From: an uncultured Clostridia bacterium
GTDB lineage: Bacteria > Bacillota > Clostridia > Christensenellales > UBA3700
Length of the DNA stretch: 64,000 nt
NCBI GenBank assembly: GCA_947646415.1
Contig: CANSGN010000004.1
Location: 3,743 to 67,742, forward strand
Direction: 5' to 3'
This document shows, in pieces, positions 1 through 64,000 of this stretch. Each line of letters opens with the position of its first letter. Position 1 is the first letter of the stretch. The position numbers were made by a program, and so were the translations under genes. The notes under the pieces were generated by a model that saw nothing but the letters and a program-made list of their open reading frames with translations, did no database searches and was not told the origin of the DNA.

Positions 1-141
1 CCACAAATCGTCATCAAGCAAATAGTCGTAATAATCTTTAAAACTTCCCTCGCCCTCTTCCGGTCCTGCTATGCTGTAGGTGTTTTTAATACTTATGTCA
101 CTTTCTATGACAAAAGTTTGATTTCCTCTTTTTTTGCTCAT
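1..141 (-). CDS. spoVAD: Stage V sporulation protein AD (SpoVAD), N-terminal fragment truncated by window edge
   Basis: Reverse translation from ATG at 141..139 gives MSKKRGNQTFVIESDISIKNTYSIAGPEEGEGSFKDYYDYLLDDDLW. The start overlaps the spoVAC stop (ATGA junction) and sits directly downstream of spoVAC, as in spoVA operons. Family call from memory. Confidence 0.6.
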   Translation of the reverse strand, partial: MSKKRGNQTFVIESDISIKNTYSIAGPEEGEGSFKDYYDYLLDDDLW

Positions 142-587
142 GCAAACACCTCTATCAAATAAAATATTATACCTATAATTGCAGACATTGTCACACCCGA
201 TACTATTACAGGTCCTGCAATATCAAACATTTTGGACATAACACCTTGAAAAACACCCTCTCGGTTAAACTCTATCGCAGGGGAAACAATGGAATTTGCA
301 AAACCTGTAATAGGTATTATCGTTCCTGCACCGCAATGTCTACCAAGTTTGTCGTAAAGTCCAACAGCAGTTAAAAAACCACCGATAAAAATTAATGTAA
401 TGGTTGTTAGAGTTGCGATTTCTTCCTGTCCTAACATTGGGAGTGTATAAGTATACAAATCTAAAATACCCTCGCCAATCATACAAATTATACCGCCTGA
501 AATGAAAGCTGTAAGCAATGTTTTTAACTCTTGCGTTCTTGGCACTGTTTTGTTAACATATTTTTGATATTCTGTCTTTTCAATCAT
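138..587 (-). CDS. spoVAC: Stage V sporulation protein AC (SpoVAC), membrane channel protein
   Basis: 149-aa ORF with 4 hydrophobic segments. Typical SpoVAC sequence (GGIICMIGEG, GAGTIIPITGFANS). RBS GAGGAGAGGAAG upstream. Lies downstream of sigF. Confidence 0.9.
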   Translation of the reverse strand: MIEKTEYQKYVNKTVPRTQELKTLLTAFISGGIICMIGEGILDLYTYTLPMLGQEEIATLTTITLIFIGGFLTAVGLYDKLGRHCGAGTIIPITGFANSIVSPAIEFNREGVFQGVMSKMFDIAGPVIVSGVTMSAIIGIIFYLIEVFA

Positions 588-669
588 TTATCTTCCTCTC
601 CTCAATAATTTTATTGCCCTTATAAAGTATTTCCGTCTCGTCCATATTGACATTTTTCAAATCCTTCAT
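580..669 (-). CDS. Possible 29-aa small ORF (MKDLKNVNMDETEILYKGNKIIEERKIND) overlapping the spoVAC start
   Basis: ATG at 669 preceded by GGGAGGAAAT. Stop TGA at 582..580, 8 nt inside spoVAC. No homology known to me; could be a chance ORF. Confidence 0.2.
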   Translation of the reverse strand: MKDLKNVNMDETEILYKGNKIIEERKIND

Positions 670-685
670 ATTTCCTCCCAATCTC

Positions 686-736
686 AAAAAAATATGTATA
701 TATTAATTGTTGACCTACAACTTTTAATATATACAT
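686..736 (-). terminator. Hairpin plus T7 run downstream of sigF (intrinsic terminator or attenuator before spoVA genes)
   Basis: Perfect 13-bp inverted repeat ATGTATATATTAA (693..705) / TTAATATATACAT (724..736), with inner TTGT/ACAA pairing. On the minus strand it is followed by TTTTTTT (692..686). Confidence 0.5.
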
Positions 737-762
737 AGTTATTTTTAATTTGAAAAAGTGAT

Positions 763-1482
763 TTAACCTGTTAATTGTTTTTTTAATTTTTCTATTATCT
801 TAGATTCTAACCTTGACACCTGCACTTGGGAAACACCTAGTATTTTAGCAATTTCGCTTTGTGTTTTATCCTTGTAATATCTTAAAACTATAAGCAATTT
901 TTCCCTCTGCGGCAATTTTTGAATACAATCTTTCAACGTCAATTTGTCAAGCATATCTTCTTCCGTTGTACTGTCGGATAATCTATCGATAAGGCTTTTG
1001 CCGTTGTCATCATCATTTTTTTCATAAATGCTGACAGGCATTTTGGAACTATCCAAAATATAAACAACCTCTTGCTCGTCAATATCAAAATGTTTTGCAA
1101 TCACGCTGATTTCAGGCTCTTTTGCATTGTTTTGTTGATATTCTTCCACAAATTTTCCGATTTTATAGGACATAGTTTTTAGTGCTCTGGATACTTTTAT
1201 TGCACCATCGTCACGGATAAACCTTTTTATTTCGCCCGTAATCATCGGCACCGCGTAGGTTGACAACCTTACCCCAAAATCTGGATTAAAATTGTTGATT
1301 GCCTTAACAAGTCCCAATGACCCAAGCTGCATAAGGTCATCATATTCGATATTTTTGCCTTTATACCGCTTTACAATGCTTTTTATCAACGGGATATTTT
1401 CCTTTAGCAGTATTTCTTTTGCCTCTATATCCCCGCTTTGCGACAGCAGTATAAGTTCTTTTGTCTTTTCAGCATCAATCAT
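763..1482 (-). CDS. sigF: RNA polymerase sporulation sigma factor SigF
   Basis: 239 aa with sigma-70 regions 2-4 (DLMQLGSLGLVKAINNF, STYAVPMITGEIKRFIRD, C-terminal HTH SQSEIAKILGVSQVQVSRLE). Third gene of the spoIIAA-AB-sigF arrangement. Confidence 0.9.
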   Translation of the reverse strand: MIDAEKTKELILLSQSGDIEAKEILLKENIPLIKSIVKRYKGKNIEYDDLMQLGSLGLVKAINNFNPDFGVRLSTYAVPMITGEIKRFIRDDGAIKVSRALKTMSYKIGKFVEEYQQNNAKEPEISVIAKHFDIDEQEVVYILDSSKMPVSIYEKNDDDNGKSLIDRLSDSTTEEDMLDKLTLKDCIQKLPQREKLLIVLRYYKDKTQSEIAKILGVSQVQVSRLESKIIEKLKKQLTG

Positions 1483-1912
1483 GAACTCCCTCGTTACCGA
1501 TTATTTTAGTCATCACTATGGTTGTTCCCTTATTTTCTTCGCTGTATACCTCAAATTCGTCCATAAACGATTGCATCAATGTGAAGCCCATTCCGCTCCT
1601 ATCGCTGTCTGGTTTTGTGGTGTAAAATGGTACAAGTGCTTTTTCGATATCCTTAATGCCAACACCGTTATCGATAATTGTGATGGTTGCTCGTTTTCCG
1701 TCAATGCCAACTTTTATGATAATTTCTCCGTTTTCCACATCTTCGTAGCCGTGAACAATACAGTTGGTAACTGCTTCCGAGACAGCTGTTTTAATATCGT
1801 CAATTTCGGATAAAGTCGGGTCCAAAGGCACCAAAAATCCCGCAACCGTATTTCTTGCAAATTTTTCGTTTTCACTTATGCTTTTTAATTTCAATTCAAA
1901 ATAATTTTCCAA
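1475..1912 (-). CDS. spoIIAB: Anti-sigma F factor SpoIIAB (serine protein kinase)
   Basis: 145 aa with an HATPase-type kinase fold (SEAVTNCIVHGY, DNGVGI, GMGFTLM). TTG start 9 nt after AGGAGG. Overlaps the sigF start. Confidence 0.9.
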   Translation of the reverse strand: MENYFELKLKSISENEKFARNTVAGFLVPLDPTLSEIDDIKTAVSEAVTNCIVHGYEDVENGEIIIKVGIDGKRATITIIDNGVGIKDIEKALVPFYTTKPDSDRSGMGFTLMQSFMDEFEVYSEENKGTTIVMTKIIGNEGVHD

Positions 1913-1927
1913 AATAAAAACCTCCTG

Positions 1928-2236
1928 TTAAGATATTTTTTCCATTATAGTGTATATTCCGCTCATTGTAAGTACTCTGTCAATTTGCTTGTTCGAGCCT
2001 TTAATCATTGCTACACCACCAAGTTTTTTTATTAGTTTATAACGTCCCAATAGCACGCCTATTCCGGTACTGTCCATAAACGATAATCCGTTCATATCAA
2101 AAATCACATTTTCAAATCTTTCGCTCAATATAAATTTGTCAATGTTTTTTCTTGTAAAATCTGCTACACTTTCGTCCAATTCTCCGTTTAAAGATATAAT
2201 CAAATTGCTACCGACTTTAGCTGTTTTTATATTCAT
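1928..2236 (-). CDS. spoIIAA: Anti-sigma F factor antagonist SpoIIAA (STAS domain)
   Basis: 102-aa STAS protein with the phosphorylatable-serine context (FMDSTGIGVLLGRY). First gene of the operon. Confidence 0.9.
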   Translation of the reverse strand: MNIKTAKVGSNLIISLNGELDESVADFTRKNIDKFILSERFENVIFDMNGLSFMDSTGIGVLLGRYKLIKKLGGVAMIKGSNKQIDRVLTMSGIYTIMEKIS

Positions 2237-2370
2237 TTAACAATTTCCTCCTATATGCGATTTAAATAAATTATATCTAATAACGACAGCTTAAATATTT
2301 CCGAATATGTCTTTATTCCGCCGTCTATTGTCTAATTTAACCTGCGGGAATAATAAGAAAATATACTGTA

Positions 2371-2400
2371 TTGACAACAATTAATTTAATGTGGTATAAT
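2371..2400 (+). promoter_or_regulatory. Sigma-A type promoter for 2415..2864
   Basis: TTGACA (2371..2376), 18-nt spacer, TGG-TATAAT extended -10 (2392..2400), about 15 nt before the ORF RBS region. Confidence 0.5.
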
Positions 2401-2414
2401 ATAAAAAGGTAAAT

Positions 2415-2864
2415 ATGAAAAAGAAAGTTTTAATAATTACAGTCGGTATAATTATGCTAATTGCTATAGCAATAGCATTGTTTTGTGTTATTTATTTTAA
2501 TGTAAATAACGATATATCAAAAGATATCGACGAAATTTTTGCACAAAACGAGATTACCTATTATTATCCGGATTCAAACCCAGATTCGGGTTATTATTCC
2601 TTGCCATCTAGTACCGCTAAGGAAATTGTGAATAAACATTTAAAAGGTTTGAAATTTAAACATACCACTAGGCATCCTATTATTTATGGAAATAGTCGAG
2701 TAATAAAATGCGGAGAAATGTATTTATCCGAAAGTTATGTGTTTGTTGTTAAAGGCAAAAAATATAAACTAACTGACGAAATCAAATCGGCTTTTAAAAA
2801 TATAGACGACGAAATTACAAGTGTTGCGACATATTTACCTGTTAGACCTAAAGAAACAGATTGA
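2415..2864 (+). CDS. Hypothetical membrane-anchored protein
   Basis: 149-aa ORF with an N-terminal signal-anchor (KKKVLIITVGIIMLIAIAIALFCVIYF). Own promoter and downstream terminator. No family recognised. Confidence 0.6.
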   Translation: MKKKVLIITVGIIMLIAIAIALFCVIYFNVNNDISKDIDEIFAQNEITYYYPDSNPDSGYYSLPSSTAKEIVNKHLKGLKFKHTTRHPIIYGNSRVIKCGEMYLSESYVFVVKGKKYKLTDEIKSAFKNIDDEITSVATYLPVRPKETD

Positions 2865-2906
2865 TTTGAACAAAATATTTTATAAAATACAGTATTACAT
2901 ATAAAA

Positions 2907-2946
2907 AACACAAAACCGTGGCAGTTTCCCGTCACGGCTTTGTGTT
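2907..2946. terminator. Bidirectional intrinsic terminator
   Basis: 14-bp stem AACACAAAACCGTG / CACGGCTTTGTGTT (one mismatch), flanked by an A-run and a T-run, between convergent genes. Confidence 0.6.
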
Positions 2947-2964
2947 TTTATGTAAGAGATTTTG

Positions 2965-3555
2965 TTATGCAATACCTAAAGATTTGATAAGATTGTTAAA
3001 CTCCGGATTGTTTAAGATTTTTTCTATCTCTTCATCCGTTGCAATCATATCCTCGCTATCCATAGTTTTTTTACTGTCCAATCTTGCTTTTTCCTTGCTA
3101 TACTGTTCCTCCGCCTCGTTAAGTGCAACTTGAGTATTCAAAGTAATACCTTGGTTTATCCTTTCAATAAGTTCATTTTCAAGTGTGGATAACACACCTA
3201 TTACTTCCCCTTTTACACTGTTAAAGCCGACTGTTTTTTTACATTTTTCTGCATAAGATACCCATTTATCACGCCAAATTCTTAGTCTTTCCAATTCGAT
3301 ATTATAGCTTTTTTTTACCAACATTTCCATTTCTTGAGCTTTTTCAATGGCAGTTATCAATGCCTTATTTACATTGTCTTCCCGTAATTTATACTCATCT
3401 ATTTGCTTGTTTAAATTATTGTTTTGATGTAACAATTCGGATATACGCATATTTTTATCGGAAATAGTTTGCTTATAGCTGTCAATTTCTCTGTTTATGT
3501 AGTTATCTACTTGCACTTTGTCATAACCTTTTTTAACTGTGTCGAATTTATACAT
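2965..3555 (-). CDS. DivIVA-domain coiled-coil protein
   Basis: 196 aa. N-terminal DivIVA motif (FDTVKKGYDKVQVDNYI) followed by a long heptad-rich coiled coil. Confidence 0.75.
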   Translation of the reverse strand: MYKFDTVKKGYDKVQVDNYINREIDSYKQTISDKNMRISELLHQNNNLNKQIDEYKLREDNVNKALITAIEKAQEMEMLVKKSYNIELERLRIWRDKWVSYAEKCKKTVGFNSVKGEVIGVLSTLENELIERINQGITLNTQVALNEAEEQYSKEKARLDSKKTMDSEDMIATDEEIEKILNNPEFNNLIKSLGIA

Positions 3556-3700
3556 ATTTTCACCTCAAAAAGATTATAACATATTTATTTATAATAATTA
3601 AAAATATATTGTCGTATTATGACTTTGTTTGTCAAATTTCAAAAAACGTCTTTATCCGAATATTTTATATAAAAAATAGTAAAGTAAACAAAAAATTTGC

Positions 3701-3731
3701 ATAAAAATAGCACCTTATTTTATAGGTGCTA
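3701..3731 (-). terminator. Intrinsic terminator after 3747..4358
   Basis: Stem TAGCACCT (3708..3715) / AGGTGCTA (3724..3731), followed on the minus strand by a T-run. Confidence 0.55.
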
Positions 3732-3746
3732 AATTAATAAATAAAA

Positions 3747-4358
3747 TTATTTTTCGGAATTAATATCCTCAACACTTTCTTCTTTTTCAGCTACATTTGT
3801 CTCTGTATCTTTGGGCTCATAAGTTACATAATAGTTCTTCTTTTTGGTTTTAGTCTCTTGCTTAACAGCAAAAATACTAAACAATAGATATGCAATGCCA
3901 ATCAAAACGATAACCGCAGGGATAACATATCTCCAAACATCAAGTATAGTGCTTACCAAAATGATTGCACTTGCAACCGTTGTTACCAAACCAAATCTCA
4001 TTGCTTTGGGTGACCATTTGCAAACTTTATCCGCAATAACAAAACCTAAGCCGATAAATAGCGGAATTATCATTATTATTTTTCCAACTGCCAAATCAGA
4101 TAGTTTACCCGATATCGATATTACCAAATACAGCCCGGCAAAAAACATAGATAAAACATAAATTAGCGGTGCTTTTTTGACAATCGCAAAGCTAAGCAAA
4201 GCAGCAGCAATAAATAAAATAAGAATAGTATACCAAGGCGTAAAGAAATCGTCGATAAACTTAACATCTAATTGGTCAAGCAATAGCAGTACGCCAAATA
4301 CTATCATTAATATGCTTAATGTCATTTTTAAAACATTATCTTTATTTTTCATTTTCAT
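3747..4358 (-). CDS. Hypothetical polytopic membrane protein
   Basis: 203 aa with about 6 hydrophobic helices and an acidic C-terminal tail. Overlaps the lgt stop, so probably co-transcribed. Confidence 0.6.
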   Translation of the reverse strand: MKMKNKDNVLKMTLSILMIVFGVLLLLDQLDVKFIDDFFTPWYTILILFIAAALLSFAIVKKAPLIYVLSMFFAGLYLVISISGKLSDLAVGKIIMIIPLFIGLGFVIADKVCKWSPKAMRFGLVTTVASAIILVSTILDVWRYVIPAVIVLIGIAYLLFSIFAVKQETKTKKKNYYVTYEPKDTETNVAEKEESVEDINSEK

Positions 4359-5355
4359 TATCCCATTTATCTACGTCTTTGTCTTCACTTTTTTTACGGC
4401 CGAAAAACTCCATTTTAAACTTAGCAAAACCTTTTGGAGCATTTGTTTCGTTATCGTCAATGGCAATATTGTCAAACTGACCCTCTACATACTCCGGTGG
4501 CTCGTGTATATTGTTAAAATGTCTTTCGTACATTTTAACCGTTTCAAATTTAATATACCCCATTTGTAGCAAAATTAAAAATACTACACCTACTGCGGCA
4601 CATAAAAAACAAATAAATTGTACGACTCTTACGCTGCCCCACATCAACTGCCCTACTTTTACAAACTCTAAAATGCCTCTTACTATACCATACCAAATAA
4701 TGTAAAGTACACTTAAAAAACCTACTTTCAATTTTTTCTTGATTGTAAAAGTAAGTGCTAACATAACAATTAACATTACCAAGTTAAGCATCATTTCGTA
4801 AAAGAAGTTTGCAGCATGCCAAGCATATTTACCGCTGTCATAAACCCAAACAGCAATAGGGAATTTTTTAAAAGCAGGATTTGTAATTTCAAAGCCATAA
4901 AGTTCTCCGTTTACAAAGTTACCCCATCTACCAATAACCTGTCCCAAAAGCAAACAAGGTACAATCAAATCGGTTACCCTAAAGAAAGATTTTTTATAAA
5001 TACGGCAGGAAATATACACGCCTAATGCACCCATAGGGATACCGCCTATAATTGTAAGTCCGCCCTCGGATATATTAAACGCACGCAAAAAACCATCCCA
5101 ACTTGTAAAGTACTCGTCAAACCTTGGCACAACGTAAAACAATCTTGCACCGAAAATCGCAAAAACTATTGCAAATAAAAATGTCGATAAGCAAAAGTCA
5201 GGCTCGACTTTTTCCCTTTTTGCAAGAAATATCAACAAAAACAATGCACAAACCATTCCGCCTGTCAAAATAACACCATACCAATGTATTTCTCTACCAA
5301 AAAGTTCAAATGTATTGTTTATTTCAGATATCAAATTGCCAAATATGTTACCCAT
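4342..5355 (-). CDS. lgt: Prolipoprotein diacylglyceryl transferase Lgt (with about 70-aa C-terminal extension)
   Basis: 337 aa. Lgt signature GRWGNFVNGELYG and HWYGVILTGG near the N-terminus. Multi-pass membrane profile. Confidence 0.9.
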   Translation of the reverse strand: MGNIFGNLISEINNTFELFGREIHWYGVILTGGMVCALFLLIFLAKREKVEPDFCLSTFLFAIVFAIFGARLFYVVPRFDEYFTSWDGFLRAFNISEGGLTIIGGIPMGALGVYISCRIYKKSFFRVTDLIVPCLLLGQVIGRWGNFVNGELYGFEITNPAFKKFPIAVWVYDSGKYAWHAANFFYEMMLNLVMLIVMLALTFTIKKKLKVGFLSVLYIIWYGIVRGILEFVKVGQLMWGSVRVVQFICFLCAAVGVVFLILLQMGYIKFETVKMYERHFNNIHEPPEYVEGQFDNIAIDDNETNAPKGFAKFKMEFFGRKKSEDKDVDKWDNENEK

Positions 5356-5369
5356 AAATTTATCCTCTA

Positions 5370-6647
5370 TTAAATTTCAACCTGTCTTGTACCGCTGTTT
5401 CTTATAGAAATTTCAAACACATTATCCCCACCGAATACAGCCTTTAAATTTTTTACCAATTTTTCTGTCAAAGCGGTTGGAACATAAGCAATCATAGTGC
5501 CAGCAAATCCACCTCCGTGCACACGTATTGCCCCCTCATTTCCGCAAATGTTTTTGCTCAATGCCAAAGCCATAGGGATTCGCATATCTCTATCCCCCTC
5601 CGGATAGCAGTTTTGCAACAATTTATATGAACTGTCGCCACTAGCATTAATCATTTCGTAATATTTTGTTATATCAACGTTTTTAATTGCCAAAGCACAG
5701 TTATCAACTCTTTCGTTTTCGTCAAAATAGTGTATCGCTCTTAAAATTGCTCTGCCTGAAACATCGCTTTGAATGATAGGAATAGTTGATAAGAACTTAT
5801 CTTTATTTACAAATCTAAGCACTTTTTGACCAAAGATTTTAGCAACATCTTCCATCTCTGTACGAATAGATGCATATTGGTCAGTCAATCCGCAATGGTC
5901 GCCGCCGCAATTTACAAGCACAATATCAACACCGTCAAACTGCCAAGGAATACTTTCCACTTGTGGAGCTTTTGTATCCTTAAAATCTATGTAACTTACG
6001 CCACCAAGTGCGATTGCAGATTGGTCCATAAGACCGCAAGGTTTGCCAAAATATACACTTTCAGCCAAATGTGAGGCATGTGCTTTAGTAAGTGCATCCA
6101 TTTTTCCGTTATTGTACAAAACATTTAAAATTTCGCAAACAAGCACTTCAAAGCAAGCAGAAGAACTTACGCCGGCACCTTTAAATACATCCGATGTAGT
6201 GGTAGCGTAAAAACCGCCGATTTGATAGCCGTTTTGTTTAAAGTATGCACAAACACCGCGAACTAAGCCCTCGCTTTTGCCATATTCCGAAGTTTTAGGC
6301 TCTAGGTCGTTTATATCCACAACAAGTGGCGGATAACCCACCGATGCAATGGTAATAGTACTTTCCAATACAGGCGTAACCATAGCTATTGTATCCACGC
6401 TTATAGAGGCACACAAAACTTTACCATTATTATGGTCTGTATGATTACCGCAAACTTCTATCCTACCGGGAGAGGAAAAAAGCAATACATTTTCCCCACT
6501 AAATTCACTGTGGATTTTGTACAAATCTTTGTACCTTTTAATTTGATAGTCCAAACCGTTGTTTTTTGCATATAGCTTTGCACATTCCTTTGCAAAATTA
6601 GCATTGTTGCCGATATTTTCAAAATCTTGTTTATTTAAAAATTTCAC
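5370..6647 (-). CDS. galK: Galactokinase-family GHMP kinase
   Basis: 425 aa. Galactokinase signature variant GRIEVCGNHTDHNNG and GHMP ATP motif GAGVSSSA. GTG start 8 nt after GGAGG. Divergent from galT. Confidence 0.8.
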   Translation of the reverse strand: MKFLNKQDFENIGNNANFAKECAKLYAKNNGLDYQIKRYKDLYKIHSEFSGENVLLFSSPGRIEVCGNHTDHNNGKVLCASISVDTIAMVTPVLESTITIASVGYPPLVVDINDLEPKTSEYGKSEGLVRGVCAYFKQNGYQIGGFYATTTSDVFKGAGVSSSACFEVLVCEILNVLYNNGKMDALTKAHASHLAESVYFGKPCGLMDQSAIALGGVSYIDFKDTKAPQVESIPWQFDGVDIVLVNCGGDHCGLTDQYASIRTEMEDVAKIFGQKVLRFVNKDKFLSTIPIIQSDVSGRAILRAIHYFDENERVDNCALAIKNVDITKYYEMINASGDSSYKLLQNCYPEGDRDMRIPMALALSKNICGNEGAIRVHGGGFAGTMIAYVPTALTEKLVKNLKAVFGGDNVFEISIRNSGTRQVEI

Positions 6648-6847
6648 AGAATTTTCCTCCCGAATACTGCTTTTATTTATTATTATATAAATATATATTT
6701 TATTCTAGCACAAAAAAAAATAAAAATCAATATTTTTTACAAAAACTTATAATATAGTTGCTAATATTAATAAAATATTATATAATTACTTTAATAAACG
6801 TAAGTTTTTATAATTTAGTTATTATTTTTTAGATTTAGGAGAGGTTT

Positions 6848-8371
6848 ATGACACAAGACAATCAAATTTTAATTGCAATCGAACAACTAATCGACTATGC
6901 AACCAAAAATCTTTCACTTGACAAGTACGATGTGCATTTTGTAAGAAATGCTTTGCTAGACAATTTCAAACTTGGTGCAACCACACCTTTTGAAAGCATA
7001 CCTGAATACGACATACAACAAACTGTCGATTTTATGGTTGATTATGCGATTAAACAAGGCTTAACCTGTGCCGAAGATAGCTTGCTTTACGAAACAAGAC
7101 TTTTCGGGTTGGTTACTCCGTCTCCTTCTTCTGTAATTATGAAATATGATATCACTCAAGCTGTGGAAGGTGTCCAAGCAGCAACCGATTATTTGTTCGA
7201 ATTGGGCAAGGCAAACAATTATTTGAGAATGCAAGATATCAATAAAAATATAATGTGGGAATACGAAGGCTCCAAAGGCGGTTTGCAAATAACTATCAAT
7301 CTTTCCAAACCTGAAAAAGACCCAAAACAAATTGCAGCTGCATTAAAAGCAAAAACAGGCTATCCAGCTTGTATGCTTTGTCCTTCCAATGTGGGCTATG
7401 CAGGCAATGCAGGTCATCCCGCAAGACAAACGCTAAGGACCATCCCTGTCACTTTAAATGACGAATTATGGTGGATTCAATACTCCCCTTATCAATATTA
7501 TTACAAACACTTAATTTGTTTTTGCGATGAACATAGACCTATGAAAGTCAACCACGATTGCATAGCAAGACTTGTAGATTTTGTTGACTTGTTTCCACAC
7601 TTCTTTATGGGCTCAAACGCTGCTCTTCCAATCGTAGGCGGCTCTATCTTGACACACGACCATTACCAAGGCGGCGGCAAAGTACTACCTATGTTCAAAG
7701 CTCCTATACGCAAAACTTTCAAGTCTCCTATCAAAGGGGCTGAAATCTCCATTGTGGATTGGTACAACAGTGTTGTAAGAGTATCTTCTAAAAAGAAATT
7801 AGTTGCTGTGGAAGCTGCTGACTATGTTTTAAGACAATGGGCGGAATATAGTGATGAAAGCGTAAACATTTTATGCAAAACGGATGCCCAACACAATGCA
7901 GTTACACCTATTGCAAGATATGAAAACGGCAGATATATTGTGGATATGATTTTAAGGAACAATCGTACAGACGACGCACACCCTTACGGCATTTACCACC
8001 CTACCGAAGATTTACATAATATCAAAAAGGAAGGTATTGGAATTATCGAAGTAATGGGAACATTTATCTTACCCGGCAGACTTGATAAAGAACTTAAAGC
8101 TATTCAAAAATATTTGACAGGCGAAGAAACATTTGACTACGAACAAGTTAGTAAAGAAAGTCATCCATTGTGCAAACACAAGGACATGATAAAAACTTTG
8201 ATAGAACAAAACGGAACAAACAATGCTCAAGAGGCAAGCGAGAAAATCGTAAAAGACTATATAAACATCGTTTGCGAAAAGATTTTGGAATGCACTGCTG
8301 TATTTAAAAACACCGATGAGGGTAAAGCAGCTTTTGACAAGTTTATGACAGTTGCTTTAGGTTGCAAATAA
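6848..8371 (+). CDS. galT: UDP-glucose--hexose-1-phosphate uridylyltransferase (GalT, long Firmicute type)
   Basis: 507 aa, the size and motifs of family-2 GalT (LTHDHYQGGG). RBS AGGAGAGG. Confidence 0.85.
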   Translation: MTQDNQILIAIEQLIDYATKNLSLDKYDVHFVRNALLDNFKLGATTPFESIPEYDIQQTVDFMVDYAIKQGLTCAEDSLLYETRLFGLVTPSPSSVIMKYDITQAVEGVQAATDYLFELGKANNYLRMQDINKNIMWEYEGSKGGLQITINLSKPEKDPKQIAAALKAKTGYPACMLCPSNVGYAGNAGHPARQTLRTIPVTLNDELWWIQYSPYQYYYKHLICFCDEHRPMKVNHDCIARLVDFVDLFPHFFMGSNAALPIVGGSILTHDHYQGGGKVLPMFKAPIRKTFKSPIKGAEISIVDWYNSVVRVSSKKKLVAVEAADYVLRQWAEYSDESVNILCKTDAQHNAVTPIARYENGRYIVDMILRNNRTDDAHPYGIYHPTEDLHNIKKEGIGIIEVMGTFILPGRLDKELKAIQKYLTGEETFDYEQVSKESHPLCKHKDMIKTLIEQNGTNNAQEASEKIVKDYINIVCEKILECTAVFKNTDEGKAAFDKFMTVALGCK

Positions 8372-8401
8372 TCTATAAAACAAAATATTTACTATTAAAA
8401 C

Positions 8402-8434
8402 AAACAACCGACTGAAAATTTCAGTCGGTTGTTT
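8402..8434. terminator. Bidirectional intrinsic terminator between galT and the LRR gene
   Basis: Perfect 14-bp stem AAACAACCGACTGA / TCAGTCGGTTGTTT with A/T-rich flanks. Confidence 0.7.
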
Positions 8435-8449
8435 AATTTTATGAAAATT

Positions 8450-10798
8450 TTAATTCATTTTAGAATCTTTATTTATCTGCTCTCCGCCTAGACAATAAAT
8501 AACATACGCGCCTGTTGAACTATCCCAATCATACTCTCTGCTGATTTCCAACCATTCGGATTTTGTACCAACAAACTCAATACGTGTAAGACTTGTACAA
8601 TTTGCAAATGCACCCATCGATATACGAGTAACGCTGTTGTATATTTTGATAGACTTTAAGTTTGTGCATCCGTTAAATGCATCTGTGCCTATTTCTACCA
8701 CACCGTTTGTAAGTTCCATACTTTCCAAACTAGAGCATCCATAAAATAATCTTTCTCCAATAACGGATATGGAATTTGGCAAAGTAGCCGTTCTTAAACT
8801 CAAGCACCCTGCAAACACGCCGTTACCTAATTCAACAATGCTGTTAGGCAATTTTAACACACCAGCACCCGATTGAATGTCACTGCTTGACAAAACAATA
8901 CTAGTAATTTTGCTGCAGCCTGCAAATGCTCTGTCGCCAATACTTATTACACTATTTTCAGGAATTATTATATTTTCAAGGTTTTCGCAGTTATTAAAAG
9001 CATAGCTGTTGATAATTTTTGTTTTTTCATTAATTTGTATATCGGTCAAACCAACTTGTTTAGCTTTTACAAAAACCAAATATTGGTTATTGTTGTTACC
9101 TAAATACAAACCATTATCAAAAATATTATAATTCAAATTATCACAACCAAAAAATGCGTTCAAACCAATCTTGCTTATACTATTTGGCAAAGTAATGTTT
9201 GTCAAACTCTTGCAGTTGTAAAAAGCGTTTGCAGGGATTTCATTGCCGTTAGTAACAGTCACATTTTCAAGCATATACTTAGGCAAAACCTCTATTACAT
9301 TGGCACTAACAGTAGCATCGGTAATAGGACAGTTATTAAATACTCCACTTCCAATACAAGTCAAGTTGTTTGATAAATTAACATAACTAACATTTATACA
9401 ATCTTCAAACGCACATTGTCCCAATGTTGTTACTGTGTTAGGAAGTTCTACTTTTGTAAGCAACTTGCAACCTGAAAAAGCAAAATCGCCTATACTATTT
9501 AATCCGTCATTAAACTTTATGTCGGTTAAATATTCACAGCCGTTAAAAGCATTCATACCAATAATTCTTATAGTTTTTGACAAAATAACTGTTTCAAGAA
9601 AATTACTGCCACTAAAAGCAAAATCTTCAATTTCCGTACCGCCGGTTATTTCCACCTGAACCAAATTTGCTTTATCTACATAGGATATTGCGGTAGCAGG
9701 CATTTTTACTTCACTTATAGGACAATTTTCAAAAGCATCATTGCCTATCGTTGTTACACCATTTGATATTTCCAAATTGGAAAGTTCCACACAATTATAA
9801 AAAGCTTCGGCACCGATTGTAGTAATGCTGTTAGGCAATATCAAATTGTTAAGTTTGCTACAACTTGTAAAAGCGTTGTTATTAATTTGAATTACGCTAT
9901 CGGGAATTGTTATATTTACAAGTTCCACACAATCGGAAAAAGCTCTTTCCCCTATAGTCCTTACACTATCCGGCAAATTGATTTGCTTTAAGCTTGAGCA
10001 ATATCTAAATGCCCTGTTAGCAATTTCCACAACACTGTTAGGCAACGATATATTAGTTAATTTGTCACAACCGTAAAACGCATACGGACTTATTATTGAC
10101 CCGCCCAATATTTTAACATCTGTCAATGCGGGCGAAATATCTTGCGCATTTTGAGAATAGTTGCTTGCTCCAAAAATATAGCCGAAATGAGAATTTGCAT
10201 CTGTACCGTTAGCCGCGAAATTTTTATTTGCTCCTACAAAAGGTATTACCATTTTTGATATTTTATTACAGTTTTCAAAAACACCGTATCCGATTTTTTC
10301 CACTTTATCGGAAATAGTCACATTTTCCAAGTTTGTACAACCGCGAAAAGCATAGTCATCTATATATTTAACACTATCGCTAACCGTTACGCTTTTTACA
10401 AAATCACAATTTTTAAAGGCTTCACGCTCAACACCTATTACGGGAGTACTGTTGTGTATGCTAGGAATTATTACCTCACTTACAGTCTTGTTTAAACCGG
10501 TCACTATATATGCCTTTTCGTCACTGTCATAAGTGTAGTCAAATTCGTTTTTCATATATTTACATATACTGCAAACATCATTACCATCCAAAAATTTATG
10601 CGCCTCTGCTTCCTCTACTTTATCGCAAATATCGCAAGCCAACCAATGTTTTGAACTATCCTTTGAATAACTCATGGAACAAATGTGTTCAGGCTCTTTT
10701 GTAATACATGCAGACAAGGAAATTAAAGATAAAACTACTAATATACTGCAAGCCAATACTATTGCAATATTAAAAAGTAACATCTTTGATTTTTTCAT
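8450..10798 (-). CDS. BspA-like leucine-rich-repeat surface lipoprotein
   Basis: 782 aa. Signal peptide ending in lipobox LSAC, then a Cys-rich stretch (CxxC pairs), then more than 20 tandem ~23-aa LRR units of the BspA/LRR_5 type (IPxSVxxIGxxAFxxCxxL). Confidence 0.85.
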   Translation of the reverse strand: MKKSKMLLFNIAIVLACSILVVLSLISLSACITKEPEHICSMSYSKDSSKHWLACDICDKVEEAEAHKFLDGNDVCSICKYMKNEFDYTYDSDEKAYIVTGLNKTVSEVIIPSIHNSTPVIGVEREAFKNCDFVKSVTVSDSVKYIDDYAFRGCTNLENVTISDKVEKIGYGVFENCNKISKMVIPFVGANKNFAANGTDANSHFGYIFGASNYSQNAQDISPALTDVKILGGSIISPYAFYGCDKLTNISLPNSVVEIANRAFRYCSSLKQINLPDSVRTIGERAFSDCVELVNITIPDSVIQINNNAFTSCSKLNNLILPNSITTIGAEAFYNCVELSNLEISNGVTTIGNDAFENCPISEVKMPATAISYVDKANLVQVEITGGTEIEDFAFSGSNFLETVILSKTIRIIGMNAFNGCEYLTDIKFNDGLNSIGDFAFSGCKLLTKVELPNTVTTLGQCAFEDCINVSYVNLSNNLTCIGSGVFNNCPITDATVSANVIEVLPKYMLENVTVTNGNEIPANAFYNCKSLTNITLPNSISKIGLNAFFGCDNLNYNIFDNGLYLGNNNNQYLVFVKAKQVGLTDIQINEKTKIINSYAFNNCENLENIIIPENSVISIGDRAFAGCSKITSIVLSSSDIQSGAGVLKLPNSIVELGNGVFAGCLSLRTATLPNSISVIGERLFYGCSSLESMELTNGVVEIGTDAFNGCTNLKSIKIYNSVTRISMGAFANCTSLTRIEFVGTKSEWLEISREYDWDSSTGAYVIYCLGGEQINKDSKMN

Positions 10799-10932
10799 TG
10801 CGTCCCGCCCCTCTTCTATTATATTAAAAAATTGTGTTTTTGTTATATTTTCTTTAGCTTTTGTGTAATTTTTTTAAAGTATTTTAAGATAAAAAATTTA
10901 AAAAAATACTTAAAAATAAAATTAATATTATA

Positions 10933-10961
10933 ATTATACAAAATACCTACACATTTGTCAA
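10933..10961 (-). promoter_or_regulatory. Consensus sigma-A promoter for the LRR lipoprotein gene, abutting palindrome S1
   Basis: Minus strand reads TTGACA (10961..10956), a 17-nt spacer, then TATAAT (10938..10933). Confidence 0.5.
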
Positions 10962-10969
10962 CCAAAAAA

Positions 10970-10999
10970 GTGTCAGAAATGGTATACTTTTTCTGACAC
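10970..10999. repeat. Palindrome S1 (candidate serine-recombinase crossover/binding site)
   Basis: GTGTCAGAAATGGTATACTTTTTCTGACAC. One of 4 copies in the window. On the minus strand it is followed by TTTTTT. Confidence 0.7.
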
Positions 11000-11105
11000 A
11001 AAAATACATTGGAAAAAATTGTCTTAAATTGTATAATTATGTTATTTGCATAAAATTTATACACAAATTTATAACTAACAATAATAAAAGTGTGCAAAAA
11101 GCTAA

Positions 11106-11135
11106 GTGTCAGAAAAAGTATACATTTCCTGACAC
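11106..11135. repeat. Palindrome S2 (candidate serine-recombinase crossover/binding site)
   Basis: GTGTCAGAAAAAGTATACATTTCCTGACAC, 136 bp from S1. On the plus strand it is followed by TTTTT. Confidence 0.7.
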
Positions 11136-11280
11136 TTTTTACACTTGTTGTAAAATACAAAATAAATGTTTTGCAATTTTCGGATAAAATGCTAAAATAT
11201 AAAATATGTGTCGTTAAATTTGAGAAAACTCAAATTTAAAAAAAGCTATCGCTTTTTCTTGATAAATCAAGCCGACATAG

Positions 11281-11349
11281 TTTGAATTAACAATCGCCGA
11301 TGTCAAATGCCACTTCGTGTCGCTTGACTACTGCTTCCGATATTATAAA
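11281..11349 (+). repeat. 69-bp direct repeat copy A upstream of the recombinase gene
   Basis: TTTGAATTAACAATCGCCGATGTCAAATGCCACTTCGTGTCGCTTGACTACTGCTTCCGATATTATAAA. About 84 percent identical to copy B by my count. Contains TGTCAA..17 nt..TTGACT. Confidence 0.6.
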
Positions 11350-11428
11350 CTATAGAAGGTAAATTTTAATTAGCATTAAAATTTTATATTGCTGTCGCAA
11401 TATAGCTTGTTATCACAAGTACTTCTAA

Positions 11429-11497
11429 TTTGAATTAACAATCGCTGATGTCAAATATCCCTATGGGCTGCTTGACTACAGCTTCCGATAATATAAA
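11429..11497 (+). repeat. 69-bp direct repeat copy B immediately upstream of the recombinase RBS
   Basis: TTTGAATTAACAATCGCTGATGTCAAATATCCCTATGGGCTGCTTGACTACAGCTTCCGATAATATAAA, 148 bp downstream of copy A. TTGACT-16nt-TAAAAT is a promoter-like arrangement. Confidence 0.6.
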
Positions 11498-11521
11498 ATA
11501 TGTACAATTAGGAGAAAAAAT

Positions 11522-12133
11522 ATGAAGATTTATGCTTATGCAAGAGTATCAACCAGCGACCAAAATCTTTCAAGACAATTAGATGCTTTTAAAAAATTCG
11601 GTGTACGCAAAACCAATATTTACACCGATAAAAAAAGCGGAAAAGATTTTGAAAGAATCAACTATAAAAAACTTATAGATAAGCTTAGTAAAGGCGATTT
11701 ATTGGTTATAAAATCTATTGACCGATTAGGCAGAAATTACACTGCCATAATTGAGGAATGGCGAAATATTACACATATAATCGGCGCGGATATTTGCGTT
11801 TTGGATATGCCCTTACTTGACACACGTTCAAAATACGACTCGCTTACAAGAAAATTAATATCAGATATAGTACTGCAAGTTTTGTCTTTTGTTGCGGAAA
11901 ACGAACGCGTAAACATAAGAGAGAGACAAAAAGAAGGTATTGCTGCAGCTATGAGACGAGGCGTACAATTCGGAAGACCGCGAAGGCTTTACGACGACGA
12001 TTTTATTAATACCATACAAAAATTCAAAAATAACGAAATAACTACTCATCAAGCGGCCACTCATCTTTCGGTAAACAGAACAAGTCTTTATTTTCATTTA
12101 GATAATTTAACAAAATTAGGTTTTATTTATTAA
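11522..12133 (+). CDS. Small serine recombinase (resolvase/invertase family)
   Basis: 203 aa. Catalytic N-terminus MKIYAYARVSTSDQNLSRQ (Ser10), SIDRLGRN, E-helix ENERVNIRERQKEGIAAAMRRGVQFGRP, C-terminal HTH. RBS AGGAG. No adjacent transposase or phage genes. Confidence 0.9.
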   Translation: MKIYAYARVSTSDQNLSRQLDAFKKFGVRKTNIYTDKKSGKDFERINYKKLIDKLSKGDLLVIKSIDRLGRNYTAIIEEWRNITHIIGADICVLDMPLLDTRSKYDSLTRKLISDIVLQVLSFVAENERVNIRERQKEGIAAAMRRGVQFGRPRRLYDDDFINTIQKFKNNEITTHQAATHLSVNRTSLYFHLDNLTKLGFIY

Positions 12134-12279
12134 TTTTTTTATTTACCCTCGTAAAAACACAACAAAAATCGAGCTTAATTGCTTATAAATTTTTTTATTA
12201 AAATATAAAAGGCATTATGCTAATCCAACTGAACGGCAAAAAAACAACCCCACATATCAATGCGGAGTCATTATTTTAT

Positions 12280-13011
12280 TTATCTATCAGAGTATTTCAT
12301 AGGTGGTACTCTTTTATGCTCGGTGCGTGCGTGAGCAGATTTTATCTTTTCGGCGAACTCACTTTCGCCTGTTTTGATAAATTTGTCAATCTCACTGTAC
12401 GAAACACCCATCTCTTTTTCGTCAGTTTGCCCCTCGTACAATCCTGCACTAGGTTGTTTTTGAATAATTTCCTTAGGGCAATTTAGATATTCAAGCATCC
12501 CGTAAACATCTTCCACAAGCAAATCGTTTATAGGATTGAAATCGTAACCGCCATCACCCCATTTTGTAAAATAACCCATATACATTTCGCTTGCATTACC
12601 TGTTCCTGCAACCAAATAGCCTTTTGCCTGCCCGATTGCATATATTACGGACATCCTTAATCTTGGATTTATGTTGTTATATGCCATTGGCACATCATTG
12701 CCTGCAAACGGCTCAATTACTTTTTTAAGTTCTTGCTTTGCACGCGTTATATCCACCTCGATTGTAGGAATATCAAAAGCTTTTGCCACCAAATATGCGT
12801 GTTCCCTATCACTGCCGTAATTTTGTGAGGACTCGCACGGCATAATAACCGAAAGCACATTAGGGGTAGCTTTGCGGCATAAAATCTCTACCAAACTGCA
12901 ATCTTTACCGCCACTGTTGCCCAAAATAACACCTTTGCTACCTGTTTTTTGCAAAATATCTTTTATCCATTGAACTCTGTTTTCAACTTCTATTTTAAAA
13001 TCCATAATCAT
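12280..13011 (-). CDS. nadE: NH3-dependent NAD+ synthetase
   Basis: 243 aa with a PP-loop (GNSGGKDCSLV) and typical NadE length. Start overlaps the hprK stop (ATGA). Confidence 0.85.
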   Translation of the reverse strand: MIMDFKIEVENRVQWIKDILQKTGSKGVILGNSGGKDCSLVEILCRKATPNVLSVIMPCESSQNYGSDREHAYLVAKAFDIPTIEVDITRAKQELKKVIEPFAGNDVPMAYNNINPRLRMSVIYAIGQAKGYLVAGTGNASEMYMGYFTKWGDGGYDFNPINDLLVEDVYGMLEYLNCPKEIIQKQPSAGLYEGQTDEKEMGVSYSEIDKFIKTGESEFAEKIKSAHARTEHKRVPPMKYSDR

Positions 13012-13949
13012 TCATCCTTTCCAAAATCTATATTTGCAAGTAATTGGTCAACCGCATTATAACCCAACTTTTTCAAACGCTCGTTTCTTGCTGCAACCTC
13101 TACGACTATTGCAAGGTTACGTCCCGGCATTACAGGCATTGTAAGTTTTGGTATTTCCAAACCCAATATATATTCAAATTGACTGCTTACGCCAAGTCTG
13201 TCATATTCTATATTTTCGCCCCAAGCTTGCAATTCAATAACCAAATCTATTCTCTTTTCTCTTAAAACAGAGCCTACACCAAACATACTGCGAACGTCTA
13301 TTATGCCTACACCTCGTATTTCCATATAGTGCATTATACTGTCGGGCGCAGTTCCGATAATTTCGTCCTGAATACGTTTTGCAATAACATTATCATCGGC
13401 AATCAACCTGTGTCCGCGGTGTATTAATTCCATAGCGGTTTCGCTTTTACCCATACCGCTATGACCTGTAATAAGCACGCCGATACCACTTACTTCAAGC
13501 AATACACCGTGAATTGTTTCAAAAGGTGCAAGTTTTCTGTTTAAGTAAGTGACCAAATCATTCACTAACTGCGATGTAAGTTTATTTGATTTAAATACAG
13601 GCACATCATATTTTTCCGAAATCTCTTTTAGTTCTTCAAACGGCTCAATGCTTTTTGACAAAATTACACAAGGTATTTTACGCTCAAATAAACTCTCTAG
13701 CTTTTTATACCTGTCCTCTTTTGTGCAAGAATGTAAATAATAATATTCCGCATTGCCCATAACTTGAATACGCTTTTCGCCAAAATAATCCTCAAATCCC
13801 GCAAGCAAAAGACCGGGACGATTAACGTTTATCGTTGTCAAAAACATTTCTCCCGATTTATTGCCTTGCACCAAATCCACACCGCAATCTTTTGCAAAAT
13901 TTTGAATACTGATTATTTCTCCTTGCCTTTCTTCCTTTTCTTCTATCAT
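13008..13949 (-). CDS. hprK: HPr kinase/phosphorylase
   Basis: 313 aa. Walker A GHSGMGKSETAMELI and the HprK/P signature region (MEIRGVGIIDV). Confidence 0.9.
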   Translation of the reverse strand: MIEEKEERQGEIISIQNFAKDCGVDLVQGNKSGEMFLTTINVNRPGLLLAGFEDYFGEKRIQVMGNAEYYYLHSCTKEDRYKKLESLFERKIPCVILSKSIEPFEELKEISEKYDVPVFKSNKLTSQLVNDLVTYLNRKLAPFETIHGVLLEVSGIGVLITGHSGMGKSETAMELIHRGHRLIADDNVIAKRIQDEIIGTAPDSIMHYMEIRGVGIIDVRSMFGVGSVLREKRIDLVIELQAWGENIEYDRLGVSSQFEYILGLEIPKLTMPVMPGRNLAIVVEVAARNERLKKLGYNAVDQLLANIDFGKDE

Positions 13950-14020
13950 ACTTCTCCTTATATGTTGCCATAAATGTCAACTGTACTTTCAAGCACTTAC
14001 TTTACTACACAAAAATGCGT

Positions 14021-14040
14021 TTAGTACCGATTTTCAAAAC
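14021..14040 (-). repeat. Dispersed intergenic motif, copy a
   Basis: Plus strand TTAGTACCGATTTTCAAAAC, the reverse complement of consensus CCTTTGAAAATCGGTACTAA. Lies 2 nt past the stop of 14043..14861. Confidence 0.5.
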
Positions 14041-14042
14041 AT

Positions 14043-14861
14043 TTAATGCAATAATAGTTCTTTTATTACTTTTGCAACGCCATTATTGTTATTGGTATCG
14101 CAAACATAATCCGCAACCTTTTTAGTCTCCTCCATGGCATTACCCATTGCTACACCAAGCCCTGCAAACTGTATCATACTGTTATCATTTTCTGCATCTC
14201 CAATAGCACAAATTTGCTCTCTTGGAATATTGTATTTTTCCGCAATAAATTTAACTGCATTGCCCTTGCTGGCTTTGATGTTAACACACTCTAACAAACC
14301 TTTGCTTGATTGGTTTATGTTAAGTTTATCGCCAAACTTATTTTGTAAATCTTGTATTACTTCACGTATATAGTTATTATCCGTCAAACTCAAAATTTTT
14401 CTTGCATTAAGATTGTTGGCTATTACATAATCGTCAAGTTTTTCATGTACGCAAACAAGCGGAACTTTTACAATACTTGCAAAATATTTATTAAACTCGT
14501 TTTCCTCCTCAACTATGCACTTATCGTCATAAAATAGCATAGGCGAAGTAATTTCCGAATATTTTTTATACAAATAACCATACACGCTTGCAGCCAAATC
14601 CCTATCGACTTCCTGCGAATAAATAAGCTCATCCGTTTTCAAATCGTAAACTCCGCTACCTTGGTATGTAATTATTTCGTCAGTAAGTTTGAATAATTCA
14701 GCAAAAGGCTTAACCGCTTGATAAAGCCTGCCTGTTGCAATAACAAACTTGCCTCCTTGCGCTTTAAAAAGTTCAACCGCCTCTACAGTTTCGTCGGTTA
14801 CTTTAAAATCGTCCGTATAAAGTGTGCCGTCAAAATCACACACTAACAATTTGTATTTCAT
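14043..14861 (-). CDS. Cof-type HAD-IIB family hydrolase (sugar phosphatase-like)
   Basis: Start moved to MKYKLLVCDFDGTL (ATG 14861, AGGAG 7 nt upstream). HAD motifs DFDGT and GDAENDNSM. Confidence 0.8.
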   Translation of the reverse strand: MKYKLLVCDFDGTLYTDDFKVTDETVEAVELFKAQGGKFVIATGRLYQAVKPFAELFKLTDEIITYQGSGVYDLKTDELIYSQEVDRDLAASVYGYLYKKYSEITSPMLFYDDKCIVEEENEFNKYFASIVKVPLVCVHEKLDDYVIANNLNARKILSLTDNNYIREVIQDLQNKFGDKLNINQSSKGLLECVNIKASKGNAVKFIAEKYNIPREQICAIGDAENDNSMIQFAGLGVAMGNAMEETKKVADYVCDTNNNNGVAKVIKELLLH

Positions 14862-14925
14862 ATTTACTCCTATAGTGATAAACAAAATATATAATACTTT
14901 ATTTATTTTAGCATTTTATGCAACT

Positions 14926-16755
14926 TTAGTCAATTACAGTATGATAGAATTGATAAATATTTGTTGCGACTTTATCGCTTATACCTTTAACTTCCGCAAG
15001 TTCTTCCCTACTTGCATTTTTTATTGCGGATAAAGTTTTAAAAGTTGCAAACAATTTTTTAACTGTAGAGTCTCCAACTCCCTCAATTTGCAGCAACTCG
15101 CTTTTAGTCTGCCTTTTACCGCGTAAATTGCGATGATAAGTAATTGCAAATCTATGAGCTTCGTCTCTTATCCTTTGCAACAACCGAAGTGCTTGGCTAT
15201 CTTTTGATAAAACCAACGGCTCGGAAATATGCGGCAAATATATTTCTTCCTCTCGCTCTGCCAAGCTTATAATATTAAAATGAACATTACTCTCTTCCAT
15301 TGCTTGCAGTGCGTACTTTAACTGACCTTTACCGCCGTCGACAACTATCAAATCGGGGGTGGAGGAAAAGGACATATCATCGTCTTTCAAATGCGAAAAA
15401 CGTCTTATCAAAGTTTCTTTCATTGATGCAAAATCGTTACTGCCCTCAACAGTTTTTATCTTAAACTTTCTGTACATTTTGCCTGCTTTTTCGCCATTTT
15501 CAAACACTACCATGCTCGATACTTTATCCGTACCGCTTATGTTGGAAATATCATAACATTCAATCCTGTTTGGCGGTATTGGCAAATTAAGCGCTTGCTG
15601 TAATTGGCTTACCGCACCCAAAGTCATATTGTACACTCTTTCCTCTTGGTTTTTGCATTTTACAAGATAGTCTTTTGCATTGGCGTAAGCCATATCAACT
15701 AGTTGTTTGCGAACACCCATAATAGGCGTTGCCACAAACACTTTACTACCTTTCTTTTCACTTAAATATCTGCTTATCAACTCAAAATCTTCAAACTCTT
15801 CGTTTACAAGTATTTGACTGACCAAAAGGCTGTTTCCGTTATAATAACTATACACAAAATTTTCCAAAGATTGAGCACAATCCAAGCTCAAATCGTTTAT
15901 AAGCTGCTTATCTCCGCCTAAAAGTTTACCGCCTCTTACAAATAACATTGAAACTACGGTGTTAATGCCGTCGCTCGCCAATGCAAAAATATCCATATCC
16001 AAATCGTTTGGCAAAGCAGTTACTTGTTTTCTTACAAGCTTTTCCAACACTTTTAGTCTTTCGCGATAGTAAATAGCAAGTTCAAACTCCTCTTTTTCGC
16101 TTGCTTGTAACATTTTTTCCTTTATTATTCGCTCGATAGACTTGTCATTTCCTTGTAAAAATTTGATTACTTCCCCTATTATTTCCATATACTGTTCATG
16201 GCTTATTGCTCCAACGCAAGGTGCCAAGCATCTGCCTATATGGTTATTTAGGCAAGGTCTATGGCTTTTTGGTGGATTATCCATATTTATGTTACAAGTC
16301 CTTAGCTTAAAAGCAGAGTGAATAAGTTCCATTATTTCTTTTGCGGAAATACCTTGCATATATGGTCCGAAATATTTAGCACCATCCTTTGCAAGTTTTC
16401 GCACCACTTGAATTTTAGGGAACTTTTCATTCATATTTATCCTAATAAAAGGATAATTTTTATCATCTTTCAATAAGATATTGTAAGGCGGCTTGTGTTT
16501 TTTTATAAGATTGTTTTCCAAAACCAATGCTTCTATTTCGTTATGAGTAATAATATAATCAAATGTATAGATTTTGGAAACCATTATCAAAACTTTTGTG
16601 GTTTTATTTTTTGGAGAACCGAAATATTGGCGCACCCTATTTTTCAAAGAGCGAGCCTTTCCGATATACAAGATTTCCCCACTTTCCGACTTCATTATAT
16701 AAACGCCGGGATTTTCGGGCAAATCTTTCAATTTTTGTTCGATTATTTCGTTCAT
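14926..16755 (-). CDS. uvrC: Excinuclease ABC subunit C
   Basis: 609 aa with an N-terminal GIY-YIG domain (GVYIMKSESGEILYIGKA), a UvrBC-interaction region and C-terminal HhH motifs. Confidence 0.95.
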   Translation of the reverse strand: MNEIIEQKLKDLPENPGVYIMKSESGEILYIGKARSLKNRVRQYFGSPKNKTTKVLIMVSKIYTFDYIITHNEIEALVLENNLIKKHKPPYNILLKDDKNYPFIRINMNEKFPKIQVVRKLAKDGAKYFGPYMQGISAKEIMELIHSAFKLRTCNINMDNPPKSHRPCLNNHIGRCLAPCVGAISHEQYMEIIGEVIKFLQGNDKSIERIIKEKMLQASEKEEFELAIYYRERLKVLEKLVRKQVTALPNDLDMDIFALASDGINTVVSMLFVRGGKLLGGDKQLINDLSLDCAQSLENFVYSYYNGNSLLVSQILVNEEFEDFELISRYLSEKKGSKVFVATPIMGVRKQLVDMAYANAKDYLVKCKNQEERVYNMTLGAVSQLQQALNLPIPPNRIECYDISNISGTDKVSSMVVFENGEKAGKMYRKFKIKTVEGSNDFASMKETLIRRFSHLKDDDMSFSSTPDLIVVDGGKGQLKYALQAMEESNVHFNIISLAEREEEIYLPHISEPLVLSKDSQALRLLQRIRDEAHRFAITYHRNLRGKRQTKSELLQIEGVGDSTVKKLFATFKTLSAIKNASREELAEVKGISDKVATNIYQFYHTVID

Positions 16756-16856
16756 TTTGCACCAAAAAAAATTTAAAACACACTTAAATCGCTTTTAATA
16801 TGTATGTATTAGTTATAAATATTTTAGCACAATTTCCTTTGCGGTGTCAATAGTAT

Positions 16857-17219
16857 TTATCCTATCCGCCTTGTCTCATAGGATTTTTGATAGTTATCCA
16901 CACCTGTCACTATTACGTCATTTACAAACGGATTTGTTATATAATAAACAATCAATTTACCATCCCTTTTGCAACCTACGATTTTAGCATCACGCAAAAT
17001 CTTAAGCTGATGTGAAACAGTGCTTTGATTTAATTTTAAGGTATAACACAAATCACATACACACATTTTAGCTATAGATAAAGCAGATAATATCCTTATT
17101 CTTGTATTATCCCCGAAAACGGAATAAAAATCCGCAATCATATTGCTTGCTTCAAATGAAGGCATATATTTTCTTAAAAATTCTTCATCTGCTTTATTTA
17201 TGTTTACATACTCTTCCAT
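16857..17219 (-). CDS. ArsR/SmtB-family metalloregulatory transcriptional repressor
   Basis: 120 aa. Winged HTH with an alpha-3 metal motif of the ELCVCDL type (KMCVCDLCYTL) and recognition helix QSTVSHQLKILRDAKIV. Confidence 0.85.
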   Translation of the reverse strand: MEEYVNINKADEEFLRKYMPSFEASNMIADFYSVFGDNTRIRILSALSIAKMCVCDLCYTLKLNQSTVSHQLKILRDAKIVGCKRDGKLIVYYITNPFVNDVIVTGVDNYQKSYETRRIG

Positions 17220-17377
17220 TTAAACCTCCGATTACTTTATTAAATAAAACGAAATAAATTGGTGTTTTTTAAAATAATAACTAAAATATTTTAAAAAAAC
17301 TTTCCGTTTATTTGTAACAACTTCATAAAATGACGCATATTGTAGTAAAAGAAAGAAAACATATTTTCGGAGGTCTT

Positions 17378-17599
17378 ATGAATAATTGTAATTGTAGCGG
17401 ATTATTACCTTTAATTTTTGGATATATTACAGGCAGCAACTCTCAAAACGGCTGTGGCTGTAATTGCGGTTGCAACTGCGACCAAAACATTATGCCAATC
17501 AATAACAATAACGGTTTTGGCAATAATTGTTGGCTGATATTATTGTTGATTTTAGTTTGCGGTTGCTCTAACAACAATGGTTGTAATTGCAACAACTAA
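17378..17599 (+). CDS. 73-aa Cys/Asn/Gly-rich small protein with CxC repeats and two hydrophobic segments
   Basis: Start chosen at ATG 17378, 5 nt after GGAGG. Sequence MNNCNCSGLLPLIFGYITGSNSQNGCGCNCGCNCDQNIMPINNNNGFGNNCWLILLLILVCGCSNNNGCNCNN (12 Cys). Followed by a terminator. Divergent from the ArsR gene. Confidence 0.55.
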   Translation: MNNCNCSGLLPLIFGYITGSNSQNGCGCNCGCNCDQNIMPINNNNGFGNNCWLILLLILVCGCSNNNGCNCNN

Positions 17600-17626
17600 T
17601 CATACTTAAAAGTGTTTTCAAACAAA

Positions 17627-17659
17627 ATAATCCTTAGACAAAATCTAAGGATTATTTTT
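17627..17659 (+). terminator. Intrinsic terminator after the Cys-rich ORF
   Basis: Stem ATAATCCTTAG / CTAAGGATTAT followed by TTTTT. Confidence 0.6.
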
Positions 17660-17755
17660 GTTATATTACAATTTAATATCGATTTTTGATGTATTTTAAT
17701 GAGTTATTAATTAAAAAGTTAAACTTTAAACAACTAAATTCAAACTACAATAAAA

Positions 17756-19159
17756 TCACATCATATATTTTTTCAATTTTTTGATACCTGCTCTTAACTC
17801 TTTAGCTTTATCTTCATAGCCGGGTCTGCCAAGCAAAGCGTAAGTCGCATTTTTACCTTCCTCAACACCCGGTTGATTGAATGGGTCAATGTTCAACATA
17901 AAGCCGCAGTAAGCAGTCTTTAGTTCAAAGAACATCATTAATTGTCCCAAAGTGTACTCGTTAACTGTTGGCAAGTAAATTGTGTGGTTTAATTTGCCTG
18001 CTTTTGTAACAGCGTATTCAGTTGCTTTTCTTTCTGCAGTGATAAGCTCGTTCATAGTGTGACCGCAAAGGAAATTAACATTAGGGAAATCTTCGCAACC
18101 GTTAGGGATAACAACCTTTTTACGATATTTATCTACAGCGATAAATGTAATAACCTTATCAAAAGGTCCTTCTGTGTATAATTGAATTTGGCTGTGTTGG
18201 TCAGTTACGCCAAGTGCTTTAACAGGTGTTTGACCGATATTGCAAGGAGTTCCGTCCATTAATTTGTTTTTACCAAGGCTCTCACCCCAAAGTTGGCAAT
18301 ACCAATCTGCAATAAATTTCAAGCTGTCTGCATAAGGCAACATAACAGAAATATTGTGACCTTTATTGATTGCGATAAATTGAAGTGTTGCTGCTGTCAA
18401 AGCCATATTATCAGCTTTTTCGCCGTTTACACAGCTATCGTACATAAATTTTGCACCCTCAAGCATTTTCTTAATATCAATACCAAGCACTGCTGCAGGA
18501 AGCAAACCTACAGGACAAAGCTCACTGAATCTGCCGCCTACACCGTCAGGGATATAAAAAGTTTTGTAGCCCTCTGCTTTTGCAATTTTAATCAAGTTAC
18601 CGCTATTTGCAGAAGTTGTTGTGATGATATGCTCTTTAGGGTTCAAACCTGCTTTTTCCAAAGCGTCTTTGATTACCAAATATTGAGTCATAGTCTCACT
18701 TGTAGAGCCGCTTTTTGTAATAACGTTAAAGCAGCTATCTTTAAGCTTGATAGTATTTAGCAATGCAACCATTCTTTCAGGGTCAACATTATCCTCTACA
18801 TAAAATTTAGGTGCATTTTTTCTGCGACCTTGGTTAACTTCGTTGTGATGCAAATGGCAAAGAGCTTGGAAAGCCGAAATAGGACCTAAAGCAGAGCCAC
18901 CGATACCCAAAACTACAAAGTTTTTAAACTTGCTGCGAACTTCTTCCGCTGTTTTGATAATATCCTCAACCACAGCATCTTGCTCGTCATGCAACTTTGT
19001 CCAGCCCATAAAACCTGTGCCTTTCTTTTCATTGAAGTAATCTACAGCAAAGTCAACTCTGTCAGCTACTGCGTCAAAATCAGCCGAAGTAAAACCTTTA
19101 CTACCGATTACATCCGCCATCATATTATTGTAATCCAATCTAATTTTATTTTTATCCAT
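17756..19159 (-). CDS. pgi: Glucose-6-phosphate isomerase
   Basis: Bacterial PGI of about 467 aa. Start moved to ATG 19159 (MDKNKIRLDY), 5 nt after GGAGG; the track ORF begins at an upstream TTG. Confidence 0.9.
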   Translation of the reverse strand: MDKNKIRLDYNNMMADVIGSKGFTSADFDAVADRVDFAVDYFNEKKGTGFMGWTKLHDEQDAVVEDIIKTAEEVRSKFKNFVVLGIGGSALGPISAFQALCHLHHNEVNQGRRKNAPKFYVEDNVDPERMVALLNTIKLKDSCFNVITKSGSTSETMTQYLVIKDALEKAGLNPKEHIITTTSANSGNLIKIAKAEGYKTFYIPDGVGGRFSELCPVGLLPAAVLGIDIKKMLEGAKFMYDSCVNGEKADNMALTAATLQFIAINKGHNISVMLPYADSLKFIADWYCQLWGESLGKNKLMDGTPCNIGQTPVKALGVTDQHSQIQLYTEGPFDKVITFIAVDKYRKKVVIPNGCEDFPNVNFLCGHTMNELITAERKATEYAVTKAGKLNHTIYLPTVNEYTLGQLMMFFELKTAYCGFMLNIDPFNQPGVEEGKNATYALLGRPGYEDKAKELRAGIKKLKKYMM

Positions 19160-19217
19160 ATATTCCTCCAATGGTTAAAATTTTAATATATATTTTTTTA
19201 ATATAATAGTTAAATTA

Positions 19218-20003
19218 TCATGCTTTTTGGTAACAATCTAGCAAATAGTCGTAAGATGCTTTTAATTCGTCAAGGTCTTTGTATCCTTGCGGATAAACTT
19301 CCATCAAACAAGCACCGTCAAAGCCTAGTTCATTTAATCTTTTAAATAATTCCACAAAATCAAACTCGCCTTTTCCCGGGATAAATAATTTTTTATTAGC
19401 ATCATAATCGCACAAATGAACGGTAGTCAAATCGCTACCTATAACATTTAAAAATTGCCTATAATCGCCGCCTGCTTGCATAATTTGCTTAATATCAAGC
19501 GTTGCTTTAAGATTAGGACATTGTTTTTTTAAATTTACAAAATACTCCGGCTCACTAAAATATGTCCAATGCACAGTCTCGTAACTAAAGCAAATACCAT
19601 AGTTTTGTGCGGTTTCCATTAAATTATTAACAATTCCACCAAGTCTTTGATAGTCAAAATTATAATTAACCTTTTTAAGTCTTGTCGCACCATGAAAAGT
19701 GTAATATTTAGCCCCAAGCCTTTGTCCAAGTGCCAAAACTTTATTAAAAATAGTCATGGAATCTTGTTGCGCACGCGGGTTTAAACTGAACAATTCCGGC
19801 TCAAATTGGTTTGTCAAGGTATGAACTGAGTGCACATCAACACTTTTATTTTGTACGATTTTATCGGCAATTTTGCCCTCATACTCACTAAAGCTAGATA
19901 AAAACACCTCACAAACAGGTGCTTTAAAATCTTTTAAATAGGCAAAACAGTCCTCAGTATTGACATTTGTAAAAAATGACGCTGTAGATATTCCGATTTT
20001 CAT
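19218..20003 (-). CDS. Sugar phosphate isomerase/epimerase (xylose-isomerase-like TIM barrel)
   Basis: 261 aa. Profile of the AP-endonuclease-2/xylose-isomerase-like TIM-barrel family. Substrate unknown. Confidence 0.7.
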   Translation of the reverse strand: MKIGISTASFFTNVNTEDCFAYLKDFKAPVCEVFLSSFSEYEGKIADKIVQNKSVDVHSVHTLTNQFEPELFSLNPRAQQDSMTIFNKVLALGQRLGAKYYTFHGATRLKKVNYNFDYQRLGGIVNNLMETAQNYGICFSYETVHWTYFSEPEYFVNLKKQCPNLKATLDIKQIMQAGGDYRQFLNVIGSDLTTVHLCDYDANKKLFIPGKGEFDFVELFKRLNELGFDGACLMEVYPQGYKDLDELKASYDYLLDCYQKA

Positions 20004-20065
20004 AAAACCTCCGACAAACTGCCCGAATAGCTTTGCAAATTAACAAAAATAAGTTTTTTATAACC

Positions 20066-20638
20066 TTATTTTAATTTGATATACACGCTACCAAGTACTT
20101 TGCTATCAATAGCCTCAATCAAATCGATACATTTGTTTGCAGCAAAATAACTTGAGAAAAATTTTGTAATAAGCAAATAAAAATCTGTGTTTTTAGGTAC
20201 TGCAAGATAGTTAGACTCATATTTAGGAGATGGCACGCACAAAATCACAAAATCATACTCGGAATATTTGTTTTTAAAATCTTCCAAAGACAAATTTTGC
20301 GTAAAGTCAGTAGATTGCGGTAGCAATACGTCAATATCTCCATAATTTACTACCCTGTCATCATTGCTTTGACTTTCTAATAAATCGTTAAAAGCGATAT
20401 TTTGAGTATCCATATTGATAACTAAAACATTGTTGCCGTGTTTTTTCAAATTAAAACCCACATTTAAGCATACAATCGCAGTTATATCTGATGTTTTGAT
20501 ATCACAAGTTACCGCAATTACATTTGTTCCTTTATCTTTCCTGTTCAAAAGTTGCATCGCAAAATTTTCATAGTTGGAAGAATTTACAATATTTTCGGCA
20601 CTTAGTAAGCTTTTGTTTATACCATTTTGCTTAAACAT
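20066..20638 (-). CDS. BY-kinase/CpsD-like P-loop protein with degenerate Walker motifs (probable pseudokinase)
   Basis: 190 aa, collinear with CpsD/PtkA-type proteins (NVIAVTCDIKTSDITAIVCLNVGFNLKKHGNNVLVINMDTQN; YDFVILCVPSP). GxxGxGKS/T, the DxD motif and a C-terminal Tyr cluster are absent. ATG is 1 nt after the upstream stop, with AGGAGG. Confidence 0.5.
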   Translation of the reverse strand: MFKQNGINKSLLSAENIVNSSNYENFAMQLLNRKDKGTNVIAVTCDIKTSDITAIVCLNVGFNLKKHGNNVLVINMDTQNIAFNDLLESQSNDDRVVNYGDIDVLLPQSTDFTQNLSLEDFKNKYSEYDFVILCVPSPKYESNYLAVPKNTDFYLLITKFFSSYFAANKCIDLIEAIDSKVLGSVYIKLK

Positions 20639-20639
20639 A

Positions 20640-21443
20640 TTACATTTCCTCCTTTTTTTTACGATTTTTCAAATATGGCATTTCTATTTCCGAAATGATA
20701 TCTACTTTAACCAAAGTTCTTGCTTGTTGCTTGCTTGAAATAAATCCTATAGCAAAATCGATAATTAAAACATAAATAAAGTAAATAGCAAAACTAATAA
20801 TGGTAATTTTTAAAAAGTTTATCGAACTGTTTGTATTTATTTTGCTACTGCTTGTAAGTGAGGTAGGCAAACTTGCATCACTGTCGATATGAAAGCTCAA
20901 TTTTACGCCGTCTTTATCAATGCTACCGCTCAAAATATTATCGGTATCGTTATCCAAAGTATCGTAAACGGTTTTTATGATTACCCTGTTGACTGCTTGA
21001 GCAACCGCTGCAGTCTTGTTTGAATAACTGATAGTAAATATCGTAGTTTTTTCCTTTATTTCTATTAAAAGATTTGACTTTATGTCTCCTTTTGTCAAAG
21101 CTTTAATTTCGTTTTTATTTTCTTCGGTCAAATTTAATTCCGCCAAAATATTAAGAACTTCCATTTCCGATTTTAATTGAGTTTCGATTTTACCTATAAA
21201 TTCGTTACTCTTTGAACGCTCAACAACATTATTCATATAAGTATCCAAATTGTCATTACTATTAATCGAATTAGATGAAACAGCCAATTCGCCCACACTT
21301 ATATAACTGCCTTTATCAATTAAAGTAGGTCTGTTGTTTATCAAATTTATCAAAAAGCTAACACTGAATACCAGCGCAAACATTATAACAAACACATATA
21401 ATTTCATTAAAAAACTTTTTATAATGTTAGAAAGACTGCACAT
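20640..21443 (-). CDS. Wzz/CpsC-like polysaccharide co-polymerase-type membrane protein
   Basis: 267 aa. N- and C-terminal TM helices flank a ~180-aa extracytoplasmic region, and the basic tail precedes the kinase-like gene, as in CpsC/TkmA modulators. Confidence 0.5.
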   Translation of the reverse strand: MCSLSNIIKSFLMKLYVFVIMFALVFSVSFLINLINNRPTLIDKGSYISVGELAVSSNSINSNDNLDTYMNNVVERSKSNEFIGKIETQLKSEMEVLNILAELNLTEENKNEIKALTKGDIKSNLLIEIKEKTTIFTISYSNKTAAVAQAVNRVIIKTVYDTLDNDTDNILSGSIDKDGVKLSFHIDSDASLPTSLTSSSKINTNSSINFLKITIISFAIYFIYVLIIDFAIGFISSKQQARTLVKVDIISEIEMPYLKNRKKKEEM

Positions 21444-21706
21444 ATTTCTCCTTTCACATCATTAATTTTCAGTCAAACTAAAACAATGATTAATCAAGAT
21501 TATGTATCAATTATAATATATATTTATAATAAAATCAAGTTATTTGAAAAAAAATTATGAAAAATAAAAAAACAGCATCTCAAATTTTCGTCAAAAAACG
21601 GCTTTAACAAAAGTATGAACTAAATTAATGTGGCAATACTTAAACTGAATATCAGTAGAAAAAAAATAGCCATATACATATCATATAATGGTGGCAAAGG
21701 AGTAAT

Positions 21707-22054
21707 ATGATAAAAAGAGGAGAAATATATTACGCAGACTTAAGCCCTGTGGTAGGAAGTGAACAAGGAGGAGTACGTCCTATACTTATTGTACAAAATG
21801 ACATCGGCAATAAATACAGCCCTACCGTTATAGTCGCCGCAATCACAAGTCAAATAAATAAAGCAAAGCTACCAACCCACATAGAGCTAAAAAGCGGAGA
21901 TTTCGGGTTGCAAAAAGACTCGGTAATTCTGCTTGAACAGCTAAGAACATTGGATAAAAAACGACTAAAGGAAAAGGTAGGCGAAATTGAAGATTTAAGT
22001 GTGATAAAAAAGGTCAACGATGCATTGCTGGTAAGCTTAGGATTCTTTGAATAA
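21707..22054 (+). CDS. mazF: MazF/EndoA (PemK-family) mRNA interferase toxin
   Basis: 115 aa, closely matching my memory of Bacillus EndoA ([49 protein letters not shown]). RBS AAGGAG. Confidence 0.9.
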
Positions 22055-22055
22055 C

Positions 22056-22094
22056 AAATAGGTTTTGACAAAAAAATCTTGTCAAAACCTATTT
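22056..22094. terminator. 15-bp perfect hairpin after mazF (no clear U-tract)
   Basis: AAATAGGTTTTGACA / TGTCAAAACCTATTT with a 9-nt loop. Confidence 0.45.
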
Positions 22095-22226
22095 AAAATT
22101 AGCATATTTCAATATGATGCGACTTTACATAAAATTTAGATTTTTAATCATTTTATTATAAAATCGCGCTTATTTTATAATTATTTTATGATTTTTGTTA
22201 TAAATTAGCAGTATTTTTATAATTAT

Positions 22227-23693
22227 TCATAATTCTTTATTTAAAATTTTACTCAAAGTGCAACCTACAGTTAAAGCACAATCCATAGGCAACATGGAGC
22301 ATTTGGAAGATGTATTTTTAACACTATCCGCAGTTTTTCCTGCAATATAAGCTGCCAATACCGCACTTTTTAAAGGGGTAAATTTTTGTGCCAAAAGCCC
22401 CGCAATTATACCCGATAAAACATCCCCCGAGCCACCTTTTGCCATGCCGCTATTTCCTGCAATATTAAGGTAAGTTTCCTCCCCATCAGTAATTACGGAA
22501 GTAGCACCTTTGAGCAACAAAATAACTTGATATTTTTTTGCAAACTCCTCTGCTAGCTGTATAGGATTTTGCAAAATATCGGACACAGAATGTTTTGTAA
22601 GTCTGCTAAACTCCATTACATGAGGTGTCAAAACACACCCTTTATATTTGTCAATTTTAGCCATATCCTGAGATAACATATTCAATCCGTCCGCATCCAA
22701 AACTTTAACGCAAGGATAATCAGTTACATTGTCAAATAATTTTTTATTTTTTCCGATGCCCATTCCAAATGCAATACTATCAAGATTATGCTTTAACAAA
22801 TCACTATGACTAAACACGCAGGCGTGTGTTACTCTGCCCCACATAGCAGGCAACATTTTATCAGGAACAAACAAATAACTGTATCCACTACCTACACGCA
22901 TTGCACACTCGCCCATAGTACTTGCAAGTGCTGCAACCGCAAGCAGACCGGCTCCAACAAAATTTTCGGAACAAGCGACTATACCGCACCTGCCAAAATT
23001 CCCTTTATGGCTATTGTTCAATTTTTCAGGAAAAGAACTTCTGACAAAATCATTGTCGCAAATATAAAATTTCTTTCCAACAACAGTTATTCCAATGTCA
23101 CAAACAATAATTTTTCCCGTATAATCTTTGCCATCGCCTAAAAAATGTCCTGTTTTATAACTTTGTATAGCTATAGTTTTATCCGCTTTCACTGCAATAG
23201 GCGATTTTTTACCATTATCGCTGTTTAATCCGCTTGGTATATCGCAACTTATAATATATTTACCTTTATTTATAAGTTTAATGTATTGAATATATTCTTC
23301 CGACAATTCGCCTGTTATACCAATCCCCAAAAGACAATCAACAACCAAGTCAAATTTATCAACTTCTTGCATTTCAAAAATAGAATAATACGACTTACTA
23401 TATTTTTTGATGAGAATATCAAAATAATATTTACTGCTTTCCGTTTTAGGCTCTTTACCATAGATAGTTACATTTTTTCCGCTATCTAATAACTTTAAAC
23501 TTAAACTATATCCGTCCCCTCCGTTATTTCCGCTACCACAAACAACGGCAATATTTTGATAATCGTCCTTTACTATCTCATTAAAAATGGCGTGAGACGC
23601 CCTATCCATAAGAGTAATTGCGCTCACACCATTGTTTTTTATTGTATTTTCATCTGAAAGTTTCATACTTTCACTACTAATAGCATAATCCAT
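22227..23693 (-). CDS. nnr: Bifunctional NAD(P)H-hydrate repair enzyme Nnr (epimerase/dehydratase)
   Basis: 488 aa. YjeF_N motif GSGNNGGDGY, plus a C-terminal carbohydrate-kinase domain with GGSGDVLSG. Confidence 0.85.
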   Translation of the reverse strand: MDYAISSESMKLSDENTIKNNGVSAITLMDRASHAIFNEIVKDDYQNIAVVCGSGNNGGDGYSLSLKLLDSGKNVTIYGKEPKTESSKYYFDILIKKYSKSYYSIFEMQEVDKFDLVVDCLLGIGITGELSEEYIQYIKLINKGKYIISCDIPSGLNSDNGKKSPIAVKADKTIAIQSYKTGHFLGDGKDYTGKIIVCDIGITVVGKKFYICDNDFVRSSFPEKLNNSHKGNFGRCGIVACSENFVGAGLLAVAALASTMGECAMRVGSGYSYLFVPDKMLPAMWGRVTHACVFSHSDLLKHNLDSIAFGMGIGKNKKLFDNVTDYPCVKVLDADGLNMLSQDMAKIDKYKGCVLTPHVMEFSRLTKHSVSDILQNPIQLAEEFAKKYQVILLLKGATSVITDGEETYLNIAGNSGMAKGGSGDVLSGIIAGLLAQKFTPLKSAVLAAYIAGKTADSVKNTSSKCSMLPMDCALTVGCTLSKILNKEL

Positions 23694-23712
23694 ATATTTA
23701 CCGTTCGTTTAA

Positions 23713-24603
23713 TTATTTACCAAAAGCATTTAGCACCGCTCTTGCCATTAAAGTAGGTGCATAGCAAGAGATTTTCATAAAATCCCCCTCAACTTCGCCA
23801 CTTGCCAAAGCGAAAATTGCATCTCCATCCACCATAGTATGTGACGGTTTTATTGTCATTGCATATCCGTCATGTGCAATATCAGCAAGCTTATTTGCCT
23901 CGCTTTTTGTAAGTTTTGCATTTGTCAAAATACAGCCGATTGTAGTATTTTGTCCTAAAGATTGCAACATTTTTCTATCATAATTTAACAAATCGATAAT
24001 ATCAATGCTTTTTCCGCCTACAATAGCACCGCTCACTTTTTGACCGTTACGGAAGTCATAAATATCCCCAAAAGCGTTTACGGCAACTATTGCACACATT
24101 TCAACCCCGTCATCAAAGGCAAAAGTAGCAACACCAAGTCCGCCTTTGGATGCAGACATTACACCAAGTACTTTACCCACAGTAGCACCGCAACCTGCAC
24201 CTACGTTACCGCTCTCAAAATTGCCGGGCTTTGCATTTTCACAAGCCTTATAGCCAAGCTCTTTATCGGGAAAGCCTGCATTTTTATATTCCAAATCGTA
24301 AAGACATGCACCGCAAACAATAGGCACAGGCATTACGGATGTTTGATATCCTATACCTTTTTCCGCAAGATATTGAACAATTCCGCTTGCACTATCCAAG
24401 CCGAAAGCACTGCCACCGCTCAAAAAAACCGCATTGACTTTTTCTACAGCATTTTCCGACTTTAACAAATCTGTTTCGCGGGTTGCAGGACTGCTGCCAC
24501 GCACACTGACACCGCCTGTCGCTCCTTGTTCCGCCAAAATCACGGTAACACCTGTAGATTTTGTTTTGCTTTCAACATTACCTATCTTAAAAAAATCAAG
24601 CAT
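23713..24603 (-). CDS. Peptidase S58 (DmpA/P1 aminopeptidase) family protein
   Basis: 296 aa. N-terminal GVTVILAEQGATGGVSVRGSSPATRETDLL is typical of the DmpA-like Ntn hydrolase family. Confidence 0.75.
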   Translation of the reverse strand: MLDFFKIGNVESKTKSTGVTVILAEQGATGGVSVRGSSPATRETDLLKSENAVEKVNAVFLSGGSAFGLDSASGIVQYLAEKGIGYQTSVMPVPIVCGACLYDLEYKNAGFPDKELGYKACENAKPGNFESGNVGAGCGATVGKVLGVMSASKGGLGVATFAFDDGVEMCAIVAVNAFGDIYDFRNGQKVSGAIVGGKSIDIIDLLNYDRKMLQSLGQNTTIGCILTNAKLTKSEANKLADIAHDGYAMTIKPSHTMVDGDAIFALASGEVEGDFMKISCYAPTLMARAVLNAFGK

Positions 24604-24604
24604 T

Positions 24605-25549
24605 TTACACCTCTATATCTCCCAATATAATTTTTTCTACGATACCGTTATTTTCAAGTAACAAGTACCCCTCTTCGCTAAGCCCGACGCCAAATCCGCT
24701 TTTTTTGCTGTCTCCAACATTTACAACCACATTATGATTAATACTTATAGACAAGTCGGTATATTCCTTGATAAACGGCTCAAACCCTTTTTCCTGATAT
24801 AAATCAAGCATTTGATATAGCAGCTCAATAATCTCGCAAATCAACTGTTCCCTTGGCACTATTTCAAGGTTTTCCATTTTTAACGTAGTTACTTTTGGCT
24901 GTAATTCTTTTGGAATTTCATTGGCAATATTAACGCCAATACCCAAAAATATAGCTTCAGTCATATTCTCGGTTACAACAGATTCCAAAAGTATACCGCA
25001 TATTTTCTTGCCGTTTACAAAAACATCGTTAGGCCATTTTATAGTTACATTTTCGGTATATTTTTTAAGCACTCTTGCAACCGCAAGTCCCGTAAGCAAC
25101 ACCAATTTTAACGAGTCGGATACCAATAACTTTTTAGGTTTATAGCAAAGCGTCATATAAACACCACCATAGCCGGATACAAAAACCCTGTCAAGCCTGC
25201 CACGACCGTTTATCTGCCTTGGTGCAACATACAAAAAATCTTTGTTGACTTCGGGATACAATTTTTTGACTTCGGTATTAGTGCTTTCAACTTCGTTAAT
25301 AAATACAGGGATATCTATACCTCTATAAAGTAACTTTTTGCTCAAAGTCTGCACCGTCAAACTATTGCTGTCTTTATATTTATAACCTTTTCTGCCAATT
25401 TCAATATCTATACCACTTGCAATTAATTTTTTTATATGCTTATTTACGGCAATTCTACTTATACCAAGTTTTTCGCCTATGTATTCGCCACTCAAATACT
25501 CTTTTGAATCTACAAGTAGCCCTAATATTTTATCAATCGTCTTTTCCAA
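24605..25549 (-). CDS. birA: Bifunctional biotin--[acetyl-CoA-carboxylase] ligase / biotin operon repressor
   Basis: 314 aa. N-terminal HTH (YLSGEYIGEKLGISRIAVNKHIKKL) and ligase motif INGRGRLDRVF. TTG start. Confidence 0.85.
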   Translation of the reverse strand: MEKTIDKILGLLVDSKEYLSGEYIGEKLGISRIAVNKHIKKLIASGIDIEIGRKGYKYKDSNSLTVQTLSKKLLYRGIDIPVFINEVESTNTEVKKLYPEVNKDFLYVAPRQINGRGRLDRVFVSGYGGVYMTLCYKPKKLLVSDSLKLVLLTGLAVARVLKKYTENVTIKWPNDVFVNGKKICGILLESVVTENMTEAIFLGIGVNIANEIPKELQPKVTTLKMENLEIVPREQLICEIIELLYQMLDLYQEKGFEPFIKEYTDLSISINHNVVVNVGDSKKSGFGVGLSEEGYLLLENNGIVEKIILGDIEV

Positions 25550-26147
25550 ATTTCAATACCTCTCTGCATCTATTTATCAAATCATAATCAAAACCACGAT
25601 ATGCCATAAATCTATAAAATTTTTGACTGTCTTGCATTGTCGCGAGCTCATGCGAACGATACCACTTTTCCGCTACCGTCAGTGCCGTCTCAAACATATC
25701 ATCCCTGTCTAAAGTTTCCAAAACTTCGTCAATAATATCGCTGCCCACACCTTTTTTCAACAGTTCGGACTTTAACCTGCGTTTACCAAGTTTTTTGCTT
25801 TTACTTGCAACCAAATTTTCCGCAAAAGCATAATCGTCCAAGTATTTCAAATCTAAAAGTTTAGCTGCTACATTTTCCACAACCGATTTATTGTATTCCT
25901 TTTCGTAAAGCTTTTGTTTAAGTTTTTTTGCAGTTACCGAATACCTAGACAAATACTTAACAGCATAATCAAAAGCATTTTTTTCATCAGCTTTTTGCTT
26001 AACATTTACCAATAGACTGTCATCAACTTCGCTGCCTTTACTTAGCCTAAAATCAAATGCAATCAAATAAGGTACTTCGTCCCAAAATCCCCCATCCACC
26101 GATATACTAACATTTTGTCCTACGACTTTAAACTCTGTAATCAACAT
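25533..26147 (-). CDS. recX: Recombination regulator RecX
   Basis: 204 aa with the repeated three-helix RecX pattern (AFDYAVKYLSRYSVTAKKLKQKL...). Confidence 0.75.
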   Translation of the reverse strand: MLITEFKVVGQNVSISVDGGFWDEVPYLIAFDFRLSKGSEVDDSLLVNVKQKADEKNAFDYAVKYLSRYSVTAKKLKQKLYEKEYNKSVVENVAAKLLDLKYLDDYAFAENLVASKSKKLGKRRLKSELLKKGVGSDIIDEVLETLDRDDMFETALTVAEKWYRSHELATMQDSQKFYRFMAYRGFDYDLINRCREVLKFGKDD

Positions 26148-26362
26148 ATAATGCCTATTGTCAAATAATTTCTTATATCATTTTAGCACACATTTTACAA
26201 AAAATCAAGATTAAAACAAAATGCTTGCCTATAAATTAAAAAATATAGACAATCAAAATGACCGCCTATATTAAAGTATTTTATATTTTAATTGTTAGGT
26301 ATTTTTAAATAATTATTGTGTTTCAAAAAATTTAATCAAAAGTATTCAAAATAAAACTGAAA

Positions 26363-26683
26363 TCATCCGACATTTACTAATTTTTTATTACGTCTTTCGT
26401 ATTCTCTGCACAATTTTAAATATTTGTTTGCAAGCTCCAAAACATATCTATTTTTGCCATCGTCGGATAAACTTTTATAATAAGTTTCATCCATTAGTTT
26501 TGAAATTGGATTAAGCACAACTTCGTCACTTTCGATAATAGATGCAACAACTTCGTACATTTCGTTGTCAACCTGCTCGATTTCTTGCATTATAGCAATT
26601 TTTTCATTTTTAACTTGCGACCAATATCCGCTTTTTATGCGTGACTTGGCTTGTTTTGCCACACTTTGAATTGAACTTTTCAT
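26363..26683 (-). CDS. Hypothetical protein
   Basis: 106-aa ORF with RBS AAGGAGAG. No family recognised. Confidence 0.5.
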   Translation of the reverse strand: MKSSIQSVAKQAKSRIKSGYWSQVKNEKIAIMQEIEQVDNEMYEVVASIIESDEVVLNPISKLMDETYYKSLSDDGKNRYVLELANKYLKLCREYERRNKKLVNVG

Positions 26684-26976
26684 TATTAACTCTCCTTAAA
26701 ACACATTTTAACATTTTCACACTCCTTTGTAATTAAAATCATTTTTGTCAAGTGAACAACTTCCATTTAGTAGGAATTTAATTAATGTTTAAAATTTGCC
26801 ATATATTTATAAATAATAGGCAATTTAAAAGGAAGTGTCAATTTTAAACATTGCTTACAAAACAAATAAATTAAAAATCACTTCCCATTGTTTTTATTAA
26901 GTTTTATCTTTTAGTTTATTAAAAAAATTGTGCTATTTGTTATTCAATGCGAACATTTACATTCCGCTTTTTTTCG

Positions 26977-27004
26977 ACAAAAAATAACCTCGCAATGCGA
27001 GGTT
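26977..27004 (-). terminator. Intrinsic terminator after rpsU
   Basis: Stem AACCTCGC / GCGAGGTT with loop AAT. On the minus strand it is followed by a T-run. Confidence 0.65.
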
Positions 27005-27011
27005 AAATAAA

Positions 27012-27191
27012 TTATGCTTTATACATTCTTTTTCTTGCAGCTTCTGCCTTTTTCTTTCTTTTTACGCTTGGTTTTTCATAAGCTTCTTTACGACGAAGGT
27101 CACCAATGATACCGTCTCTCGCACATTTTCTTTTAAAACGGCGAATAGCGCTGTCCAAAGACTCATTTTCTCCAACTCTAATTGTAGACAT
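27012..27191 (-). CDS. rpsU: 30S ribosomal protein S21
   Basis: Not in the ORF track (59 aa). [59 protein letters not shown], a classic S21 sequence. Confidence 0.9.
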
Positions 27192-27281
27192 ACCTTTTGT
27201 CCCCCTCCTTCCCTCAGATGCGGATTTAATTACTATTTAATTATACTGATTTTTAAAATAATGTCAAGCAAAAAATATAAA

Positions 27282-27620
27282 TTATCCCATTTTTTCTGAT
27301 AATTTTTCGCCACCAAGTATATGAATATGCAAATGTCCCACCGATTGACAGCCGTTTTCGCCTTTATTAGACACAATCCTAAATCCATCCTGCAAACCAA
27401 GGCTGTCTGCAAGCTCGCCAATGGTTTTCAACATTTTGCCAACAATTTTAGCTTGTTTTTTATCCATTTCAACTATATTAGCAAAATGCACTTTTGGGAT
27501 AGCCAAATAATGCTTTGCTGCTTGCGGTGCAATATCGTTTATGATAATCATTTTTTTATCTTCATAAACTTTTGTGCTTGGTATTTCGCCTTTGATAATT
27601 TTACAAAAAATACAATCCAT
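27282..27620 (-). CDS. HIT-family (histidine triad) nucleotide hydrolase
   Basis: 112 aa with the histidine triad HLHIHILGG. Confidence 0.9.
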   Translation of the reverse strand: MDCIFCKIIKGEIPSTKVYEDKKMIIINDIAPQAAKHYLAIPKVHFANIVEMDKKQAKIVGKMLKTIGELADSLGLQDGFRIVSNKGENGCQSVGHLHIHILGGEKLSEKMG

Positions 27621-27722
27621 ATACTTCCTCCGATAATAGATATTATATTGTTTTTTTTAATTTTTAAGTAATAAATTTATTTTTATAATTTTACTGTAAA
27701 TGATATAAGTCTAATAATAAAA

Positions 27723-27743
27723 CCTTTTGAAAATCGGTACTAA
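27723..27743 (+). repeat. Dispersed intergenic motif, copy b
   Basis: CCTTTTGAAAATCGGTACTAA, between the mtaB stop and the HIT gene start. Confidence 0.5.
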
Positions 27744-27763
27744 TTTTTATTTATTATCTTTTA

Positions 27764-28981
27764 TTATACTAATACTTCATTTTCTTCATCATAAAATTTC
27801 GGTACAAATTGTTGCAAACTTCCCTCTTCTCCCTCGCATTTTACTTTTACATATTCCCTTGTGTACCCGCCGTCAATTTCGACCAAAACCTCCACAGTTT
27901 TTCCAATAAATGAGCGGTAATACGCAGCCTTATTTTCTTTTGCGATTTCCTCAAGCAATTTAGTACGTCTTTTTACAATTTCGCCATCCAACATTTTATA
28001 TTTAGCGGCAACTGTACCCTCGCGTTTAGAGTATGCAAAAATATGAATATCCGAAAACTTGATTTTGCTAACAAACCGCAAAGTGTTTTCAAACTCCCTC
28101 TCGCTTTCTGTAGGGAAACCACAAATCAAATCGGTTGTGATTGCAGCTGTAGGATAAAACCGCCTTATAAGTGCAACTTTTTCGGCATAAAATGCGGATG
28201 TATATTTCCTGTTCATATTTTTCAAGGTATTGTCATCCCCGCTTTGCAAGGACAAATGAAAATGCGGACAAAATTTTTGCAATTTTTTAGTGTTTTGCAA
28301 AAATTCTTCGGTAATTACCCGAGCTTCCAATGAGCCAAATCTTATGCGGACATTTATATGCGATAAATTTAAAATCAAGTTACTAAGTGTTGTACCTATA
28401 TCCAAACCGTAACTCGACATATCTATGCCTGTCAATACTATTTCGTTTGTCAAGCTTTGCAGTCTTTCACATTCGCTTACAATGCTATTTATACTTCTTG
28501 AGCGGGAACGCCCGCGCAAATATGGTATTATACAATAGGAACAAAAGTTATTGCAACCATCTTGAATCTTAACATAAGCCCTGGTTCTTACCAAATCGGG
28601 TTGCAACTCTTCCCCGTAATCTTTTGAAATTGGTGTAACGTAAATACCTTTTTGTTCAAGTATTTCTGGAATTTTGTTTTTATTTGCAACTCCGCTAATA
28701 TATGTAACGCCGTTTTTACCCTCAAATTGAGTGGCGTTATGTTGCGATGCACATCCACATACGATTATTTTGGCGTCCTTATTAAAATGCAAACAACGGC
28801 TTATTGCCTGACGTGATTTTTTTTCCGCTTCGTTAGTAACTGCACAAGTATTTAAAATATAGCAATCTGCATACTCCAAGCTGTCCGAAACTTCATACCC
28901 CAAACTTGCAAGTTTCGTAAGTATACCGTCACTTTCATATTGATTGACTTTACACCCCAAATTGTATACTACAATTTTCAT
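27764..28981 (-). CDS. mtaB: tRNA (N6-threonylcarbamoyladenosine) methylthiotransferase MtaB (MiaB-like radical SAM)
   Basis: Start moved to MKIVVYNLGCKVNQYES (ATG 28981, overlapping the rsmE stop as ATGA). Radical-SAM CNNFCSYC motif and a TRAM-like C-terminus. Confidence 0.85.
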   Translation of the reverse strand: MKIVVYNLGCKVNQYESDGILTKLASLGYEVSDSLEYADCYILNTCAVTNEAEKKSRQAISRCLHFNKDAKIIVCGCASQHNATQFEGKNGVTYISGVANKNKIPEILEQKGIYVTPISKDYGEELQPDLVRTRAYVKIQDGCNNFCSYCIIPYLRGRSRSRSINSIVSECERLQSLTNEIVLTGIDMSSYGLDIGTTLSNLILNLSHINVRIRFGSLEARVITEEFLQNTKKLQKFCPHFHLSLQSGDDNTLKNMNRKYTSAFYAEKVALIRRFYPTAAITTDLICGFPTESEREFENTLRFVSKIKFSDIHIFAYSKREGTVAAKYKMLDGEIVKRRTKLLEEIAKENKAAYYRSFIGKTVEVLVEIDGGYTREYVKVKCEGEEGSLQQFVPKFYDEENEVLV

Positions 28982-29709
28982 CTGCTCATTTCCCCTAACT
29001 CGTACATAACTATACCACACACTACTATCGATGCTGTTTCGCATCTCATAATTCTGTTGCCCAATGTAACGGATACAGCACCGCTCAATTTGCATTTATC
29101 AATTTCCTGCTCGCTAAAACCGCCCTCGCTACCGATAATAATTGCAAGATTATCGCCGTTAAGAGACTTTAATTCGTTTTTTATACAATTTAACTTTTCA
29201 TTTTCGTAGCAAACTAAAACTTTATCAAAGTTATTTAATTTTTGCAACATTTCATCAAATGTCAACAACCCATAAATTTTGGAAAGCCTTGACCTACCGC
29301 ATTGTTTGCAAGCTTCAACATTGATTTTGTGTAGTCTATCAATATTAAACTTCTTTTCGCTCACATAATCGGAATTGAAAAAAACTATATTCTGCACCCC
29401 AAGTTCAACTGCTTTTTGAACAATCAAATCGGCTTTATCCCCTTTTGGTAATGCTTGAAACAAAGTTATTCCAACTTTTGTTTTGCACTCATTATTTATT
29501 ATTTTGTAGACTGTCGCTTGTGCATAATCTTTTTCAATCAAATCTATTGTACACAAATAATCTTTTCCGTCACTGTCATTGCAAACTATAATTTGATATC
29601 CGACTTTATATCTTAAAACTTTTGTCAAATGCCAAAATTCGTCGCCACAAATAGTTACGACATTATCGGTTATATCATCTGAATTTACATAAAATCTTCT
29701 AATTTCCAT
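28978..29709 (-). CDS. rsmE: 16S rRNA (uracil1498-N3)-methyltransferase RsmE
   Basis: 243 aa. RsmE family with the C-terminal IIIGSEGGFSEQE motif. Conserved prmA-rsmE-mtaB order. Confidence 0.85.
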   Translation of the reverse strand: MEIRRFYVNSDDITDNVVTICGDEFWHLTKVLRYKVGYQIIVCNDSDGKDYLCTIDLIEKDYAQATVYKIINNECKTKVGITLFQALPKGDKADLIVQKAVELGVQNIVFFNSDYVSEKKFNIDRLHKINVEACKQCGRSRLSKIYGLLTFDEMLQKLNNFDKVLVCYENEKLNCIKNELKSLNGDNLAIIIGSEGGFSEQEIDKCKLSGAVSVTLGNRIMRCETASIVVCGIVMYELGEMSR

Positions 29710-29710
29710 A

Positions 29711-30649
29711 CTATTTAACTGCTTTATTTTTTAATCTCAAGCCGCACCATTCGCCCAAAACAACCGACTTGTCCAAAATATATCCTTTATCTAAATACGC
29801 TTTTAGCACATCATCATATCTTTTGTGAATAATGCCGGACAAAATTATATATCCATCTTTTTTAAGTACATTGCCAATGTTTACTGATAAGGCAATCAAT
29901 ATATCCGCAGTTATGTTTGCAAATACAATATCGCCTTTTACGGTTGCATTTTCCAACAAATCTGCTTGTGTGATTACAGCATTTTTAATATTATTCAGTT
30001 CCGCATTTTCATGGCAAGCCTTTACCGCAAGCGGTGCAATGTCACTCAAATATACACTCTCTGCACCGCAAATACTTGCACTTATACCCAATATGCCACT
30101 GCCTGCACCTATATCAAGTACACTTTTGCCTATGCAATCAAGTTCCCCAAACAGCTCCAAACAAAGTCTTGTGCTTTCGTGTGAGCCTGTGCCAAAAGCC
30201 ATACCCGGGTCAATCAAAACCACACGTTCATCCGCTTCAGAGGTATATTTAATCCATTTAGGCACAATTACAATCTTGCCAATATGTATCGGTTTGTAGT
30301 ATTTTTTCCATTCGTTTACCCAATCGGCATCGTCCAAATCGCAAACTTCAACTTCCAAACTGCCAAGCTCAAAGGGCGAGTTTTGTTTTAACTCCTCCAA
30401 ACCATCAAGTACATTCACGTAAATACTCTCAAAATTTTCTACATTATAAAAGCCTTTAACCTTTACGATTGGGCTTTGCTCCAAAACAGTTGGCTCAATA
30501 TAGTCCCATATAATGTCGCTTTTAATAAGTTCCAAAATATCTTTACTGTCATAAATACTAACCCCGTCACTGCCACAGTCATAAAGCACCATCGCAACCA
30601 AATCACTGCCCTCGGTAGTGGTATTTACTGTTATTTGCTTATATTTCAT
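29711..30649 (-). CDS. prmA: Ribosomal protein L11 methyltransferase
   Basis: 312 aa. SAM motif VLDIGAGSGILGI and the PrmA N-terminal domain. Confidence 0.9.
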   Translation of the reverse strand: MKYKQITVNTTTEGSDLVAMVLYDCGSDGVSIYDSKDILELIKSDIIWDYIEPTVLEQSPIVKVKGFYNVENFESIYVNVLDGLEELKQNSPFELGSLEVEVCDLDDADWVNEWKKYYKPIHIGKIVIVPKWIKYTSEADERVVLIDPGMAFGTGSHESTRLCLELFGELDCIGKSVLDIGAGSGILGISASICGAESVYLSDIAPLAVKACHENAELNNIKNAVITQADLLENATVKGDIVFANITADILIALSVNIGNVLKKDGYIILSGIIHKRYDDVLKAYLDKGYILDKSVVLGEWCGLRLKNKAVK

Positions 30650-31365
30650 TTATTTTCTATTTCTCCGAATTTTATTAATGCCTGTTTACTGCATTTCTTT
30701 TCCGCTTCTTGTTTCTTTTTACCTGTTGCCTCGCAAATCACTTCGCCATTTACTATTAATTGCATTGTAAATGTCAAGTCGTGAGGAGGCCCCGAAATTT
30801 CTTTTGTCTCAAACGCCAAAGCCCACTTTTTTGCACTGCAATACTCATAAAGCATAGACTTGTAATCGTAATTATCGTTTTTCATCTCGGCAGTAATGTA
30901 AGGTTTTAAATACTTTAAAATAAATTGTCGAGTAGCTTTTAGACCATTACTATCCAAATAAATTGCGGCAATTATAGACTCAAAAAAGTCACTTTTTATT
31001 TTTTTACTTAAAGCCACTGTATTTTTGTCAAACAAAATATACTCAACTATTTTACTGCTGTCAATAATAGCGGCAAGTGGCTCGCGACTTACGATATTTG
31101 CCCTAAATTTACTCAATCTACCCTCGTCAAATTGTGGATAATTTCTGTAAAGTTCGTCGGCTATTACAAAGTCAAGGATAGAGTCTCCAAGATACTCCAT
31201 TCTTTGATAACTTTCCCCGTCATTCCCCTTTAAAACATTATAAGAGCTGTGTGTAATCGCACGTTGCAACAACTTTTTATCGTTGAACGAATAACCGATT
31301 ATTTTTTCAACAGCTTTTACATTGGTGTACTCTAAATTGTCCTCATTATTTTTCCTGATTATCAT
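30646..31365 (-). CDS. rnc: Ribonuclease III
   Basis: 239 aa. RNase III signature MEYLGDSILDF and a C-terminal dsRBD (TGKKKQEAEKKCSKQAL). Confidence 0.9.
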   Translation of the reverse strand: MIIRKNNEDNLEYTNVKAVEKIIGYSFNDKKLLQRAITHSSYNVLKGNDGESYQRMEYLGDSILDFVIADELYRNYPQFDEGRLSKFRANIVSREPLAAIIDSSKIVEYILFDKNTVALSKKIKSDFFESIIAAIYLDSNGLKATRQFILKYLKPYITAEMKNDNYDYKSMLYEYCSAKKWALAFETKEISGPPHDLTFTMQLIVNGEVICEATGKKKQEAEKKCSKQALIKFGEIENK

Positions 31366-32377
31366 TTTCCTCTAACCCACTCAAATTTTCCTTGATTTTT
31401 TGCACTATATTATTGTTTATTAATAGCATTGCCTGTTCGATACAACGGCAAATACTTGCTTGTTTGGAAGAACCATGTGCTTTTACGATAATGCTATCTA
31501 CACCAAGCACAGTACCTCCTGCCTGTTCGTTTACATCCATTGTGGATTTTAACTTTCTAACAGCTGGCTTAATCAAAAGTCCGCCGATTTTTTGTAGTAA
31601 ACTTCCGTTTTTTATGCTATCCTTTATCATTTTCATAACGCATAAAGCTGTTCCCTCAATGGTCTTTAATGCCACATTTCCGCTAAAGCCATCGCAAACT
31701 ACTACGTCATAATCGCCTGATAAAATATCTCTCGCCTCGACATTGCCTACAAAATTAATTGATTTAGTACCCTCTAAAATAGGATAAGTTTCCTTTACCA
31801 ATTCGTTACCCTTGCCTTTTTCCTGTCCGTTGCTCAATATTGCGACAGTTGGGTTTTGAACTCCGAATAACGACTCAACATAACAACTACCCATAATAGC
31901 AAAATGTTGCAAGTTGATAGGTTTGCAATCTGCATTTGCACCGCAATCTACAAGCACAAAACATTTTCCGTCAACAGCAGTAGGCAAACTAGGCGCCAAG
32001 CATGGTCTGCTTATCCCCTTAATTCTTTTTGCGATAAAAAGCGATGCGGTAAGCAATGCCCCTGTATTACCCGAACTTACTACACCGTCAATAGAGCTGT
32101 CTTCCTTTGCCATACGCAATGCCTTTACCATAGAAGAATCTTTCTTTTCACGCACTGCAATAGTAGGCACGTCATCATTAGTAATAACCTCGCTGCAATC
32201 GCAAACGGTTATTTTATTTCCTTTATAGTTATTTGCTAAAACTTGTTTTATTTCGCTTTCTTTTCCGCAAATTACAATTTCCAAATCTTTATGTTTTTCT
32301 ACAGCTTGTATTGCACCAAGCACAGCTTGCTCAGGATAATCTCCGCCTTGTCCGTCTAAAACTATTTTCATAAGCAC
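31346..32377 (-). CDS. plsX: Phosphate acyltransferase PlsX
   Basis: 343 aa. N-terminal KIVLDGQGGDYPEQ and overall PlsX profile. Confidence 0.9.
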   Translation of the reverse strand: MLMKIVLDGQGGDYPEQAVLGAIQAVEKHKDLEIVICGKESEIKQVLANNYKGNKITVCDCSEVITNDDVPTIAVREKKDSSMVKALRMAKEDSSIDGVVSSGNTGALLTASLFIAKRIKGISRPCLAPSLPTAVDGKCFVLVDCGANADCKPINLQHFAIMGSCYVESLFGVQNPTVAILSNGQEKGKGNELVKETYPILEGTKSINFVGNVEARDILSGDYDVVVCDGFSGNVALKTIEGTALCVMKMIKDSIKNGSLLQKIGGLLIKPAVRKLKSTMDVNEQAGGTVLGVDSIIVKAHGSSKQASICRCIEQAMLLINNNIVQKIKENLSGLEENDNQEK

Positions 32378-32563
32378 TCCTATTTATGCAAATTAATATT
32401 TATACATAATAATTTTATCATAAATTATAAAATTTTACAATAATTTTTTTATAATTAATAATATATATTTTATTTAAGTACAAATTTAATTCACATTTGT
32501 TTATTTAGCTAACAATTCATTTTGTAAATAATCAATTATCTATTTTTCAAAAAAGCAATAAAA

Positions 32564-32584
32564 CCTTTCAAAAATCGGTACTAA
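32564..32584 (+). repeat. Dispersed intergenic motif, copy c
   Basis: CCTTTCAAAAATCGGTACTAA, between the stop of 32674..33369 and the plsX start. Confidence 0.5.
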
Positions 32585-32673
32585 ATTTAAAAATTGGCAG
32601 AACAAGTTATACATTCTACCAATTAATCGTAATCACTATTAAATATTAAGAATATTAAATTTGAAGCAAAATT

Positions 32674-33369
32674 TTACTTTGTATGAATGTTTAACACATC
32701 ATTTTCGCTGTCATAAGTTGCAAGTATGACTTTTTTAAGGTCCTCTTTAGATTTTACATTTAATCTTCTAAGCAGCCATTCTTCCCCTTTATTTGCCTCG
32801 CCTAAACCAGAATATGAAATATCTCCGTCAACTACCAATACATTGCTTAGTTGTGCTTGTTTAATTTTAATTCCGCTTAAATCTTCTGCAACAACAGGTC
32901 GTTGATTACCTTTTGGCAATACGGAAAGTTCTCCGCTCGTCTCAAAAATCGCATAAGCAACATCTTCTATATCAAAAAAGCCCTTTTCCCTAAGCATTGA
33001 AAGCAAGTCGTTGACATCGATTTTGCTTTTCTTAAGCTCTGCATAATTAATTTTGCCCTCGTATATAACTGTAATTGGCTTACCTTTCATCAATCTTTTA
33101 AAAAAGGTACATTTCCTGCCAACAATATCTACAAGTAATGCCAATAGCATGAATATTGCCATTGCAATTAAAAAATAGTAAAACGGAACTTCCGAGTTTA
33201 TTGCCATTTCCGCAGCTATTGACCCCAAAGATATACCTACGGCATAGTCTATGAACTCAAGTTGAGCTATTTGTTTTTTACCCAATATTTTGGATATTAT
33301 AAATAAAAATATAAATGAAACTACCGAATTGATAAGCACCCAATAAATTGGCTCGATTCCAAATTGCAT
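32674..33369 (-). CDS. DUF421 (YetF-like) membrane protein
   Basis: Start moved to MQFGIEPIYW (ATG 33369 after GGGGGTG). Three N-terminal TM helices plus a soluble C-terminal domain, as in the YetF/YdfS family (from memory). Confidence 0.65.
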   Translation of the reverse strand: MQFGIEPIYWVLINSVVSFIFLFIISKILGKKQIAQLEFIDYAVGISLGSIAAEMAINSEVPFYYFLIAMAIFMLLALLVDIVGRKCTFFKRLMKGKPITVIYEGKINYAELKKSKIDVNDLLSMLREKGFFDIEDVAYAIFETSGELSVLPKGNQRPVVAEDLSGIKIKQAQLSNVLVVDGDISYSGLGEANKGEEWLLRRLNVKSKEDLKKVILATYDSENDVLNIHTK

Positions 33370-33497
33370 ATTACACCCCCACATAAATACATTTTGCAAT
33401 TTTTACCAATTTATACAATTAATTATTATCTAATTGCAATTTTTTGTAAATTACTCTATCAAACAAAAAAAACAAGCAGTAATGCTTGTTTTTTTAT

Positions 33498-33517
33498 TTA
33501 ACCCCGATTTTCAAAGG
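33498..33517 (-). repeat. Dispersed intergenic motif, copy d
   Basis: Plus strand TTAACCCCGATTTTCAAAGG, 6 nt past the stop of 33524..35026 and next to the terminator hairpin AACAAGCA/TGCTTGTT (about 33471..33495). Confidence 0.45.
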
Positions 33518-33523
33518 TTTATC

Positions 33524-35026
33524 TCAATAAATGTAGTTTACTCCGTTTATAAAAGGAATATCGTTTGCCGTCTTAATATTATATATTCCTCTTGAAAGTT
33601 TAATACCGATAGCCTTATTTTGAATATCTCCGTTTATTGTAAAAGTAATCTTTTGTTGTCCGTAAGTAATAAGTTTTTTGCAATCGTAAGCCGAAATATA
33701 ATAGCTTTTTGCACTACTTTCGTCTATTACCCCATCCGCCTTATTTGCGACAACCAACTCCATATTTTTGATTGTAAGCGGGGTGCCTAATCCGTAATTT
33801 GTAATAACAAAGGATATTTCGGTTTTGCCATTTTGTTTTTCTACTTTCAAATTATCCAAAACAAACACATATCCCAAATAATCTCTTAAATACTCGTATA
33901 CCGACCTTTGTATACTTTCGCCGTTTGAATTTTTAAACCAATTTTCATAATACGGCAATTTGTTTTCCTTTAGTATTTCCCTAGTTACAAACTCATTTTT
34001 CCACCTTGCAATATTATGACTATTCCTTACAATGCCGTCCGTGCCTTTTCTATCTTCCTTATAATTGTGTTTTATACTTAGCGTACCCATACAATGCTCA
34101 CGCATTTGTTTTAAAAAGTTTATTCCGTCTATTTTTTCGTCCGGCTCTTCAGTATAACCGCCCCAAGGCATCTCTCCGTCATTCAATCTATATGGTGCGT
34201 TATTAAAAAACTTTTTATAGTCCTTACTTTTATATTTATCCCCTGCGGTATTCCAAGGATGAGGTCTGCCTATTAAAAAGTCATTATGATAGCCGACATA
34301 TTCGGAGTTAAAATTTTTATCCGTTTGATTAACAACACGCATATATCTCCCTTGAAAATATGTTCCGTCAGGAAAAGCATCGATTATAGCATTTAATATT
34401 TTTTTCTCGTTGTATTTTTCCGATGTTGCGCCCCACTCGCCCCAAGCTCCTATAATACCAAATTGATAGGCAGTTACTGTATCTTTTATAAGTTGCTCGT
34501 TCCTAATATTAAACTGTTTTATTTGCTCTAAATGAGTTAAGACAATATCCTGTTTAGGGCTGCTGTTTGTAGGCTGAGTATAATCATAAGCAAACCTCAA
34601 CAGCATACTCAAATTAAGCGAGCGTATAAATTGAAAATATTCTTTCATTTGATTAAGTGCCAAATCGTCAAGCGGCTTTTTATTGTATTCCGTCAAATAA
34701 ATATACACCTGTATTTCAACAGCTTTATCCTCTTTGTAAAATTCCAATTCTTCTTCTAGCATTTCGTAGCCGTCACTACCCTCGTCCTCCGGCCATGCCC
34801 TGCCACTACCTAAAGTATAATAAGTTTCAAGCCTAAATCCTCTGTCAATGTTTGATAAAAGTTCTTCGCTTTTATCCCCACTTAGCTGATTTATACTCCC
34901 GTCGGGGGCATATTCGAGCGATAAGTCATTTAATGTAATTACGCTTTGATAACTGCAGCCTGCAAGTATTGCAATCATAGCTACAACTAAAACAAAAACG
35001 CTTACCAATTTTATTTTTAATTTCAT
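33524..35026 (-). CDS. Lipoprotein, glycoside-hydrolase-like (DUF4874/DUF4832-like), paralog 1
   Basis: 500 aa with lipobox LAGCS. Shares DRGFR, YIYLTEY, LLRFAYDY, IGAWGEWG and DGEMPWG motifs with 51598..53007. DUF assignment is from memory only. Confidence 0.6.
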   Translation of the reverse strand: MKLKIKLVSVFVLVVAMIAILAGCSYQSVITLNDLSLEYAPDGSINQLSGDKSEELLSNIDRGFRLETYYTLGSGRAWPEDEGSDGYEMLEEELEFYKEDKAVEIQVYIYLTEYNKKPLDDLALNQMKEYFQFIRSLNLSMLLRFAYDYTQPTNSSPKQDIVLTHLEQIKQFNIRNEQLIKDTVTAYQFGIIGAWGEWGATSEKYNEKKILNAIIDAFPDGTYFQGRYMRVVNQTDKNFNSEYVGYHNDFLIGRPHPWNTAGDKYKSKDYKKFFNNAPYRLNDGEMPWGGYTEEPDEKIDGINFLKQMREHCMGTLSIKHNYKEDRKGTDGIVRNSHNIARWKNEFVTREILKENKLPYYENWFKNSNGESIQRSVYEYLRDYLGYVFVLDNLKVEKQNGKTEISFVITNYGLGTPLTIKNMELVVANKADGVIDESSAKSYYISAYDCKKLITYGQQKITFTINGDIQNKAIGIKLSRGIYNIKTANDIPFINGVNYIY

Positions 35027-35189
35027 AAAAACCTCATCAAAACAATTTTATAAATATTTTATATCAAAAAAAACGCAGTTTGTTCAATACCTTATATAAA
35101 AATAAACTTTATGGTGCTTAATATTAATAAAAACTACTTGAATGTGTAAAAAAACTAACAATAAAAGCAATTTAAATATAAATTAACAA

Positions 35190-35216
35190 CAATAAAAGGC
35201 TGTCATAAGACAGCCT
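35190..35216 (-). terminator. Intrinsic terminator after pck
   Basis: Stem AGGCTGTC / GACAGCCT with loop ATAA and T-rich sequence downstream on the minus strand. Confidence 0.65.
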
Positions 35217-35248
35217 AAAATTTGTTTTATATCATTTAAATTTAAAAA

Positions 35249-37015
35249 TTACTTAGTTCTCTTGATAAGAGCGTCGCACTCTTTAGCAAGTTCTTTTGGA
35301 AGTTTGTCGCCAAACTTAGTGTAGAACTCTTTAATTCCTTCAGCTTCTTTAGCCCAAGCAGCATTATCAACTTCTAGGATAGACTCCAAAGTCTCCAATG
35401 AGCAATCACAGCCATCAAGGTTAATATCTTTTGCATAAGGAACATAACCGATAGCAGTCTCTTTAGCGTCAACAGTACCCTCAATTCTCTTAACCATCCA
35501 ATCAAGAACACGCATATTGTCACCGAAACCAGGCCATACGAAGTTACCGTTTTCATCTTGACGGAACCAGTTAACGTTGAAGAATTTAGGTTGCTTATCG
35601 CTAGGGATTTTGCTACCCATCTCAATCCAATGACCAAAGTAGTCGCCCATGTGGTATCCGCAGAATGGAAGCATAGCCATTGGGTCTCTTCTTAATACGC
35701 CTGTTGCACCTGTAGCTGCAGCAGTAGTTTCAGAAGACATGATAGAGCCAACAAATACACCGTGATTCCAATCTCTTGCTTGATATACAAGTGGAGTAGT
35801 TTTAGCACGACGACCACCAAAGATGAACGCACTCATTGGAACACCTGTAGTAGACTCGAACTCAGAGCTAATGCATGGGCAGTTTACTGCAGGAGCAGTG
35901 AAACGGCTGTTTGGTTGAGCACCTTTAACATCGGAAGTCTTACCATTCCAATCATTACCCTTCCAATCAACAGCATTTTCCGGAGGATTTTTATCCATAC
36001 CTTCCCACCAAACAGTATTGTTCTCTTTATTCAAAACAACGTTTGTGAAGATAGTGTTTTTCTTAGTAGCTTGAAGTGCATTTGGATTTGACTTCATAGA
36101 TGTACCGGGAGCAACACCAAAGAAACCATTTTCAGGGTTGATAGCATAAAGTCTGCCGTCTTTACCAGGTTTAATCCAAGCGATATCGTCGCCTACGCAC
36201 CATACTTTGTAACCTGCTTTCTTATAACCTTCTGGTGGGATAAGCATTGCAAGGTTTGTTTTACCGCAAGCACTTGGGAAAGCAGCGCCCATATAGTAAA
36301 TTTTGCCGTCTGGTTTTTCAATACCAAGGATAAGCATGTGTTCTGCCATCCAACCCTCGTTACGGCCTTGGAAAGATGCGATACGAAGAGCGAAACATTT
36401 TTTACCCAAAAGTACGTTTCCACCATAACCACTGTTAACAGAAATAATAGTGTTATCTTCAGGGAAATGGCAAATATATCTATCATTTTCGTCTATATTG
36501 CATTTTGCATGAGTACCACGAACGAAATCGTTGCTGTCGCCTAGTGCATCAAGTACGTTTTGTCCAACTCTTGTCATAATCTTCATGTTTAGTACAACAT
36601 AAATAGAGTCAGTGATTTCGATACCGATTTTAGCAAGAGGAGAACCTACCGGACCCATTGAGAAAGGAATTACATACATTGTTCTGCCCTTGTAAGCATC
36701 TTTCAAAATACTATTCAATTTCTCATAAGCCTCTGATGGATTCCACCAGTTGTTTGTAGGGCCTGCATTAACTTGCTCTCTGCTACAAATGAAAGTTCTG
36801 CCTTCTACACGAGCAACGTCGTTAACGGCAGTGCGGTGCAAATAGCAACCAGGTAGTAATTCGTCATTAAGTTTAATTAACTCGCCTGTAGCCAATGCTT
36901 CTTCAGTTAGTTTGTTGTAAAGTTCTTCACTTCCGTCAATCCAAACAACGTTGTCAGGATTGCAAAGTTTTTCAACCGATTCAACATACTCTAAAACTTT
37001 TTTGTTCTTAGTCAT
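35249..37015 (-). CDS. pckG: Phosphoenolpyruvate carboxykinase (GTP-dependent)
   Basis: Start moved to MTKNKKVLEYV (ATG 37015, AAGGAG 7 nt upstream). GTP-PEPCK kinase-1a motif FPSACGKTNLAM. About 588 aa. Confidence 0.9.
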   Translation of the reverse strand: MTKNKKVLEYVESVEKLCNPDNVVWIDGSEELYNKLTEEALATGELIKLNDELLPGCYLHRTAVNDVARVEGRTFICSREQVNAGPTNNWWNPSEAYEKLNSILKDAYKGRTMYVIPFSMGPVGSPLAKIGIEITDSIYVVLNMKIMTRVGQNVLDALGDSNDFVRGTHAKCNIDENDRYICHFPEDNTIISVNSGYGGNVLLGKKCFALRIASFQGRNEGWMAEHMLILGIEKPDGKIYYMGAAFPSACGKTNLAMLIPPEGYKKAGYKVWCVGDDIAWIKPGKDGRLYAINPENGFFGVAPGTSMKSNPNALQATKKNTIFTNVVLNKENNTVWWEGMDKNPPENAVDWKGNDWNGKTSDVKGAQPNSRFTAPAVNCPCISSEFESTTGVPMSAFIFGGRRAKTTPLVYQARDWNHGVFVGSIMSSETTAAATGATGVLRRDPMAMLPFCGYHMGDYFGHWIEMGSKIPSDKQPKFFNVNWFRQDENGNFVWPGFGDNMRVLDWMVKRIEGTVDAKETAIGYVPYAKDINLDGCDCSLETLESILEVDNAAWAKEAEGIKEFYTKFGDKLPKELAKECDALIKRTK

Positions 37016-37152
37016 ATTTATACTCCTTTTCAAAAATGTATATTATTAACATATTATATTGTGAAAAATTCCCATTTCCCACTAGATAACATTATAACAA
37101 AATTTTTTTTGCATTGCAAGAACTTTTATAAAATTTTACAAAATTTTCATAA

Positions 37153-37431
37153 TTATTTTGTGCTTTGCTTATTTTTACTATAATCCATTATAAATTTATA
37201 TAATGCAATAATGTCATCGGCATATTCTTTTTCATCGTCTTTCAAAACGCTTAAAACATTATTCAAAACTTGTTGCTCACGCCCCTCATCCAAAACGGCG
37301 ATATTATTAGCTTTTTTATAATTTGCAATATTTTTTACTGCCATCATACGAGTTTTGTAAAAGGATGCGATTGCTATATCCAATGTATCAATAATTTCTC
37401 TGCTGCTTTTTAAATCAATCATAAATTTCAC
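37153..37431 (-). CDS. Chorismate mutase (AroQ class, small)
   Basis: 92-aa helical protein at the end of the aro operon (REIIDTLDIAIASFYKTRMMAVKNIANYK..., EQQVLNNV). Overlaps the aroC stop. Confidence 0.7.
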   Translation of the reverse strand: MKFMIDLKSSREIIDTLDIAIASFYKTRMMAVKNIANYKKANNIAVLDEGREQQVLNNVLSVLKDDEKEYADDIIALYKFIMDYSKNKQSTK

Positions 37432-38488
37432 TCTCCATAATCATATCTAATATTGCTATTGCTGTTACACATTCCACACAAGGTACGGCACGTGCAACTA
37501 CGCAAGGGTCATGTCTGCCCTTAATTTCTATCGTTGTGTCACTCATTTTCTTAAAATCTATTGTATCCTGACACCTTGCAATACTTGGCGTAGGTTTAAC
37601 TTTAACGGCAAATAATATTGGCATGCCATTTGTTATACCTCCGTTAATACCTCCGTCATGATTTGTAATGGTTACAGGTTTACCTCCATCCATTTTATAA
37701 CTGTCATTGTATAAAGAGCCTTTAAGCAAACTTTCCTCGCCGAACTCAATACCTTTAATTGCAGGTATACCGAAAATAGCTTTAGCAATGTTATTTTCAA
37801 CTCCGTCAAACAAAGGAGAGCCTACTCCCGCTTTAATACCTGTTACAACACACTCAATCCTACCGCCTACACTGTCAAGGTTTTCACGTGCGGTCAAAAT
37901 TTCCTCACGCATTTTATCCTCGTTTGCAATAGCTTGTATTTGCTTTTCTCTTAATATTTCAAAAGTATTTTTGTCCAACCTGTTGCCAAGTCTTTGGCCT
38001 TTCACACTCCCAATTTCAAAAATATTCGCACAAATGTCAATGCCTTTATTTTTTAGGATAGCCATACACAAACTGCCCGCCATAACCATTGGAGTGGTAA
38101 GTCTTCCCGAAAAATGTCCGCCACCGCGAATATCGTTAAAACCTTTATACCTTACAAAACCGCTGTAGTCGGCATGTGATGGTCTTGCAACAGTAGCTAT
38201 ATTCGAGTAATCTTTGCTGTGCTGTCCTACATTATATATTACCATTGTAAGCGGAGTTCCTGTGGTGTAATCATTGTAAACACCGCTCAAAAACTGCACT
38301 TCGTCCGCCTCTACTCTTGCAGTCATAGTTTTATCTTTACCTGTCGCACGTTTACTCAAATATTTACTTATTAAATTTTTATCAACATACTCTCCGCTGG
38401 GAAGTCCGTTGATAACGACACCCACAGCATTACCGTGAGATTCTCCGAAAATACTGATTTCCAAATTTTTACCTAATGTTGATGACAT
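37415..38488 (-). CDS. aroC: Chorismate synthase
   Basis: 357 aa. N-terminal GKNLEISIFGESHG and SHADYSGFVRY-type motifs. Confidence 0.9.
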   Translation of the reverse strand: MSSTLGKNLEISIFGESHGNAVGVVINGLPSGEYVDKNLISKYLSKRATGKDKTMTARVEADEVQFLSGVYNDYTTGTPLTMVIYNVGQHSKDYSNIATVARPSHADYSGFVRYKGFNDIRGGGHFSGRLTTPMVMAGSLCMAILKNKGIDICANIFEIGSVKGQRLGNRLDKNTFEILREKQIQAIANEDKMREEILTARENLDSVGGRIECVVTGIKAGVGSPLFDGVENNIAKAIFGIPAIKGIEFGEESLLKGSLYNDSYKMDGGKPVTITNHDGGINGGITNGMPILFAVKVKPTPSIARCQDTIDFKKMSDTTIEIKGRHDPCVVARAVPCVECVTAIAILDMIMESEIYD

Positions 38489-40727
38489 TTATCACACCTC
38501 CCAAAGCGACATAATTTTCCCAAAAATCGGGATAACTTTTTTTGACAACTTGCGCATTTTTCACAGTCACTTTTCCGTCCGCAAAAGTTGCCAATATTGC
38601 AGCTGTCATAGCCATTCTGTGGTCGCCGTAACTATCGACAATTACCCTGCCTTTTACTGTTCCTCCGACAATTACCAAATCGTCGCCCACTATACTTGCC
38701 TTAATTCCAAATGTATTTAAAATTTCGCAAGTTGCAGCCAATCTGTCGCACTCTTTTATCCTAAGTCTTGCACAATTTTTTAAAGTTGAAGTTCCTTTCA
38801 ATTTTGCAAGTAACACGCCGAAAATCGGGGCTAAATCTGGAATATTAGAAATATCAATGTCCAAAGCCAAACCTTGTTCAGCCTTTTTTACAATCTCCAA
38901 AACTATTTTATCCCCTTGTTTGGAGTTATCTTGCGCTATAGGCAAATGTACTCCTCCCACTTCCCAAAAAGCAAGATTGCTGTAGTCAACTTCCGGTGAT
39001 AAATCATACTTCGTTCCGTCAATTTTTTTAGGGATAACTACAAAGCTGTTTTTCTCTTCCACCACTTCGCAACCAAATTGTTTTAACACTTGAATAGTCA
39101 TATCGACATATCCGCGCGATACAAGTTGTCCCGTCAAATTTATGGTAATTTTTTTATTGCTTGCATAAGCTCCAAGCATAATACCACTTACAAATTGCGA
39201 GGACATATTTCCGTTGATGGTAATTTCGTCCATATCGTAATTTCCGTAAATATTCAATGGCAAGCCGCTTGTTTTATCAAAATTAACTTTGCTACCCATG
39301 GCTGTAATTATATCCTCGTAGCCACGCTCGCCAAGTCTTTCAGTGCCTGTAAATTGCGTTTTTATACCAAGCATAGCACAGATAGGTATAAAAAATCTAA
39401 ATGTACTGCCACACTCCCCGCAATCTATTACCGCACTATTTGTTAAGTTAAAGCCGTTAAATGTTACATTATTTTTGTTTATCACAAAATCTGCACCAAT
39501 ATTTTTCAAGGCATTTAAAGTTGCTTTGATATCATTGCTTAATACAACATTGCTTACCACTGCTTTACCACCGCAAAAAGCCGACATAATCAAAAGTCTG
39601 TGTAAATGCGATTTTGATGGCGGAGGACATATACTTCCGCTCAATTTACTTGGGGTAATCTCTATATCAAAAGTACTTTCTTTCACGCTTTCCGTCAAAT
39701 TGATTGGTGCACCAAGTTTTACATTTTCCAATCTGCAATCCCCAATGGCATAAGGACGTGCGATTGTTAAATAATCTCCATGACGCTTTTTGTCATTGCC
39801 TGCATTTGCCCACAATTCGTCAGCAGACAATTTGTAATCAATCGGCATATTGTATTTTTGAGCAACTGCTTTGATTTTTTGCAAAATAAAATCGATTTCA
39901 CTGCTACCTGCAAATTTTTGAGCAATGTAAAACATTCCGATAAGTACAGCCTTGCCGTGTGCCAAAGTATATTTACTATCCTTTTCAATAACGTGTCCCA
40001 ATGTATGTCCTAAATTTAAAAGCTGTCTTTTGCCTTTGTCAAATACATCTCCGCTTACATACTCGTCTTTTATTTTTACACATATTTCTATAATTTCACT
40101 TATATTGTCAAACAATTTACCGTTTAATAGCAAATCAAAAAGACCTTTGTCCTCAAGCACTCCGTATTTAGCAATTTCTCCAATACCATCCGCTATCAAA
40201 TCGTAGGACAATGTAGCCAAAACATTTGTGTCACAAATAACTACTTTAGGCTGATAAAACGAGCCTACTTGATTTTTACCCGCAGTGATATTAACAGCGG
40301 TTTTTCCTCCAACCGAAGAGTCCACCATACTAAGCAATGTGGTAGGTATATTGATAAAATCAACACCGCGCAAATAACTGCTTGCCGCAAAACCGACCAT
40401 ATCTCCGCATACACCGCCGCCCAAAGCAATTACCAAGTCAGTACGAGTAATTTGAGACTTGGCCAAAAAATCGTAAATTTTTGACAGTTCCGCTAGACAC
40501 TTACTGCTCTCTCCGTTAGGGAAAGAGTAGGTAAAAATTTGGTTTGAATATCCCTTAAAGCTCGTAACAACTTTGTCAAGATACAATTTTTCCACAAGAC
40601 TATCTGTTATAACAGCAATCCTGTCATAACTTTTTATTTGATTGACCAAACTTCCTACTTCATTAAGCAAGCCGTCTCGCACAAGTACATTATAAGTTGG
40701 ATTTGTATTGATTTTAATAACTCTCAT
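38469..40727 (-). CDS. aroB/aroA: Fused 3-dehydroquinate synthase (AroB, N-terminal ~345 aa) / 3-phosphoshikimate 1-carboxyvinyltransferase (AroA, C-terminal ~405 aa)
   Basis: Single 752-aa ORF. N-half has DHQS motifs (LGGGVCGDMVGFAAS, NLGHTLGH). C-half has EPSPS motifs (PPSKSHLHRLLIMSA, RIKECDRL, DHRMAM). Confidence 0.85.
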   Translation of the reverse strand: MRVIKINTNPTYNVLVRDGLLNEVGSLVNQIKSYDRIAVITDSLVEKLYLDKVVTSFKGYSNQIFTYSFPNGESSKCLAELSKIYDFLAKSQITRTDLVIALGGGVCGDMVGFAASSYLRGVDFINIPTTLLSMVDSSVGGKTAVNITAGKNQVGSFYQPKVVICDTNVLATLSYDLIADGIGEIAKYGVLEDKGLFDLLLNGKLFDNISEIIEICVKIKDEYVSGDVFDKGKRQLLNLGHTLGHVIEKDSKYTLAHGKAVLIGMFYIAQKFAGSSEIDFILQKIKAVAQKYNMPIDYKLSADELWANAGNDKKRHGDYLTIARPYAIGDCRLENVKLGAPINLTESVKESTFDIEITPSKLSGSICPPPSKSHLHRLLIMSAFCGGKAVVSNVVLSNDIKATLNALKNIGADFVINKNNVTFNGFNLTNSAVIDCGECGSTFRFFIPICAMLGIKTQFTGTERLGERGYEDIITAMGSKVNFDKTSGLPLNIYGNYDMDEITINGNMSSQFVSGIMLGAYASNKKITINLTGQLVSRGYVDMTIQVLKQFGCEVVEEKNSFVVIPKKIDGTKYDLSPEVDYSNLAFWEVGGVHLPIAQDNSKQGDKIVLEIVKKAEQGLALDIDISNIPDLAPIFGVLLAKLKGTSTLKNCARLRIKECDRLAATCEILNTFGIKASIVGDDLVIVGGTVKGRVIVDSYGDHRMAMTAAILATFADGKVTVKNAQVVKKSYPDFWENYVALGGVINVINIR

Positions 40728-40745
40728 ATTTCAACCGATTATTGA

Positions 40746-41165
40746 TTAGTTTAGCAAAGCTTGCAATGCCAATTTGTATGATTTTTCTCCAAATCCCGCA
40801 ATTACTCCTACGCAAACTGCGGAAATTACAGATGTATGCCTGAACTCTTCACGCTTATGAACATTACTTAAATGCACTTCAACGCAAGGAGTTTCTATAC
40901 TGCTTATTGCATCTCTTATCGCAATGGAATAGTGTGTATATGCCCCGGCATTCAAAATGATTCCGTCGTACAATCTGCCACTATGGATAAATTCTACTAT
41001 TTCGCCCTCGATATTGCTTTGTACAAATTCGATTTCCGCACCATAAGCTTTCGCTTGTACTGCCAAATCTTTGTTTATATCGTCCAAGCTTTTTCCGCCA
41101 TAAATGTGCGGCTCTCTTACGCCTAGCATATCCAAATTCACACCATTAATAACTAATATTTTCAT
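40746..41165 (-). CDS. aroQ: 3-dehydroquinate dehydratase, type II
   Basis: 139 aa. MKILVINGVNLDMLGVREPHIYG and HLSNVHKREEFRH motifs. Confidence 0.9.
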   Translation of the reverse strand: MKILVINGVNLDMLGVREPHIYGGKSLDDINKDLAVQAKAYGAEIEFVQSNIEGEIVEFIHSGRLYDGIILNAGAYTHYSIAIRDAISSIETPCVEVHLSNVHKREEFRHTSVISAVCVGVIAGFGEKSYKLALQALLN

Positions 41166-41656
41166 ATTTTCTCCTTTACAAATCGTACAATTTGCTCCGT
41201 CATTTTTTTCAAATTATTGCCATATACTGTTAAATTTGCCACTTTTTTATAATGCGCAACCCTATCGTTGTAATGTTCTTCAAGTTCCGACTTGTTTTTT
41301 TGCTTTACTATCGGCCTGTCAGTCGTTTTTATTCTTTTATAGCAATCTTCAAATGAACTGTCAATATAAACCACAAACATACCATTTAGCAGTTTTTTGT
41401 TTTCGTCCGCAATCGGAACACCCCCGCCTAACGAAAGCACAGTGTTGTCAGCGTTTAAAAAACTTGCTAAAGCCGAATATTCACACTGCCTGAAATACGC
41501 TTCCCCATAATCAGCAAAAATTTGAGGTATACTCATGTTCTCTTTTTTCTCAATATAATCATCAAGGTCAACAAAGTCAAAAGCCAATTTTTTAGCAAGC
41601 ATTTTGCCTAAAGTGCTTTTGCCACTCCCCATATATCCACACAATGCAATTACCAT
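41162..41656 (-). CDS. aroK: Shikimate kinase
   Basis: 164 aa. Walker A GYMGSGKSTLGKMLA and the GGG motif LSLGGGV. Confidence 0.85.
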   Translation of the reverse strand: MVIALCGYMGSGKSTLGKMLAKKLAFDFVDLDDYIEKKENMSIPQIFADYGEAYFRQCEYSALASFLNADNTVLSLGGGVPIADENKKLLNGMFVVYIDSSFEDCYKRIKTTDRPIVKQKNKSELEEHYNDRVAHYKKVANLTVYGNNLKKMTEQIVRFVKEKI

Positions 41657-42447
41657 TTTTTATCTAGCTCCTTTTGAGTGTAAAGAATGATATATTTTAT
41701 GTCTTTTTCCTCAAACTTACCGCCGTACCAATATTCGTGTGATTTTACGGCTTGCAAAACAAGCATGTCCAATCCGTTTTTATATTTGCAACCGCACTCT
41801 TTTGCATACTTTAAAAGCTTGGTTTCGTATGGGTTATAAATTGTGTCATACACAGATTTTGCATTTTGAATAACATTTTTTTCTATCGGCGAACTGTTTA
41901 TATCTGGGTACATACCTACAGGCGTACTGTTTACTATCAAATCAAACTGTTGATTAGAAATATTTTGTATATCAACCACTTTTACTTCGCCAAATTGACA
42001 TTTAATATCTTTAATTTTACTATCCGTCAAATTACGTATTGCTATCCACAAATTGCAAGCCGCATATTGTTTGGCTATCATACTGCCTACTCCGCCACAA
42101 CCCAACAAAAGTACACTGCAATTAAAATCGCTTTCTATTTCGCTTACGCTTTTCGTGTAGCCGTAAACATCTGTATTATACCCCTTAAAATCGCGGTCAA
42201 CACAATTAACTACACCTAAATTTTTGGCACTTTTATGAATACTTTCGCACAAATTAAATACGTCTTTTTTATACGGTATTGTAACATTAAAGCCGTCCAA
42301 CTTGCTGCTTTTTACAAAGTCATTTACATTGTCCGTCTCATAAAGCTTATATTCTGCATGCACTCCGCTTATCTCAAACAGTTGATTGTGAATATATGGC
42401 GATAGCGAATGTCCCAATTTTTTTCCTAAAAGTCCGTATTTTTCCAT
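41650..42447 (-). CDS. aroE: Shikimate dehydrogenase
   Basis: 265 aa. LGHSLSPYIHN N-terminal motif and NAD(P) site LLLGCGGVGSMI. Confidence 0.85.
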   Translation of the reverse strand: MEKYGLLGKKLGHSLSPYIHNQLFEISGVHAEYKLYETDNVNDFVKSSKLDGFNVTIPYKKDVFNLCESIHKSAKNLGVVNCVDRDFKGYNTDVYGYTKSVSEIESDFNCSVLLLGCGGVGSMIAKQYAACNLWIAIRNLTDSKIKDIKCQFGEVKVVDIQNISNQQFDLIVNSTPVGMYPDINSSPIEKNVIQNAKSVYDTIYNPYETKLLKYAKECGCKYKNGLDMLVLQAVKSHEYWYGGKFEEKDIKYIILYTQKELDKKW

Positions 42448-42530
42448 AATTTTTATTTTATATTACATATCTTATTGTCAAAATATTATACGTTTAAAAT
42501 TTAATAAACCAACTCACAAATATGCTATTT

Positions 42531-43184
42531 TTACTTTATTTGTTCCAAAATTTTTACTATATCCATTGGTTTTTCCGCAATATATTTTACACCTAGCTCT
42601 TCATGCAATTCCCTTGGTCTAAAACCCCAAGTTACAGCAATAAATTTAAGTCCGCTGTTTTTTGCGGTTTCAAAGTCAACTTCGGAATCCCCTATATAAA
42701 CACTTTCCTCCGACTTTGCCCCCATAAGCTCCAAAGCATACCAAACACCGCTTGGGTTTGGCTTGGGTTGTACTTTTTCACTCTCTCCTATAGCAACAGA
42801 CAAATAACCTGTAAACAATTTTTGGGCAAGTTCCTTTACACCCGCATCAAATTTGTTGGAAACAACACTCATTTTTATACCTTTTGCTTGCAAAACTTGC
42901 ATAAGCTCTAAAATACCATCATAAGGACAAGTGTTGTCATTTTTGTGTAAATTGTAGTGTCCCATAAACTTTTTAAAGCAAATGTCAAACTCCTCAGCGG
43001 TATATCCCTTTGGCATTGCTCGGTCGATAAGCACTTTTACCCCGTTTCCTACAAAAGATAAAACTTCCATCATGCTCCTTTTAGGATAACCGCACTCTGC
43101 CAAAGCAAAATTGACACTATTATACAAATCGTCGATAGTATTTAAAATAGTACCATCCATATCAAAAACTACATTTTTTATCAT
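42531..43184 (-). CDS. HAD-IA family hydrolase (phosphoglycolate phosphatase-like)
   Basis: 217 aa. HAD motifs VVFDMDGTILNT, SNK and GDSEVD. Confidence 0.75.
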   Translation of the reverse strand: MIKNVVFDMDGTILNTIDDLYNSVNFALAECGYPKRSMMEVLSFVGNGVKVLIDRAMPKGYTAEEFDICFKKFMGHYNLHKNDNTCPYDGILELMQVLQAKGIKMSVVSNKFDAGVKELAQKLFTGYLSVAIGESEKVQPKPNPSGVWYALELMGAKSEESVYIGDSEVDFETAKNSGLKFIAVTWGFRPRELHEELGVKYIAEKPMDIVKILEQIK

Positions 43185-43534
43185 TTTAACTCCACAAATT
43201 TTGCGTATAAAACACCACTTTAATATTAATAATTATAAACCATTAACCCGTATTTTGTCAATAATCACAACTAAAAAGTATATTTATTATTTATATATCA
43301 AATAAAACCCGTGCTTATATTGGGCACAAAATTGCGATTAATAATTTAATTAGCTATAAAATATTTTTGTTAATAAAAAATCTAGTTGAATATTAAAAAA
43401 AAATAAATCCGACGAAAATATCGAATTTATTTTACTACAACAAAATGTTAAATCTACATTTATATGTTAATTAATATTTTAAATACAAAACATTACGTTT
43501 AGCAACATTACATTTAAAATTATTACCTCAATAC

Positions 43535-44332
43535 TTACACATTTTCCAAGGCATCCCTCAAATATTGCGGTATACTAATTGGATCAGACCCTAGCATATA
43601 AATAAATTTACCCTCTCTATCTTCGTCACCATATATAAATGTACAAATCAAATCATTTCCTACAATCTTGATTGTAAAATCTTCAAAATCACTACCTTTA
43701 ATACCATGATATATTCCATCGTCTTTCTTTTCAAAAAGCAAATCAAGGTCATTTTCGCCGAATATCATTAAATCATATATATTTATAATATCTTTAGGTG
43801 CGGAAACTTCTGGTAGCATTTCTATATAAAAATTGAGATAATCGCAAATATCATCGATACTTTCCAACTTTAAAATCTCCCAACGACTCAAATCTGCACT
43901 ATCAATAGGACCATAAAAATAGTTTGCCTTATTCTTTTCTGTAATTTCTAAGTATTTTACAGTTTCTAGATTACTAAACATACAAATATTTCCATGAATT
44001 GTGATTTTAATATCGCTATAAGCGGGTTGATAAAATGATTTTGACGAACTAGCTTTCCATACATTCATATATTCCTTTATAGTAGCATTCGGGCTTATAA
44101 TGTTTTCCTCATTATTGCCACCATCGTTTCCGCCATTTTCAATGTCACTATGATTTCCGCCATTTTCGGTATTCCCACCTTGGTTATTTCCTCCACCGAT
44201 AATTTCTTCACTATCATTGCCATTGTTTCCGCTGTTGTTGCCACCTACAGTTCCATCACAAGCAACAAGTGCCATACATGCTATTATCGCAATAACAATA
44301 ATTGCAACAATCAAAAAAACTTTTTTCTTCAT
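43535..44332 (-). CDS. Hypothetical surface lipoprotein with Gly/Asn-rich linker
   Basis: 265 aa. Signal peptide with lipobox LVACDG, a ~60-aa GGNN-rich low-complexity linker, then a ~170-aa domain of unknown family. RBS AAGGAG. Confidence 0.6.
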   Translation of the reverse strand: MKKKVFLIVAIIVIAIIACMALVACDGTVGGNNSGNNGNDSEEIIGGGNNQGGNTENGGNHSDIENGGNDGGNNEENIISPNATIKEYMNVWKASSSKSFYQPAYSDIKITIHGNICMFSNLETVKYLEITEKNKANYFYGPIDSADLSRWEILKLESIDDICDYLNFYIEMLPEVSAPKDIINIYDLMIFGENDLDLLFEKKDDGIYHGIKGSDFEDFTIKIVGNDLICTFIYGDEDREGKFIYMLGSDPISIPQYLRDALENV

Positions 44333-44402
44333 AAAAACTCCTTTTTATCCAATTAGTATTTATTGATAAAATTTCAAATTTAAACGGTCATTATGCATTT
44401 AT

Positions 44403-44432
44403 CTGTCAGAAAAGGTATACTTTTTCTGACAG
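44403..44432. repeat. Palindrome S3 (candidate serine-recombinase crossover/binding site)
   Basis: CTGTCAGAAAAGGTATACTTTTTCTGACAG, 70 bp upstream of the 43535..44332 start codon. Confidence 0.7.
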
Positions 44433-44440
44433 TTAATCAG

Positions 44441-44469
44441 TTGACATAAAAATTTATTTGTTGTACAAT
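44441..44469 (+). promoter_or_regulatory. Near-consensus sigma-A promoter inside the S3-S4 cassette, pointing away from the lipoprotein gene
   Basis: TTGACA (44441..44446), 17-nt spacer, TACAAT (44464..44469). Confidence 0.45.
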
Positions 44470-44538
44470 AAATATATTATAAAAGGATAAAATTTTAAAA
44501 AATATAACCTTTATTTATACAATTTACACAAAATCAAA

Positions 44539-44568
44539 GTGTCAGAAAAAGTATACTTTTTTTGACAC
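44539..44568. repeat. Palindrome S4 (candidate serine-recombinase crossover/binding site)
   Basis: GTGTCAGAAAAAGTATACTTTTTTTGACAC, 136 bp from S3. On the plus strand it is followed by TTTTT. Confidence 0.7.
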
Positions 44569-44707
44569 TTTTTGCACAATATGAAAAATATCTATATAAC
44601 AAATGCTCGTAATTTATTATTACAGTACATTAACAAGCAAATCATTGTTTCATAAAAGTACAAAAAGATATGCAAAGCATACCTTTTTGTTTAAAAAATT
44701 TTAAATT

Positions 44708-44796
44708 TGGCGGAAGCGATGAGATTCGAACTCATGTATCCTGTTGGATAACCGCATTTCGAGTGCGGCTCGTTATGACCACTTCGATACGCTTCC
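44708..44796 (-). tRNA. tRNA-Ser (anticodon CGA)
   Basis: 89-nt cloverleaf folded by hand. Acceptor GGAAGCG/CGCTTCC, 3-bp D stem, anticodon loop CTCGAAA, long variable arm TATCC/GGATA, T loop TTCGAAT, encoded CCA. Confidence 0.9.
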
Positions 44797-45012
44797 ATGT
44801 AATTTACTTAACAAGTATATCACATAAAATTTATAAATGCAAGTAAACTGCTTAAATAACATTATGCAATTTACTGTTTTAGTGCAATTTTTTAACTTTA
44901 AAACACGTTATTTAACAATTTTTAATTAATTTTTTAGTTATGTAATAACTATGGCAAAAAATAAAGCGTTAGCATCGCCACGCTTTATTTTTATCTATAT
45001 ACTTTATGAATA

Positions 45013-46074
45013 TCAAGGTTTTTCCCTACCGCCACCTATCGGAGTAAGTTTTCCCCAAGTTAAAGGTCCGACAATACCATCTGCTGCCAAGCCGTTTTCT
45101 TGTTGGAATTGCCTTACAGCATTTTCGGTATTTGCACCAAATATTCCGTCAGCAGTACCCGCAGGATAAAGCTTTGCGACCAATTTTTGTTGCAAATAAC
45201 GCACATAAACACCTCGACTGCCTCGTCTTAATAATGGTAAACTATCCTGCATCATAAGTGTACGCCATGTGTTTCTACCGACAATTCCGTCTACCGCTAA
45301 GCTGTTATCTTGTTGAAATTTTCTTACAGCGTTTTGAGTACCGCTTCCAAAAATTCCGTCAACAGTCAAACTATTGCCATATAAATTCAAATAGCATTGC
45401 AAAAATTTAACGATATTTCCTCTATTACCATACCTTAATGTAGGCATTTGCAAATAGCTCATATCTGCTATATAATTAACTTTTAAGTTGTTCGAAACAC
45501 CAATCGCACCACCGTTACCGCAAGCTTTTTGAAAATCGGGGTCCATCATAAGTTTTGCCTCGTTAAAATTAGTCATAAACCCACATTCAGTAACAACGGC
45601 AGGACAATTTACACTGCCCAACATACCTATTCTGCTTAAAGTACCAATACCTAAATTACGTGTAGTTAACTCCTCATCCAATCCTGCGGAAACATCGTAA
45701 GCAAGCAATTTGCTTAAAGCCTCAAATCTATTTTCGTCCGAATAAAAAACCAAATACCCATTTGTTTGATTAAATGCCAAATCATTACCATAAGCGTTGT
45801 ACGCATAAGTAACCAAACAGGTTAAATTTTGTCTATTTGTCCTTATAACCCTTTGGTTGATAGATATGTCGTTTAATTCCGGCTTGACATCGTATACATT
45901 AAAACCTGTGCGTAAACACGCAATCAAAAAATAGTATTTTGCAGGTCTGTTAAATTCATTTTCGTAAAAACTTCTATTGACATACGGCATTATCGGTGTA
46001 CGCTTGCCTGCTGTAGGCGGGTTTACACCATGTTCATCATTAGCTCCTATGTAAAAATTTTCTGCATAAGCCAT
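45013..46074 (-). CDS. N-acetylmuramoyl-L-alanine amidase (Amidase_3-like) with two C-terminal PG_binding_1 repeats, no signal peptide
   Basis: 353 aa. C-terminal tandem repeats (TVDGIFGSGTQNAVRKFQQDNSLAVDGIVGRNTW; TADGIFGANTENAVRQFQQENGLAADGIVGPLTW). N-terminal domain has an ECGFMTNFNEAKLM motif of the MurNAc-LAA type. Confidence 0.7.
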   Translation of the reverse strand: MAYAENFYIGANDEHGVNPPTAGKRTPIMPYVNRSFYENEFNRPAKYYFLIACLRTGFNVYDVKPELNDISINQRVIRTNRQNLTCLVTYAYNAYGNDLAFNQTNGYLVFYSDENRFEALSKLLAYDVSAGLDEELTTRNLGIGTLSRIGMLGSVNCPAVVTECGFMTNFNEAKLMMDPDFQKACGNGGAIGVSNNLKVNYIADMSYLQMPTLRYGNRGNIVKFLQCYLNLYGNSLTVDGIFGSGTQNAVRKFQQDNSLAVDGIVGRNTWRTLMMQDSLPLLRRGSRGVYVRYLQQKLVAKLYPAGTADGIFGANTENAVRQFQQENGLAADGIVGPLTWGKLTPIGGGREKP

Positions 46075-46398
46075 TGCAAAAATCCCTCCGATTTAATTTC
46101 ATTATCATTTTATGCTTAAAATTTTTTACGTGTGAAAATAGATAATTTGTTGCTACAACACATAATTTAACTTGAAATTATTTTAAAAATCCTTCAAAAA
46201 AGTTATATTTAAAGTCAAATAAATTTAAAAATTTGTAAAGCAAATAAACAACAAAATTTATTTTTAATTATACAAAAATTAATGCTTTTAAATTTTACAA
46301 AAAATATCAAATATTGTGCAATTTAAAAAAGACTTTACAAATAAAAAATTAAAAACCGTACCAATATTAAAATTCTTGTAAAATATACAAAAAATGTT

Positions 46399-46427
46399 TT
46401 GACAAACCTAAATTTTTATGTTATTAT
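46399..46427 (+). promoter_or_regulatory. Sigma-A type promoter for tRNA-Ser(GCU)
   Basis: TTGACA (46399..46404), 17-nt spacer, TATTAT (46422..46427), 11 nt before the tRNA 5' end. Confidence 0.5.
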
Positions 46428-46438
46428 AAGTAGGCAAT

Positions 46439-46529
46439 GGAGAAATACCCAAGAGGCCGAAGGGGCTCCCCTGCTAAGGGAGTAGTACGGGTAACCGTAG
46501 CGAGGGTTCAAATCCCTCTTTCTCCGCCA
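46439..46529 (+). tRNA. tRNA-Ser (anticodon GCU)
   Basis: 91-nt cloverleaf folded by hand. Acceptor GGAGAAA/TTTCTCC, anticodon loop CTGCTAA, long variable arm TACGG/CCGTA, T loop TTCAAAT, encoded CCA. Hairpin plus T-run terminator at about 46591..46620. Confidence 0.9.
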
Positions 46530-46772
46530 ATATCATAAGTTTTATTTCATCACTGCTTTTTACATCTCGGCTTAAATTTGTGATATGCCTTTAAACAAGG
46601 GTTTTACCCTTGTTTTTTTATTTTGCTTATAACAAAACTCCTTTTTATCACTTATTCCCTTTTAACAAAATTTATTAATGTAAATGAGATTAAAAAATTT
46701 CCATTGCTTTTTAATTTGTAAAATGATATAATTAATTTGTATAACAATATAGAAGACAACAAAGGAAATAAT

Positions 46773-47777
46773 ATGTACGATGTTATTGTAATAGGCGCAG
46801 GTCCCTGTGGTTGTGCAACCGCAATTACCATTGCCAAAAGTGGGCTTAAAGTTTTGCTATTGGAAAAAAGTAAATTACCTAGATACAAAAGTTGCTCAGG
46901 AGTATTAATTGAAAAGTCGTTAAATTTTATAGAAAAACACTTTGGAGTTAGAGTCCCTAAAACAGTTACTTGCACTCCAATAGACAACCATGGCATGATT
47001 TTTACCGACGATATTGGCAAAGAATATAGATTTGAGAGTCGCGGTTTAAATATATGGCGTGACAAATTTGACTATTGGCTTGCATCACTTGCAAAAGAAA
47101 GCGGTGTGCAAATAAAGGACGAGTGTGCAGTAACAGACATAAAAGAAAAAGACGAGCAAGTTTGCGTAAATTTAAAGGACAATACGGAATATGCAAAGTT
47201 TGCAGTAGACTGCTCGGGTGCTGTTGGTATTGGTAAGCAATGTGAAAATAACATAATAACCTATCAAACATATAATACAGGAAAAATCAATTTGGATTTT
47301 CACTATTTTTATGCCTATTTACAGCCAGAATTATCCGGATACGATGCTTGGTTTAATGTAAAAGACGATATGCTTGTACTAGGCATATCTACAACAAACG
47401 CAAATGAAATATCAAGATATTACGATAACTTTATTGCTTATATGACAAAAAATCACGGTCTTGCAATAGATACGCAAATAAAAACGGATAAATGGATAAT
47501 CAGAAATATACAACCAACATTTCACATAGACTACGGCAACGGTCGCATTTTGAAAGCAGGAGAAAATGCAGGCTTTTTAAATCCTATGGGAGAAGGTATT
47601 TCTTGTGCTTTGGAAAGCGGGTACTTTGCTGCTCTTGCAATTATAAAAAACTTTAATAACAAAACAAATGCGATTGAGGATTATAAAAACTATGTATCTT
47701 CAACAAAAAAATATATGGAAAGACAATGGCAACTCGTAGGGCGAATGTCGGAAAAATTTTCTTTAATATTTTCATAA
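46773..47777 (+). CDS. FAD-dependent oxidoreductase (geranylgeranyl-reductase-like family)
   Basis: Start moved to MYDVIVIGAGPCGCATAI (ATG 46773 after AAGGAA). Rossmann GxGxxG dinucleotide motif. About 334 aa. Confidence 0.7.
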   Translation: MYDVIVIGAGPCGCATAITIAKSGLKVLLLEKSKLPRYKSCSGVLIEKSLNFIEKHFGVRVPKTVTCTPIDNHGMIFTDDIGKEYRFESRGLNIWRDKFDYWLASLAKESGVQIKDECAVTDIKEKDEQVCVNLKDNTEYAKFAVDCSGAVGIGKQCENNIITYQTYNTGKINLDFHYFYAYLQPELSGYDAWFNVKDDMLVLGISTTNANEISRYYDNFIAYMTKNHGLAIDTQIKTDKWIIRNIQPTFHIDYGNGRILKAGENAGFLNPMGEGISCALESGYFAALAIIKNFNNKTNAIEDYKNYVSSTKKYMERQWQLVGRMSEKFSLIFS

Positions 47778-48003
47778 AAGTAATGCATAATTAAACTTTT
47801 TATATCAAAGTCAGTAATTAAGACAATGCAAACACCGATATCAACAAGCCATTATTTTATAGTGTTATAAAACATTACCTCAATTAATTATTATATGGTA
47901 AAAATTAATACGTTTTTTGCACACCATTCAACCTTTTAAATTATATAGGTATTTACTTGCGGATTTGATAAAAAAATGTTAAAATCAAATATAGGAGAAA
48001 TTT

Positions 48004-48591
48004 ATGAAATTGGATATATCAAAATTGTTTTGGATAAGGCAACCTGAAAATTTTTTGATTACCGATAACAAAATTGAAATTATCACGTCGCCTAACACCG
48101 ATTTATGGCAAAGGACTTACTACGGTTTTCAAAATGACAATGCCCCTGTACTACAGACGGCAGCAGCTGAAAAATATTTTTCATTTGTAGTAAAGACCGA
48201 GTTTGATAGCAAAACAAGGTTTGACCAATGCGGAATTGTAGTTTATCTTGATAGCGAAAATTGGTTAAAGGCTTCCGTAGAATATGAAAACAACAGTTTT
48301 CAAAGATTGGGAAGTGTTGTAACCAACCACGGATATTCTGATTGGGCAACAACGGATATCCCCGCAGATATCAAGTCTGTTTGGTATAGATTAAGCCGTA
48401 GGGAATCCGATTATTTGATAGAATTTTCATATAACGGAATTGATTTTAAACAAATGCGTATTTGTCATTTGGCAAATGGCGACCAAACAATCAACTTTGG
48501 GATATACGCTTGTTCCCCCGAACAATCTTCCTTTAAAGCAACATTTACACAAATGGAAATAAAAGATTGCGTTTGGAAGAAACATCAATAA
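48004..48591 (+). CDS. DUF1349-like (concanavalin-type beta-sandwich) protein
   Basis: 195 aa. Motif pattern WIRQPENF...TDLWQRTYYGF recalled from the DUF1349 family. RBS AGGAG. Confidence 0.55.
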   Translation: MKLDISKLFWIRQPENFLITDNKIEIITSPNTDLWQRTYYGFQNDNAPVLQTAAAEKYFSFVVKTEFDSKTRFDQCGIVVYLDSENWLKASVEYENNSFQRLGSVVTNHGYSDWATTDIPADIKSVWYRLSRRESDYLIEFSYNGIDFKQMRICHLANGDQTINFGIYACSPEQSSFKATFTQMEIKDCVWKKHQ

Positions 48592-48614
48592 ACTAAGTAA
48601 AATAAGGAGTTAAT

Positions 48615-49445
48615 ATGAGTAAAGCTGACGAAATATTTGTAAAGAATATGAAAGACATTATGGAAAACGGTGTTTGGGATACCGACCTACCCGTTCGTCC
48701 AAAGTGGAGTGACGGAACACCTGCACATACAGTAAAAAAATTCGGAATCGTAAACAGATATGATTTGAGCAAGGAATTTCCTATTTTGACAATAAGAAAA
48801 ACTTATTTTAAGTCTTGCGTGGACGAACTTTTATGGATATGGCAAAAAAAGAGTAACAACATAAAAGATTTAAAGTCAAAAATTTGGAATCAATGGGCAG
48901 ACGAAAACGGCTCTATCGGCAAAGCTTACGGCTATCAATTAGGGGTTAAACATATCTACCGCGAGGGCGAATTTGACCAAGTTGACAGAGTGCTTTTTGA
49001 TTTAAAAAACAATCCGTCTAGCCGTAGAATAATGACCAATATTTACAATTTTGCAGATTTACACGAAATGAACTTGTATCCTTGTGCATATTCGATGACT
49101 TTCAATGTTTCGGGCGATACTTTAAATGGTATACTTAATCAACGCTCCAACGATATGCTGACCGCAAATAATTGGAATGTCGTTCAGTATGCTATACTAA
49201 TGATAATGTTTGCACAAGTATCGGGCTTAAAAGTCGGAGAGCTTGTTCACGTTATTGCAGATGCTCATATTTACGATAGACATATACCTATGGTAGAAGA
49301 AATAATAAATGAAAAGCAATTTACTGCCCCAAAATTGGAAGTTGATACAAGCATTACAAATTTTTATGACTTTACTGTAGATAGTTTTAAACTTGTGGAC
49401 TACAAATGCAATGACAAAAAATTTGACATTCCGGTTGCGGAATAG
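48615..49445 (+). CDS. thyA: Thymidylate synthase
   Basis: 276 aa. Classic ThyA motifs (ELLWIWQ, SRRIMTNIYN, active-site LYPCAY, NQRSNDM). Confidence 0.95.
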   Translation: MSKADEIFVKNMKDIMENGVWDTDLPVRPKWSDGTPAHTVKKFGIVNRYDLSKEFPILTIRKTYFKSCVDELLWIWQKKSNNIKDLKSKIWNQWADENGSIGKAYGYQLGVKHIYREGEFDQVDRVLFDLKNNPSSRRIMTNIYNFADLHEMNLYPCAYSMTFNVSGDTLNGILNQRSNDMLTANNWNVVQYAILMIMFAQVSGLKVGELVHVIADAHIYDRHIPMVEEIINEKQFTAPKLEVDTSITNFYDFTVDSFKLVDYKCNDKKFDIPVAE

Positions 49446-49453
49446 GAGTTTAA

Positions 49454-49963
49454 ATGAAAGCAATTTTACACGCAGATAAACAATGGGGGATAGGCAAAAA
49501 TAATGATTTAATGTTTTCTATCCCGCTAGATATGAAATTTTTTCGTGAAACAACATTAAATAAAATTGTTGTTATGGGAAATAACACTTTAAAATCTTTC
49601 CCCAACGGCAAACCTCTTAAAAACAGGATAAATATTGTTTTGTCACGTAGCGAAAATACTCGCGACGACTGTATTTTTGTAAAATCTTTAGACCAATTAT
49701 TTGAAGTTTTAGGCGAATATAACTCCGATGACATTTATATAATAGGCGGCTCAAGCATTTACAAAATGCTACTGCCTTATTGCAGCGAAGTTTTGGTAAC
49801 AAAAGTTGATGCAGTGGGTGGCGCGGATACTTTTTTTGAAAACCTTGACGAAAATAATGAGTTTGAATTGATTTATGAAAGCGAGCCTATAGTTACCAAC
49901 GGCTACACGATACAATTTACCGCTTACAAAAATACTAATACCTTAAGTTACGGTCAAAACTAA
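49454..49963 (+). CDS. folA: Dihydrofolate reductase
   Basis: 169 aa. GIGKNNDLMFSIPLDMKFFRETT and IIGGSSIY motifs. Immediately follows thyA. Confidence 0.9.
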   Translation: MKAILHADKQWGIGKNNDLMFSIPLDMKFFRETTLNKIVVMGNNTLKSFPNGKPLKNRINIVLSRSENTRDDCIFVKSLDQLFEVLGEYNSDDIYIIGGSSIYKMLLPYCSEVLVTKVDAVGGADTFFENLDENNEFELIYESEPIVTNGYTIQFTAYKNTNTLSYGQN

Positions 49964-49964
49964 A

Positions 49965-50417
49965 ATGCAACCAAACATTTATAAAGTATCCGATAAGCTA
50001 CAATATAAAGATTTACTTTTACTTGCCGACGAACAATGGGAAATGGTAGAAAAATATATACACAACAGTACCATGTACATCCTAGACGATAACGGCATAA
50101 AAGGCGAAATAACTATATTAGATTTGGGGAACGGAGTTTTGGAAATAAAAAATTTAGCTGTACTACCACCCTATCAACATTGCGGATACGGAAAACTTTT
50201 AGTCGAATATGTATGTCAAAAATATAAAGATAGTTTTTTGCAAATACAAGTAGGCACGGGAGATAGTCCTTTGACACTTCCCTTTTACGAAAAGTGTGGT
50301 TTTAAAAAATCGCACATTATAAAAAACTTTTTTACCGATAATTACGACCACCCTATTATCGAAAATGGCAAACTTCTTACCGATATGATTATTTTAACTA
50401 AAAAGCTAAATAATTAA
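49965..50417 (+). CDS. GNAT-family N-acetyltransferase
   Basis: 150 aa. Acetyl-CoA binding motif YQHCGYGKLLVEY. Confidence 0.8.
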   Translation: MQPNIYKVSDKLQYKDLLLLADEQWEMVEKYIHNSTMYILDDNGIKGEITILDLGNGVLEIKNLAVLPPYQHCGYGKLLVEYVCQKYKDSFLQIQVGTGDSPLTLPFYEKCGFKKSHIIKNFFTDNYDHPIIENGKLLTDMIILTKKLNN

Positions 50418-50492
50418 TTTTACTTTACAATTATTTAAAGGAAAAACAGCACTCAATAAATGAGTGCCGTTTTTATTATTTTAAAAAACTTA

Positions 50493-51329
50493 TTATTTAA
50501 TTAATTCCTTTGCCATTCTTACACCCAAATGGAATTTTTTATTTTGACAAATAGTGCTCATAATAGCTTTATCCAAGTCTCTTCCGCTTACATTAAAGGA
50601 TGCTGCAAAATTGTCTTTTGAAATGTGCATATTATATTCCACAATGGTAATTATATGGTTTTTATCTTCGTCGTAGAAAGTCATTGTGTTGTACTCTTCT
50701 ACATTTCCAAGACATTCAAAAAAGCCTTCCCACACATTAGAGATTTGCTCGGTTGTAACAACCACATCCCTACCGCCGTTATCAATAATATCACGAACAA
50801 AACTTCTTTCGTTACAAAACTGAATTCTACTTAAATTTTTGATATAGTCAGAGGTTACTTTTGCATTTTCGATATTGTATTTTTGGAAATAACCATTTAA
50901 TGATTTTACGCTGCTTAGCACATAAAACATACCATGGTACAAATCTCCACCCAAATACTCATCCACAGCACAATGTACCGATTTTGAGCTAAAAGTAGAA
51001 TAATCGCCTACACAAGTAGCTTTCAAATAACTGTTGCAAAGCTCAGTTTGCAAATCGTTCTCGCTACTGCTGATAACATTACCTATTTGAGAAATATCGC
51101 TTTTCATCATATCGTCAAGAGATACATTCATAATGTCTGCAAGAGCAATCCAAACAAGCGGGCTATCAGGAAATCTATCCCCTTTTTCCCACATGCTTAT
51201 GCTTTTATTATTGTAATCTATAGTAAGTCCCATCTCCTTTAGCTTTTCATTAAGAATGTCAGCAAAAACAGATTGAGTTACAGATATAGATTTTCTATAA
51301 AATTTTAGATTCTCTGCAAATTTTAACAT
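50493..51329 (-). CDS. XRE-family HTH transcriptional regulator with ~200-aa uncharacterised C-terminal domain
   Basis: 278 aa. N-terminal Cro/C1-type HTH (LKFYRKSISVTQSVFADILN...ISMWEKGDRFP). Divergent from the 51598..53007 lipoprotein gene. Confidence 0.7.
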   Translation of the reverse strand: MLKFAENLKFYRKSISVTQSVFADILNEKLKEMGLTIDYNNKSISMWEKGDRFPDSPLVWIALADIMNVSLDDMMKSDISQIGNVISSSENDLQTELCNSYLKATCVGDYSTFSSKSVHCAVDEYLGGDLYHGMFYVLSSVKSLNGYFQKYNIENAKVTSDYIKNLSRIQFCNERSFVRDIIDNGGRDVVVTTEQISNVWEGFFECLGNVEEYNTMTFYDEDKNHIITIVEYNMHISKDNFAASFNVSGRDLDKAIMSTICQNKKFHLGVRMAKELIK

Positions 51330-51597
51330 ACTTTACCTCTTTTGAATGCTATATCATTATACATAATAATACTTTTAATGTCAAGGTAATTTATAAATTT
51401 TTTTCCACGAGTTGTAGACAATTTTTCCATTAAAAAACATATATCTACAAAAATCGACACTTATGTATTTTTTTTATAACTATACATTTTAAAGTGGATT
51501 TTATAATAAAGATAATCTGAGTAAAATTTAGCAAACTATTGACTAAACCTAAAATATATTATATAATTATTATAATTATATTCGATTAGGAGAATTT

Positions 51598-53007
51598 ATG
51601 AAAAGTTACACTATCGTTTTAATTGCGCTACTTATGGCATTGGCTATTTTTTTGCCACTTTTGATTACAGGTTGTACAAACAGCAAATATAAAATACAAA
51701 AATATCCGGCAGCAAGAACGAGTTTTGAATATACTGTAATTGACAATTTACATCTTAGCGGAATGGACGAAAACTTACTTTCAAATAATGACAGAGGCTT
51801 TCGCGGAGAAGTATATTATACTTTGGGGACAGAAAAAGCATATCCAGGGGATGAACAAAATCACCTTGATTGCCTTAATGAACAGCTAGAGCTTTACAAA
51901 AATGATAAAATCAACATTTTACAGTGCTATATTTACCTTACCGAATACCGCGACAGAGATTTGGACGAAACTGCTCTATCTCAAATGAAAAACTATTTCG
52001 AAATGCTAAAAAGCAAAAACATACGAATTTTATTAAGATTTGCCTATGAATATACTTCAAGTGCAAACTATGATGCAAGAGATGGGCAAATAATAAAGCA
52101 TTTAAGCCAAATTAAAAACTTTATAAATGATAACAGCAAATTGTTTAATGATGTTGTATACGCTATGCAACTAGGATTAATAGGACTTTGGGGCGAAGGA
52201 CACGGATACCATTATCATCACAATATCAAAAAACTTATAACAAGGCTTTGCGAAACAATACCTGAAGAGATTTATATAATGGTAAGAACACCTGATATTT
52301 TGTCGCAAGTTCCTAAAAAATATGAGCATAGATTTTCTGTACACGATGACTTTTTGGTCGGAATGGATCACAAATGGGGAATGATGAGCTGGAATGACCC
52401 GCAATATCAAGATCTACTTAACAAAAACCAATATGCCATTGCAGACGGCGAAATGCCTTGGGGACGAGATACAACTGTACCTGTGATTGACCCGATTGGC
52501 TTCTTGAAACAGGTTATAGGATACGGGCTTACTTCTCTTAGCATTACTCATAATTATATAGAAGATTTTAAAGACAAAAATGTAGTTTATCATCTTGAAA
52601 AATGGAAATCCGAATACTTGACAAAGTCGCAACTTGACGAAAATAATATCCCATATCTTGATAGTATGCTTGAACAAAATAAAATTTCCATTTATAATTA
52701 TTTGCAATACCATTTGGGATATAATTTAGGGGTAAGCAACCTTTTGCAAACAAACGGCAAAACTTCGTTTATGATAAACAATTTTGGTATCGCCTCTCCT
52801 TTTGAGTACAAACTTGAAATAATGGCAGACGGACATTATATAGAGGTTGAGCAAATCCCGCTTGGAAGATTCGGACAACAAAACATCTCAATAGATAAAA
52901 ATGTAAAAGAAATTAAAATAAGATTTATCCACAGAAGAACAGGCGAAACAATCAAACTTGCAAACAACTTGCCATATCTTGACGGATATAATGTAATCAA
53001 CTTATAA
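51598..53007 (+). CDS. Lipoprotein, glycoside-hydrolase-like (DUF4874/DUF4832-like), paralog 2
   Basis: 469 aa with lipobox ITGCT. Motifs DRGFR, YIYLTEY, LLRFAYEY, IGLWGEG and DGEMPWG are shared with 33524..35026. Confidence 0.6.
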   Translation: MKSYTIVLIALLMALAIFLPLLITGCTNSKYKIQKYPAARTSFEYTVIDNLHLSGMDENLLSNNDRGFRGEVYYTLGTEKAYPGDEQNHLDCLNEQLELYKNDKINILQCYIYLTEYRDRDLDETALSQMKNYFEMLKSKNIRILLRFAYEYTSSANYDARDGQIIKHLSQIKNFINDNSKLFNDVVYAMQLGLIGLWGEGHGYHYHHNIKKLITRLCETIPEEIYIMVRTPDILSQVPKKYEHRFSVHDDFLVGMDHKWGMMSWNDPQYQDLLNKNQYAIADGEMPWGRDTTVPVIDPIGFLKQVIGYGLTSLSITHNYIEDFKDKNVVYHLEKWKSEYLTKSQLDENNIPYLDSMLEQNKISIYNYLQYHLGYNLGVSNLLQTNGKTSFMINNFGIASPFEYKLEIMADGHYIEVEQIPLGRFGQQNISIDKNVKEIKIRFIHRRTGETIKLANNLPYLDGYNVINL

Positions 53008-53032
53008 GATTATAAATAATATATATAAAAAA

Positions 53033-53060
53033 CAAAAAGCACCTTGAAAGGTGCTTTTTG
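53033..53060. terminator. Bidirectional intrinsic terminator
   Basis: 11-bp stem CAAAAAGCACC / GGTGCTTTTTG with an A-run upstream and a T-run downstream, between convergent genes. Confidence 0.7.
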
Positions 53061-53072
53061 TTTTGTTTTAAA

Positions 53073-53654
53073 TTAATGATTTACCTCATTAGTAGATTCT
53101 ACTACTTGTTCAGTTTCGTTCGCTACCTCTTCAGTTGCAACATGCTCTGTTTCTACTTCGCTTGCATTTTCTGCAGCTTTTTTCTCTGCTTTTTCTTTTT
53201 TCTTAGCATCTTTTTTTGCTTGTTTTTCAGCAGCTTTCTCTGCTACTACGGCATCCTCTTCTGCATCATCGGCAGTAACAGCACTAGGTGTTGCGCCTTG
53301 GTCTACAGGAGTTTCTTGCTTTGCAGCGGCTGCTTGCGGAGCATCCGGATTTAGTACTACACCGATAGCGCCTTGGTCCATAACAACGATTACAGGAGCC
53401 TCTTTTGAGCCAACATTTAATTCCATTGTACCATTTTTGCTATCCAAGCTTACAATTTCGCCAACAAAACCACCAATAGTTCTGATTTTTTTGCCTACTC
53501 TAACTGATTGCATCATTTGTTGTGCTTCCTTTTTCCTTTTTCTTTGAGGAATAATAGTAAACAACATCATAACTACAAACAATACACCGATTATAAGGAA
53601 CATATACCATGAGCTGCCGCCACTTGCTGTTCCTTCACATAATAAATTCAACAT
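53073..53654 (-). CDS. yajC: Preprotein translocase subunit YajC with long Ala/Glu/Lys-rich C-terminal tail
   Basis: Start moved to MLNLLCEG (ATG 53654, AAGGAG 6 nt upstream). YajC core FLIIGVLFVVMMLFTIIPQRKRKKEAQQMMQSVRVGKKIRTIGGFVGEIVSL, followed by ~100 aa of low complexity. Confidence 0.8.
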   Translation of the reverse strand: MLNLLCEGTASGGSSWYMFLIIGVLFVVMMLFTIIPQRKRKKEAQQMMQSVRVGKKIRTIGGFVGEIVSLDSKNGTMELNVGSKEAPVIVVMDQGAIGVVLNPDAPQAAAAKQETPVDQGATPSAVTADDAEEDAVVAEKAAEKQAKKDAKKKEKAEKKAAENASEVETEHVATEEVANETEQVVESTNEVNH

Positions 53655-53866
53655 AATAATCTCCTTTTTATTTGCTAAAACATATAAGAAGTTGCAATTT
53701 GGCATTTTAAAGTCACAAAAATAAAGCAACTTCATCCATTTATTAAAATCTCATTTTGTTTTAGCTTATTATACTATATATTAATTAATTTTGCAATGAT
53801 TTAAAATAAAAAAACTTATTTAATCATAAAAAACAATATTTTCGACATTTTTTTAAGCCTTTTTAA

Positions 53867-55003
<1,137 letters not shown>

Positions 55004-55146
55004 CTAAACTTTTGCAAATTTATTTTTTAAAATCTATTTGCTTATATGTTTTAATTTTTCTTTTTTGTTTATTTGACAACTAATTTTATTTATTATTAAC
55101 AAATTATTTTTTGACATAGCTTTATAATCTTACTCATCTTTATACA

Positions 55147-55166
55147 TTAGTACCGATTTTCAAAGG
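55147..55166 (-). repeat. Dispersed intergenic motif, copy e (best match)
   Basis: Plus strand TTAGTACCGATTTTCAAAGG, 11 nt past the queA stop. Confidence 0.5.
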
Positions 55167-55177
55167 CTTTTTGTCAA

Positions 55178-56200
55178 TTAGATGATATATGTAGCATCGC
55201 CAAAGCTAAAAAATCTGTATTTTTCCTTTACGGCCTCATTGTACATATTCAAAGTATTTTCTCTACCCATAAAAGCCGATACAAGCATTATAAGTGTGGA
55301 TTCCGGCAAATGGAAATTAGTTATCAAGCCTTTTACAACTTTAAATTTATACCCTGGATAAATAAAGATATTTGTATCCATTTTATCCGCTTTTACAAAG
55401 CCGTTTTCATCAGCTAAGCTTTCCACTGTTCTTACAGAGGTTGTGCCTACGCAAATAACTCTCCTGCCTTCTTTTACTGCACTATTGATAATTTCGGCAT
55501 TTGCTTTATCTATCTCACAGTACTCGCTGTGCATATTATGTTTTAAAATGTCTTCTTCCTTTACAGGTCTAAAAGTCCCCAAACCGACATGCAAAAGCAC
55601 TTGTGCAATTTGAACGCCTTTTTCCTTAATTTTCTCAAGCAATTCCTGTGTAAAATGTAGTCCCGCAGTAGGTGCTGCACTAGAGCCAAGCTCTTTGCAA
55701 TAAACAGTTTGATATCTTGATTGGTCTTGCAATTTTTCTTTAATATAAGGCGGAAGTGGCATTGTGCCTATATCGTTTAAAATATCTTCTAACACACCGT
55801 CAAAAGTAAACTCCAAAATCCTTATACCTTGCTCCCCGATTTCTTTAACAGTTGCGGAAAGTTTTTCGCTAAAAATCACTTTTGTATCTATTTTTAGTTT
55901 TTTTGCAGGTTTTGTAATGCACTCGTAGTGATTATAGTCAATCCTTTTTAAAAGCAACACTTCGATTACTTCTTCTTTACCATCTCTGTGGCAAAAAATT
56001 CTTGCTGGTATTACTTTTGTGTTGTTTATAACCAACACATCGCCCTCTTTAAGATAATCTATTATATCATAAAAATGCTTATGTTCAATTTTATCCGTCT
56101 GTCTGTCGTACACCAACATCCTAGAGTTATCTCGCGGATAAATAGGTGTTTGTGCAATCAATTCCTGCGGCAAATCGTAGTAAAAATCACTTTTATTCAT
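55178..56200 (-). CDS. queA: S-adenosylmethionine:tRNA ribosyltransferase-isomerase
   Basis: 340 aa. [16 protein letters not shown]-terminus and TAGLHFT motif. Confidence 0.95.
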
Positions 56201-57260
56201 TATTCTTTCCTTCGTTTTCGTATTGTGAGAACAACTCTTGTTTGTCGCTATCCATTACCTTACCTAAATGGTCATAAGCTTTTTTCAAACAAATTCTTCC
56301 TCTTGGTGTTCTTGCGACAAAACCCACTTGCATTAAATAAGGCTCAATAACATCTTCGATAGTGTTGCTGTCTTCATTAACCGATGCTGCCAAAGTATCA
56401 AGTCCTACAGGACCGCCACCAAAAGTATCAATCATTGTAGTCAAAATCTTCCTGTCACTATAGTCAAGCCCCATATCGTCAACTTCCATTAACGTTAAGC
56501 CTTTTTTTGTAAGAGGCAAATCTATTTTACCACCGTCGCCCAACACTTCCGCAAAGTCTCTTACCCTTTTTAAAAATCTGTTTGCAATACGCGGTGTACC
56601 CCTTGAACGTCTTGCAATTTCATAGCTCGCATCCTCATCGATATTTATATTTAAAAGTTTTGCCGAGCGATTGATTATTTTTACCAAATCGTCGGGAGTA
56701 TACAGTTCCAACCTCAAATTTACGCCAAACCTGTCGCGTAACGGGCTTGTTAACATACCTGCCTTAGTTGTTGCACCAATCAAAGTAAACTTTGGCAAGT
56801 CAATACGCAAACTCCTTGCAGACGGACCTTTACCGATTATAATATCCAAGGCATAATCCTCCATAGCAGGATATAAAACCTCCTCAACATTTCGGTTTAG
56901 CCTGTGAATTTCGTCAATAAAAAGTATGTCGTTGTCTGACAAGTTTGTAAGAATAGCAGCCAAATCCCCCGCTTTTTCTATTGCAGGGCCGGAAGTAACA
57001 CGTATTTGCGAATTCATCTCGTTTGCAATGATATGCGATAGTGTGGTTTTACCAAGTCCCGGAGGTCCGTACAAAAGTACATGGTCCAACGCCTCGCCGC
57101 GTTTTAATGCCGCTTGTATGAATATTTCAAGATTGCCTTTTATTTTATCCTGTCCGATATACTCGTCCATACTTTTTGGTCTAAGACAATTTTCGGCAGT
57201 ATCTTCCTTGTGTTTTGTACTTGTTATTAATCTGTCATCTTCTTCGTCAAAATTAAACAT
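56193..57260 (-). CDS. ruvB: Holliday junction branch migration helicase RuvB
   Basis: 355 aa. Walker [10 protein letters not shown], Walker [10 protein letters not shown], sensor motifs. Confidence 0.95.
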
Positions 57261-57271
57261 ACTACTCCCCC

Positions 57272-57868
57272 TTATGCCATACTACGAAGTGCAAGTGTGA
57301 TAATAGCATTTGTATCTTTTGCACTCTCACTAGCTTTTTGAACGGCTTTAATAGCATCATTTTTGGAAATACCCAAAGCCACCAATGCCTCAATAGCGTC
57401 ATTAATTTCCTTAGAACTGCTGATTTTTATGCTACTGTTGCTGCCCATAACCTCTTCGGCAGTAATGTTCACTTTTTCTTTAAGTTCCAAAATTATTCGC
57501 TCGGCAGTCTTTTTGCCTACGCCTTTTATGCTGGATAAGCTTTTTACATCGTTATTTGCAACCGCCAAAGCAAGTGACGCTGTGTCTATGCCCGATAAAA
57601 TGCCAAGTGCCATCTTTGGACCTACTCCATTGATGTCGATTAATTTGATAAACATATTTTTTTCGCTCATACTCAAAAAGCCGAATAACGAAAAAGCATC
57701 TTCCTTGATATGAGTATAAGTATAAAGTTTTGTCTTTTCCCCTTTTTGTGGCAAATCCGCCAAAGTATTTAACGAAACATTTATATTGTATCCAATACCG
57801 TTATTGTCAACAATAACCAATCCGTTAGGGTCAATATAATCGATTAATCCACTTATAAATGCGTACAT
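57272..57868 (-). CDS. ruvA: Holliday junction DNA helicase subunit RuvA
   Basis: Start moved to ATG 57868 (MYAFISGLI), 5 nt after AAGGAG; the track ORF begins at an upstream GTG. HhH motifs ([22 protein letters not shown]). Confidence 0.9.
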
Positions 57869-57942
57869 ATACACTCCTTTTATACTATAAGGCTAAATAG
57901 CCTGTTTTTTTGATTTTATAATATGAACAAGCCTAAATAAAA

Positions 57943-58434
57943 TCAAATCCTAAACATATTTGCCATTTTGTTGGTTTGACCATGAGTTATTGCTACTGCA
58001 AGAGCATCCGCAGCGTCATCCGGCTTTGGTATGCTTTTTAGCTTTAACATCATTTTTACCATTTGTTGAACTTGGTTTTTGTCTGCTTTGCCATAGCCCG
58101 TAATTGCTTGTTTAATCTGCAAAGGAGTATACTCAAACAAACTGCCGCAATACTTTGTTGCAGTTAAAAGCAAAACTCCCCTTGCTTCCGCAACGGTAAT
58201 TGCAGTGGTTGTATTTCTTGCAAAAAACAGTTCCTCAAGTGCTATATTGTCGGGTTTATATTGTTCGATAAGTTTTATAAGACTTCGCTCAATCATACAA
58301 AGTCTTGTTGGGGTATTCTCTTCCTTTGGGGTGGTTATCACTCCGTAATCTACAAGAGAATAGTTTCCTCGCTCAACATCAATAACACCATATCCGACTA
58401 TAGCAATCCCGGGGTCAATACCTAAAATCCTCAT
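57943..58434 (-). CDS. ruvC: Crossover junction endodeoxyribonuclease RuvC
   Basis: 163 aa. MRILGIDPG N-terminus and C-terminal DAADALAVAITH. Confidence 0.9.
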   Translation of the reverse strand: MRILGIDPGIAIVGYGVIDVERGNYSLVDYGVITTPKEENTPTRLCMIERSLIKLIEQYKPDNIALEELFFARNTTTAITVAEARGVLLLTATKYCGSLFEYTPLQIKQAITGYGKADKNQVQQMVKMMLKLKSIPKPDDAADALAVAITHGQTNKMANMFRI

Positions 58435-58565
58435 TTTAAATGCTAAAACCTTTTATTGTATTTTAAAACTACATAGTTCGCCTATATAGCTTGATTTTAT
58501 CCATATTGCCGTACCAAAAAAATACTGCAAGCAATGATACTTGCAGTTTTTAATTTTGCAGCAAA

Positions 58566-59129
58566 TTAAACTCTTGACATATAAGTTCCGGTTCTTGTGT
58601 CAATACGAATAGTATCGCCTTCGTTAACAAATAGTGGAACTTGGATAACATATCCTGTCTCAAGTGTTGCAGGCTTTGTAGCATTTGTTGCAGTATTGCC
58701 TTTAGCACCAGGCTCACAGTAAGTGATAAGCAACTCAACAAAGTTAGGAGCAGTTACAGAAAAAGCCTTGCCTTTGTAAAACTCGATATCAACAGTCATA
58801 TTCTCTTTAATAAACTTAAGTGCATCTTCACAGCTTTCTTGGTTAAGTGCGGTTTGCTCATAAGTCTCTTGGTCCATAAAGTAATACAACTCTCCGTCTG
58901 TATACAAATATTCAAGAGTTTTTCTCTCAATATGTGCAAGTTCAAATTTTTCTGTAGGGTTAAAAGTTTTTTCAATAACGCCACCGTTGATAACGTCTCT
59001 TATTTTAGTACGTACAAACGCTGCACCTTTACCTGGTTTAACGTGCAAAAAGTCCACGATAACCATTACCTTTCCATCCATTTCAAATGTAATTCCCTTA
59101 CGAAAATCACCAGCCAAAATTGTAGCCAT
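58566..59129 (-). CDS. efp: Elongation factor P
   Basis: 187 aa. [12 protein letters not shown] loop with the conserved Lys. Confidence 0.95.
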
Positions 59130-59145
59130 ATTTACCTCCGATAAA

Positions 59146-60219
59146 CTAATTATTAATAATTTCTAATTTTTTATTTGAAGTAGTCAAATTTACTGCATTA
59201 GCACCTTTAACCACAATCATATCCTCTATTCTTATACCGCAAAGCCCCTCAATATAAATACCAGGCTCTATAGTTATTACCATACCGTCTTGCAGTCTTT
59301 CATCCGTCATCACGCGTGATGATAAAGTCGGATATTCGTGTATTTCAAGCCCGACGCCATGCCCTAACGAATGATTGAAATATGTTGCAAGCCTATGCAA
59401 ATCCAAATAATTTCTTGCAACCCTGTCTGCCTCTCTCGGCGGTATGCCCGAACGTATGCAGTCTATTGCAATCTCATTTGCACCAAGCACAATATTGTAT
59501 AATTTTTCTACTTCCTCCGAACACTCCCCAAACACAAAAGTTCTTGTCATATCCGAGTGATAACCTTTGTAAGTTGCACCAAAATCGATAAGTATAACAT
59601 CCCCGACTTTAAGCTTTCTATCTGACGGCTTTGCATGTGCGATTGCCGAATTTTCCCCAAAAGCAACAATAGTATCAAAAGCGTTTTTCTCGCTGCCGTT
59701 CACTTTCATAAAATACTCAAGCTTAGCACAAAGCTCCAATTCCGTCATATTTTTTTTGATAAGCGGTTTTACCTGTTCCAAAGATTTTTCCGCAATTCTT
59801 TGAGCTTTGGTAATACACTCTATTTCATAATCGCTTTTAACAGCACGCAAGGCAGTAATCTCGTTTGTTATATCCGTTACTTTAAGCCCTGCAAGCAATT
59901 TTTCCGTCACAAACACATAATCATAATGACTTATGTTGCTGTCAAAACCGACATTTTTGATATTGTTATCGGCTAATACATTTTTTATAACCTGCTCCGC
60001 AGTAGCAGGAGTAATTTCAATTACCTGCCAATCCTCGGATAAGTCCCTGTTTGCCTCAATCGTAAACCTGCCGTCAGTAAAATAAAATTTGTTTTGTTTG
60101 GTAATAAGCACAAAAGCATAATCGGCAGAATATCCGCTGACATATCTTACATTAAAAGTATTTGAAATCAAAATTCCGTCCAAATTATTACTATCAAATA
60201 TCTTATTGTAACTTACCAT
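59146..60219 (-). CDS. pepP: Xaa-Pro aminopeptidase (M24 family)
   Basis: 357 aa. M24 metal ligand motifs ([33 protein letters not shown]). Conserved position upstream of efp. Confidence 0.85.
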
Positions 60220-60407
60220 AAAAGCATTATAGCATATTTTTTTTGACTTGTAAATATTTTTTTAATATTTTATTATATTTTAATATAAAGATAATAAAAC
60301 CAAATTTTATATCTGCAAATAACAAAGCTTACAATCTTAAAATAGATATTGCTTTTTTTAGTTTTATATGGTATGATAAAATTGTAAAAAGCATAGGGGG
60401 AAATAGT

Positions 60408-61127
60408 ATGGAAGAGGAAGTAAAAGACAAAATTTGCGGGCATGCAAAGCCAATGGATAAAAAGAAAAAAATCATCATAATTACGGCAACGGCCAGTGCA
60501 CTACTTGCAGTAATACTTGGTTTTCTCATTTGGGGGTTAACATTCAAAGCAGGCGGACTTGTAAACAGAAAAGTAATTTGTGTTGAAGACAGCACTATAT
60601 TTAACGGCGACAGTATTACTATACCTGTTAAAATGAAACAAGGATTTTATACTCCGTCTCATCAGGTTTTTTATTCGGAAAAATCTATTTCAGAGCTTTG
60701 CGAACTTGCTAAAAATTACGATAGTAATCTAAATTATGAGATTCACAACAACAAAGCCTATCTTTATAAAGTAAAATCGGATAAAGTAATTGCAAGAGCT
60801 GTTTTAAGCAAACATGATGCAATATATGATAACCTTAATTATACTTTGCAAGATTTATATGTCGAAGGTATAATATTTCCTCTTTATTTAACTGAAAAAT
60901 TCTTTGATGAGGAAATTACATTTAGCGACACTACTTACAGTTGGTATGCAATTTCTTTTATGACAATAGACGAACTTGTAAATTGGCTTGATAGCACAGG
61001 ACTTTATAAATTGGAAATCAATACTCAAAAAGACACTGTAATTGTAACGGATATTGAAAAAGACAGTCCTAAAGCTCAAATTTATTTTAACGGGAACCTA
61101 ATTGCTGTAAAAGCAATTTACAATTAA
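60408..61127 (+). CDS. Hypothetical single-pass membrane protein, tandem paralog 1
   Basis: Start chosen at ATG 60408 (MEEEVKDKICGH) after GGGGGA. TM helix IIIITATASALLAVILGFLIWGL. C-terminal ~150 aa nearly identical to 61197..61880. Confidence 0.55.
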   Translation: MEEEVKDKICGHAKPMDKKKKIIIITATASALLAVILGFLIWGLTFKAGGLVNRKVICVEDSTIFNGDSITIPVKMKQGFYTPSHQVFYSEKSISELCELAKNYDSNLNYEIHNNKAYLYKVKSDKVIARAVLSKHDAIYDNLNYTLQDLYVEGIIFPLYLTEKFFDEEITFSDTTYSWYAISFMTIDELVNWLDSTGLYKLEINTQKDTVIVTDIEKDSPKAQIYFNGNLIAVKAIYN

Positions 61128-61196
61128 AAAATTAATCTATAACAAATTTCACTGTTTTAATGAGTTACTATTTAAATGTAAAATAGGGAGAAATTT

Positions 61197-61880
61197 ATGA
61201 CAAAAGAAACAAAAAAGGCTATTTGGATACATGTGATTGTTTTCAGTGTAATTGCAATCGTAGTACTTGGCATATTCTTTCCAATTATAGTTACTAACAA
61301 TATGGATAGAGCAAATTCTAAGCAAATATGCATTGTAGACCGCTCTATTAAAATAAGTGGCGAACAAATATTTATTCCTGTCAAAATGAAAAATGGTTTT
61401 TCTACCCCTACTCATCAAAAATTTCATTCTGATTTAACAATTTTACAATTATGCGAACTTGCCAAAGATTACGATAGTAATCAAAATTATGAGATTCATA
61501 ACAACAAAGCCTATCTTTATAAAGTAAAATCAGACAAAGTCATTGCAAGAGCTGTTTTAAGCAAGCATGATGCAATATATGATAACCTAAATTATACTTT
61601 GCAACATTTATATGTCGAAGGTATAGTATTTCCTATTCATCTAACTGAAAAATTCTTTAATGAGGAAATTACATTTAATGACACTATTTATAGTTGGTAT
61701 GCAATTTCTTTTATGACAATAGACGAACTTGTAAACTGGCTTGATAGCACAGGACTTTATAAATTGGAAATCAATACTCAAAAAGACACTGTAATTGTAA
61801 CGGATATTGAAAAAGACAGTCCTAAAGCTCAAATTTATTTTAACGGAAGCCTCATTGCTGTAAAAGCAATTTACAATTAA
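61197..61880 (+). CDS. Hypothetical single-pass membrane protein, tandem paralog 2
   Basis: 227 aa. RBS GGGAG. TM helix IWIHVIVFSVIAIVVLGIFFPIIV. Followed by terminator AATCACTCT/AGAGTGATT plus T7 (61901..61929). Confidence 0.6.
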   Translation: MTKETKKAIWIHVIVFSVIAIVVLGIFFPIIVTNNMDRANSKQICIVDRSIKISGEQIFIPVKMKNGFSTPTHQKFHSDLTILQLCELAKDYDSNQNYEIHNNKAYLYKVKSDKVIARAVLSKHDAIYDNLNYTLQHLYVEGIVFPIHLTEKFFNEEITFNDTIYSWYAISFMTIDELVNWLDSTGLYKLEINTQKDTVIVTDIEKDSPKAQIYFNGSLIAVKAIYN

Positions 61881-61931
61881 AAAATTAATCTATAACAAAA
61901 AATCACTCTACAAAAAGAGTGATTTTTTTGT

Positions 61932-61952
61932 TTAATACCGATTTTTAAATAG
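61932..61952 (-). repeat. Dispersed intergenic motif, copy f (degenerate)
   Basis: Plus strand TTAATACCGATTTTTAAATAG, immediately after the bidirectional terminator between 61880 and 62017. Confidence 0.35.
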
Positions 61953-62016
61953 TTTTAAATATAATTAGTAAATTTTAAAATAATTTTTACCATAAAAGCA
62001 ATGGATATAATTTAGT

Positions 62017-62871
62017 TTATTTTAACATATTATTATAACAATTTTTCATATATAAGCTATCTATTGTTTGAGTTCCTGCAGACTCGCAAACGATAAACGG
62101 ATGCAAATCCAAATCTATCAAAGCCTTAGCCAAAGGCTCAAAATCAGGTCCAAAATTTGTATCTTCAAAAGTCAAATGCCTTACTTCCCCTTTTGCAGAA
62201 TACTCTATTTTGGAAAAATGTACATGCATATTGTTTACCTTTTCAAAGCCGACTCCTGCAATAAACTTTTCCAATACAATCCTATAATCGTCGTAACTTT
62301 TTAAACTGCCGCCTGTCCTTGCATTCAAATGTCCAAAATCTATACAAGGATAAAGCATTTTATCGCGAGCTACCATTCGAATAATTTCGTCCACATCCCC
62401 AAGTTGAGCTTGTTTACCCATTGTTTCAATAGCAAGCATTGTGTTTTCGGCAAGACCGCTGTCATACAAATCGCACAACAAATTATCAAGACGGGACATT
62501 AACAAATCCATTGCCTGCTCTCTTGGCATTTTTAAAGGGGACCCAGGATGAAAAACGCAACGCTTTCCGCCTAAATTTTTAAGTGCTATCAAACTTTCTT
62601 TTATATATCTGTGGTTATTTGCAGCCTTATCATCTTCCTGTGTAGCCAAGTTGATAAAATATGGCGCGTGTACGGAAATTTCTATACCATGTTTTGCAAA
62701 CTCAGCGCCATAAATTTTAGCGGTTTCTTCACTCATACGAACACCTCTGCCAAAAGAATATTCGTACAAATCAAGACCTTTCCCTTTTAGCCAATTTGGC
62801 ACATCTATGGTTTTGGAAAAACCTTCTTCTTCAAAAATACTACCTGTTCCGCTAGGTCCGAACTTTATCAT
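62017..62871 (-). CDS. AP-endonuclease-2 / xylose-isomerase-like TIM-barrel protein (endonuclease IV-like)
   Basis: Start moved to MIKFGPSG (ATG 62871, GAGGTGG upstream). HAPYFINLA and FHPG motifs recall the endonuclease IV family. Function uncertain. Confidence 0.6.
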   Translation of the reverse strand: MIKFGPSGTGSIFEEEGFSKTIDVPNWLKGKGLDLYEYSFGRGVRMSEETAKIYGAEFAKHGIEISVHAPYFINLATQEDDKAANNHRYIKESLIALKNLGGKRCVFHPGSPLKMPREQAMDLLMSRLDNLLCDLYDSGLAENTMLAIETMGKQAQLGDVDEIIRMVARDKMLYPCIDFGHLNARTGGSLKSYDDYRIVLEKFIAGVGFEKVNNMHVHFSKIEYSAKGEVRHLTFEDTNFGPDFEPLAKALIDLDLHPFIVCESAGTQTIDSLYMKNCYNNMLK

Positions 62872-62940
62872 ACTCCACCTCATTTTTATAGCTGTTATTT
62901 ATTATTAATCAAACAAAAATTATAAAAATCAATGCAAATT

Positions 62941-63852
62941 TTATACCTTTTTAATTTCGTTTTTGTCTTGCAATACCCTTTTAAAGTCACTATCTATTTG
63001 AGCTTTTAACTCTGTCGCGCTATTAAATTTACTGATTCCGCGATAATATTCATAAAACTCTACTTTTACAACCTTTCCATAAAGGTCGCCATCAAAGTCT
63101 ATCACAAAGCTTTCCAAATTAAAATTATAATCATCAAATGTTGGGTGCGCCCCTACATTGGTAAGTCCCAAATAAGCTTGTCCATCAATTATGATATGTG
63201 TTTTATAAACACCTGCTTTTATCTCTATTTTGCTGTCAGGATATGCTACGTTAGCCGTAGGATAACCTACAACACTGCCGCCGACATTTCTGCCCTTTTC
63301 CACACTGCCCATCATAAAGTATGGGAACGGCAATAATTTGTTAACTTTGCCAATATCGCCTGCTTTTAATAATTCCCTTATATCTCTTGAGGCAATCTTG
63401 CCGCTATCCGCCATAACCAAGTCGATTACATGCGATTCTATTTGCCTTTTATCAAAGTAATTTTTCACGTCTTTTGCACTAAATTCCGCTTTTACTCCGC
63501 AAGTATAATCGGTGCCGAAAACAACTTTTTTAATATTAAAATTTTTGCATAAAATGTCTAAAAATTCATCCCCGTGTAAATTCATAAAATCTGTATCGAA
63601 TTTAGCGGATATCACACATTTAATACCGATTTTTTCAAAGATATGCACTCTTTCTGAAAAAGTATAGCACTGTTTTGACATACCGGAAATTACATTTTGA
63701 GGATTGTTTGTAAAAGTAAAGACAGCAGGAGTAAAGCCGCTGTTTACACACAAATCCAGCAACTTTTTATGTCCGTTATGTACACTGTCAAAATAGCCTA
63801 AAGCCAAACATATTGGTCTATCGCTTTTTCCTAAAAAATCAATCAGTTCCAT
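62941..63852 (-). CDS. ribF: Bifunctional riboflavin kinase / FMN adenylyltransferase
   Basis: 303 aa. LGYFDSVHNGHKKL nucleotidyltransferase motif and a C-terminal riboflavin kinase domain (GYPTAN). Confidence 0.9.
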   Translation of the reverse strand: MELIDFLGKSDRPICLALGYFDSVHNGHKKLLDLCVNSGFTPAVFTFTNNPQNVISGMSKQCYTFSERVHIFEKIGIKCVISAKFDTDFMNLHGDEFLDILCKNFNIKKVVFGTDYTCGVKAEFSAKDVKNYFDKRQIESHVIDLVMADSGKIASRDIRELLKAGDIGKVNKLLPFPYFMMGSVEKGRNVGGSVVGYPTANVAYPDSKIEIKAGVYKTHIIIDGQAYLGLTNVGAHPTFDDYNFNLESFVIDFDGDLYGKVVKVEFYEYYRGISKFNSATELKAQIDSDFKRVLQDKNEIKKV

Positions 63853-64000
63853 AATCTTACATCGACCTCTAAATTTTTATCTCCGTCCTTACATATACCA
63901 AATATTTTGTCATCAATAACAACAATATAATCGGTTTTTATCCCACGATTTGCAATTTTAACGCCGTTTAAAAGTTGAAAGCTTTCTTTATCCTGCAAAT
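63843..64000 (-). CDS. truB: tRNA pseudouridine synthase B, C-terminal fragment (truncated by window edge)
   Basis: The frame ending at TGA 63845..63843 reads ...LQDKESFQLLNGVKIANRGIKTDYIVVIDDKIFGICKDGDKNLEVDVRLWN. It overlaps the ribF start, matching the conserved truB-ribF order. Assigned mainly from synteny. Confidence 0.55.
   Translation of the reverse strand, partial: LQDKESFQLLNGVKIANRGIKTDYIVVIDDKIFGICKDGDKNLEVDVRLWN

Follow-up and report, generated by a model that had tools for sequence, protein, structure and literature searches.

The question raised by this locus is whether two palindromes that bracket a short promoter-bearing segment, between a gene encoding an LRR surface lipoprotein and a gene encoding a small serine recombinase, delimit a piece of DNA that the cell can turn around. 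The locus lies in the window, that is, the whole stretch of 64,000 nucleotides from an uncultured Clostridia bacterium that was analysed. An earlier note on this DNA had proposed a switch of this kind, and the sequences, coordinates and spacing that it gave for the two sites proved all exact on re-check (S1, GTGTCAGAAATGGTATACTTTTTCTGACAC, at 10970-10999; S2, GTGTCAGAAAAAGTATACATTTCCTGACAC, at 11106-11135). Each site is a palindrome of 28-30 bp; they are 136 bp apart from start to start, enclose 106 bp, and jointly constitute an inverted repeat of 35 nt with 91% complementarity. The features of the locus are the following.

8450..10798, minus strand: gene of a BspA-type LRR lipoprotein of 782 aa (Pfam LRR_5, E 1e-136) with an N-terminal lipobox (...LSAC)
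10933..10961, minus strand: fixed promoter of the LRR gene, TTGACA-17-TATAAT (12/12)
10964..10969, minus strand: A-run adjoining S1 (read on the minus strand, a T-run that follows the site); hairpin of -12.3 kcal/mol, then UUUUUU
10970..10999, no strand: proposed recombination site S1, with a 28-bp core at 10971-10998, an imperfect palindrome with the centre GTATAC; outer (left) half TGTCAGAAATGGTA, inner half as in the consensus, the same site in flipped and unflipped alleles
11000..11105, no strand: invertible cassette of 106 bp (108 bp between the 28-bp cores)
11009..11037, plus strand: sigma-70-type cassette promoter, TTGGAA-17-TATAAT (10/12), facing S2 and the recombinase gene
11068..11075, plus strand: conserved cassette motif TTTATAAC, first half of the family consensus TTTATAAC-N7-TTTATAAA
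11106..11135, no strand: proposed recombination site S2, with a 28-bp core at 11107-11134; inner half TGTCAGAAAAAGTA (consensus), outer half TACATTTCCTGACA
11136..11140, plus strand: T-run after S2; in the fold the S2 hairpin is followed by UUUUU, terminator-like for rightward transcripts
11278-11353 and 11426-11501, plus strand: two copies of a 76-nt unit with a period of 148 bp, upstream of the recombinase gene
11522..12133, plus strand: gene of a small serine recombinase of 203 aa, presumed invertase (PF00239 Resolvase, E 1.7e-28)

The cassette was found in both orientations. In one Logan contig (L161) both sites and their flanks match the window at 100% identity, as does the encoded LRR protein, and the cassette is exactly reverse-complemented, so that 108 of 108 positions are identical when it is flipped and 68 when it is not; the orientation of the window is common to L064, L153, L154, L155, L162 and L165. 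A genome bin (L046) and L064, which are 97-99% identical over about 6 kb, likewise carry the cassette in opposite orientations (100% identical when flipped, 56% unflipped). The break points fall within the palindromes: the inner half-sites travel with the cassette, while the variant outer halves, TGTCAGAAATGGTA and TACATTTCCTGACA, remain with their flanks in both states, and the LRR gene promoter at 10933..10961 is the same in the flipped allele. What defines an inverton, namely inverted repeats, both orientations and unchanged flanks, is met by L161 against the window, L162 and L165, and by L046 against L064. The 106-bp segment occurs both ways round in the same strain and is a flip-flop DNA switch, and the proposal of an invertible switch of the serine-recombinase type is borne out by a flipped cassette between identical flanks in the window's own strain (L161) as well as in L046/L064. 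This evidence consists of assembled public contigs without read-level data, and does not cover mixtures within a sample or the rate of flipping; orthologous flipped alleles were found only at 10970-11135 among the loci of the family described below.

De Bruijn graphs handle palindromes poorly, the inverted repeats concerned are short, and many contigs break exactly at the sites (L002, L007, L019, L030, L037, L063 and L156, those of L063 and L156 ending exactly at S2). On these grounds the flipped alleles might be ascribed to assembly artefacts, or to rare RecA-dependent inversions between the 35-bp inverted repeats, without any programmed switch. We find such an origin scarcely credible, since the flip has exact junctions in two independent assemblies obtained with different pipelines from different samples (L046 and L161), a flipped junction requires reads that span site and cassette, and a dedicated system is indicated by the conservation of the sites, the helical phase of their spacing, the many copies, and recombinase homologues whose neighbouring sites differ. 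The contig ends at the sites could be those expected for mixed orientations, repeats being an alternative cause.

Our preferred reading, to which we give a probability of about 0.85, is that S1, cassette and S2 form an inverton in which conservative site-specific recombination flips a promoter-bearing segment of 106-108 bp, crossover taking place at the GTATAC centre of the 28-bp sites. It is inferred, in the absence of binding data, that the 203-aa Sin/resolvase-like recombinase would bind each palindrome as a dimer, and that two dimers would synapse over a tight in-phase loop, cleave at the central AT and rotate by 180 degrees; the adjacent recombinase would, again by inference, serve all copies of the module in trans. 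The central dinucleotide of the 28-bp sites in the window is a symmetric AT. A symmetric core would permit deletion too, and the preference for inversion is unexplained; the solo sites of L022 and L059 might be the outcome of rare deletions.

The recombinase gene itself was confirmed as the earlier note had described it, with 203 codons' worth of product carrying YARVSTSDQ and 386 nt between S2 and its start codon. Its N-terminus is MKIYAYARVSTSDQ, residues 3-148 make up the PF00239 match, and the catalytic-serine motif YARVSTSDQ lies near the N-terminus, as is required of a small serine recombinase. Among solved structures the closest by sequence are Sin (2e-25) and the gamma-delta/Tn3 resolvases (about 5e-22), and the alignment to a full-length Tn3 resolvase joins residues 1-194 of the query to residues 1-180 of the chain; the last 57 residues gave only Pfam HTH matches below threshold (best E 0.008), and no structure was predicted. 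The Hin/Gin-type invertases are not its closest relatives, Gin being a weaker match (7e-13 and 1.3e-12) than Sin and gamma-delta/Tn3. The other genes nearby have housekeeping functions (galK/galT-like, NAD synthase, HPr kinase, HAD hydrolase and uvrC), and the context is not that of a transposon or plasmid. Each copy of the 76-nt unit upstream of the recombinase gene bears a promoter-like TTGACT-16-TAAA(A/C)T, and the copy number varies by strain, L063, L064 and L156 having a single copy.

Evidence on which sites this enzyme uses comes from its relatives. It had been suggested that sites be sought beside homologous recombinases, and a 55%-identical homologue does adjoin a module, at 133 bp, in a rabbit-gut genome bin (L044). 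Homologues that are 52-60% identical adjoin different 28-bp palindrome pairs, spaced by 105-218 bp, in at least 11 metagenome loci; the pairs of L087, L095, L117 and L132/L136 have asymmetric central dinucleotides in inverted configuration (GT/AC, CT/AG), and the outer bases at L117 are of the TTATCAAA type. The link between recombinase and sites is supported by adjacency, here and at the L044 homologue, although no experiment ties the enzyme to the sites. This adjacency is not universal, since L065 and L066 encode a syntenic, 85%-identical recombinase (galT-rec-nadE-hprK) but have no LRR gene and no module or palindromes within 3 kb. An orthologue could not be confirmed in the module-rich bins MGBC100798 and MGBC121002, and the NCBI-sourced homologues P0009, P0023 and P0045 belong to other assemblies. 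The recombinase clade comprises 7779 proteins at E <= 1e-40, generically annotated.

Four known systems bear comparison with this one. In Bacteroides fragilis, Mpi inverts promoters at 7-13 CPS loci (PMC10403206). The likeness lies in a single chromosomal small serine recombinase that acts in trans on short invertible promoters at many loci and so switches the surface; the difference is that the recombinase studied here fails the Mpi model (51.7 bits against a cut-off of 272 for NCBIfam NF009949) and is nearer to Sin and the gamma-delta resolvase. It is Mpi-like in its working, multi-locus and in trans (the action in trans being inferred), yet outside the Mpi family. The repeats used by Mpi measure about 19-25 bp and are of the plain inverted kind, and the invertible segments in Bacteroides are longer, at about 170-230 bp, whereas full 28-bp palindromes with a symmetric AT centre, and helically phased segments of 56-108 bp, are found here, together with sigma-70 promoters, uncultured Clostridia as hosts, and lipoprotein and LRR genes as targets.

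Hin/hix, Gin, Cin and Pin resemble the present system in the inversion of promoters or genes by a serine recombinase, and in imperfectly palindromic sites with an A-tract between the outer bases and the centre. The hix half-site is TTATCAAAAACC, to be compared with TGTCAGAAAAAGTA here, and the outer bases at the homologue locus L117, of the TTATCAAA type, are a further likeness; the hix core is an asymmetric AA/TT. In contrast to the segment of 106 bp, the 28-bp sites and the symmetric AT core described above, and to an enzyme that matches Gin less well than the resolvases, the Hin reaction turns around a segment of about 1 kb bounded by 26-bp sites, and depends on supercoiled DNA and on a remote enhancer bound by Fis (PMC3798978, PMC4513852). 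The Hin-type enhancer is about 60 bp long (PMC3798978), and its presence inside the cassette looks unlikely because it would have to share 106 bp with the promoter. The sites of the window are not of the Hin/Gin kind, which has 26 bp and an asymmetric inverted core; the homologue-linked pairs elsewhere do have asymmetric inverted cores.

The gamma-delta/Tn3 resolvases and Sin provide the best sequence matches of the recombinase, and site I of res, with 28 bp, TGTC...GACA outer bases and a central AT crossover, is of the same build as S1 and S2. Resolvases, however, delete between direct res repeats that include accessory sites II and III, whereas each module here has two site-I-like palindromes, its product is an inversion and it has no transposon or plasmid context; the pattern search detected no extra half-sites and only 4 sites in 64 kb, which does not meet what a res system requires. 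In Clostridioides difficile, the flagellar switch is a short invertible segment upstream of surface-structure genes (PMC12282940). Both this switch and cwpV, which depend on RecV, share with the present modules short invertible segments upstream of surface genes in Clostridia. The C. difficile segments measure about 150-200 bp, and cwpV works by orientation-dependent formation of a terminator, a logic that parallels the combination of site and T-run proposed here. RecV is a tyrosine recombinase that acts on non-palindromic repeats of about 21 bp and, as a further difference, C. difficile is not known to have a multi-copy family with phased spacing.

The sites of the first locus do not stand alone. 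The pattern TGTCAGAAANNGTATACNNTTTCTGACA, with up to 3 mismatches, has 4 matches in the window against 0.00 expected from 100 shuffles. Two of these constitute a second pair, at 44404-44431 and 44540-44567, which is also 136 bp apart and had been missed by the earlier note. Beyond the window, 62 loci were matched in genome_contigs, with 40 paired sites among them, nearly all from Christensenella-labelled or Clostridia gut genome bins; the window has 2 copies of the module, and each related genome bin has at least 9-14 loci that match. The spacings fall into classes of 83.7, 94, 105, 113, 125.2 and 135.5 bp, which fit 10.42 bp x n, with n = 8-13 and no residual above 1.6 bp; out of 20000 random sets, only 263 did equally well. 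The 136-bp spacing is helically phased, and therefore the geometry of looping or of synapsis matters.

Spacing on integral helical turns would also suit a looped operator pair, as the earlier note had pointed out, in which a regulator bound at both in-phase sites represses the enclosed promoter in the manner of a GalR-type repressosome, without recombination. The layout agrees with this to some extent, since the centre of the promoter-proximal site lies about 60 bp upstream of where transcription is predicted to start and the other site lies downstream, an arrangement that resembles OE and OI of gal. The phasing on which that caveat was based has stood, but physical inversion of the cassette between identical flanks is not predicted by a pure operator, nor does one account for a promoter that faces either flank in different members of the family, and we consider this explanation very improbable. 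Looping by the recombinase may add regulation besides inversion.

The modules are multi-copy and uniform in size, and their ends and one flank motif are conserved, which could also call to mind a MITE-like miniature element with terminal palindromes that has spread across the genome. Cassette sequences are poorly conserved between copies outside short motifs, module lengths step by about 10.4 bp, modules keep to the 5' ends of certain gene families, and no target-site duplications were seen by eye, although no systematic search was made; the palindrome has 0 matches in 2.9 million viral contigs (viral_contigs), and inversion in place would remain unexplained, so that an element of this sort is the explanation we come closest to dismissing. 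On the same absence of matches in viral_contigs, a phage or mobile origin was rejected.

In all 25 AT-rich modules examined the layout is a site, 9-10 nt, and TTGACA-17-TATAAT (sigma-70), and the promoter is in most cases directed at a flank that is T-rich and starts with (C/G)TTT. Members thus oriented, which are the majority, look like an OFF state, with the promoter aimed at a terminator-like palindrome and a T-run flank. Only two family loci, L017 and L032, are in the ON state, with the T-rich flank behind the promoter and the promoter facing a lipoprotein gene 47-60 nt away. The genes that neighbour the modules are typical targets of phase variation, mostly for surface lipoproteins: they encode BspA-type LRR proteins, members of a functionally uncharacterised lipoprotein family, and a DNA methylase. 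In GC-richer relatives the promoter lies outside a promoterless cassette of 55 bp, with a site spacing of 84 bp; for these modules an invertible T-tract is no more than a suggestion, and some of their cassettes (L045 and L062) would keep a T-run in either orientation. As inferred from these layouts, in the typical ON state the promoter would read across an imperfect, T-run-free site into the surface lipoprotein gene, and in the typical OFF state it would meet a perfect palindrome followed by a T-run, that is, an intrinsic terminator. The second module of the window would match this typical pattern, in the OFF state (44404-44567), and comprises the following features.

43535..44332, minus strand: gene of a 265-aa lipoprotein with the lipobox LVAC, 71 nt from S1b
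44404..44431, no strand: gene-side site S1b, TGTCAGAAAAGGTATACTTTTTCTGACA, outer side without a T-run
44432..44539, no strand: second cassette, 108 bp, with the promoter TTGACA-17-TACAAT at 44441-44469 on the plus strand (11/12)
44540..44573, plus strand: site S2b (44540-44567), then C and TTTTT, terminator-like for the OFF-state transcript

The promoter of this module is directed away from the lipoprotein gene, and the state is the same in L143 and L146; none of the three spanning contigs (L143, L146 and the window) carries a flipped allele. S2b forms a 16-bp hairpin, and the 106-nt stretch around it folds at -20.1 kcal/mol (z -4.9). The gene at 43535..44332 is the presumed target of the second switch: the promoter scan detected no promoter-like site of its own, and paralogues of the 265-aa lipoprotein lie directly downstream of the ON-oriented modules in L017 and L032. 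One further contig, L152, which has a different cassette beside the same gene flank, was not used as evidence because it may be a k=31 assembly chimera.

A promoter followed by about 95 nt that end on a hairpin and a T-run is also the layout of a small-RNA gene, and the earlier note had allowed for one here; S2 would be its own intrinsic terminator and S1 the terminator of the divergent neighbour. The promoter is conserved, as is part of the cassette (TTTATAAC...TTTATAAA). Nevertheless, an Rfam scan of the whole window at gathering thresholds returned two tRNAs only, the alignment fold of 20 cassette transcripts contained only the site hairpin with 0 covarying pairs, and cassettes are otherwise poorly conserved from copy to copy; inversion, helical phasing and the ON copies that lead into genes would all be left unexplained. 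With no conserved structure or covariation beyond the site hairpin, a stand-alone small-RNA gene is highly unlikely, whereas the resemblance of the sites plus T-run to terminator hairpins, which the same caveat had noted, holds. In the family alignment the TTTATAAC-N7-TTTATAAA motif exhibits neither RNA pairing nor covariation, and it could be an accessory-protein site, for which there are no binding data. An OFF-state transcript is probably made, most simply as a by-product. Hairpins with U-runs are present at S2 (plus strand), S1 (minus strand) and S2b (plus strand), but the terminator pattern scan called none on those strands, and there are no transcript-end data.

Returning to the inverton at 10970-11135, its output is less easily read than that of the second module. 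The promoter scan bore out both the plus-strand cassette promoter that had been claimed, with a score of 10/12, and the fixed consensus promoter of the LRR gene, with 12/12, the -35 hexamer of the latter lying 8-9 nt from S1, in about the same geometry as that of cassette promoters to their site. The minus-strand TTGCAC-17-TTATAA (11097-11069) had also been put forward and is not supported, being absent from the scan, with a first hexamer of 3/6 and no conservation in the family. The A-run at 10964..10969 is terminator-like for leftward cassette transcripts and is atypical, the gene side being normally without a T-run in the family. Because T-runs are found at both exits and the LRR gene has its own 12/12 promoter, no clear ON or OFF output can be assigned to this locus. 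Of the claim that it is a switch for the LRR gene, the recombinase gene or both, the invertible switch stands and control of the LRR gene has not been shown. For the same reasons the output is probably modulatory, through leaky read-through to the recombinase or LRR gene, or vestigial; no expression data are available.

Taken jointly, these observations leave room for mini-invertons of gut Clostridia as a class of their own, a proposal that we regard as possible but tentative and more apt to fail than to hold. In such a class, a Sin/resolvase-like enzyme without a Hin-type enhancer would invert segments with no more than 84-136 bp between the centres of their sites; given the symmetric AT core, a phase-locked protein-DNA loop, and not core asymmetry, would set inversion over deletion; and the 28-bp sites would double as RNA hairpins that terminate only before a T-run, so that a recombination site is at the same time an orientation-dependent terminator. 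The 55-bp promoterless cassette of the GC-richer relatives may toggle termination itself. In the literature no paper on invertons in Christensenellaceae/Christensenellales was found, and one on phase variation is, judged by its title and abstract, apparently unrelated; a multi-copy switch family in uncultured gut Clostridia has apparently not been described.

Promoter inversion is a known route of surface variation in gut bacteria, and the well-characterised cases are mainly those of Mpi in Bacteroides, Hin and FimB/E in enterobacteria and RecV in C. difficile. The present results add to these the uncultured Clostridia of the mouse gut labelled Christensenella, with many copies per genome. What is unusual for serine invertases is the very short segments with lengths of whole helical turns, the fully palindromic, res-site-I-like sites with a symmetric core, and the apparent reuse of these sites as terminator hairpins. 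Compact orthogonal pairs of recombinase and site could serve synthetic biology, and the site consensus offers a search handle for phase-variable genes in metagenome bins, besides flagging the places at which assemblies break. Many members of the recombinase clade adjoin a 28-bp palindrome pair of their own, so that systems of this class may be widespread but as yet unannotated.

The segment at 10970-11135 inverts, with exchange within the palindromes, and the module that it forms (site, cassette, site) is a member of a family with phased sites and many copies, associated with the 5' ends of genes for surface proteins. The features of the locus are the following:

10970-10999, palindromic site S1, GTGTCAGAAATGGTATACTTTTTCTGACAC
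11106-11135, palindromic site S2, GTGTCAGAAAAAGTATACATTTCCTGACAC
11009-11037, plus strand, cassette promoter TTGGAA-17-TATAAT (10/12 in the promoter scan)
10961-10933, minus strand, consensus promoter of the LRR gene (12/12 in the promoter scan)
11522-12133, small serine recombinase gene, with a catalytic-serine motif in the product

The two sites lie 136 bp apart, start to start, and enclose 106 bp; a palindrome-based pattern gave four matches in the window and none in 100 shuffles. The palindromes, their spacing, both promoters listed and the T-runs outside S1 and S2 had been proposed in an earlier note made from the sequence alone, and all were found in place, as were the BspA-like LRR gene, whose 782-aa product carries BspA-type LRR_5 repeats, and the serine recombinase, a 203-aa protein with a PF00239 resolvase domain. 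A further promoter claimed on the minus strand of the cassette was neither present in the promoter scan output nor conserved as a promoter in relatives. The genes around the module are housekeeping genes.

The main idea of that note, an invertible switch, is right, and the finding is real. In L161, a contig of the window's own strain from an independent sequencing run, whose encoded LRR protein is 100% identical to that of the window, the flanks and both palindromes match the window base for base, and the 108 bp between the 28-bp cores match only as the exact reverse complement (108/108 identities when flipped, 68 unflipped). Inversion is also seen between strains: L046, which belongs to a genome bin from mouse gut, and the metagenome contig L064 are 97-99% identical over ca. 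6 kb, and their cassettes are 100% identical only with one reverse-complemented, and 56% otherwise. Assembly artefacts or RecA-driven inversion are unlikely sources of the flipped alleles, because two independent assemblies carry the flip with exact junctions and the family has the features of a dedicated system. Among contigs spanning the module, the promoter points towards the recombinase gene in seven (the window, L064, L153, L154, L155, and L162 and L165, which hold the cassette in the window orientation) and towards the LRR gene in two (L046 and L161). The variant outer half-sites TGTCAGAAATGGTA and TACATTTCCTGACA remain with the flanks in either state while the consensus inner half-sites travel with the cassette, which places the exchange point at or near the GTATAC centre. 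Some contigs (L063, L156, L002, L007, L019, L030, L037) end exactly at a site, but this is only weak support, since mixed orientations or repeats could both cause such ends.

Short-k (Logan) contigs (L144, L147-L151, L157-L160, L163) systematically stop inside the palindromes or a 148-bp repeat, both of which fragment assemblies of the source organism. This repeat, upstream of the recombinase gene, comprises a 76-nt unit at 11278-11353 and 11426-11501 (148-bp period), with a promoter-like TTGACT-16-TAAA(A/C)T in each copy. In L063, L064 and L156, from other strains, the unit occurs only once, so the tandem duplication of this recombinase promoter region varies between strains.

A search for TGTCAG-N5-GTATAC-N5-YTGACA in one genome per species rendered 62 matching loci, many per bin and nearly all in uncultured gut bins labelled Christensenella, Christensenellaceae or Clostridia; viral contigs gave no match. 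With mismatches allowed, these loci contain 40 site pairs, whose spacings cluster at 83-84, 93-95, 105, 113, 123-127 and 134-137 bp. The means of these classes follow 10.42 bp x n (n = 8-13), none deviating by more than 1.6 bp, which indicates that the two sites of a pair tend towards the same helix face; of 20000 random sets with six spacings each, just 263 were equally periodic. As many copies are related by descent, the periodicity is supported by the six classes only and not by 42 independent points. A looped operator pair at the palindromes would account for the helical phasing, but it leaves the physical inversion unexplained. A MITE-like element does not fit, since diverged interiors, quantised lengths and inversion in place do not match such an element. 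At L021 (5266-5529) three sites stand in a row, with spacings of 123 and 113 bp, which suggests two adjoining cassettes with a common middle site. At L022 (4532-4559) and L059 (4948-4975) a site stands alone between a T-run-type flank and a gene (for a zinc-ribbon protein and a lipoprotein), without a second site inside 260 bp; one of the two is perfect and the other has one mismatch. Such sites may have been left behind when a cassette was deleted, an outcome that a symmetric AT core would allow.

A layout common to 25 AT-rich modules consists of a site, 9-10 nt, TTGACA-17-TATAAT, a leader with conserved TTTATAAC-N7-TTTATAAA, a run ending in AAAG, and the second site. The leader motif occurs at 11068-11086 of the window, shows no RNA pairing or covariation in the family consensus, and could be a DNA-bending accessory-protein site or a 5'-UTR element. 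One outer flank is conserved and begins (C/G)TTTTT..ACA..TG-TAAAAT; to judge from its sequence, palindrome plus T-run resembles an intrinsic terminator on this side. The opposite flank lacks a T-run and leads, after 20-230 nt, to a ribosome-binding site and a gene. These genes encode mostly lipoproteins (lipoboxes LVAC, LVGC, LSSC, LTAC), and the module-adjacent products include several BspA-type LRR proteins, one family without known domain and one N6/N4 DNA methylase. Most of the 25 modules are OFF, with the promoter aimed at the T-run flank; L017 and L032 are ON, with this flank behind the promoter, which is directed at a lipoprotein gene 47-60 nt past the site. Palindrome mismatches average 1.5 in gene-side sites vs 0.32 in T-run-side sites, and the poorer gene-side palindrome would make for a weaker hairpin in the path of an ON transcript. 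A small-RNA gene in the cassette would account for both promoter and terminator, but it has no Rfam match, shows no conserved structure or covariation beyond the site hairpin and leaves the flipping unexplained.

Past the site, the T-run-side flank conserves CTGACA-N16-TG-TAAAAT (11129-11156 and 44562-44589 in the window, and family flanks), a promoter-like element in which the end of the recombination site serves as the -35 hexamer; it is present in most members, usually without a downstream gene. The gene for the 675-aa N6/N4 DNA methylase of L001 (1-2303) begins 42 nt from an OFF-oriented module and is a candidate phase-variable methyltransferase (phasevarion). GC-richer Clostridia bins (L016, L031, L045, L047/L040, L062, L018) show 83-84 bp spacing and a different order: a fixed TTGACA-17-TATAAT outside the pair, a site with stem extension and T-run, a promoterless cassette of 55-57 bp, the second site and the gene of a lipoprotein. 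Inversion might switch termination on and off there, but some cassettes would retain a T-run in both orientations.

The window holds a second module, absent from the earlier note, with sites at 44404-44431 and 44540-44567, also exactly 136 bp apart. Both modules lie a short way upstream of a lipoprotein gene on the minus strand (the LRR gene for one, that of a 265-aa lipoprotein, 43535-44332, for the other) and have a plus-strand sigma-70-type promoter at the same position, 9-10 nt from S1 or its counterpart, aimed away from that gene, and TTTTT after the second site; except for the promoter hexamers and short motifs, the cassettes differ in sequence. For the 265-aa lipoprotein gene the promoter scan gave no separate promoter-like site, and the copy at 44404-44567, which is OFF, agrees in full with the inferred switch mechanism. 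L152 (1-240, Logan SRR10799536) shares its gene-side flank and outer half-site with 44332-44431, but its cassette is a different sequence that brings a TTGACA-17-TATAAT of its own; either loci have exchanged cassettes, or the contig is a k=31 chimera joined at the 28-bp site that they share.

The module at 10970-11135 is atypical in having T-runs beyond both palindromes. The -35 hexamer of the LRR promoter lies 8-9 nt from S1, approximately the distance of cassette promoters from their own site; speculatively, the left flank (10933-10969) resembles the promoter end of a former cassette without its far site, locked ON. Flipping may only modulate read-through, into the recombinase gene in the window state or the LRR gene in the L161 state, or this switch may be vestigial.

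The closest solved relatives of the recombinase are Sin (2e-25) and the gamma-delta and Tn3 resolvases (ca. 5e-22), the Tn3 alignment covering its residues 1-194; Gin invertase is more distant (7e-13). Three findings connect the recombinase clade with sites of this kind. An orthologue adjoins the module in L046, L064 and all other contigs spanning both. In L044, a rabbit-gut bin, 133 bp separate a 55%-identical homologue from a module whose sites are 105 bp apart, and in at least 11 metagenome loci homologues 52-60% identical adjoin other pairs of 28-bp palindromes built on the same plan (outer recognition bases, A-tract, GTNNAC centre), spaced 105, 114-115, 137 or 217-218 bp. In L087, L095, L117 and L132/L136 the central dinucleotide is asymmetric and inverted between partners (GT/AC, CT/AG), and core pairing in serine invertases requires an asymmetric core so inverted for inversion (PMC4513852). 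The pairs next to homologues, with palindromes like TTTACAGAAATGTGTACATTTTTGTAAA, follow them within ca. 20-85 bp (L087:1325-1466, L095:3606-3770, L117:1004-1168, L132:2255-2397, L079/L085:3617-3862); a ribosome-binding site and gene follow in L087, L095 and L117, and L079 and L085 apparently hold nested or adjoining switches. Two related species have an 85%-identical recombinase at the same galT-rec-nadE-hprK position and no module within 3 kb (the rest of these genomes was unchecked), which speaks against a strict link; this conserved chromosomal gene thus need not adjoin a site, and an enzyme that works in trans would be expected to behave in this way.

We infer that a recombinase dimer would occupy each 28-bp site, its C-terminal helix-turn-helix reading the outer TGTCAG, its catalytic domains covering the central AT and the A-tract lying in the minor groove. 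Synapsis of two dimers across a tight loop would require sites in helical phase, and cleavage at the central dinucleotide with 180-degree rotation would invert the cassette and re-aim its promoter. A transcript entering the perfect palindrome and T-run would terminate, and one entering the imperfect gene-side site, without T-run, would run on into the gene.

Res site I of gamma-delta and Tn3 is 28 bp long, with TGTC...GACA ends and a central AT. The window sites resemble it, but the window system lacks accessory sites and yields inversion. Hin/hix differs in its 26-bp sites, segment of ca. 1 kb and remote Fis enhancer (PMC3798978, PMC4513852). The system, as inferred, works like the Bacteroides Mpi promoter invertons, where one serine recombinase serves many short promoter switches for surface variation (PMC10403206), but the window recombinase fails the Mpi family test (51.7 bits against the NCBIfam master-invertase model, below the 272-bit cut-off). 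Invertons are known in Clostridia in general, some linked to tyrosine recombinases (PMC11892184); in the literature searched, no description of these sites, this recombinase clade or Christensenellales invertons was found. The switch family is unusual in its fully palindromic sites with symmetric core, in very short segments with lengths on whole helical turns, in the probable reuse of a recombination site as an orientation-dependent terminator, and in a recombinase clade behind it that is large (7779 proteins at E <= 1e-40) and unannotated, its members bearing generic names only.

Follow-up and report, generated by a model that had tools for sequence, protein, structure and literature searches.

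The DNA analysed here (the window) is a stretch of 64,000 nucleotides from the 1.73-Mb genome of an uncultured mouse-gut Christensenellaceae bacterium. Two loci within it, switch 1 and switch 2, each consist of a promoter-bearing insert between two copies of a 28-bp near-palindrome. Switch 1 lies between the gene for a BspA-type lipoprotein and that for a small serine recombinase; switch 2 adjoins a second lipoprotein gene. The features are listed below.

8450..10798, - strand: gene for a BspA-type LRR lipoprotein, 782 aa (PF13306, 1e-136), on one side of switch 1
10933..10961, - strand: fixed consensus promoter just outside S1, TTGACA-17-TATAAT, 12/12 matches, directed at the BspA-LRR gene
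10971..10998, no strand: S1, putative recombination site of switch 1, 28 bp; outer arm TGTCAGAAATGGTA toward the BspA-LRR lipoprotein gene
10999..11106, + strand: invertible insert of switch 1, 108 bp; as assembled here, the promoter is directed rightward at the recombinase gene
11009..11037, + strand: cassette promoter of switch 1, TTGGAA-17-TATAAT
11107..11134, no strand: S2, second putative recombination site of switch 1; outer arm on the side of the recombinase gene, followed by CTTTTTACAC
11522..12133, + strand: gene for a small serine recombinase, 203 aa, beside switch 1; candidate invertase for all 11 switches
43535..44332, - strand: lipoprotein gene, 265 aa, without a Pfam match, on the gene side of switch 2
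44404..44431, no strand: S3, gene-side site of switch 2, with the variant outer arm TGTCAGAAAAGGTA
44432..44539, + strand: insert of switch 2, 108 bp; promoter directed away from the lipoprotein gene (OFF)
44441..44469, + strand: cassette promoter of switch 2, TTGACA-17-TACAAT
44540..44573, + strand: S4 with its CTTTTT tail, non-gene-side site of switch 2; terminator-like hairpin in the OFF direction

The consensus of the palindromes is TGTCAGAAAAAGTA|TACTTTTTCTGACA with an AT centre, from which S1 and S2 each depart by two mismatches to a perfect palindrome and S3 and S4 by one. The exact half-site TGTCAGAAAAAGTA is found four times in the window (10985-10998, -; 11107-11120, +; 44418-44431, -; 44540-44553, +), where the expectation in shuffled sequence is 0. 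The original prediction described the cassette-facing (inner) arms as identical and the core as GTA|TAC with a self-complementary AT centre, and both descriptions hold for all four sites. The outer arms (TGTCAGAAATGGTA, TGTCAGGAAATGTA, TGTCAGAAAAGGTA and TGTCAAAAAAAGTA) had been read correctly letter by letter, with differences of 1-2 nt rather than the 1-3 nt claimed. The inserts, previously given as 106 bp with their homology and orientation left undecided by eye, measure 108 bp when 28-bp sites are taken; their architecture is homologous and they lie in the same orientation, with both promoters on the + strand.

A family of cassettes and inversion at switch 1

Across the whole 1.73-Mb genome there are 11 units of palindrome, ~108-bp insert and palindrome, making 22 sites, and two of these units are in the window. 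No unpaired full site occurs in the genome, and a genome-wide search for half-sites returned nothing beyond the paired sites except a few that stand alone, none of them beside a unit. The GTATAC core shows a few single-base variants; the centre is the self-complementary AT at all other sites. From one locus to another the inserts have diverged strongly, and their alignment in a common orientation reveals a layout shared across units: the gene-side palindrome is followed after 8-10 nt by TTGACA-N17-TATAAT, then by a leader of ~70 nt with conserved TTTATAAC/TTTATAAA blocks, and the insert ends in AAAG before the non-gene-side palindrome, after which comes C-T5-6. In all 42 units collected from 7 genomes the promoter matches the consensus at 10-12 of 12 positions and lies 8-11 nt from one palindrome. 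The units adjoin genes for surface proteins (lipoproteins or membrane proteins), and in most of them the promoter is directed away from the sole nearby gene. The centre-to-centre spacings (105/106, 115, 126/127, 134-137 and 146 bp) mostly fall near whole helical turns; one, of 119 bp, is out of helical phase.

Switch 1 inverts, and both orientations occur between fixed flanks in different public assemblies. In a Logan contig from SRR35578125 the insert is identical at 108/108 positions but inverted, next to an identical BspA protein, while in six other assemblies it lies as it does here. In a comparison with the orthologue in the close relative G007, 261/284 positions agree once the segment between the palindrome centres is inverted in silico, and 202/284 if it is left as it is. 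In both G007 and SRR35578125 the outer arms remain with the flanks when the insert is inverted, which puts the point of crossover inward of outer-arm position 11 and outside the insert. At five loci other than switch 1 no inversion was seen, all 16 informative independent contigs being OFF as here; switch 2 has the same orientation in two independent ENA contigs. A further unit, C12, was ON in each of four species, and its orientation may be fixed.

Taken as a whole, the data probably mean that the genome has 11 invertible promoter cassettes (invertons) of very small size, and that S1-S4 serve two of them as recombination sites. The ten loci other than switch 1 would then be expected to flip as well.

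Arm asymmetry and a terminator-like site

The original prediction described the outer arms as drifting. Among the 42 units of 7 genomes the variation is instead confined to the gene-side outer arm (mean of 1.19 mismatches), whereas the non-gene-side outer arm (0.35) is conserved like the inner arms (p = 3e-6). The inner arms themselves have a mean of 0.29 mismatches. The changes in the gene-side outer arm are located at two positions, 7 and 11. The two inner arms of a unit have the same sequence in 29/42 cases, including some that are off consensus (for example C5).

Variation in the gene-side arm correlates with what appears to be a design of termination on one side and read-through on the other. 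When folded, the RNA of S4 together with the insert end CAAAG gives a 16-bp hairpin followed by a U-run, with a stability of -18.1 kcal/mol compared with -11.3 on the gene side. Over 31 units, the hairpin met in the OFF direction averages -19.3 kcal/mol with 5.5 of the 8 following bases T, against -11.1 kcal/mol and 2.5 of 8 in the ON direction (p = 6e-6). At the position extending the stem, 29 units have a G/C pair and 6 the compensatory C/G; in the remaining 7, of which 5 are in the ON state, the bases do not pair. A stable hairpin with a U-run is thus predicted by folding on the non-gene side, and together with the covariation this suggests that the non-gene-side palindrome acts as an intrinsic terminator for the OFF transcript. 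A simple terminator scan of the + strand made no call at S2 or S4, since some of the T-run is taken up into the stem. The changes at positions 7 and 11 would weaken the hairpin in the read-through direction; an OFF terminator on one side and ON read-through on the other would accordingly keep three arms at consensus and allow change in the gene-side outer arm alone. At switch 1 the hairpins are weakened on both sides (that leading outward through S2 has only -11.5 kcal/mol), and one orientation would feed the recombinase gene, the other the BspA adhesin gene.

Solo-site alleles, distant sites and the candidate recombinase

It had been predicted that sites without polarity permit deletion as well as inversion, and this fits both the inversion of switch 1 (108/108) and the alleles of G007, in which a lone palindrome takes the exact place of the full cassette at the loci orthologous to C19:8700-8863 and C9:219-381. 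Cassette excision or integration thus seems to have happened. A central crossover in today's alleles should have left particular outer-arm variants, and the solo palindromes of G007 do not match these exactly; an empty site of ancestral age, or simple deletion between repeats, may account for them.

These alleles bear on another account of the arm asymmetry, as a record of arrival: an excised 136-bp circle, made of the insert and one perfect inner/inner palindrome, would reintegrate into lone palindromes, so that the mobile cassette would supply the inner arms and the docking site the outer ones. Solo palindromes at exactly two orthologous positions, sites whose lack of polarity permits excision and integration, and inner arms that match each other even off consensus would all follow from it. 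We nevertheless consider it unlikely, since the strong divergence of inserts between loci speaks against recent spread, and neither the restriction of arm variation to the gene side nor the covariation of insert end and non-gene flank is explained. Further, the other presence/absence differences are of whole gene-plus-switch modules whose junctions have no palindromes, and a 136-bp circle is mechanically demanding.

The original prediction also proposed that S1/S2 could recombine with S3/S4 and so rearrange the 33-kb block between them. In its strongest form this would mean that the recombinase regularly joins these and other loci, inverting the block and swapping cassettes between surface-protein genes. 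Nothing in the crossover sequence forbids this, since the inner arms are the same at all 22 sites and the AT centre is symmetric. One Logan contig (L189, from SRR10799536) joins a C15-type insert to the flank of the second lipoprotein gene of the window (lipoprotein 2). That contig may be an assembly chimera, as at k = 31 a path exists by way of k-mers common to the C8 locus (TTT+palindrome, palindrome+GATAA), and the contig end cuts off the other end of the cassette. No product of the 33-kb rearrangement was seen: the two switches are collinear and 33.5 kb apart in G007, and 9/9 contigs reaching across one or other of the switches have parental junctions, with no inter-locus one. Both flanks are kept at 6/6 loci common to G000 and G007, and no flank swap was found in >10 orthologous pairs across species. 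Regular exchange between loci is, on this evidence, very unlikely.

As to the enzyme, the 203-aa protein encoded beside switch 1 is the sole small serine recombinase of the genome. It matches PF00239 over residues 3-148 (1.7e-28), and its YARVSTSDQ motif aligns with the catalytic-serine motif (YxRVSTxxQ) of Sin and gamma-delta resolvase. Residues 163-202 give weak HTH matches below the cut-off (E 0.009-0.04), and the length fits the family. Among proteins of solved structure, Sin/Bin3 (2e-25) and gamma-delta resolvase (5e-22) are the closest to it, with Gin at 7e-13. Tandem 69-bp repeats in the leader of its gene are members of a dispersed repeat family and are unrelated to the half-site.

Within the genus exactly one orthologue is present in 7/7 genomes that have the sites and none in the 2/2 that do not. 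Identity to this enzyme is 84-100% in genomes with TGTCAG sites and 61-63% in those with TGTCAA sites. The synteny of lipoprotein gene, paired palindromes and recombinase gene is found again, with palindromes that have diverged, in two further genera, and a palindrome pair also adjoins distant homologues in Lachnospiraceae and other Clostridia. From this linkage and co-occurrence it is likely that the serine recombinase adjacent to switch 1 flips the cassettes. The original assignment of the palindromes as crossover sites of a small serine recombinase is supported by their length of 28 bp, their symmetric AT centre and an adjacent enzyme closest to the Sin/gamma-delta/Tn3 resolvases. The genome also encodes eight tyrosine recombinases, and the 28-bp site can formally be read as two 11-bp arms around a 6-bp GTATAC spacer, in the manner of dif or lox. 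That one of these enzymes flips the cassettes is nonetheless highly improbable: none of the eight genes is linked to a switch, while the serine enzyme keeps its place beside a switch in three genera, co-occurs perfectly with the sites in the genus, has clades that the site variant tracks, and has distant homologues beside similar palindrome pairs. Finally, two in-phase palindromes around a promoter have the classical geometry of operators at which a dimeric repressor loops a 136-bp promoter segment without recombination, but this can be dismissed, since it is already contradicted by the identical insert found inverted between unchanged flanks and since promoters that mostly face away from the only nearby gene would be senseless for a static operator.

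Proposed mechanism and relation to known systems

For inversion by the serine recombinase, one dimer would bind each 28-bp site and two dimers would synapse across the 136-bp loop of ~13 helical turns. Cleavage would occur at the central AT, and strand exchange would flip the 136 bp between the centres, leaving the outer arms with the flanks. In the ON state the promoter would read through the gene-side site into the lipoprotein or membrane-protein gene; in the OFF state the transcript would meet the perfect non-gene-side palindrome, extended by AAAG/CTTT, and then the U-run, together forming the putative terminator. Since palindromic sites with a symmetric AT centre have no polarity, cassette excision and integration would also be possible. 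The short in-phase loop probably favours the two sites of one unit strongly, hence no distant recombination was seen; helical phasing and the conserved internal motifs are candidates for the factors that restrict outcomes.

In the Mpi (ssr2) regulon of Bacteroides fragilis, according to the passage of PMC10403206 that cites Coyne et al. 2003, one serine recombinase inverts many dispersed promoters. The present system resembles it in combining one small serine recombinase with many short chromosomal promoter cassettes, each before a surface-structure locus so that combinatorial display is possible; the likeness is one of layout. Judged by sequence, the 11 units appear to share one site sequence and a single small serine recombinase. 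Here, by contrast, the host belongs to the Clostridia (Christensenellaceae) and not the Bacteroidota, individual genes for lipoproteins or membrane proteins take the place of capsule operons as cargo, and the 28-bp sites are almost perfectly palindromic about a symmetric centre, with a candidate enzyme closer to the Sin/gamma-delta resolvases. The system is a variant of Mpi-like phase variation that is new in form.

Hin/hix, Gin/gix, Cin and Pin likewise use a small serine recombinase, encoded at the switch, to invert a promoter- or gene-bearing segment between dimer-binding sites. In hix and gix an asymmetric central dinucleotide sets the orientation of the site, a Fis-bound enhancer is needed and the segments are 1-4 kb. 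The sites described here have an AT centre and a 136-bp segment, no asymmetric centre or enhancer was identified in the units, and the match of the enzyme to Gin is far below that to Sin. Among the res sites of Tn3/gamma-delta and Sin resolvases, whose enzymes are the closest solved relatives, site I of gamma-delta resembles the present sites in its length of 28 bp, its outer ends of TGTC type, its A/T-rich middle and the symmetry of its AT centre. A res-type cointegrate-resolution system was considered and rejected, as neither accessory sites II/III nor extra half-sites lie beside the units; the units have two sites 136 bp apart and serve promoter inversion. The switches fimS of E. coli and flgB/cwpV of Clostridioides difficile depend on tyrosine recombinases and asymmetric inverted repeats. 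They too are short invertible elements in which termination in the OFF orientation contributes to the phenotype and orientation may feed back on recombinase expression; here, unlike in those systems, the recombination site itself, with the T-run of its flank, appears to be the terminator.

A bolder reading, which we regard as possible but doubtful, is that the units are more than flip switches, namely excisable or movable promoter cassettes coupled to feedback of switch 1 on the recombinase. Excision by the same enzyme may leave a lone palindrome and a promoterless, locked-off gene, and cassettes may re-enter such docking sites, loosely comparable to integron cassettes. If the feedback were true, the orientation of switch 1 would set the flipping rate of the whole cassette set.

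The anatomy is instructive in that a resolvase-like enzyme would act on fully symmetric sites like res site I, with the site doubling as a terminator stem. How a serine recombinase chooses between inversion and deletion, and between a near and a distant site, when polarity is absent could be tested with a 164-bp substrate and a 203-aa protein, and such compact, self-insulated switches could be parts for synthetic memory circuits. For the organisms themselves, the finding would extend invertase-driven global surface variation from Bacteroides to the Christensenellaceae and, through the homologous loci, to other gut Clostridia, where it has hardly been described.

Recombination sites and unit layout

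The half-site TGTCAGAAAAAGTA occurs four times exactly in the window, where shuffled sequence is expected to give none, and each occurrence is the cassette-facing (inner) arm of one of four near-palindromes:

10971-10998, S1 of switch 1, 28-bp near-palindrome, centre GTA/TAC
11107-11134, S2 of switch 1, 28-bp near-palindrome, centre GTA/TAC
44404-44431, S3 of switch 2, 28-bp near-palindrome, centre GTA/TAC
44540-44567, S4 of switch 2, 28-bp near-palindrome, centre GTA/TAC

The original prediction of identical inner arms and an AT centre at all four sites was borne out; its outer-arm sequences were also correct, with one or two changes in each rather than the one to three stated. By alignment and promoter mapping both inserts carry their promoter on the + strand, so that they are homologous in layout and share one orientation; opposite orientation was thereby ruled out.

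The window corresponds to C4:3743-67742 of a 1.73-Mb, 31-contig assembly, in which a fuzzy search returned 22 sites, all of them in 11 pairs. The inserts are of about 108 bp and each contains a TTGACA-N17-TATAAT promoter close to consensus, set 8-11 nt from one of the palindromes. At nearly every unit a lipoprotein or membrane-protein gene lies within 50-300 bp of the gene-side site; the cargo comprises BspA-type LRR and collagen-repeat lipoproteins, zinc-ribbon membrane proteins, TM2 and BamE-like proteins, an ABC transporter and a xanthine/uracil permease. The opposite flank starts with C-T5-6-nCAC and faces either the tail of a gene that converges on the unit or no gene, and in most assemblies the promoter points towards this non-gene side (the OFF state). 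The sites are confined to one genus, being present in 7 of its 9 genomes and in 0/32 genomes of other genera of the same family and order.

Centre-to-centre spacings are 105/106, 115, 126/127, 134-137 and 146 bp, values near 10, 11, 12, 13 and 14 helical turns, with 119 bp as the single exception. Such a short, in-phase loop would favour pairing of sites within a unit. Conserved internal blocks, TTTATAAC-N5-TTTATAAA and, in some units only, TGG-N9-CCA, are candidate accessory sites. The central TGGCA-N5-TGCCA was rejected as a sigma-54 promoter, as its GG-GC spacing is 10 rather than 12 and only some units have it; a second promoter, facing outward from the TTTATAAC block, was discounted for want of a conserved -35 element, and transposon-like (MITE) units because the inserts are diverged and empty alleles retain one palindrome.

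A shorter unit (C12:33702-33855; 98-bp insert, 126-bp spacing, -10 TATACT), which precedes the xanthine/uracil permease gene, is ON in all four species that possess it and may thus be a fixed former switch. In the fixed flank of switch 1, a perfect TTGACA-17-TATAAT (10933-10961, minus strand) lies 9 nt outside S1, the same palindrome distance as in the cassettes, and points towards the BspA-LRR gene, which may therefore own a constitutive promoter besides the switch.

Inversion, possible deletion and the search for exchange between loci

In the close relative G007 the insert of switch 1 is inverted with both outer arms in place, between flanks that are 93-94% identical; 261/284 positions match once the segment between the palindrome centres is inverted in silico, against 202/284 as it stands. 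Furthermore, among contigs encoding the identical BspA protein, that from Logan assembly SRR35578125 carries the insert inverted (108/108 identical), while two other Logan assemblies and four ENA contigs have it as here. The S1 and S2 contexts have only 18 nt in common, so a k-mer chimera cannot explain the inverted contig. Inversion of switch 1 is real. The 16 informative contigs from five other loci are OFF without exception, and ON-state units are present in other species. Flipping at the ten loci other than switch 1 is presumed.

Contig ends at palindromes were not accepted as proof of heterogeneity, since 30-mers common to several loci account for most Logan breaks; two contigs of another genome (G008) begin within inserts that are nearly identical, but they represent paralogous loci rather than opposite orientations of one locus. 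Only a 275-kb contig from another assembly of the species that carries the window (NCBI GCA_965114215.1), which ends 2 nt past S2, is suggestive of mixed switch 1 orientation in its sample.

The prediction that such non-polar sites would allow inversion or deletion holds for inversion, seen at switch 1 in G007 and SRR35578125; deletion is represented only by lone-palindrome alleles, for which other origins are possible. G007 has a single palindrome exactly where full units stand at C19:8700-8863 and C9:219-381, with flanks (94-96% identical) directly abutting it. Recombination between two non-polar sites aligned for deletion would give this product. At these lone sites, however, the arm variants give no exact match, and ancestral empty sites or ordinary repeat-mediated deletion are possible alternatives.

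The remaining differences in G007 are indels of whole gene-plus-switch modules with junctions that lack palindromes. Two modules outside the window (C4:85461-88826 and C15:8610-11671), each made up of one or more surface genes, a switch and 32-71 bp of non-gene flank, are precisely absent from G007, with a 7-bp overlap at one junction; the switch-controlled genes therefore behave as strain-variable islands. In place of the C7 switch, upstream of the ABC transporter, G007 (C1:21500-26000) has a multi-copy IS-like sequence.

Recombination between switches 1 and 2, raised in the original prediction, could in principle invert the 33-kb block between them, giving hybrid junctions such as insert 1, palindrome, then GATAAATGCATAATGACC. 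No such rearrangement was observed: the proposed search of related genomes for both orientations, run on G007, found only the collinear order, with the switches 33.5 kb apart; both flanks are kept at 6/6 shared loci, and 9/9 spanning contigs have parental junctions. In one contig (Logan SRR10799536) the C15 switch insert is joined to the gene-side palindrome and flank of the lipoprotein-2 gene (43535..44332, minus strand). A swapped cassette or a crossover between loci may explain this apparent hybrid, but it can also be a chimera, as a k = 31 path via the C8 locus exists, and it was not taken as proof of exchange.

Outer arms and a putative terminator

Over 42 units the mean number of mismatches is 0.29 for inner arms, 0.35 for the non-gene-side outer arm and 1.19 for the gene-side outer arm (p = 3e-6). 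The contrast therefore lies between the gene side and the other three arms, not between inner and outer, and outer arms do not drift as a class as had been proposed. The gene-side changes cluster at position 7 (A to T) and position 11 (A to G or T).

At the end of an OFF-direction transcript the palindrome is extended to a 16-17-bp hairpin by pairing of the insert end, AAAG, with CTTT of the flank. The mean for this hairpin is -19.3 kcal/mol, with a T-run behind it, versus -11.1 kcal/mol and no T-run in the ON direction (p = 6e-6). The first extending base pair is G/C in 29 units, C/G (compensatory) in 6 and unpaired in 7, 5 of these 7 being in the ON state. The recombination site would thus also provide the stem for a terminator of the OFF state, termination being predicted from the fold. 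Switch 1 has variant outer arms at both ends, and its outward hairpins are weak on both sides (-11.5 and -14.1 kcal/mol), which fits the presence of genes on both sides (recombinase and BspA); those of switch 2 are -18.1 and -11.3 kcal/mol.

The recombinase and the spread of the switch

The genome has a single small serine recombinase, encoded at 11522-12133; eight tyrosine and two large serine recombinases lie elsewhere. Among solved proteins the small enzyme is closest to the Sin/Bin3, gamma-delta and Tn3 resolvases, and the score of Gin is much lower. Within the genus, sites and one orthologue of this enzyme occur together in 7/7 genomes and neither occurs in 2/2, and the site form (TGTCAG or TGTCAA) follows the enzyme clade. 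The enzyme is thus the probable agent of inversion, with a putative cleavage point at the central AT.

The recombinase leader contains tandem 69-bp repeats that are part of a dispersed repeat, rich in hairpins and about 250 nt long, one copy of which is reversed relative to the nearest gene:

window 11195-11500, copy in the recombinase leader
C12:54000-54301, copy
C16:16500-16780, copy
C9:51047-51200, copy

An NAD+ riboswitch and res accessory sites were both rejected, as the tandem repeats had no Rfam match and the repeat lies at four genomic places; it may represent a small RNA gene or MITE-like element rather than accessory sites of the recombinase.

In the way it works the system resembles the Bacteroides fragilis Mpi regulon (PMC10403206), but it differs in its lineage, resolvase-like enzyme, fully symmetric sites, putative built-in terminator and cassette-less alleles. 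Searches of the available literature gave no account of such a system in Christensenellaceae or of sites of this type.

In two other genera of the family a lipoprotein gene, paired palindromes (diverged, 105-106 bp apart) and a recombinase gene stand in the same order. Distantly related homologues from Lachnospiraceae and other Clostridia adjoin palindrome pairs built on AAAAAGGTATACCTTTTT. In L081, L142, L145, L164 and L165 (from Lachnospiraceae, Anaerobutyricum, Eubacteriales and two other Christensenellaceae genera) homologous recombinases stand beside pairs built on AAAAGGTATACCTTTT and spaced 105-137 bp, with a strong internal promoter in L081. On the basis of these comparisons, this type of switch appears to be widespread in gut Clostridia.

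Follow-up and report, generated by a model that had tools for sequence, protein, structure and literature searches.

The question raised by positions 44403-44568 of the window (the whole stretch of 64,000 nucleotides from an uncultured Clostridia bacterium that was analysed; GC content 34%) is whether a short segment between two palindromes is a DNA inversion switch for the adjacent lipoprotein gene and, if so, which enzyme would operate it and to what kind of system it belongs. The locus, referred to as locus 2, comprises the following features:

43535-44332, minus strand: LP2, gene of a 265-aa lipoprotein with predicted signal peptide, lipobox MKKKVFLIVAIIVIAIIACMALVAC and Gly/Asn-rich linker
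44403-44432: S3, gene-proximal recombination site, a 30-bp near-perfect palindrome, CTGTCAGAAAAGGTATACTTTTTCTGACAG
44433-44538: invertible insert of 106 bp, in OFF orientation in the window; its reverse complement is found in contigs L021, L022, L025 and L028
44441-44469, plus strand: predicted switch promoter TTGACA-17-TACAAT, with 11/12 consensus positions
44503-44520, plus strand: conserved TATAAC-N6-TTATA block inside the insert, from an alignment of 28 cassettes
44539-44568: S4, distal recombination site, a 30-bp near-perfect palindrome, GTGTCAGAAAAAGTATACTTTTTTTGACAC
44539-44573, plus strand: S4 followed by TTTTT (44569-44573), a predicted terminator
44708-44796, minus strand: tRNA-Ser, convergent to the OFF-state transcript

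Anatomy and orientation of the locus 2 cassette

The layout given in a preliminary description of this DNA was reproduced in all respects. This concerns the sequences and coordinates of S3 and S4, their start-to-start distance of 136 bp, the 106-bp insert, the distance of 70 nt between S3 and the start of the lipobox reading frame on the minus strand, the promoter directed away from that gene (its -35 hexamer lies 8 nt from S3), and a tRNA on the opposite strand beyond S4, which is a tRNA-Ser. Likewise, only weak promoter candidates had been seen between S3 and the LP2 start codon, and no promoter-like site of at least 9/12 was found on the minus strand of this interval. The conserved core of S3 has a length of 28 bp (44404-44431), and no T-run is present on its gene side. 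S3 and S4 are complementary at 90% over 31 nt, and each is also palindromic by itself. Allowing up to three mismatches, the 28-bp core occurs four times in the window, as compared to 0.00 occurrences expected from 100 shuffles; the other pair, S1/S2 (starting at 10970 and 11106), has the same spacing of 136 bp. The TATAAC-N6-TTATA block may belong to a leader or be bound by an accessory protein. An Rfam scan of the whole window retrieved two tRNAs only, leaving the cassette and the 76-nt repeats of the second locus (see below) without a known RNA family. LP2 has no family match in Pfam or NCBIfam. Its orthologues in other strains reach at least 818 aa; different downstream genes in each strain were considered and rejected as the cause, the longer products being extended forms of the same LP2 protein.

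For comparison, public contigs encoding exactly the proteins neighbouring the cassettes were collected. Ten of them span cassette 2, and the insert is flipped in four (L021, L022, L025 and L028), which stem from independent assemblies of the samples ERZ12802922, ERZ12802742, ERZ12802834 and ERZ12802746, respectively. Since the predicted promoter, which in that strain reads TTGACA-17-TATAAT, faces the lipoprotein gene in these flipped contigs (ON), the window represents the OFF state, as had been suggested for the case that the cassette inverts. The OFF orientation of the window is also found in L027, which belongs to the same series of samples (ERZ12802917; series ERZ128027xx-029xx). The flanks of L022 and L027 are identical in 300/300 positions on each side, and their inserts match in 107/107 positions as reverse complements versus 34/107 in the same orientation, which bears out the inversion hypothesis. 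A single orientation fixed across related strains, the outcome that the preliminary description held to speak against a switch, was not found, with four ON contigs standing against L027 in the OFF state. Relative to the window, the flanks of L022 are collinear at 94% in BLAST and the 165-bp cassette is reversed at 91%. All ON forms stem from this strain, which is 94% identical to the window; the window's own 265-aa allele was encountered in the OFF form (window, L001/L020, L005, L024) or on contigs broken at S3, and in no ON form.

The second locus behaves in the same way. Contig L079 (MAG MGBC162486) and L132 carry the orthologue of locus 1; their flanks agree at 0.97 and 1.0, and their inserts at 1.0 as reverse complements. 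Segment 44433-44538 thus inverts, and two orientations exist at both loci. The junctions narrow down where the strands are exchanged: the outermost base of each 30-bp palindrome moves along with the insert, and neither C19, an asymmetric base of the proximal site, nor the T5 variant of the distal site changes place upon inversion, so that the crossover must lie inside the palindrome. A cut at the central TA would be compatible with these data. Bounded by inverted repeats, present in both orientations and carrying a predicted promoter that faces the gene in only one of them, 44403-44568 is an inverton.

Related sites in gut Clostridia and the organisation of locus 1

A scan with TGTCANNAANNGTATACNNTTNNTGACA of one genome per species retrieved 71 loci. 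The specific junction pattern of locus 2 had no match in the JGI metagenomes, which at the exact-match level seem not to contain the organism; the metagenome scan was then run with a generic site pattern, which added 51 loci to reach a total of 122. Nearly all loci reside in MAGs labelled as uncultured Christensenella, Christensenellaceae, Clostridia or Eubacteriales, and those from the genome scan originate from the guts of mouse, human, rabbit and goat. MGBC162486 is a close relative of the window organism (92-94% identical at locus 1). The 122 loci contain 190 sites, 147 of which are paired. Their centre, GTATAC, is almost invariant (108/108 sites have A15 and T16). Conservation does not extend to positions 1 and 30, which leaves a functional core of 28 bp. 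All 74 spacings fall at 83-84, 93-97, 105, 125-127, 134-138 or 146 bp with none in between. At 10.5 bp per helical turn, these values are equal to 8, 9, 10, 12, 13 and 14 turns, give or take approximately 0.25 turn.

Nearly all AT-rich cassettes contain a near-consensus TTGACA-17/18-TATAAT whose -35 hexamer is located 5-9 nt from one palindrome, and the switch-promoter layout of locus 2 recurs in nearly all family cassettes of 125-146 bp. A set of 36 cassettes, taken from the genome-scan loci and the window and each having one clearly adjacent gene, was used to assign states: 22 are OFF, 8 are ON and 6 have no recognisable promoter. The adjacent gene encodes a lipobox in 21/36. One locus (L111) has three intact sites in tandem, which form two cassettes using one middle site. 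Truly solitary internal sites are rare (n = 6); one of them (in L096) lies 66 nt upstream of a promoter-less lipoprotein gene, and such sites could be scars left by deletion.

Locus 1, located 33 kb away in the window, consists of the following features:

8450-10798, minus strand: LP1, gene of a 782-aa BspA-type leucine-rich-repeat lipoprotein with lipobox (PF13306, E=1e-136)
10834-10856, minus strand: S0*, decayed remnant of a third palindrome (AGAAAA-TATA-ACA), 136 bp from S1
10933-10961, minus strand: P1, predicted promoter with perfect TTGACA-17-TATAAT, outside S1-S2 and facing LP1, 8 nt from S1
10970-10999: S1, recombination site with divergent promoters on either side
11000-11105: invertible insert of cassette 1, 106 bp, flipped in L079 relative to L132 and to the window
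11009-11037, plus strand: TTGGAA-17-TATAAT inside cassette 1, directed toward the recombinase gene and weaker than P1
11106-11140, plus strand: S2, recombination site followed by TTTTT
11278-11353 and 11426-11501, plus strand: two 76-nt repeat units with a period of 148 bp, upstream of the recombinase gene
11522-12133, plus strand: gene of the candidate invertase, a small serine recombinase of 203 aa (PF00239, E=1.7e-28)

The preliminary description regarded locus 2 as a second copy of the cassette at this locus. This is correct for the geometry, as the distances of 136 and 106 bp are found at S1/S2 too, but does not extend to functional equivalence because the promoter layouts differ. What both loci have in common is a unit of palindrome, 8 nt and -35 hexamer; positions 10923-11009 and 44393-44479 form an inverted match of 87 nt. 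In L079 the internal promoter of cassette 1 is aimed at LP1 and not, as in the window, at the recombinase gene. Judged from its sequence, cassette 1 would aim this weaker predicted promoter either at the recombinase gene, as in the window and L132, or at LP1, as in L079. T-runs are present on the outer sides of both S1 and S2. The LP1 leader aligns to the ON form of cassette 2 across the site, the promoter and the TTACACAAAA motif, and S0* stands where the gene-proximal site of a P1 cassette would be expected. This match, together with the truncated proximal palindrome, suggests that P1 is probably a former inverton that became locked in the ON state through decay of one site; S1 probably is common to the decayed P1 cassette and the still-active S1-S2 cassette. 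Each of the 76-nt units upstream of the recombinase gene contains a promoter-like TTGACT-16-TAAA(C/A)T, the second one just ahead of the ribosome binding site, and the 148-bp unit is present in one or two copies depending on the assembly.

Candidate invertase and alternative explanations

The preliminary description assigned inversion of locus 2 to an enzyme acting in trans, as it saw no recombinase at the locus itself. In accordance, no recombinase is encoded within approximately 5 kb of locus 2, and the product of 11522-12133 is the only one detected in the window, where it is present in a single copy (tblastn). Its match to PF00239 covers residues 3-148 (100 bits versus a cutoff of 23.3), and the translated sequence contains the active-site motif YARVSTSDQ as well as a GRPR motif ahead of a putative C-terminal helix-turn-helix (HTH), for which a sub-threshold hit to HTH_20 was obtained at residues 174-202 (16.4 bits versus a cutoff of 27). 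Among solved structures, those of Sin/Bin3 come closest (E=2e-25), before the gamma-delta/Tn3 resolvases (approximately 5e-22) and Gin (7e-13). Two more specific assignments were rejected. Membership in the Mpi family is ruled out by a score of 51.7 bits against NCBIfam NF009949 (cutoff 272), and the protein does not belong to the Hin/Gin/Cin/Pin subfamily, as Gin scores weaker than Sin/Bin3 and the resolvases and the central A15-T16 is symmetric.

That this protein flips locus 2 in trans is plausible from the sequence data, but the switch could also be real and be turned by another recombinase encoded beyond the window, which covers 64 kb of the genome only, with the 203-aa protein acting as a resolvase or as a local regulator that binds similar palindromes near its own gene. 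That the protein is less similar to Gin than to Sin and the resolvases would fit this alternative. So would published Clostridia inverton groups, which are mostly tied to tyrosine recombinases; these also make up the most significant link between invertons and invertases that is dominated by Clostridia (PMC11892184). In the window, no significant tyrosine recombinase was found by tblastn with a XerD probe (best E=0.24), a weak negative. The anatomy of the sites, by contrast, is typical for a serine recombinase: they consist of two 13-bp half-sites, each with an outer TGTCAG block and an A5 tract, around a 2-bp centre. Such a layout is the target of small serine recombinase dimers, as in hix and site I of res, and by this analogy the family sites would be crossover sites of the serine-recombinase type.

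The genomic context of the gene also argues, circumstantially but consistently, for the 203-aa enzyme: an invertible pair of sites lies beside the gene in the window and in L079 and L132, and more distant homologues are accompanied by site pairs as well. The homologue in L077 (55% identical, from a rabbit MAG) has a TGTCAG(G/T)AAAAGTATAC pair, 105 bp apart and 131 nt upstream of the gene, whose internal promoter faces ON; that in L104 (60% identical) has an upstream pair which encloses TTGACT-18-TATAAT and has a AAAAGTATACTTTT centre, but deviates in the outer bases (CCGTAG...). At the homologue in L101 (65%), the sites are centred on GTAC. The outer half-site bases thus vary as the recombinase protein diverges. 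The syntenic homologue in L100 (69% identical) has no obvious equivalent site pair, which speaks against a simple one-to-one rule of enzyme and site and in favour of another recombinase. Taken together, the involvement of an enzyme from outside the window is considered unlikely.

A second alternative concerns the product of the OFF state. As RNA, S4 with UUUUU forms a 16-bp stem followed by U5 (-17.6 kcal/mol), that is, the hairpin and U-run of a predicted intrinsic (Rho-independent) terminator; transcription of S3 in the direction of the gene would give a hairpin of -14.2 kcal/mol without a U-run. A T-run (5 or more T within 8 nt) lies beyond the distal palindrome in 25/36 cassettes of the set with one clearly adjacent gene, as compared to 7/36 with one on the gene side. 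With the T-run on the non-gene side, the OFF-state transcript is expected to terminate after approximately 98 nt and should end at the S4 hairpin and U5. The simplest reading of this design is insulation, with the S4 terminator shielding the convergent tRNA-Ser. The preliminary description had offered a small RNA divergent from the lipoprotein gene as an alternative to the switch. Part of this proposal stands, as an RNA of approximately 98 nt is probably made in the OFF state given the promoter and the S4 hairpin with U5, but it is better read as a terminated by-product of that state.

In its strongest form, the proposal would be that the OFF cassette mainly yields a functional sRNA of this length with targets of its own and that the element toggles between sRNA and lipoprotein. 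A strong predicted promoter followed by a good predicted terminator, and the retention of the TATAAC-N6-TTATA block in the transcribed part across paralogous cassettes, are what such an sRNA gene would look like. Outside this block, however, the AT-rich transcribed part shows little conservation among the paralogues, it lacks an Rfam match, and the same segment is a mere 5' leader in the ON state; the asymmetry of the T-runs is more economically explained by insulation of neighbour genes. A dedicated sRNA function is accordingly rated as improbable.

The way in which assemblies end bears indirectly on whether inversion is ongoing. Among the matches listed, 8/10 LP2-carrying contigs end in S3 (seven Logan contigs and one SPAdes contig), two contigs end at S2 (L014, a 275-kb NCBI contig, and L138), and 28/190 family sites are located within 200 nt of a locus end. 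Breaks at the sites are expected from a population of mixed orientation and are suggestive of it. The Logan contigs might start where a k=31 assembly branches at the inversion junction, but this was rejected, since they begin 3 nt further in than predicted, and their breaks are therefore counted as suggestive only. Together with the ON/OFF differences between samples, the contig breaks would point indirectly to active switching within populations. The opposite view, in which the two orientations reflect fixed polymorphisms between strains, or artefacts of assembly, and no phase variation is going on, can draw on the fact that the comparison was made at the assembly level, on the OFF state of the window's own allele in every spanning assembly, and on the tendency of assemblers to be misled by inverted repeats. 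However, repeats of 28-30 bp are shorter than the reads and shorter than the largest k-mers that assemblers usually employ. Moreover, the ON form was assembled independently in four samples, and with flanks identical in 600/600 positions and identical inserts the flip between ON and OFF must be very recent. Assemblies of separate projects (L079 and L132) also differ in the orientation of the second locus, the states within the family are mixed (22 OFF, 8 ON), and many contigs break exactly at the sites. Fixed differences or artefacts are thus very unlikely. Finally, a static intergenic region whose palindromes are operators of a dimeric regulator or bidirectional terminators, as their position 8-9 nt upstream of -35 hexamers and their ability to form hairpins might suggest, is refuted as sole explanation by the insert being inverted as an exact reverse complement at two loci and has a negligible probability, although the sites may additionally act as terminators or binding sites.

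Proposed mechanism and relation to known systems

The preferred reading, to which a probability of roughly 80% is attached, is that 44403-44568 is an inverton which phase-varies LP2, with the 203-aa recombinase as the likeliest enzyme, and that it is a member of a multi-locus switch regulon. Recombinase dimers, most likely of the 11522-12133 product supplied in trans, would bind both 28-30-bp palindromes and synapse over a loop of 136 bp (13 turns); cleavage at the central TA of GTATAC and strand exchange would then flip the 106-bp insert. In the OFF state of the window, TTGACA-17-TACAAT would fire away from LP2 and its transcript stop after approximately 98 nt at S4 and U5. In the ON state the promoter would transcribe across S3, where no U-run is present, and through a leader of approximately 163 nt into LP2. 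Locus 2 would be one switch of a multi-locus regulon in Christensenellales-like gut Clostridia, of which S1-S2 would be another member, its promoter being toggled between the recombinase gene and the gene of the BspA-type lipoprotein.

Owing to symmetric half-sites and a symmetric TA centre, a site of this kind has no polarity, and deletion is chemically as feasible as inversion; another factor must therefore bias the outcome. The strict helical phasing points to loop geometry as this factor, perhaps with the help of a bending protein, and the quantised spacings of 8, 9, 10, 12, 13 and 14 turns are consistent with such a choice. A more far-reaching model, which is put forward tentatively and is doubtful as a whole, would be a serine invertase system without polarity and enhancer, in which loop geometry picks inversion versus deletion, the palindromes double as terminators silencing the OFF state, and the invertase is under its own switch (cassette 1, L077, L104), resulting in population-level feedback over the lipoprotein regulon.

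Among known systems, this switch would work most like Mpi of Bacteroides fragilis, classified as a serine recombinase by NCBIfam NF009949. Mpi is a single global DNA invertase that inverts the promoters of capsular polysaccharides elsewhere in the genome (Coyne et al., 2003, cited in PMC12632263), and in both cases flips would switch a surface molecule of a gut commensal on and off. Besides the placement of the 203-aa protein outside the Mpi family, the differences are a host belonging to the Bacillota/Clostridia with promoters of the sigma-70 type (TTGACA/TATAAT) instead of the Bacteroides type, sites with a symmetric TA centre that each form a near-perfect palindrome of 28-30 bp, helically phased segments of very short length (84-146 bp between centres), and lipoproteins instead of capsule operons as targets.

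With Hin, Gin, Cin and Pin the system shares a small serine recombinase and palindrome-like sites whose half-sites have an A-tract around a 2-bp centre (hix/gix). The DNA-binding domain of Hin carries a GRPR arm motif before the HTH, the 203-aa protein has GRPR ahead of its putative HTH, and the Salmonella Hin switch flips the promoter of a surface antigen. In contrast to these systems, the Gin match (E=7e-13) ranks behind Sin/Bin3 (2e-25) and gamma-delta resolvase (5e-22), the symmetric central TA leaves the sites without polarity, segments of 84-146 bp are hardly long enough for a Hin-type Fis enhancer, and the proposed enzyme would serve many unlinked loci rather than one segment containing or adjoining its gene. 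The Tn3, gamma-delta and Sin resolvases are the closest solved relatives by sequence, and here as there the recombinase gene adjoins sites; the crossover at site I of res likewise takes place in a palindrome whose central dinucleotide is symmetric. The outcome in the present system is inversion and not resolution, the three-subsite architecture of res is missing, and the sites are chromosomal, occur in multiple copies and surround promoters. Inverted repeats around a promoter beside surface-related genes and both orientations in sequence data are features shared with the invertons of PhaseFinder-type surveys (PMC11868660, PMC11892184). In full-text searches of a partial literature collection, no account of the motif, the enzyme or the lineage turned up. 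In summary, the system works like Mpi and is not categorically new, but its sites, enzyme clade and host lineage differ.

Metagenome assemblies are fragmented at these sites, and any single MAG gives only a snapshot of the orientation. The combination of a symmetric 28-bp site, a loop of approximately 136 bp and a 203-aa enzyme would make a compact model in which to study the preference for inversion over deletion where neither polarity nor an obvious enhancer is available, and a cassette uniting switch and terminator in approximately 170 bp is a possible part for synthetic biology. Surface variation by DNA inversion at multiple loci has so far been worked out mainly in Bacteroides, and the Christensenellales-like Clostridia are abundant and largely uncultured inhabitants of the gut. 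If the proposed reading is true, these bacteria vary their surface lipoproteins via a dedicated multi-locus DNA-inversion regulon, and such surface variation bears on immune evasion, phage resistance and colonisation.

The LP1 leader and cassette 2

The region 5' of LP1, the gene of a BspA-type lipoprotein, can be aligned with cassette 2 in its ON orientation, in which the promoter of the invertible insert between palindromes S3 and S4 faces the lipoprotein gene LP2.
10799-10999, minus strand: LP1 leader
Only a remnant (approximately 10834-10856) is left of the gene-proximal palindrome in this leader, and it lies exactly 136 bp from S1, a palindrome of cassette 1. This leader has the appearance of an inverton that became locked ON.

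At cassette 2, seven Logan contigs originating from different runs (L002, L003, and L006-L010) have a common start base within S3, at window position 44428. A simple branch at k = 31 does not account for these starts, because the shared base lies 3 nt deeper than the point at which ON and OFF sequences begin to diverge. The end of contig L026 is also located within a hairpin, that of the tRNA terminator.

The LP2 product has a length of 265 amino acids in the window (43535-44332, minus strand), compared to at least 818 amino acids for the orthologue in the strain represented by contigs L021, L022, and L027.
L022, 4243-6062: stretch of the LP2 orthologue
L027, 2215-3561: stretch of the LP2 orthologue
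The window protein and the longer orthologue share approximately 91% identity over the first 264 amino acids, and the C-terminal domain is weakly repeated in later segments.

Direct repeats in the window

Two copies of a 76-nt repeat (83% identity, period 148 bp) are situated directly 5' of the recombinase gene.
11278-11353: 76-nt repeat, first copy
11426-11501: 76-nt repeat, second copy
Both contain a promoter-like site, TTGACT-16-TAAA(C/A)T, whose -35 element is overlapped by a TGTCA-N19-TGACT inverted repeat, a putative recombinase-binding site that might serve autoregulation. Among public assemblies, one copy is found in L012, L013, and L014 and two in L011, as in the window; four Logan contigs start within the recombinase-proximal copy.

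The window also contains a longer direct repeat (300 nt, 87% identity, copies 753 bp apart).
60620-60919: 300-nt repeat, first copy
61373-61672: 300-nt repeat, second copy
Its copies overlap the neighbouring plus-strand ORFs 60243-61127 and 61197-61880, which are probably tandem paralogous genes.

Unusual arrangements and contexts of the palindromic sites

Contig L111 (819-1116) carries three tandem palindromes with a spacing of 135 bp, flanked by two divergent genes, and the middle palindrome is common to two adjoining cassettes. Solitary internal palindromes were found in L096 (at 4947), L056/L120, L052, L097, and L154, where neither an intact nor a degenerate partner site was detected. Some of them lie approximately 66 nt 5' of a lipoprotein gene without a nearby promoter. 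Solitary palindromes could be scars left by deletion between two sites that lack polarity.

The perfect palindrome GTGTCATCAAGGGTATACCCTTGATGACAC has the ends and the GTATAC centre of the family palindrome, but its setting is very different: it precedes a serine recombinase gene (30-34% identical) by 115 nt in a high-GC host.
L144, 3809-3836: GTGTCATCAAGGGTATACCCTTGATGACAC
L106, 1013-1040: GTGTCATCAAGGGTATACCCTTGATGACAC
Further site-bearing contigs (L042, L046, L059, L063, L080, L081, L091, and L099) belong to bin H07675-L1_cleanbin_000006. The bins holding these contigs and L050 are labelled Coriobacteriaceae or Bifidobacteriaceae; their site pairs are more closely spaced (84, 95, and 125 bp) and contain no recognisable TTGACA/TATAAT promoter. 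Either Clostridia contigs have been mis-binned here, or the host range of the sites is wider.
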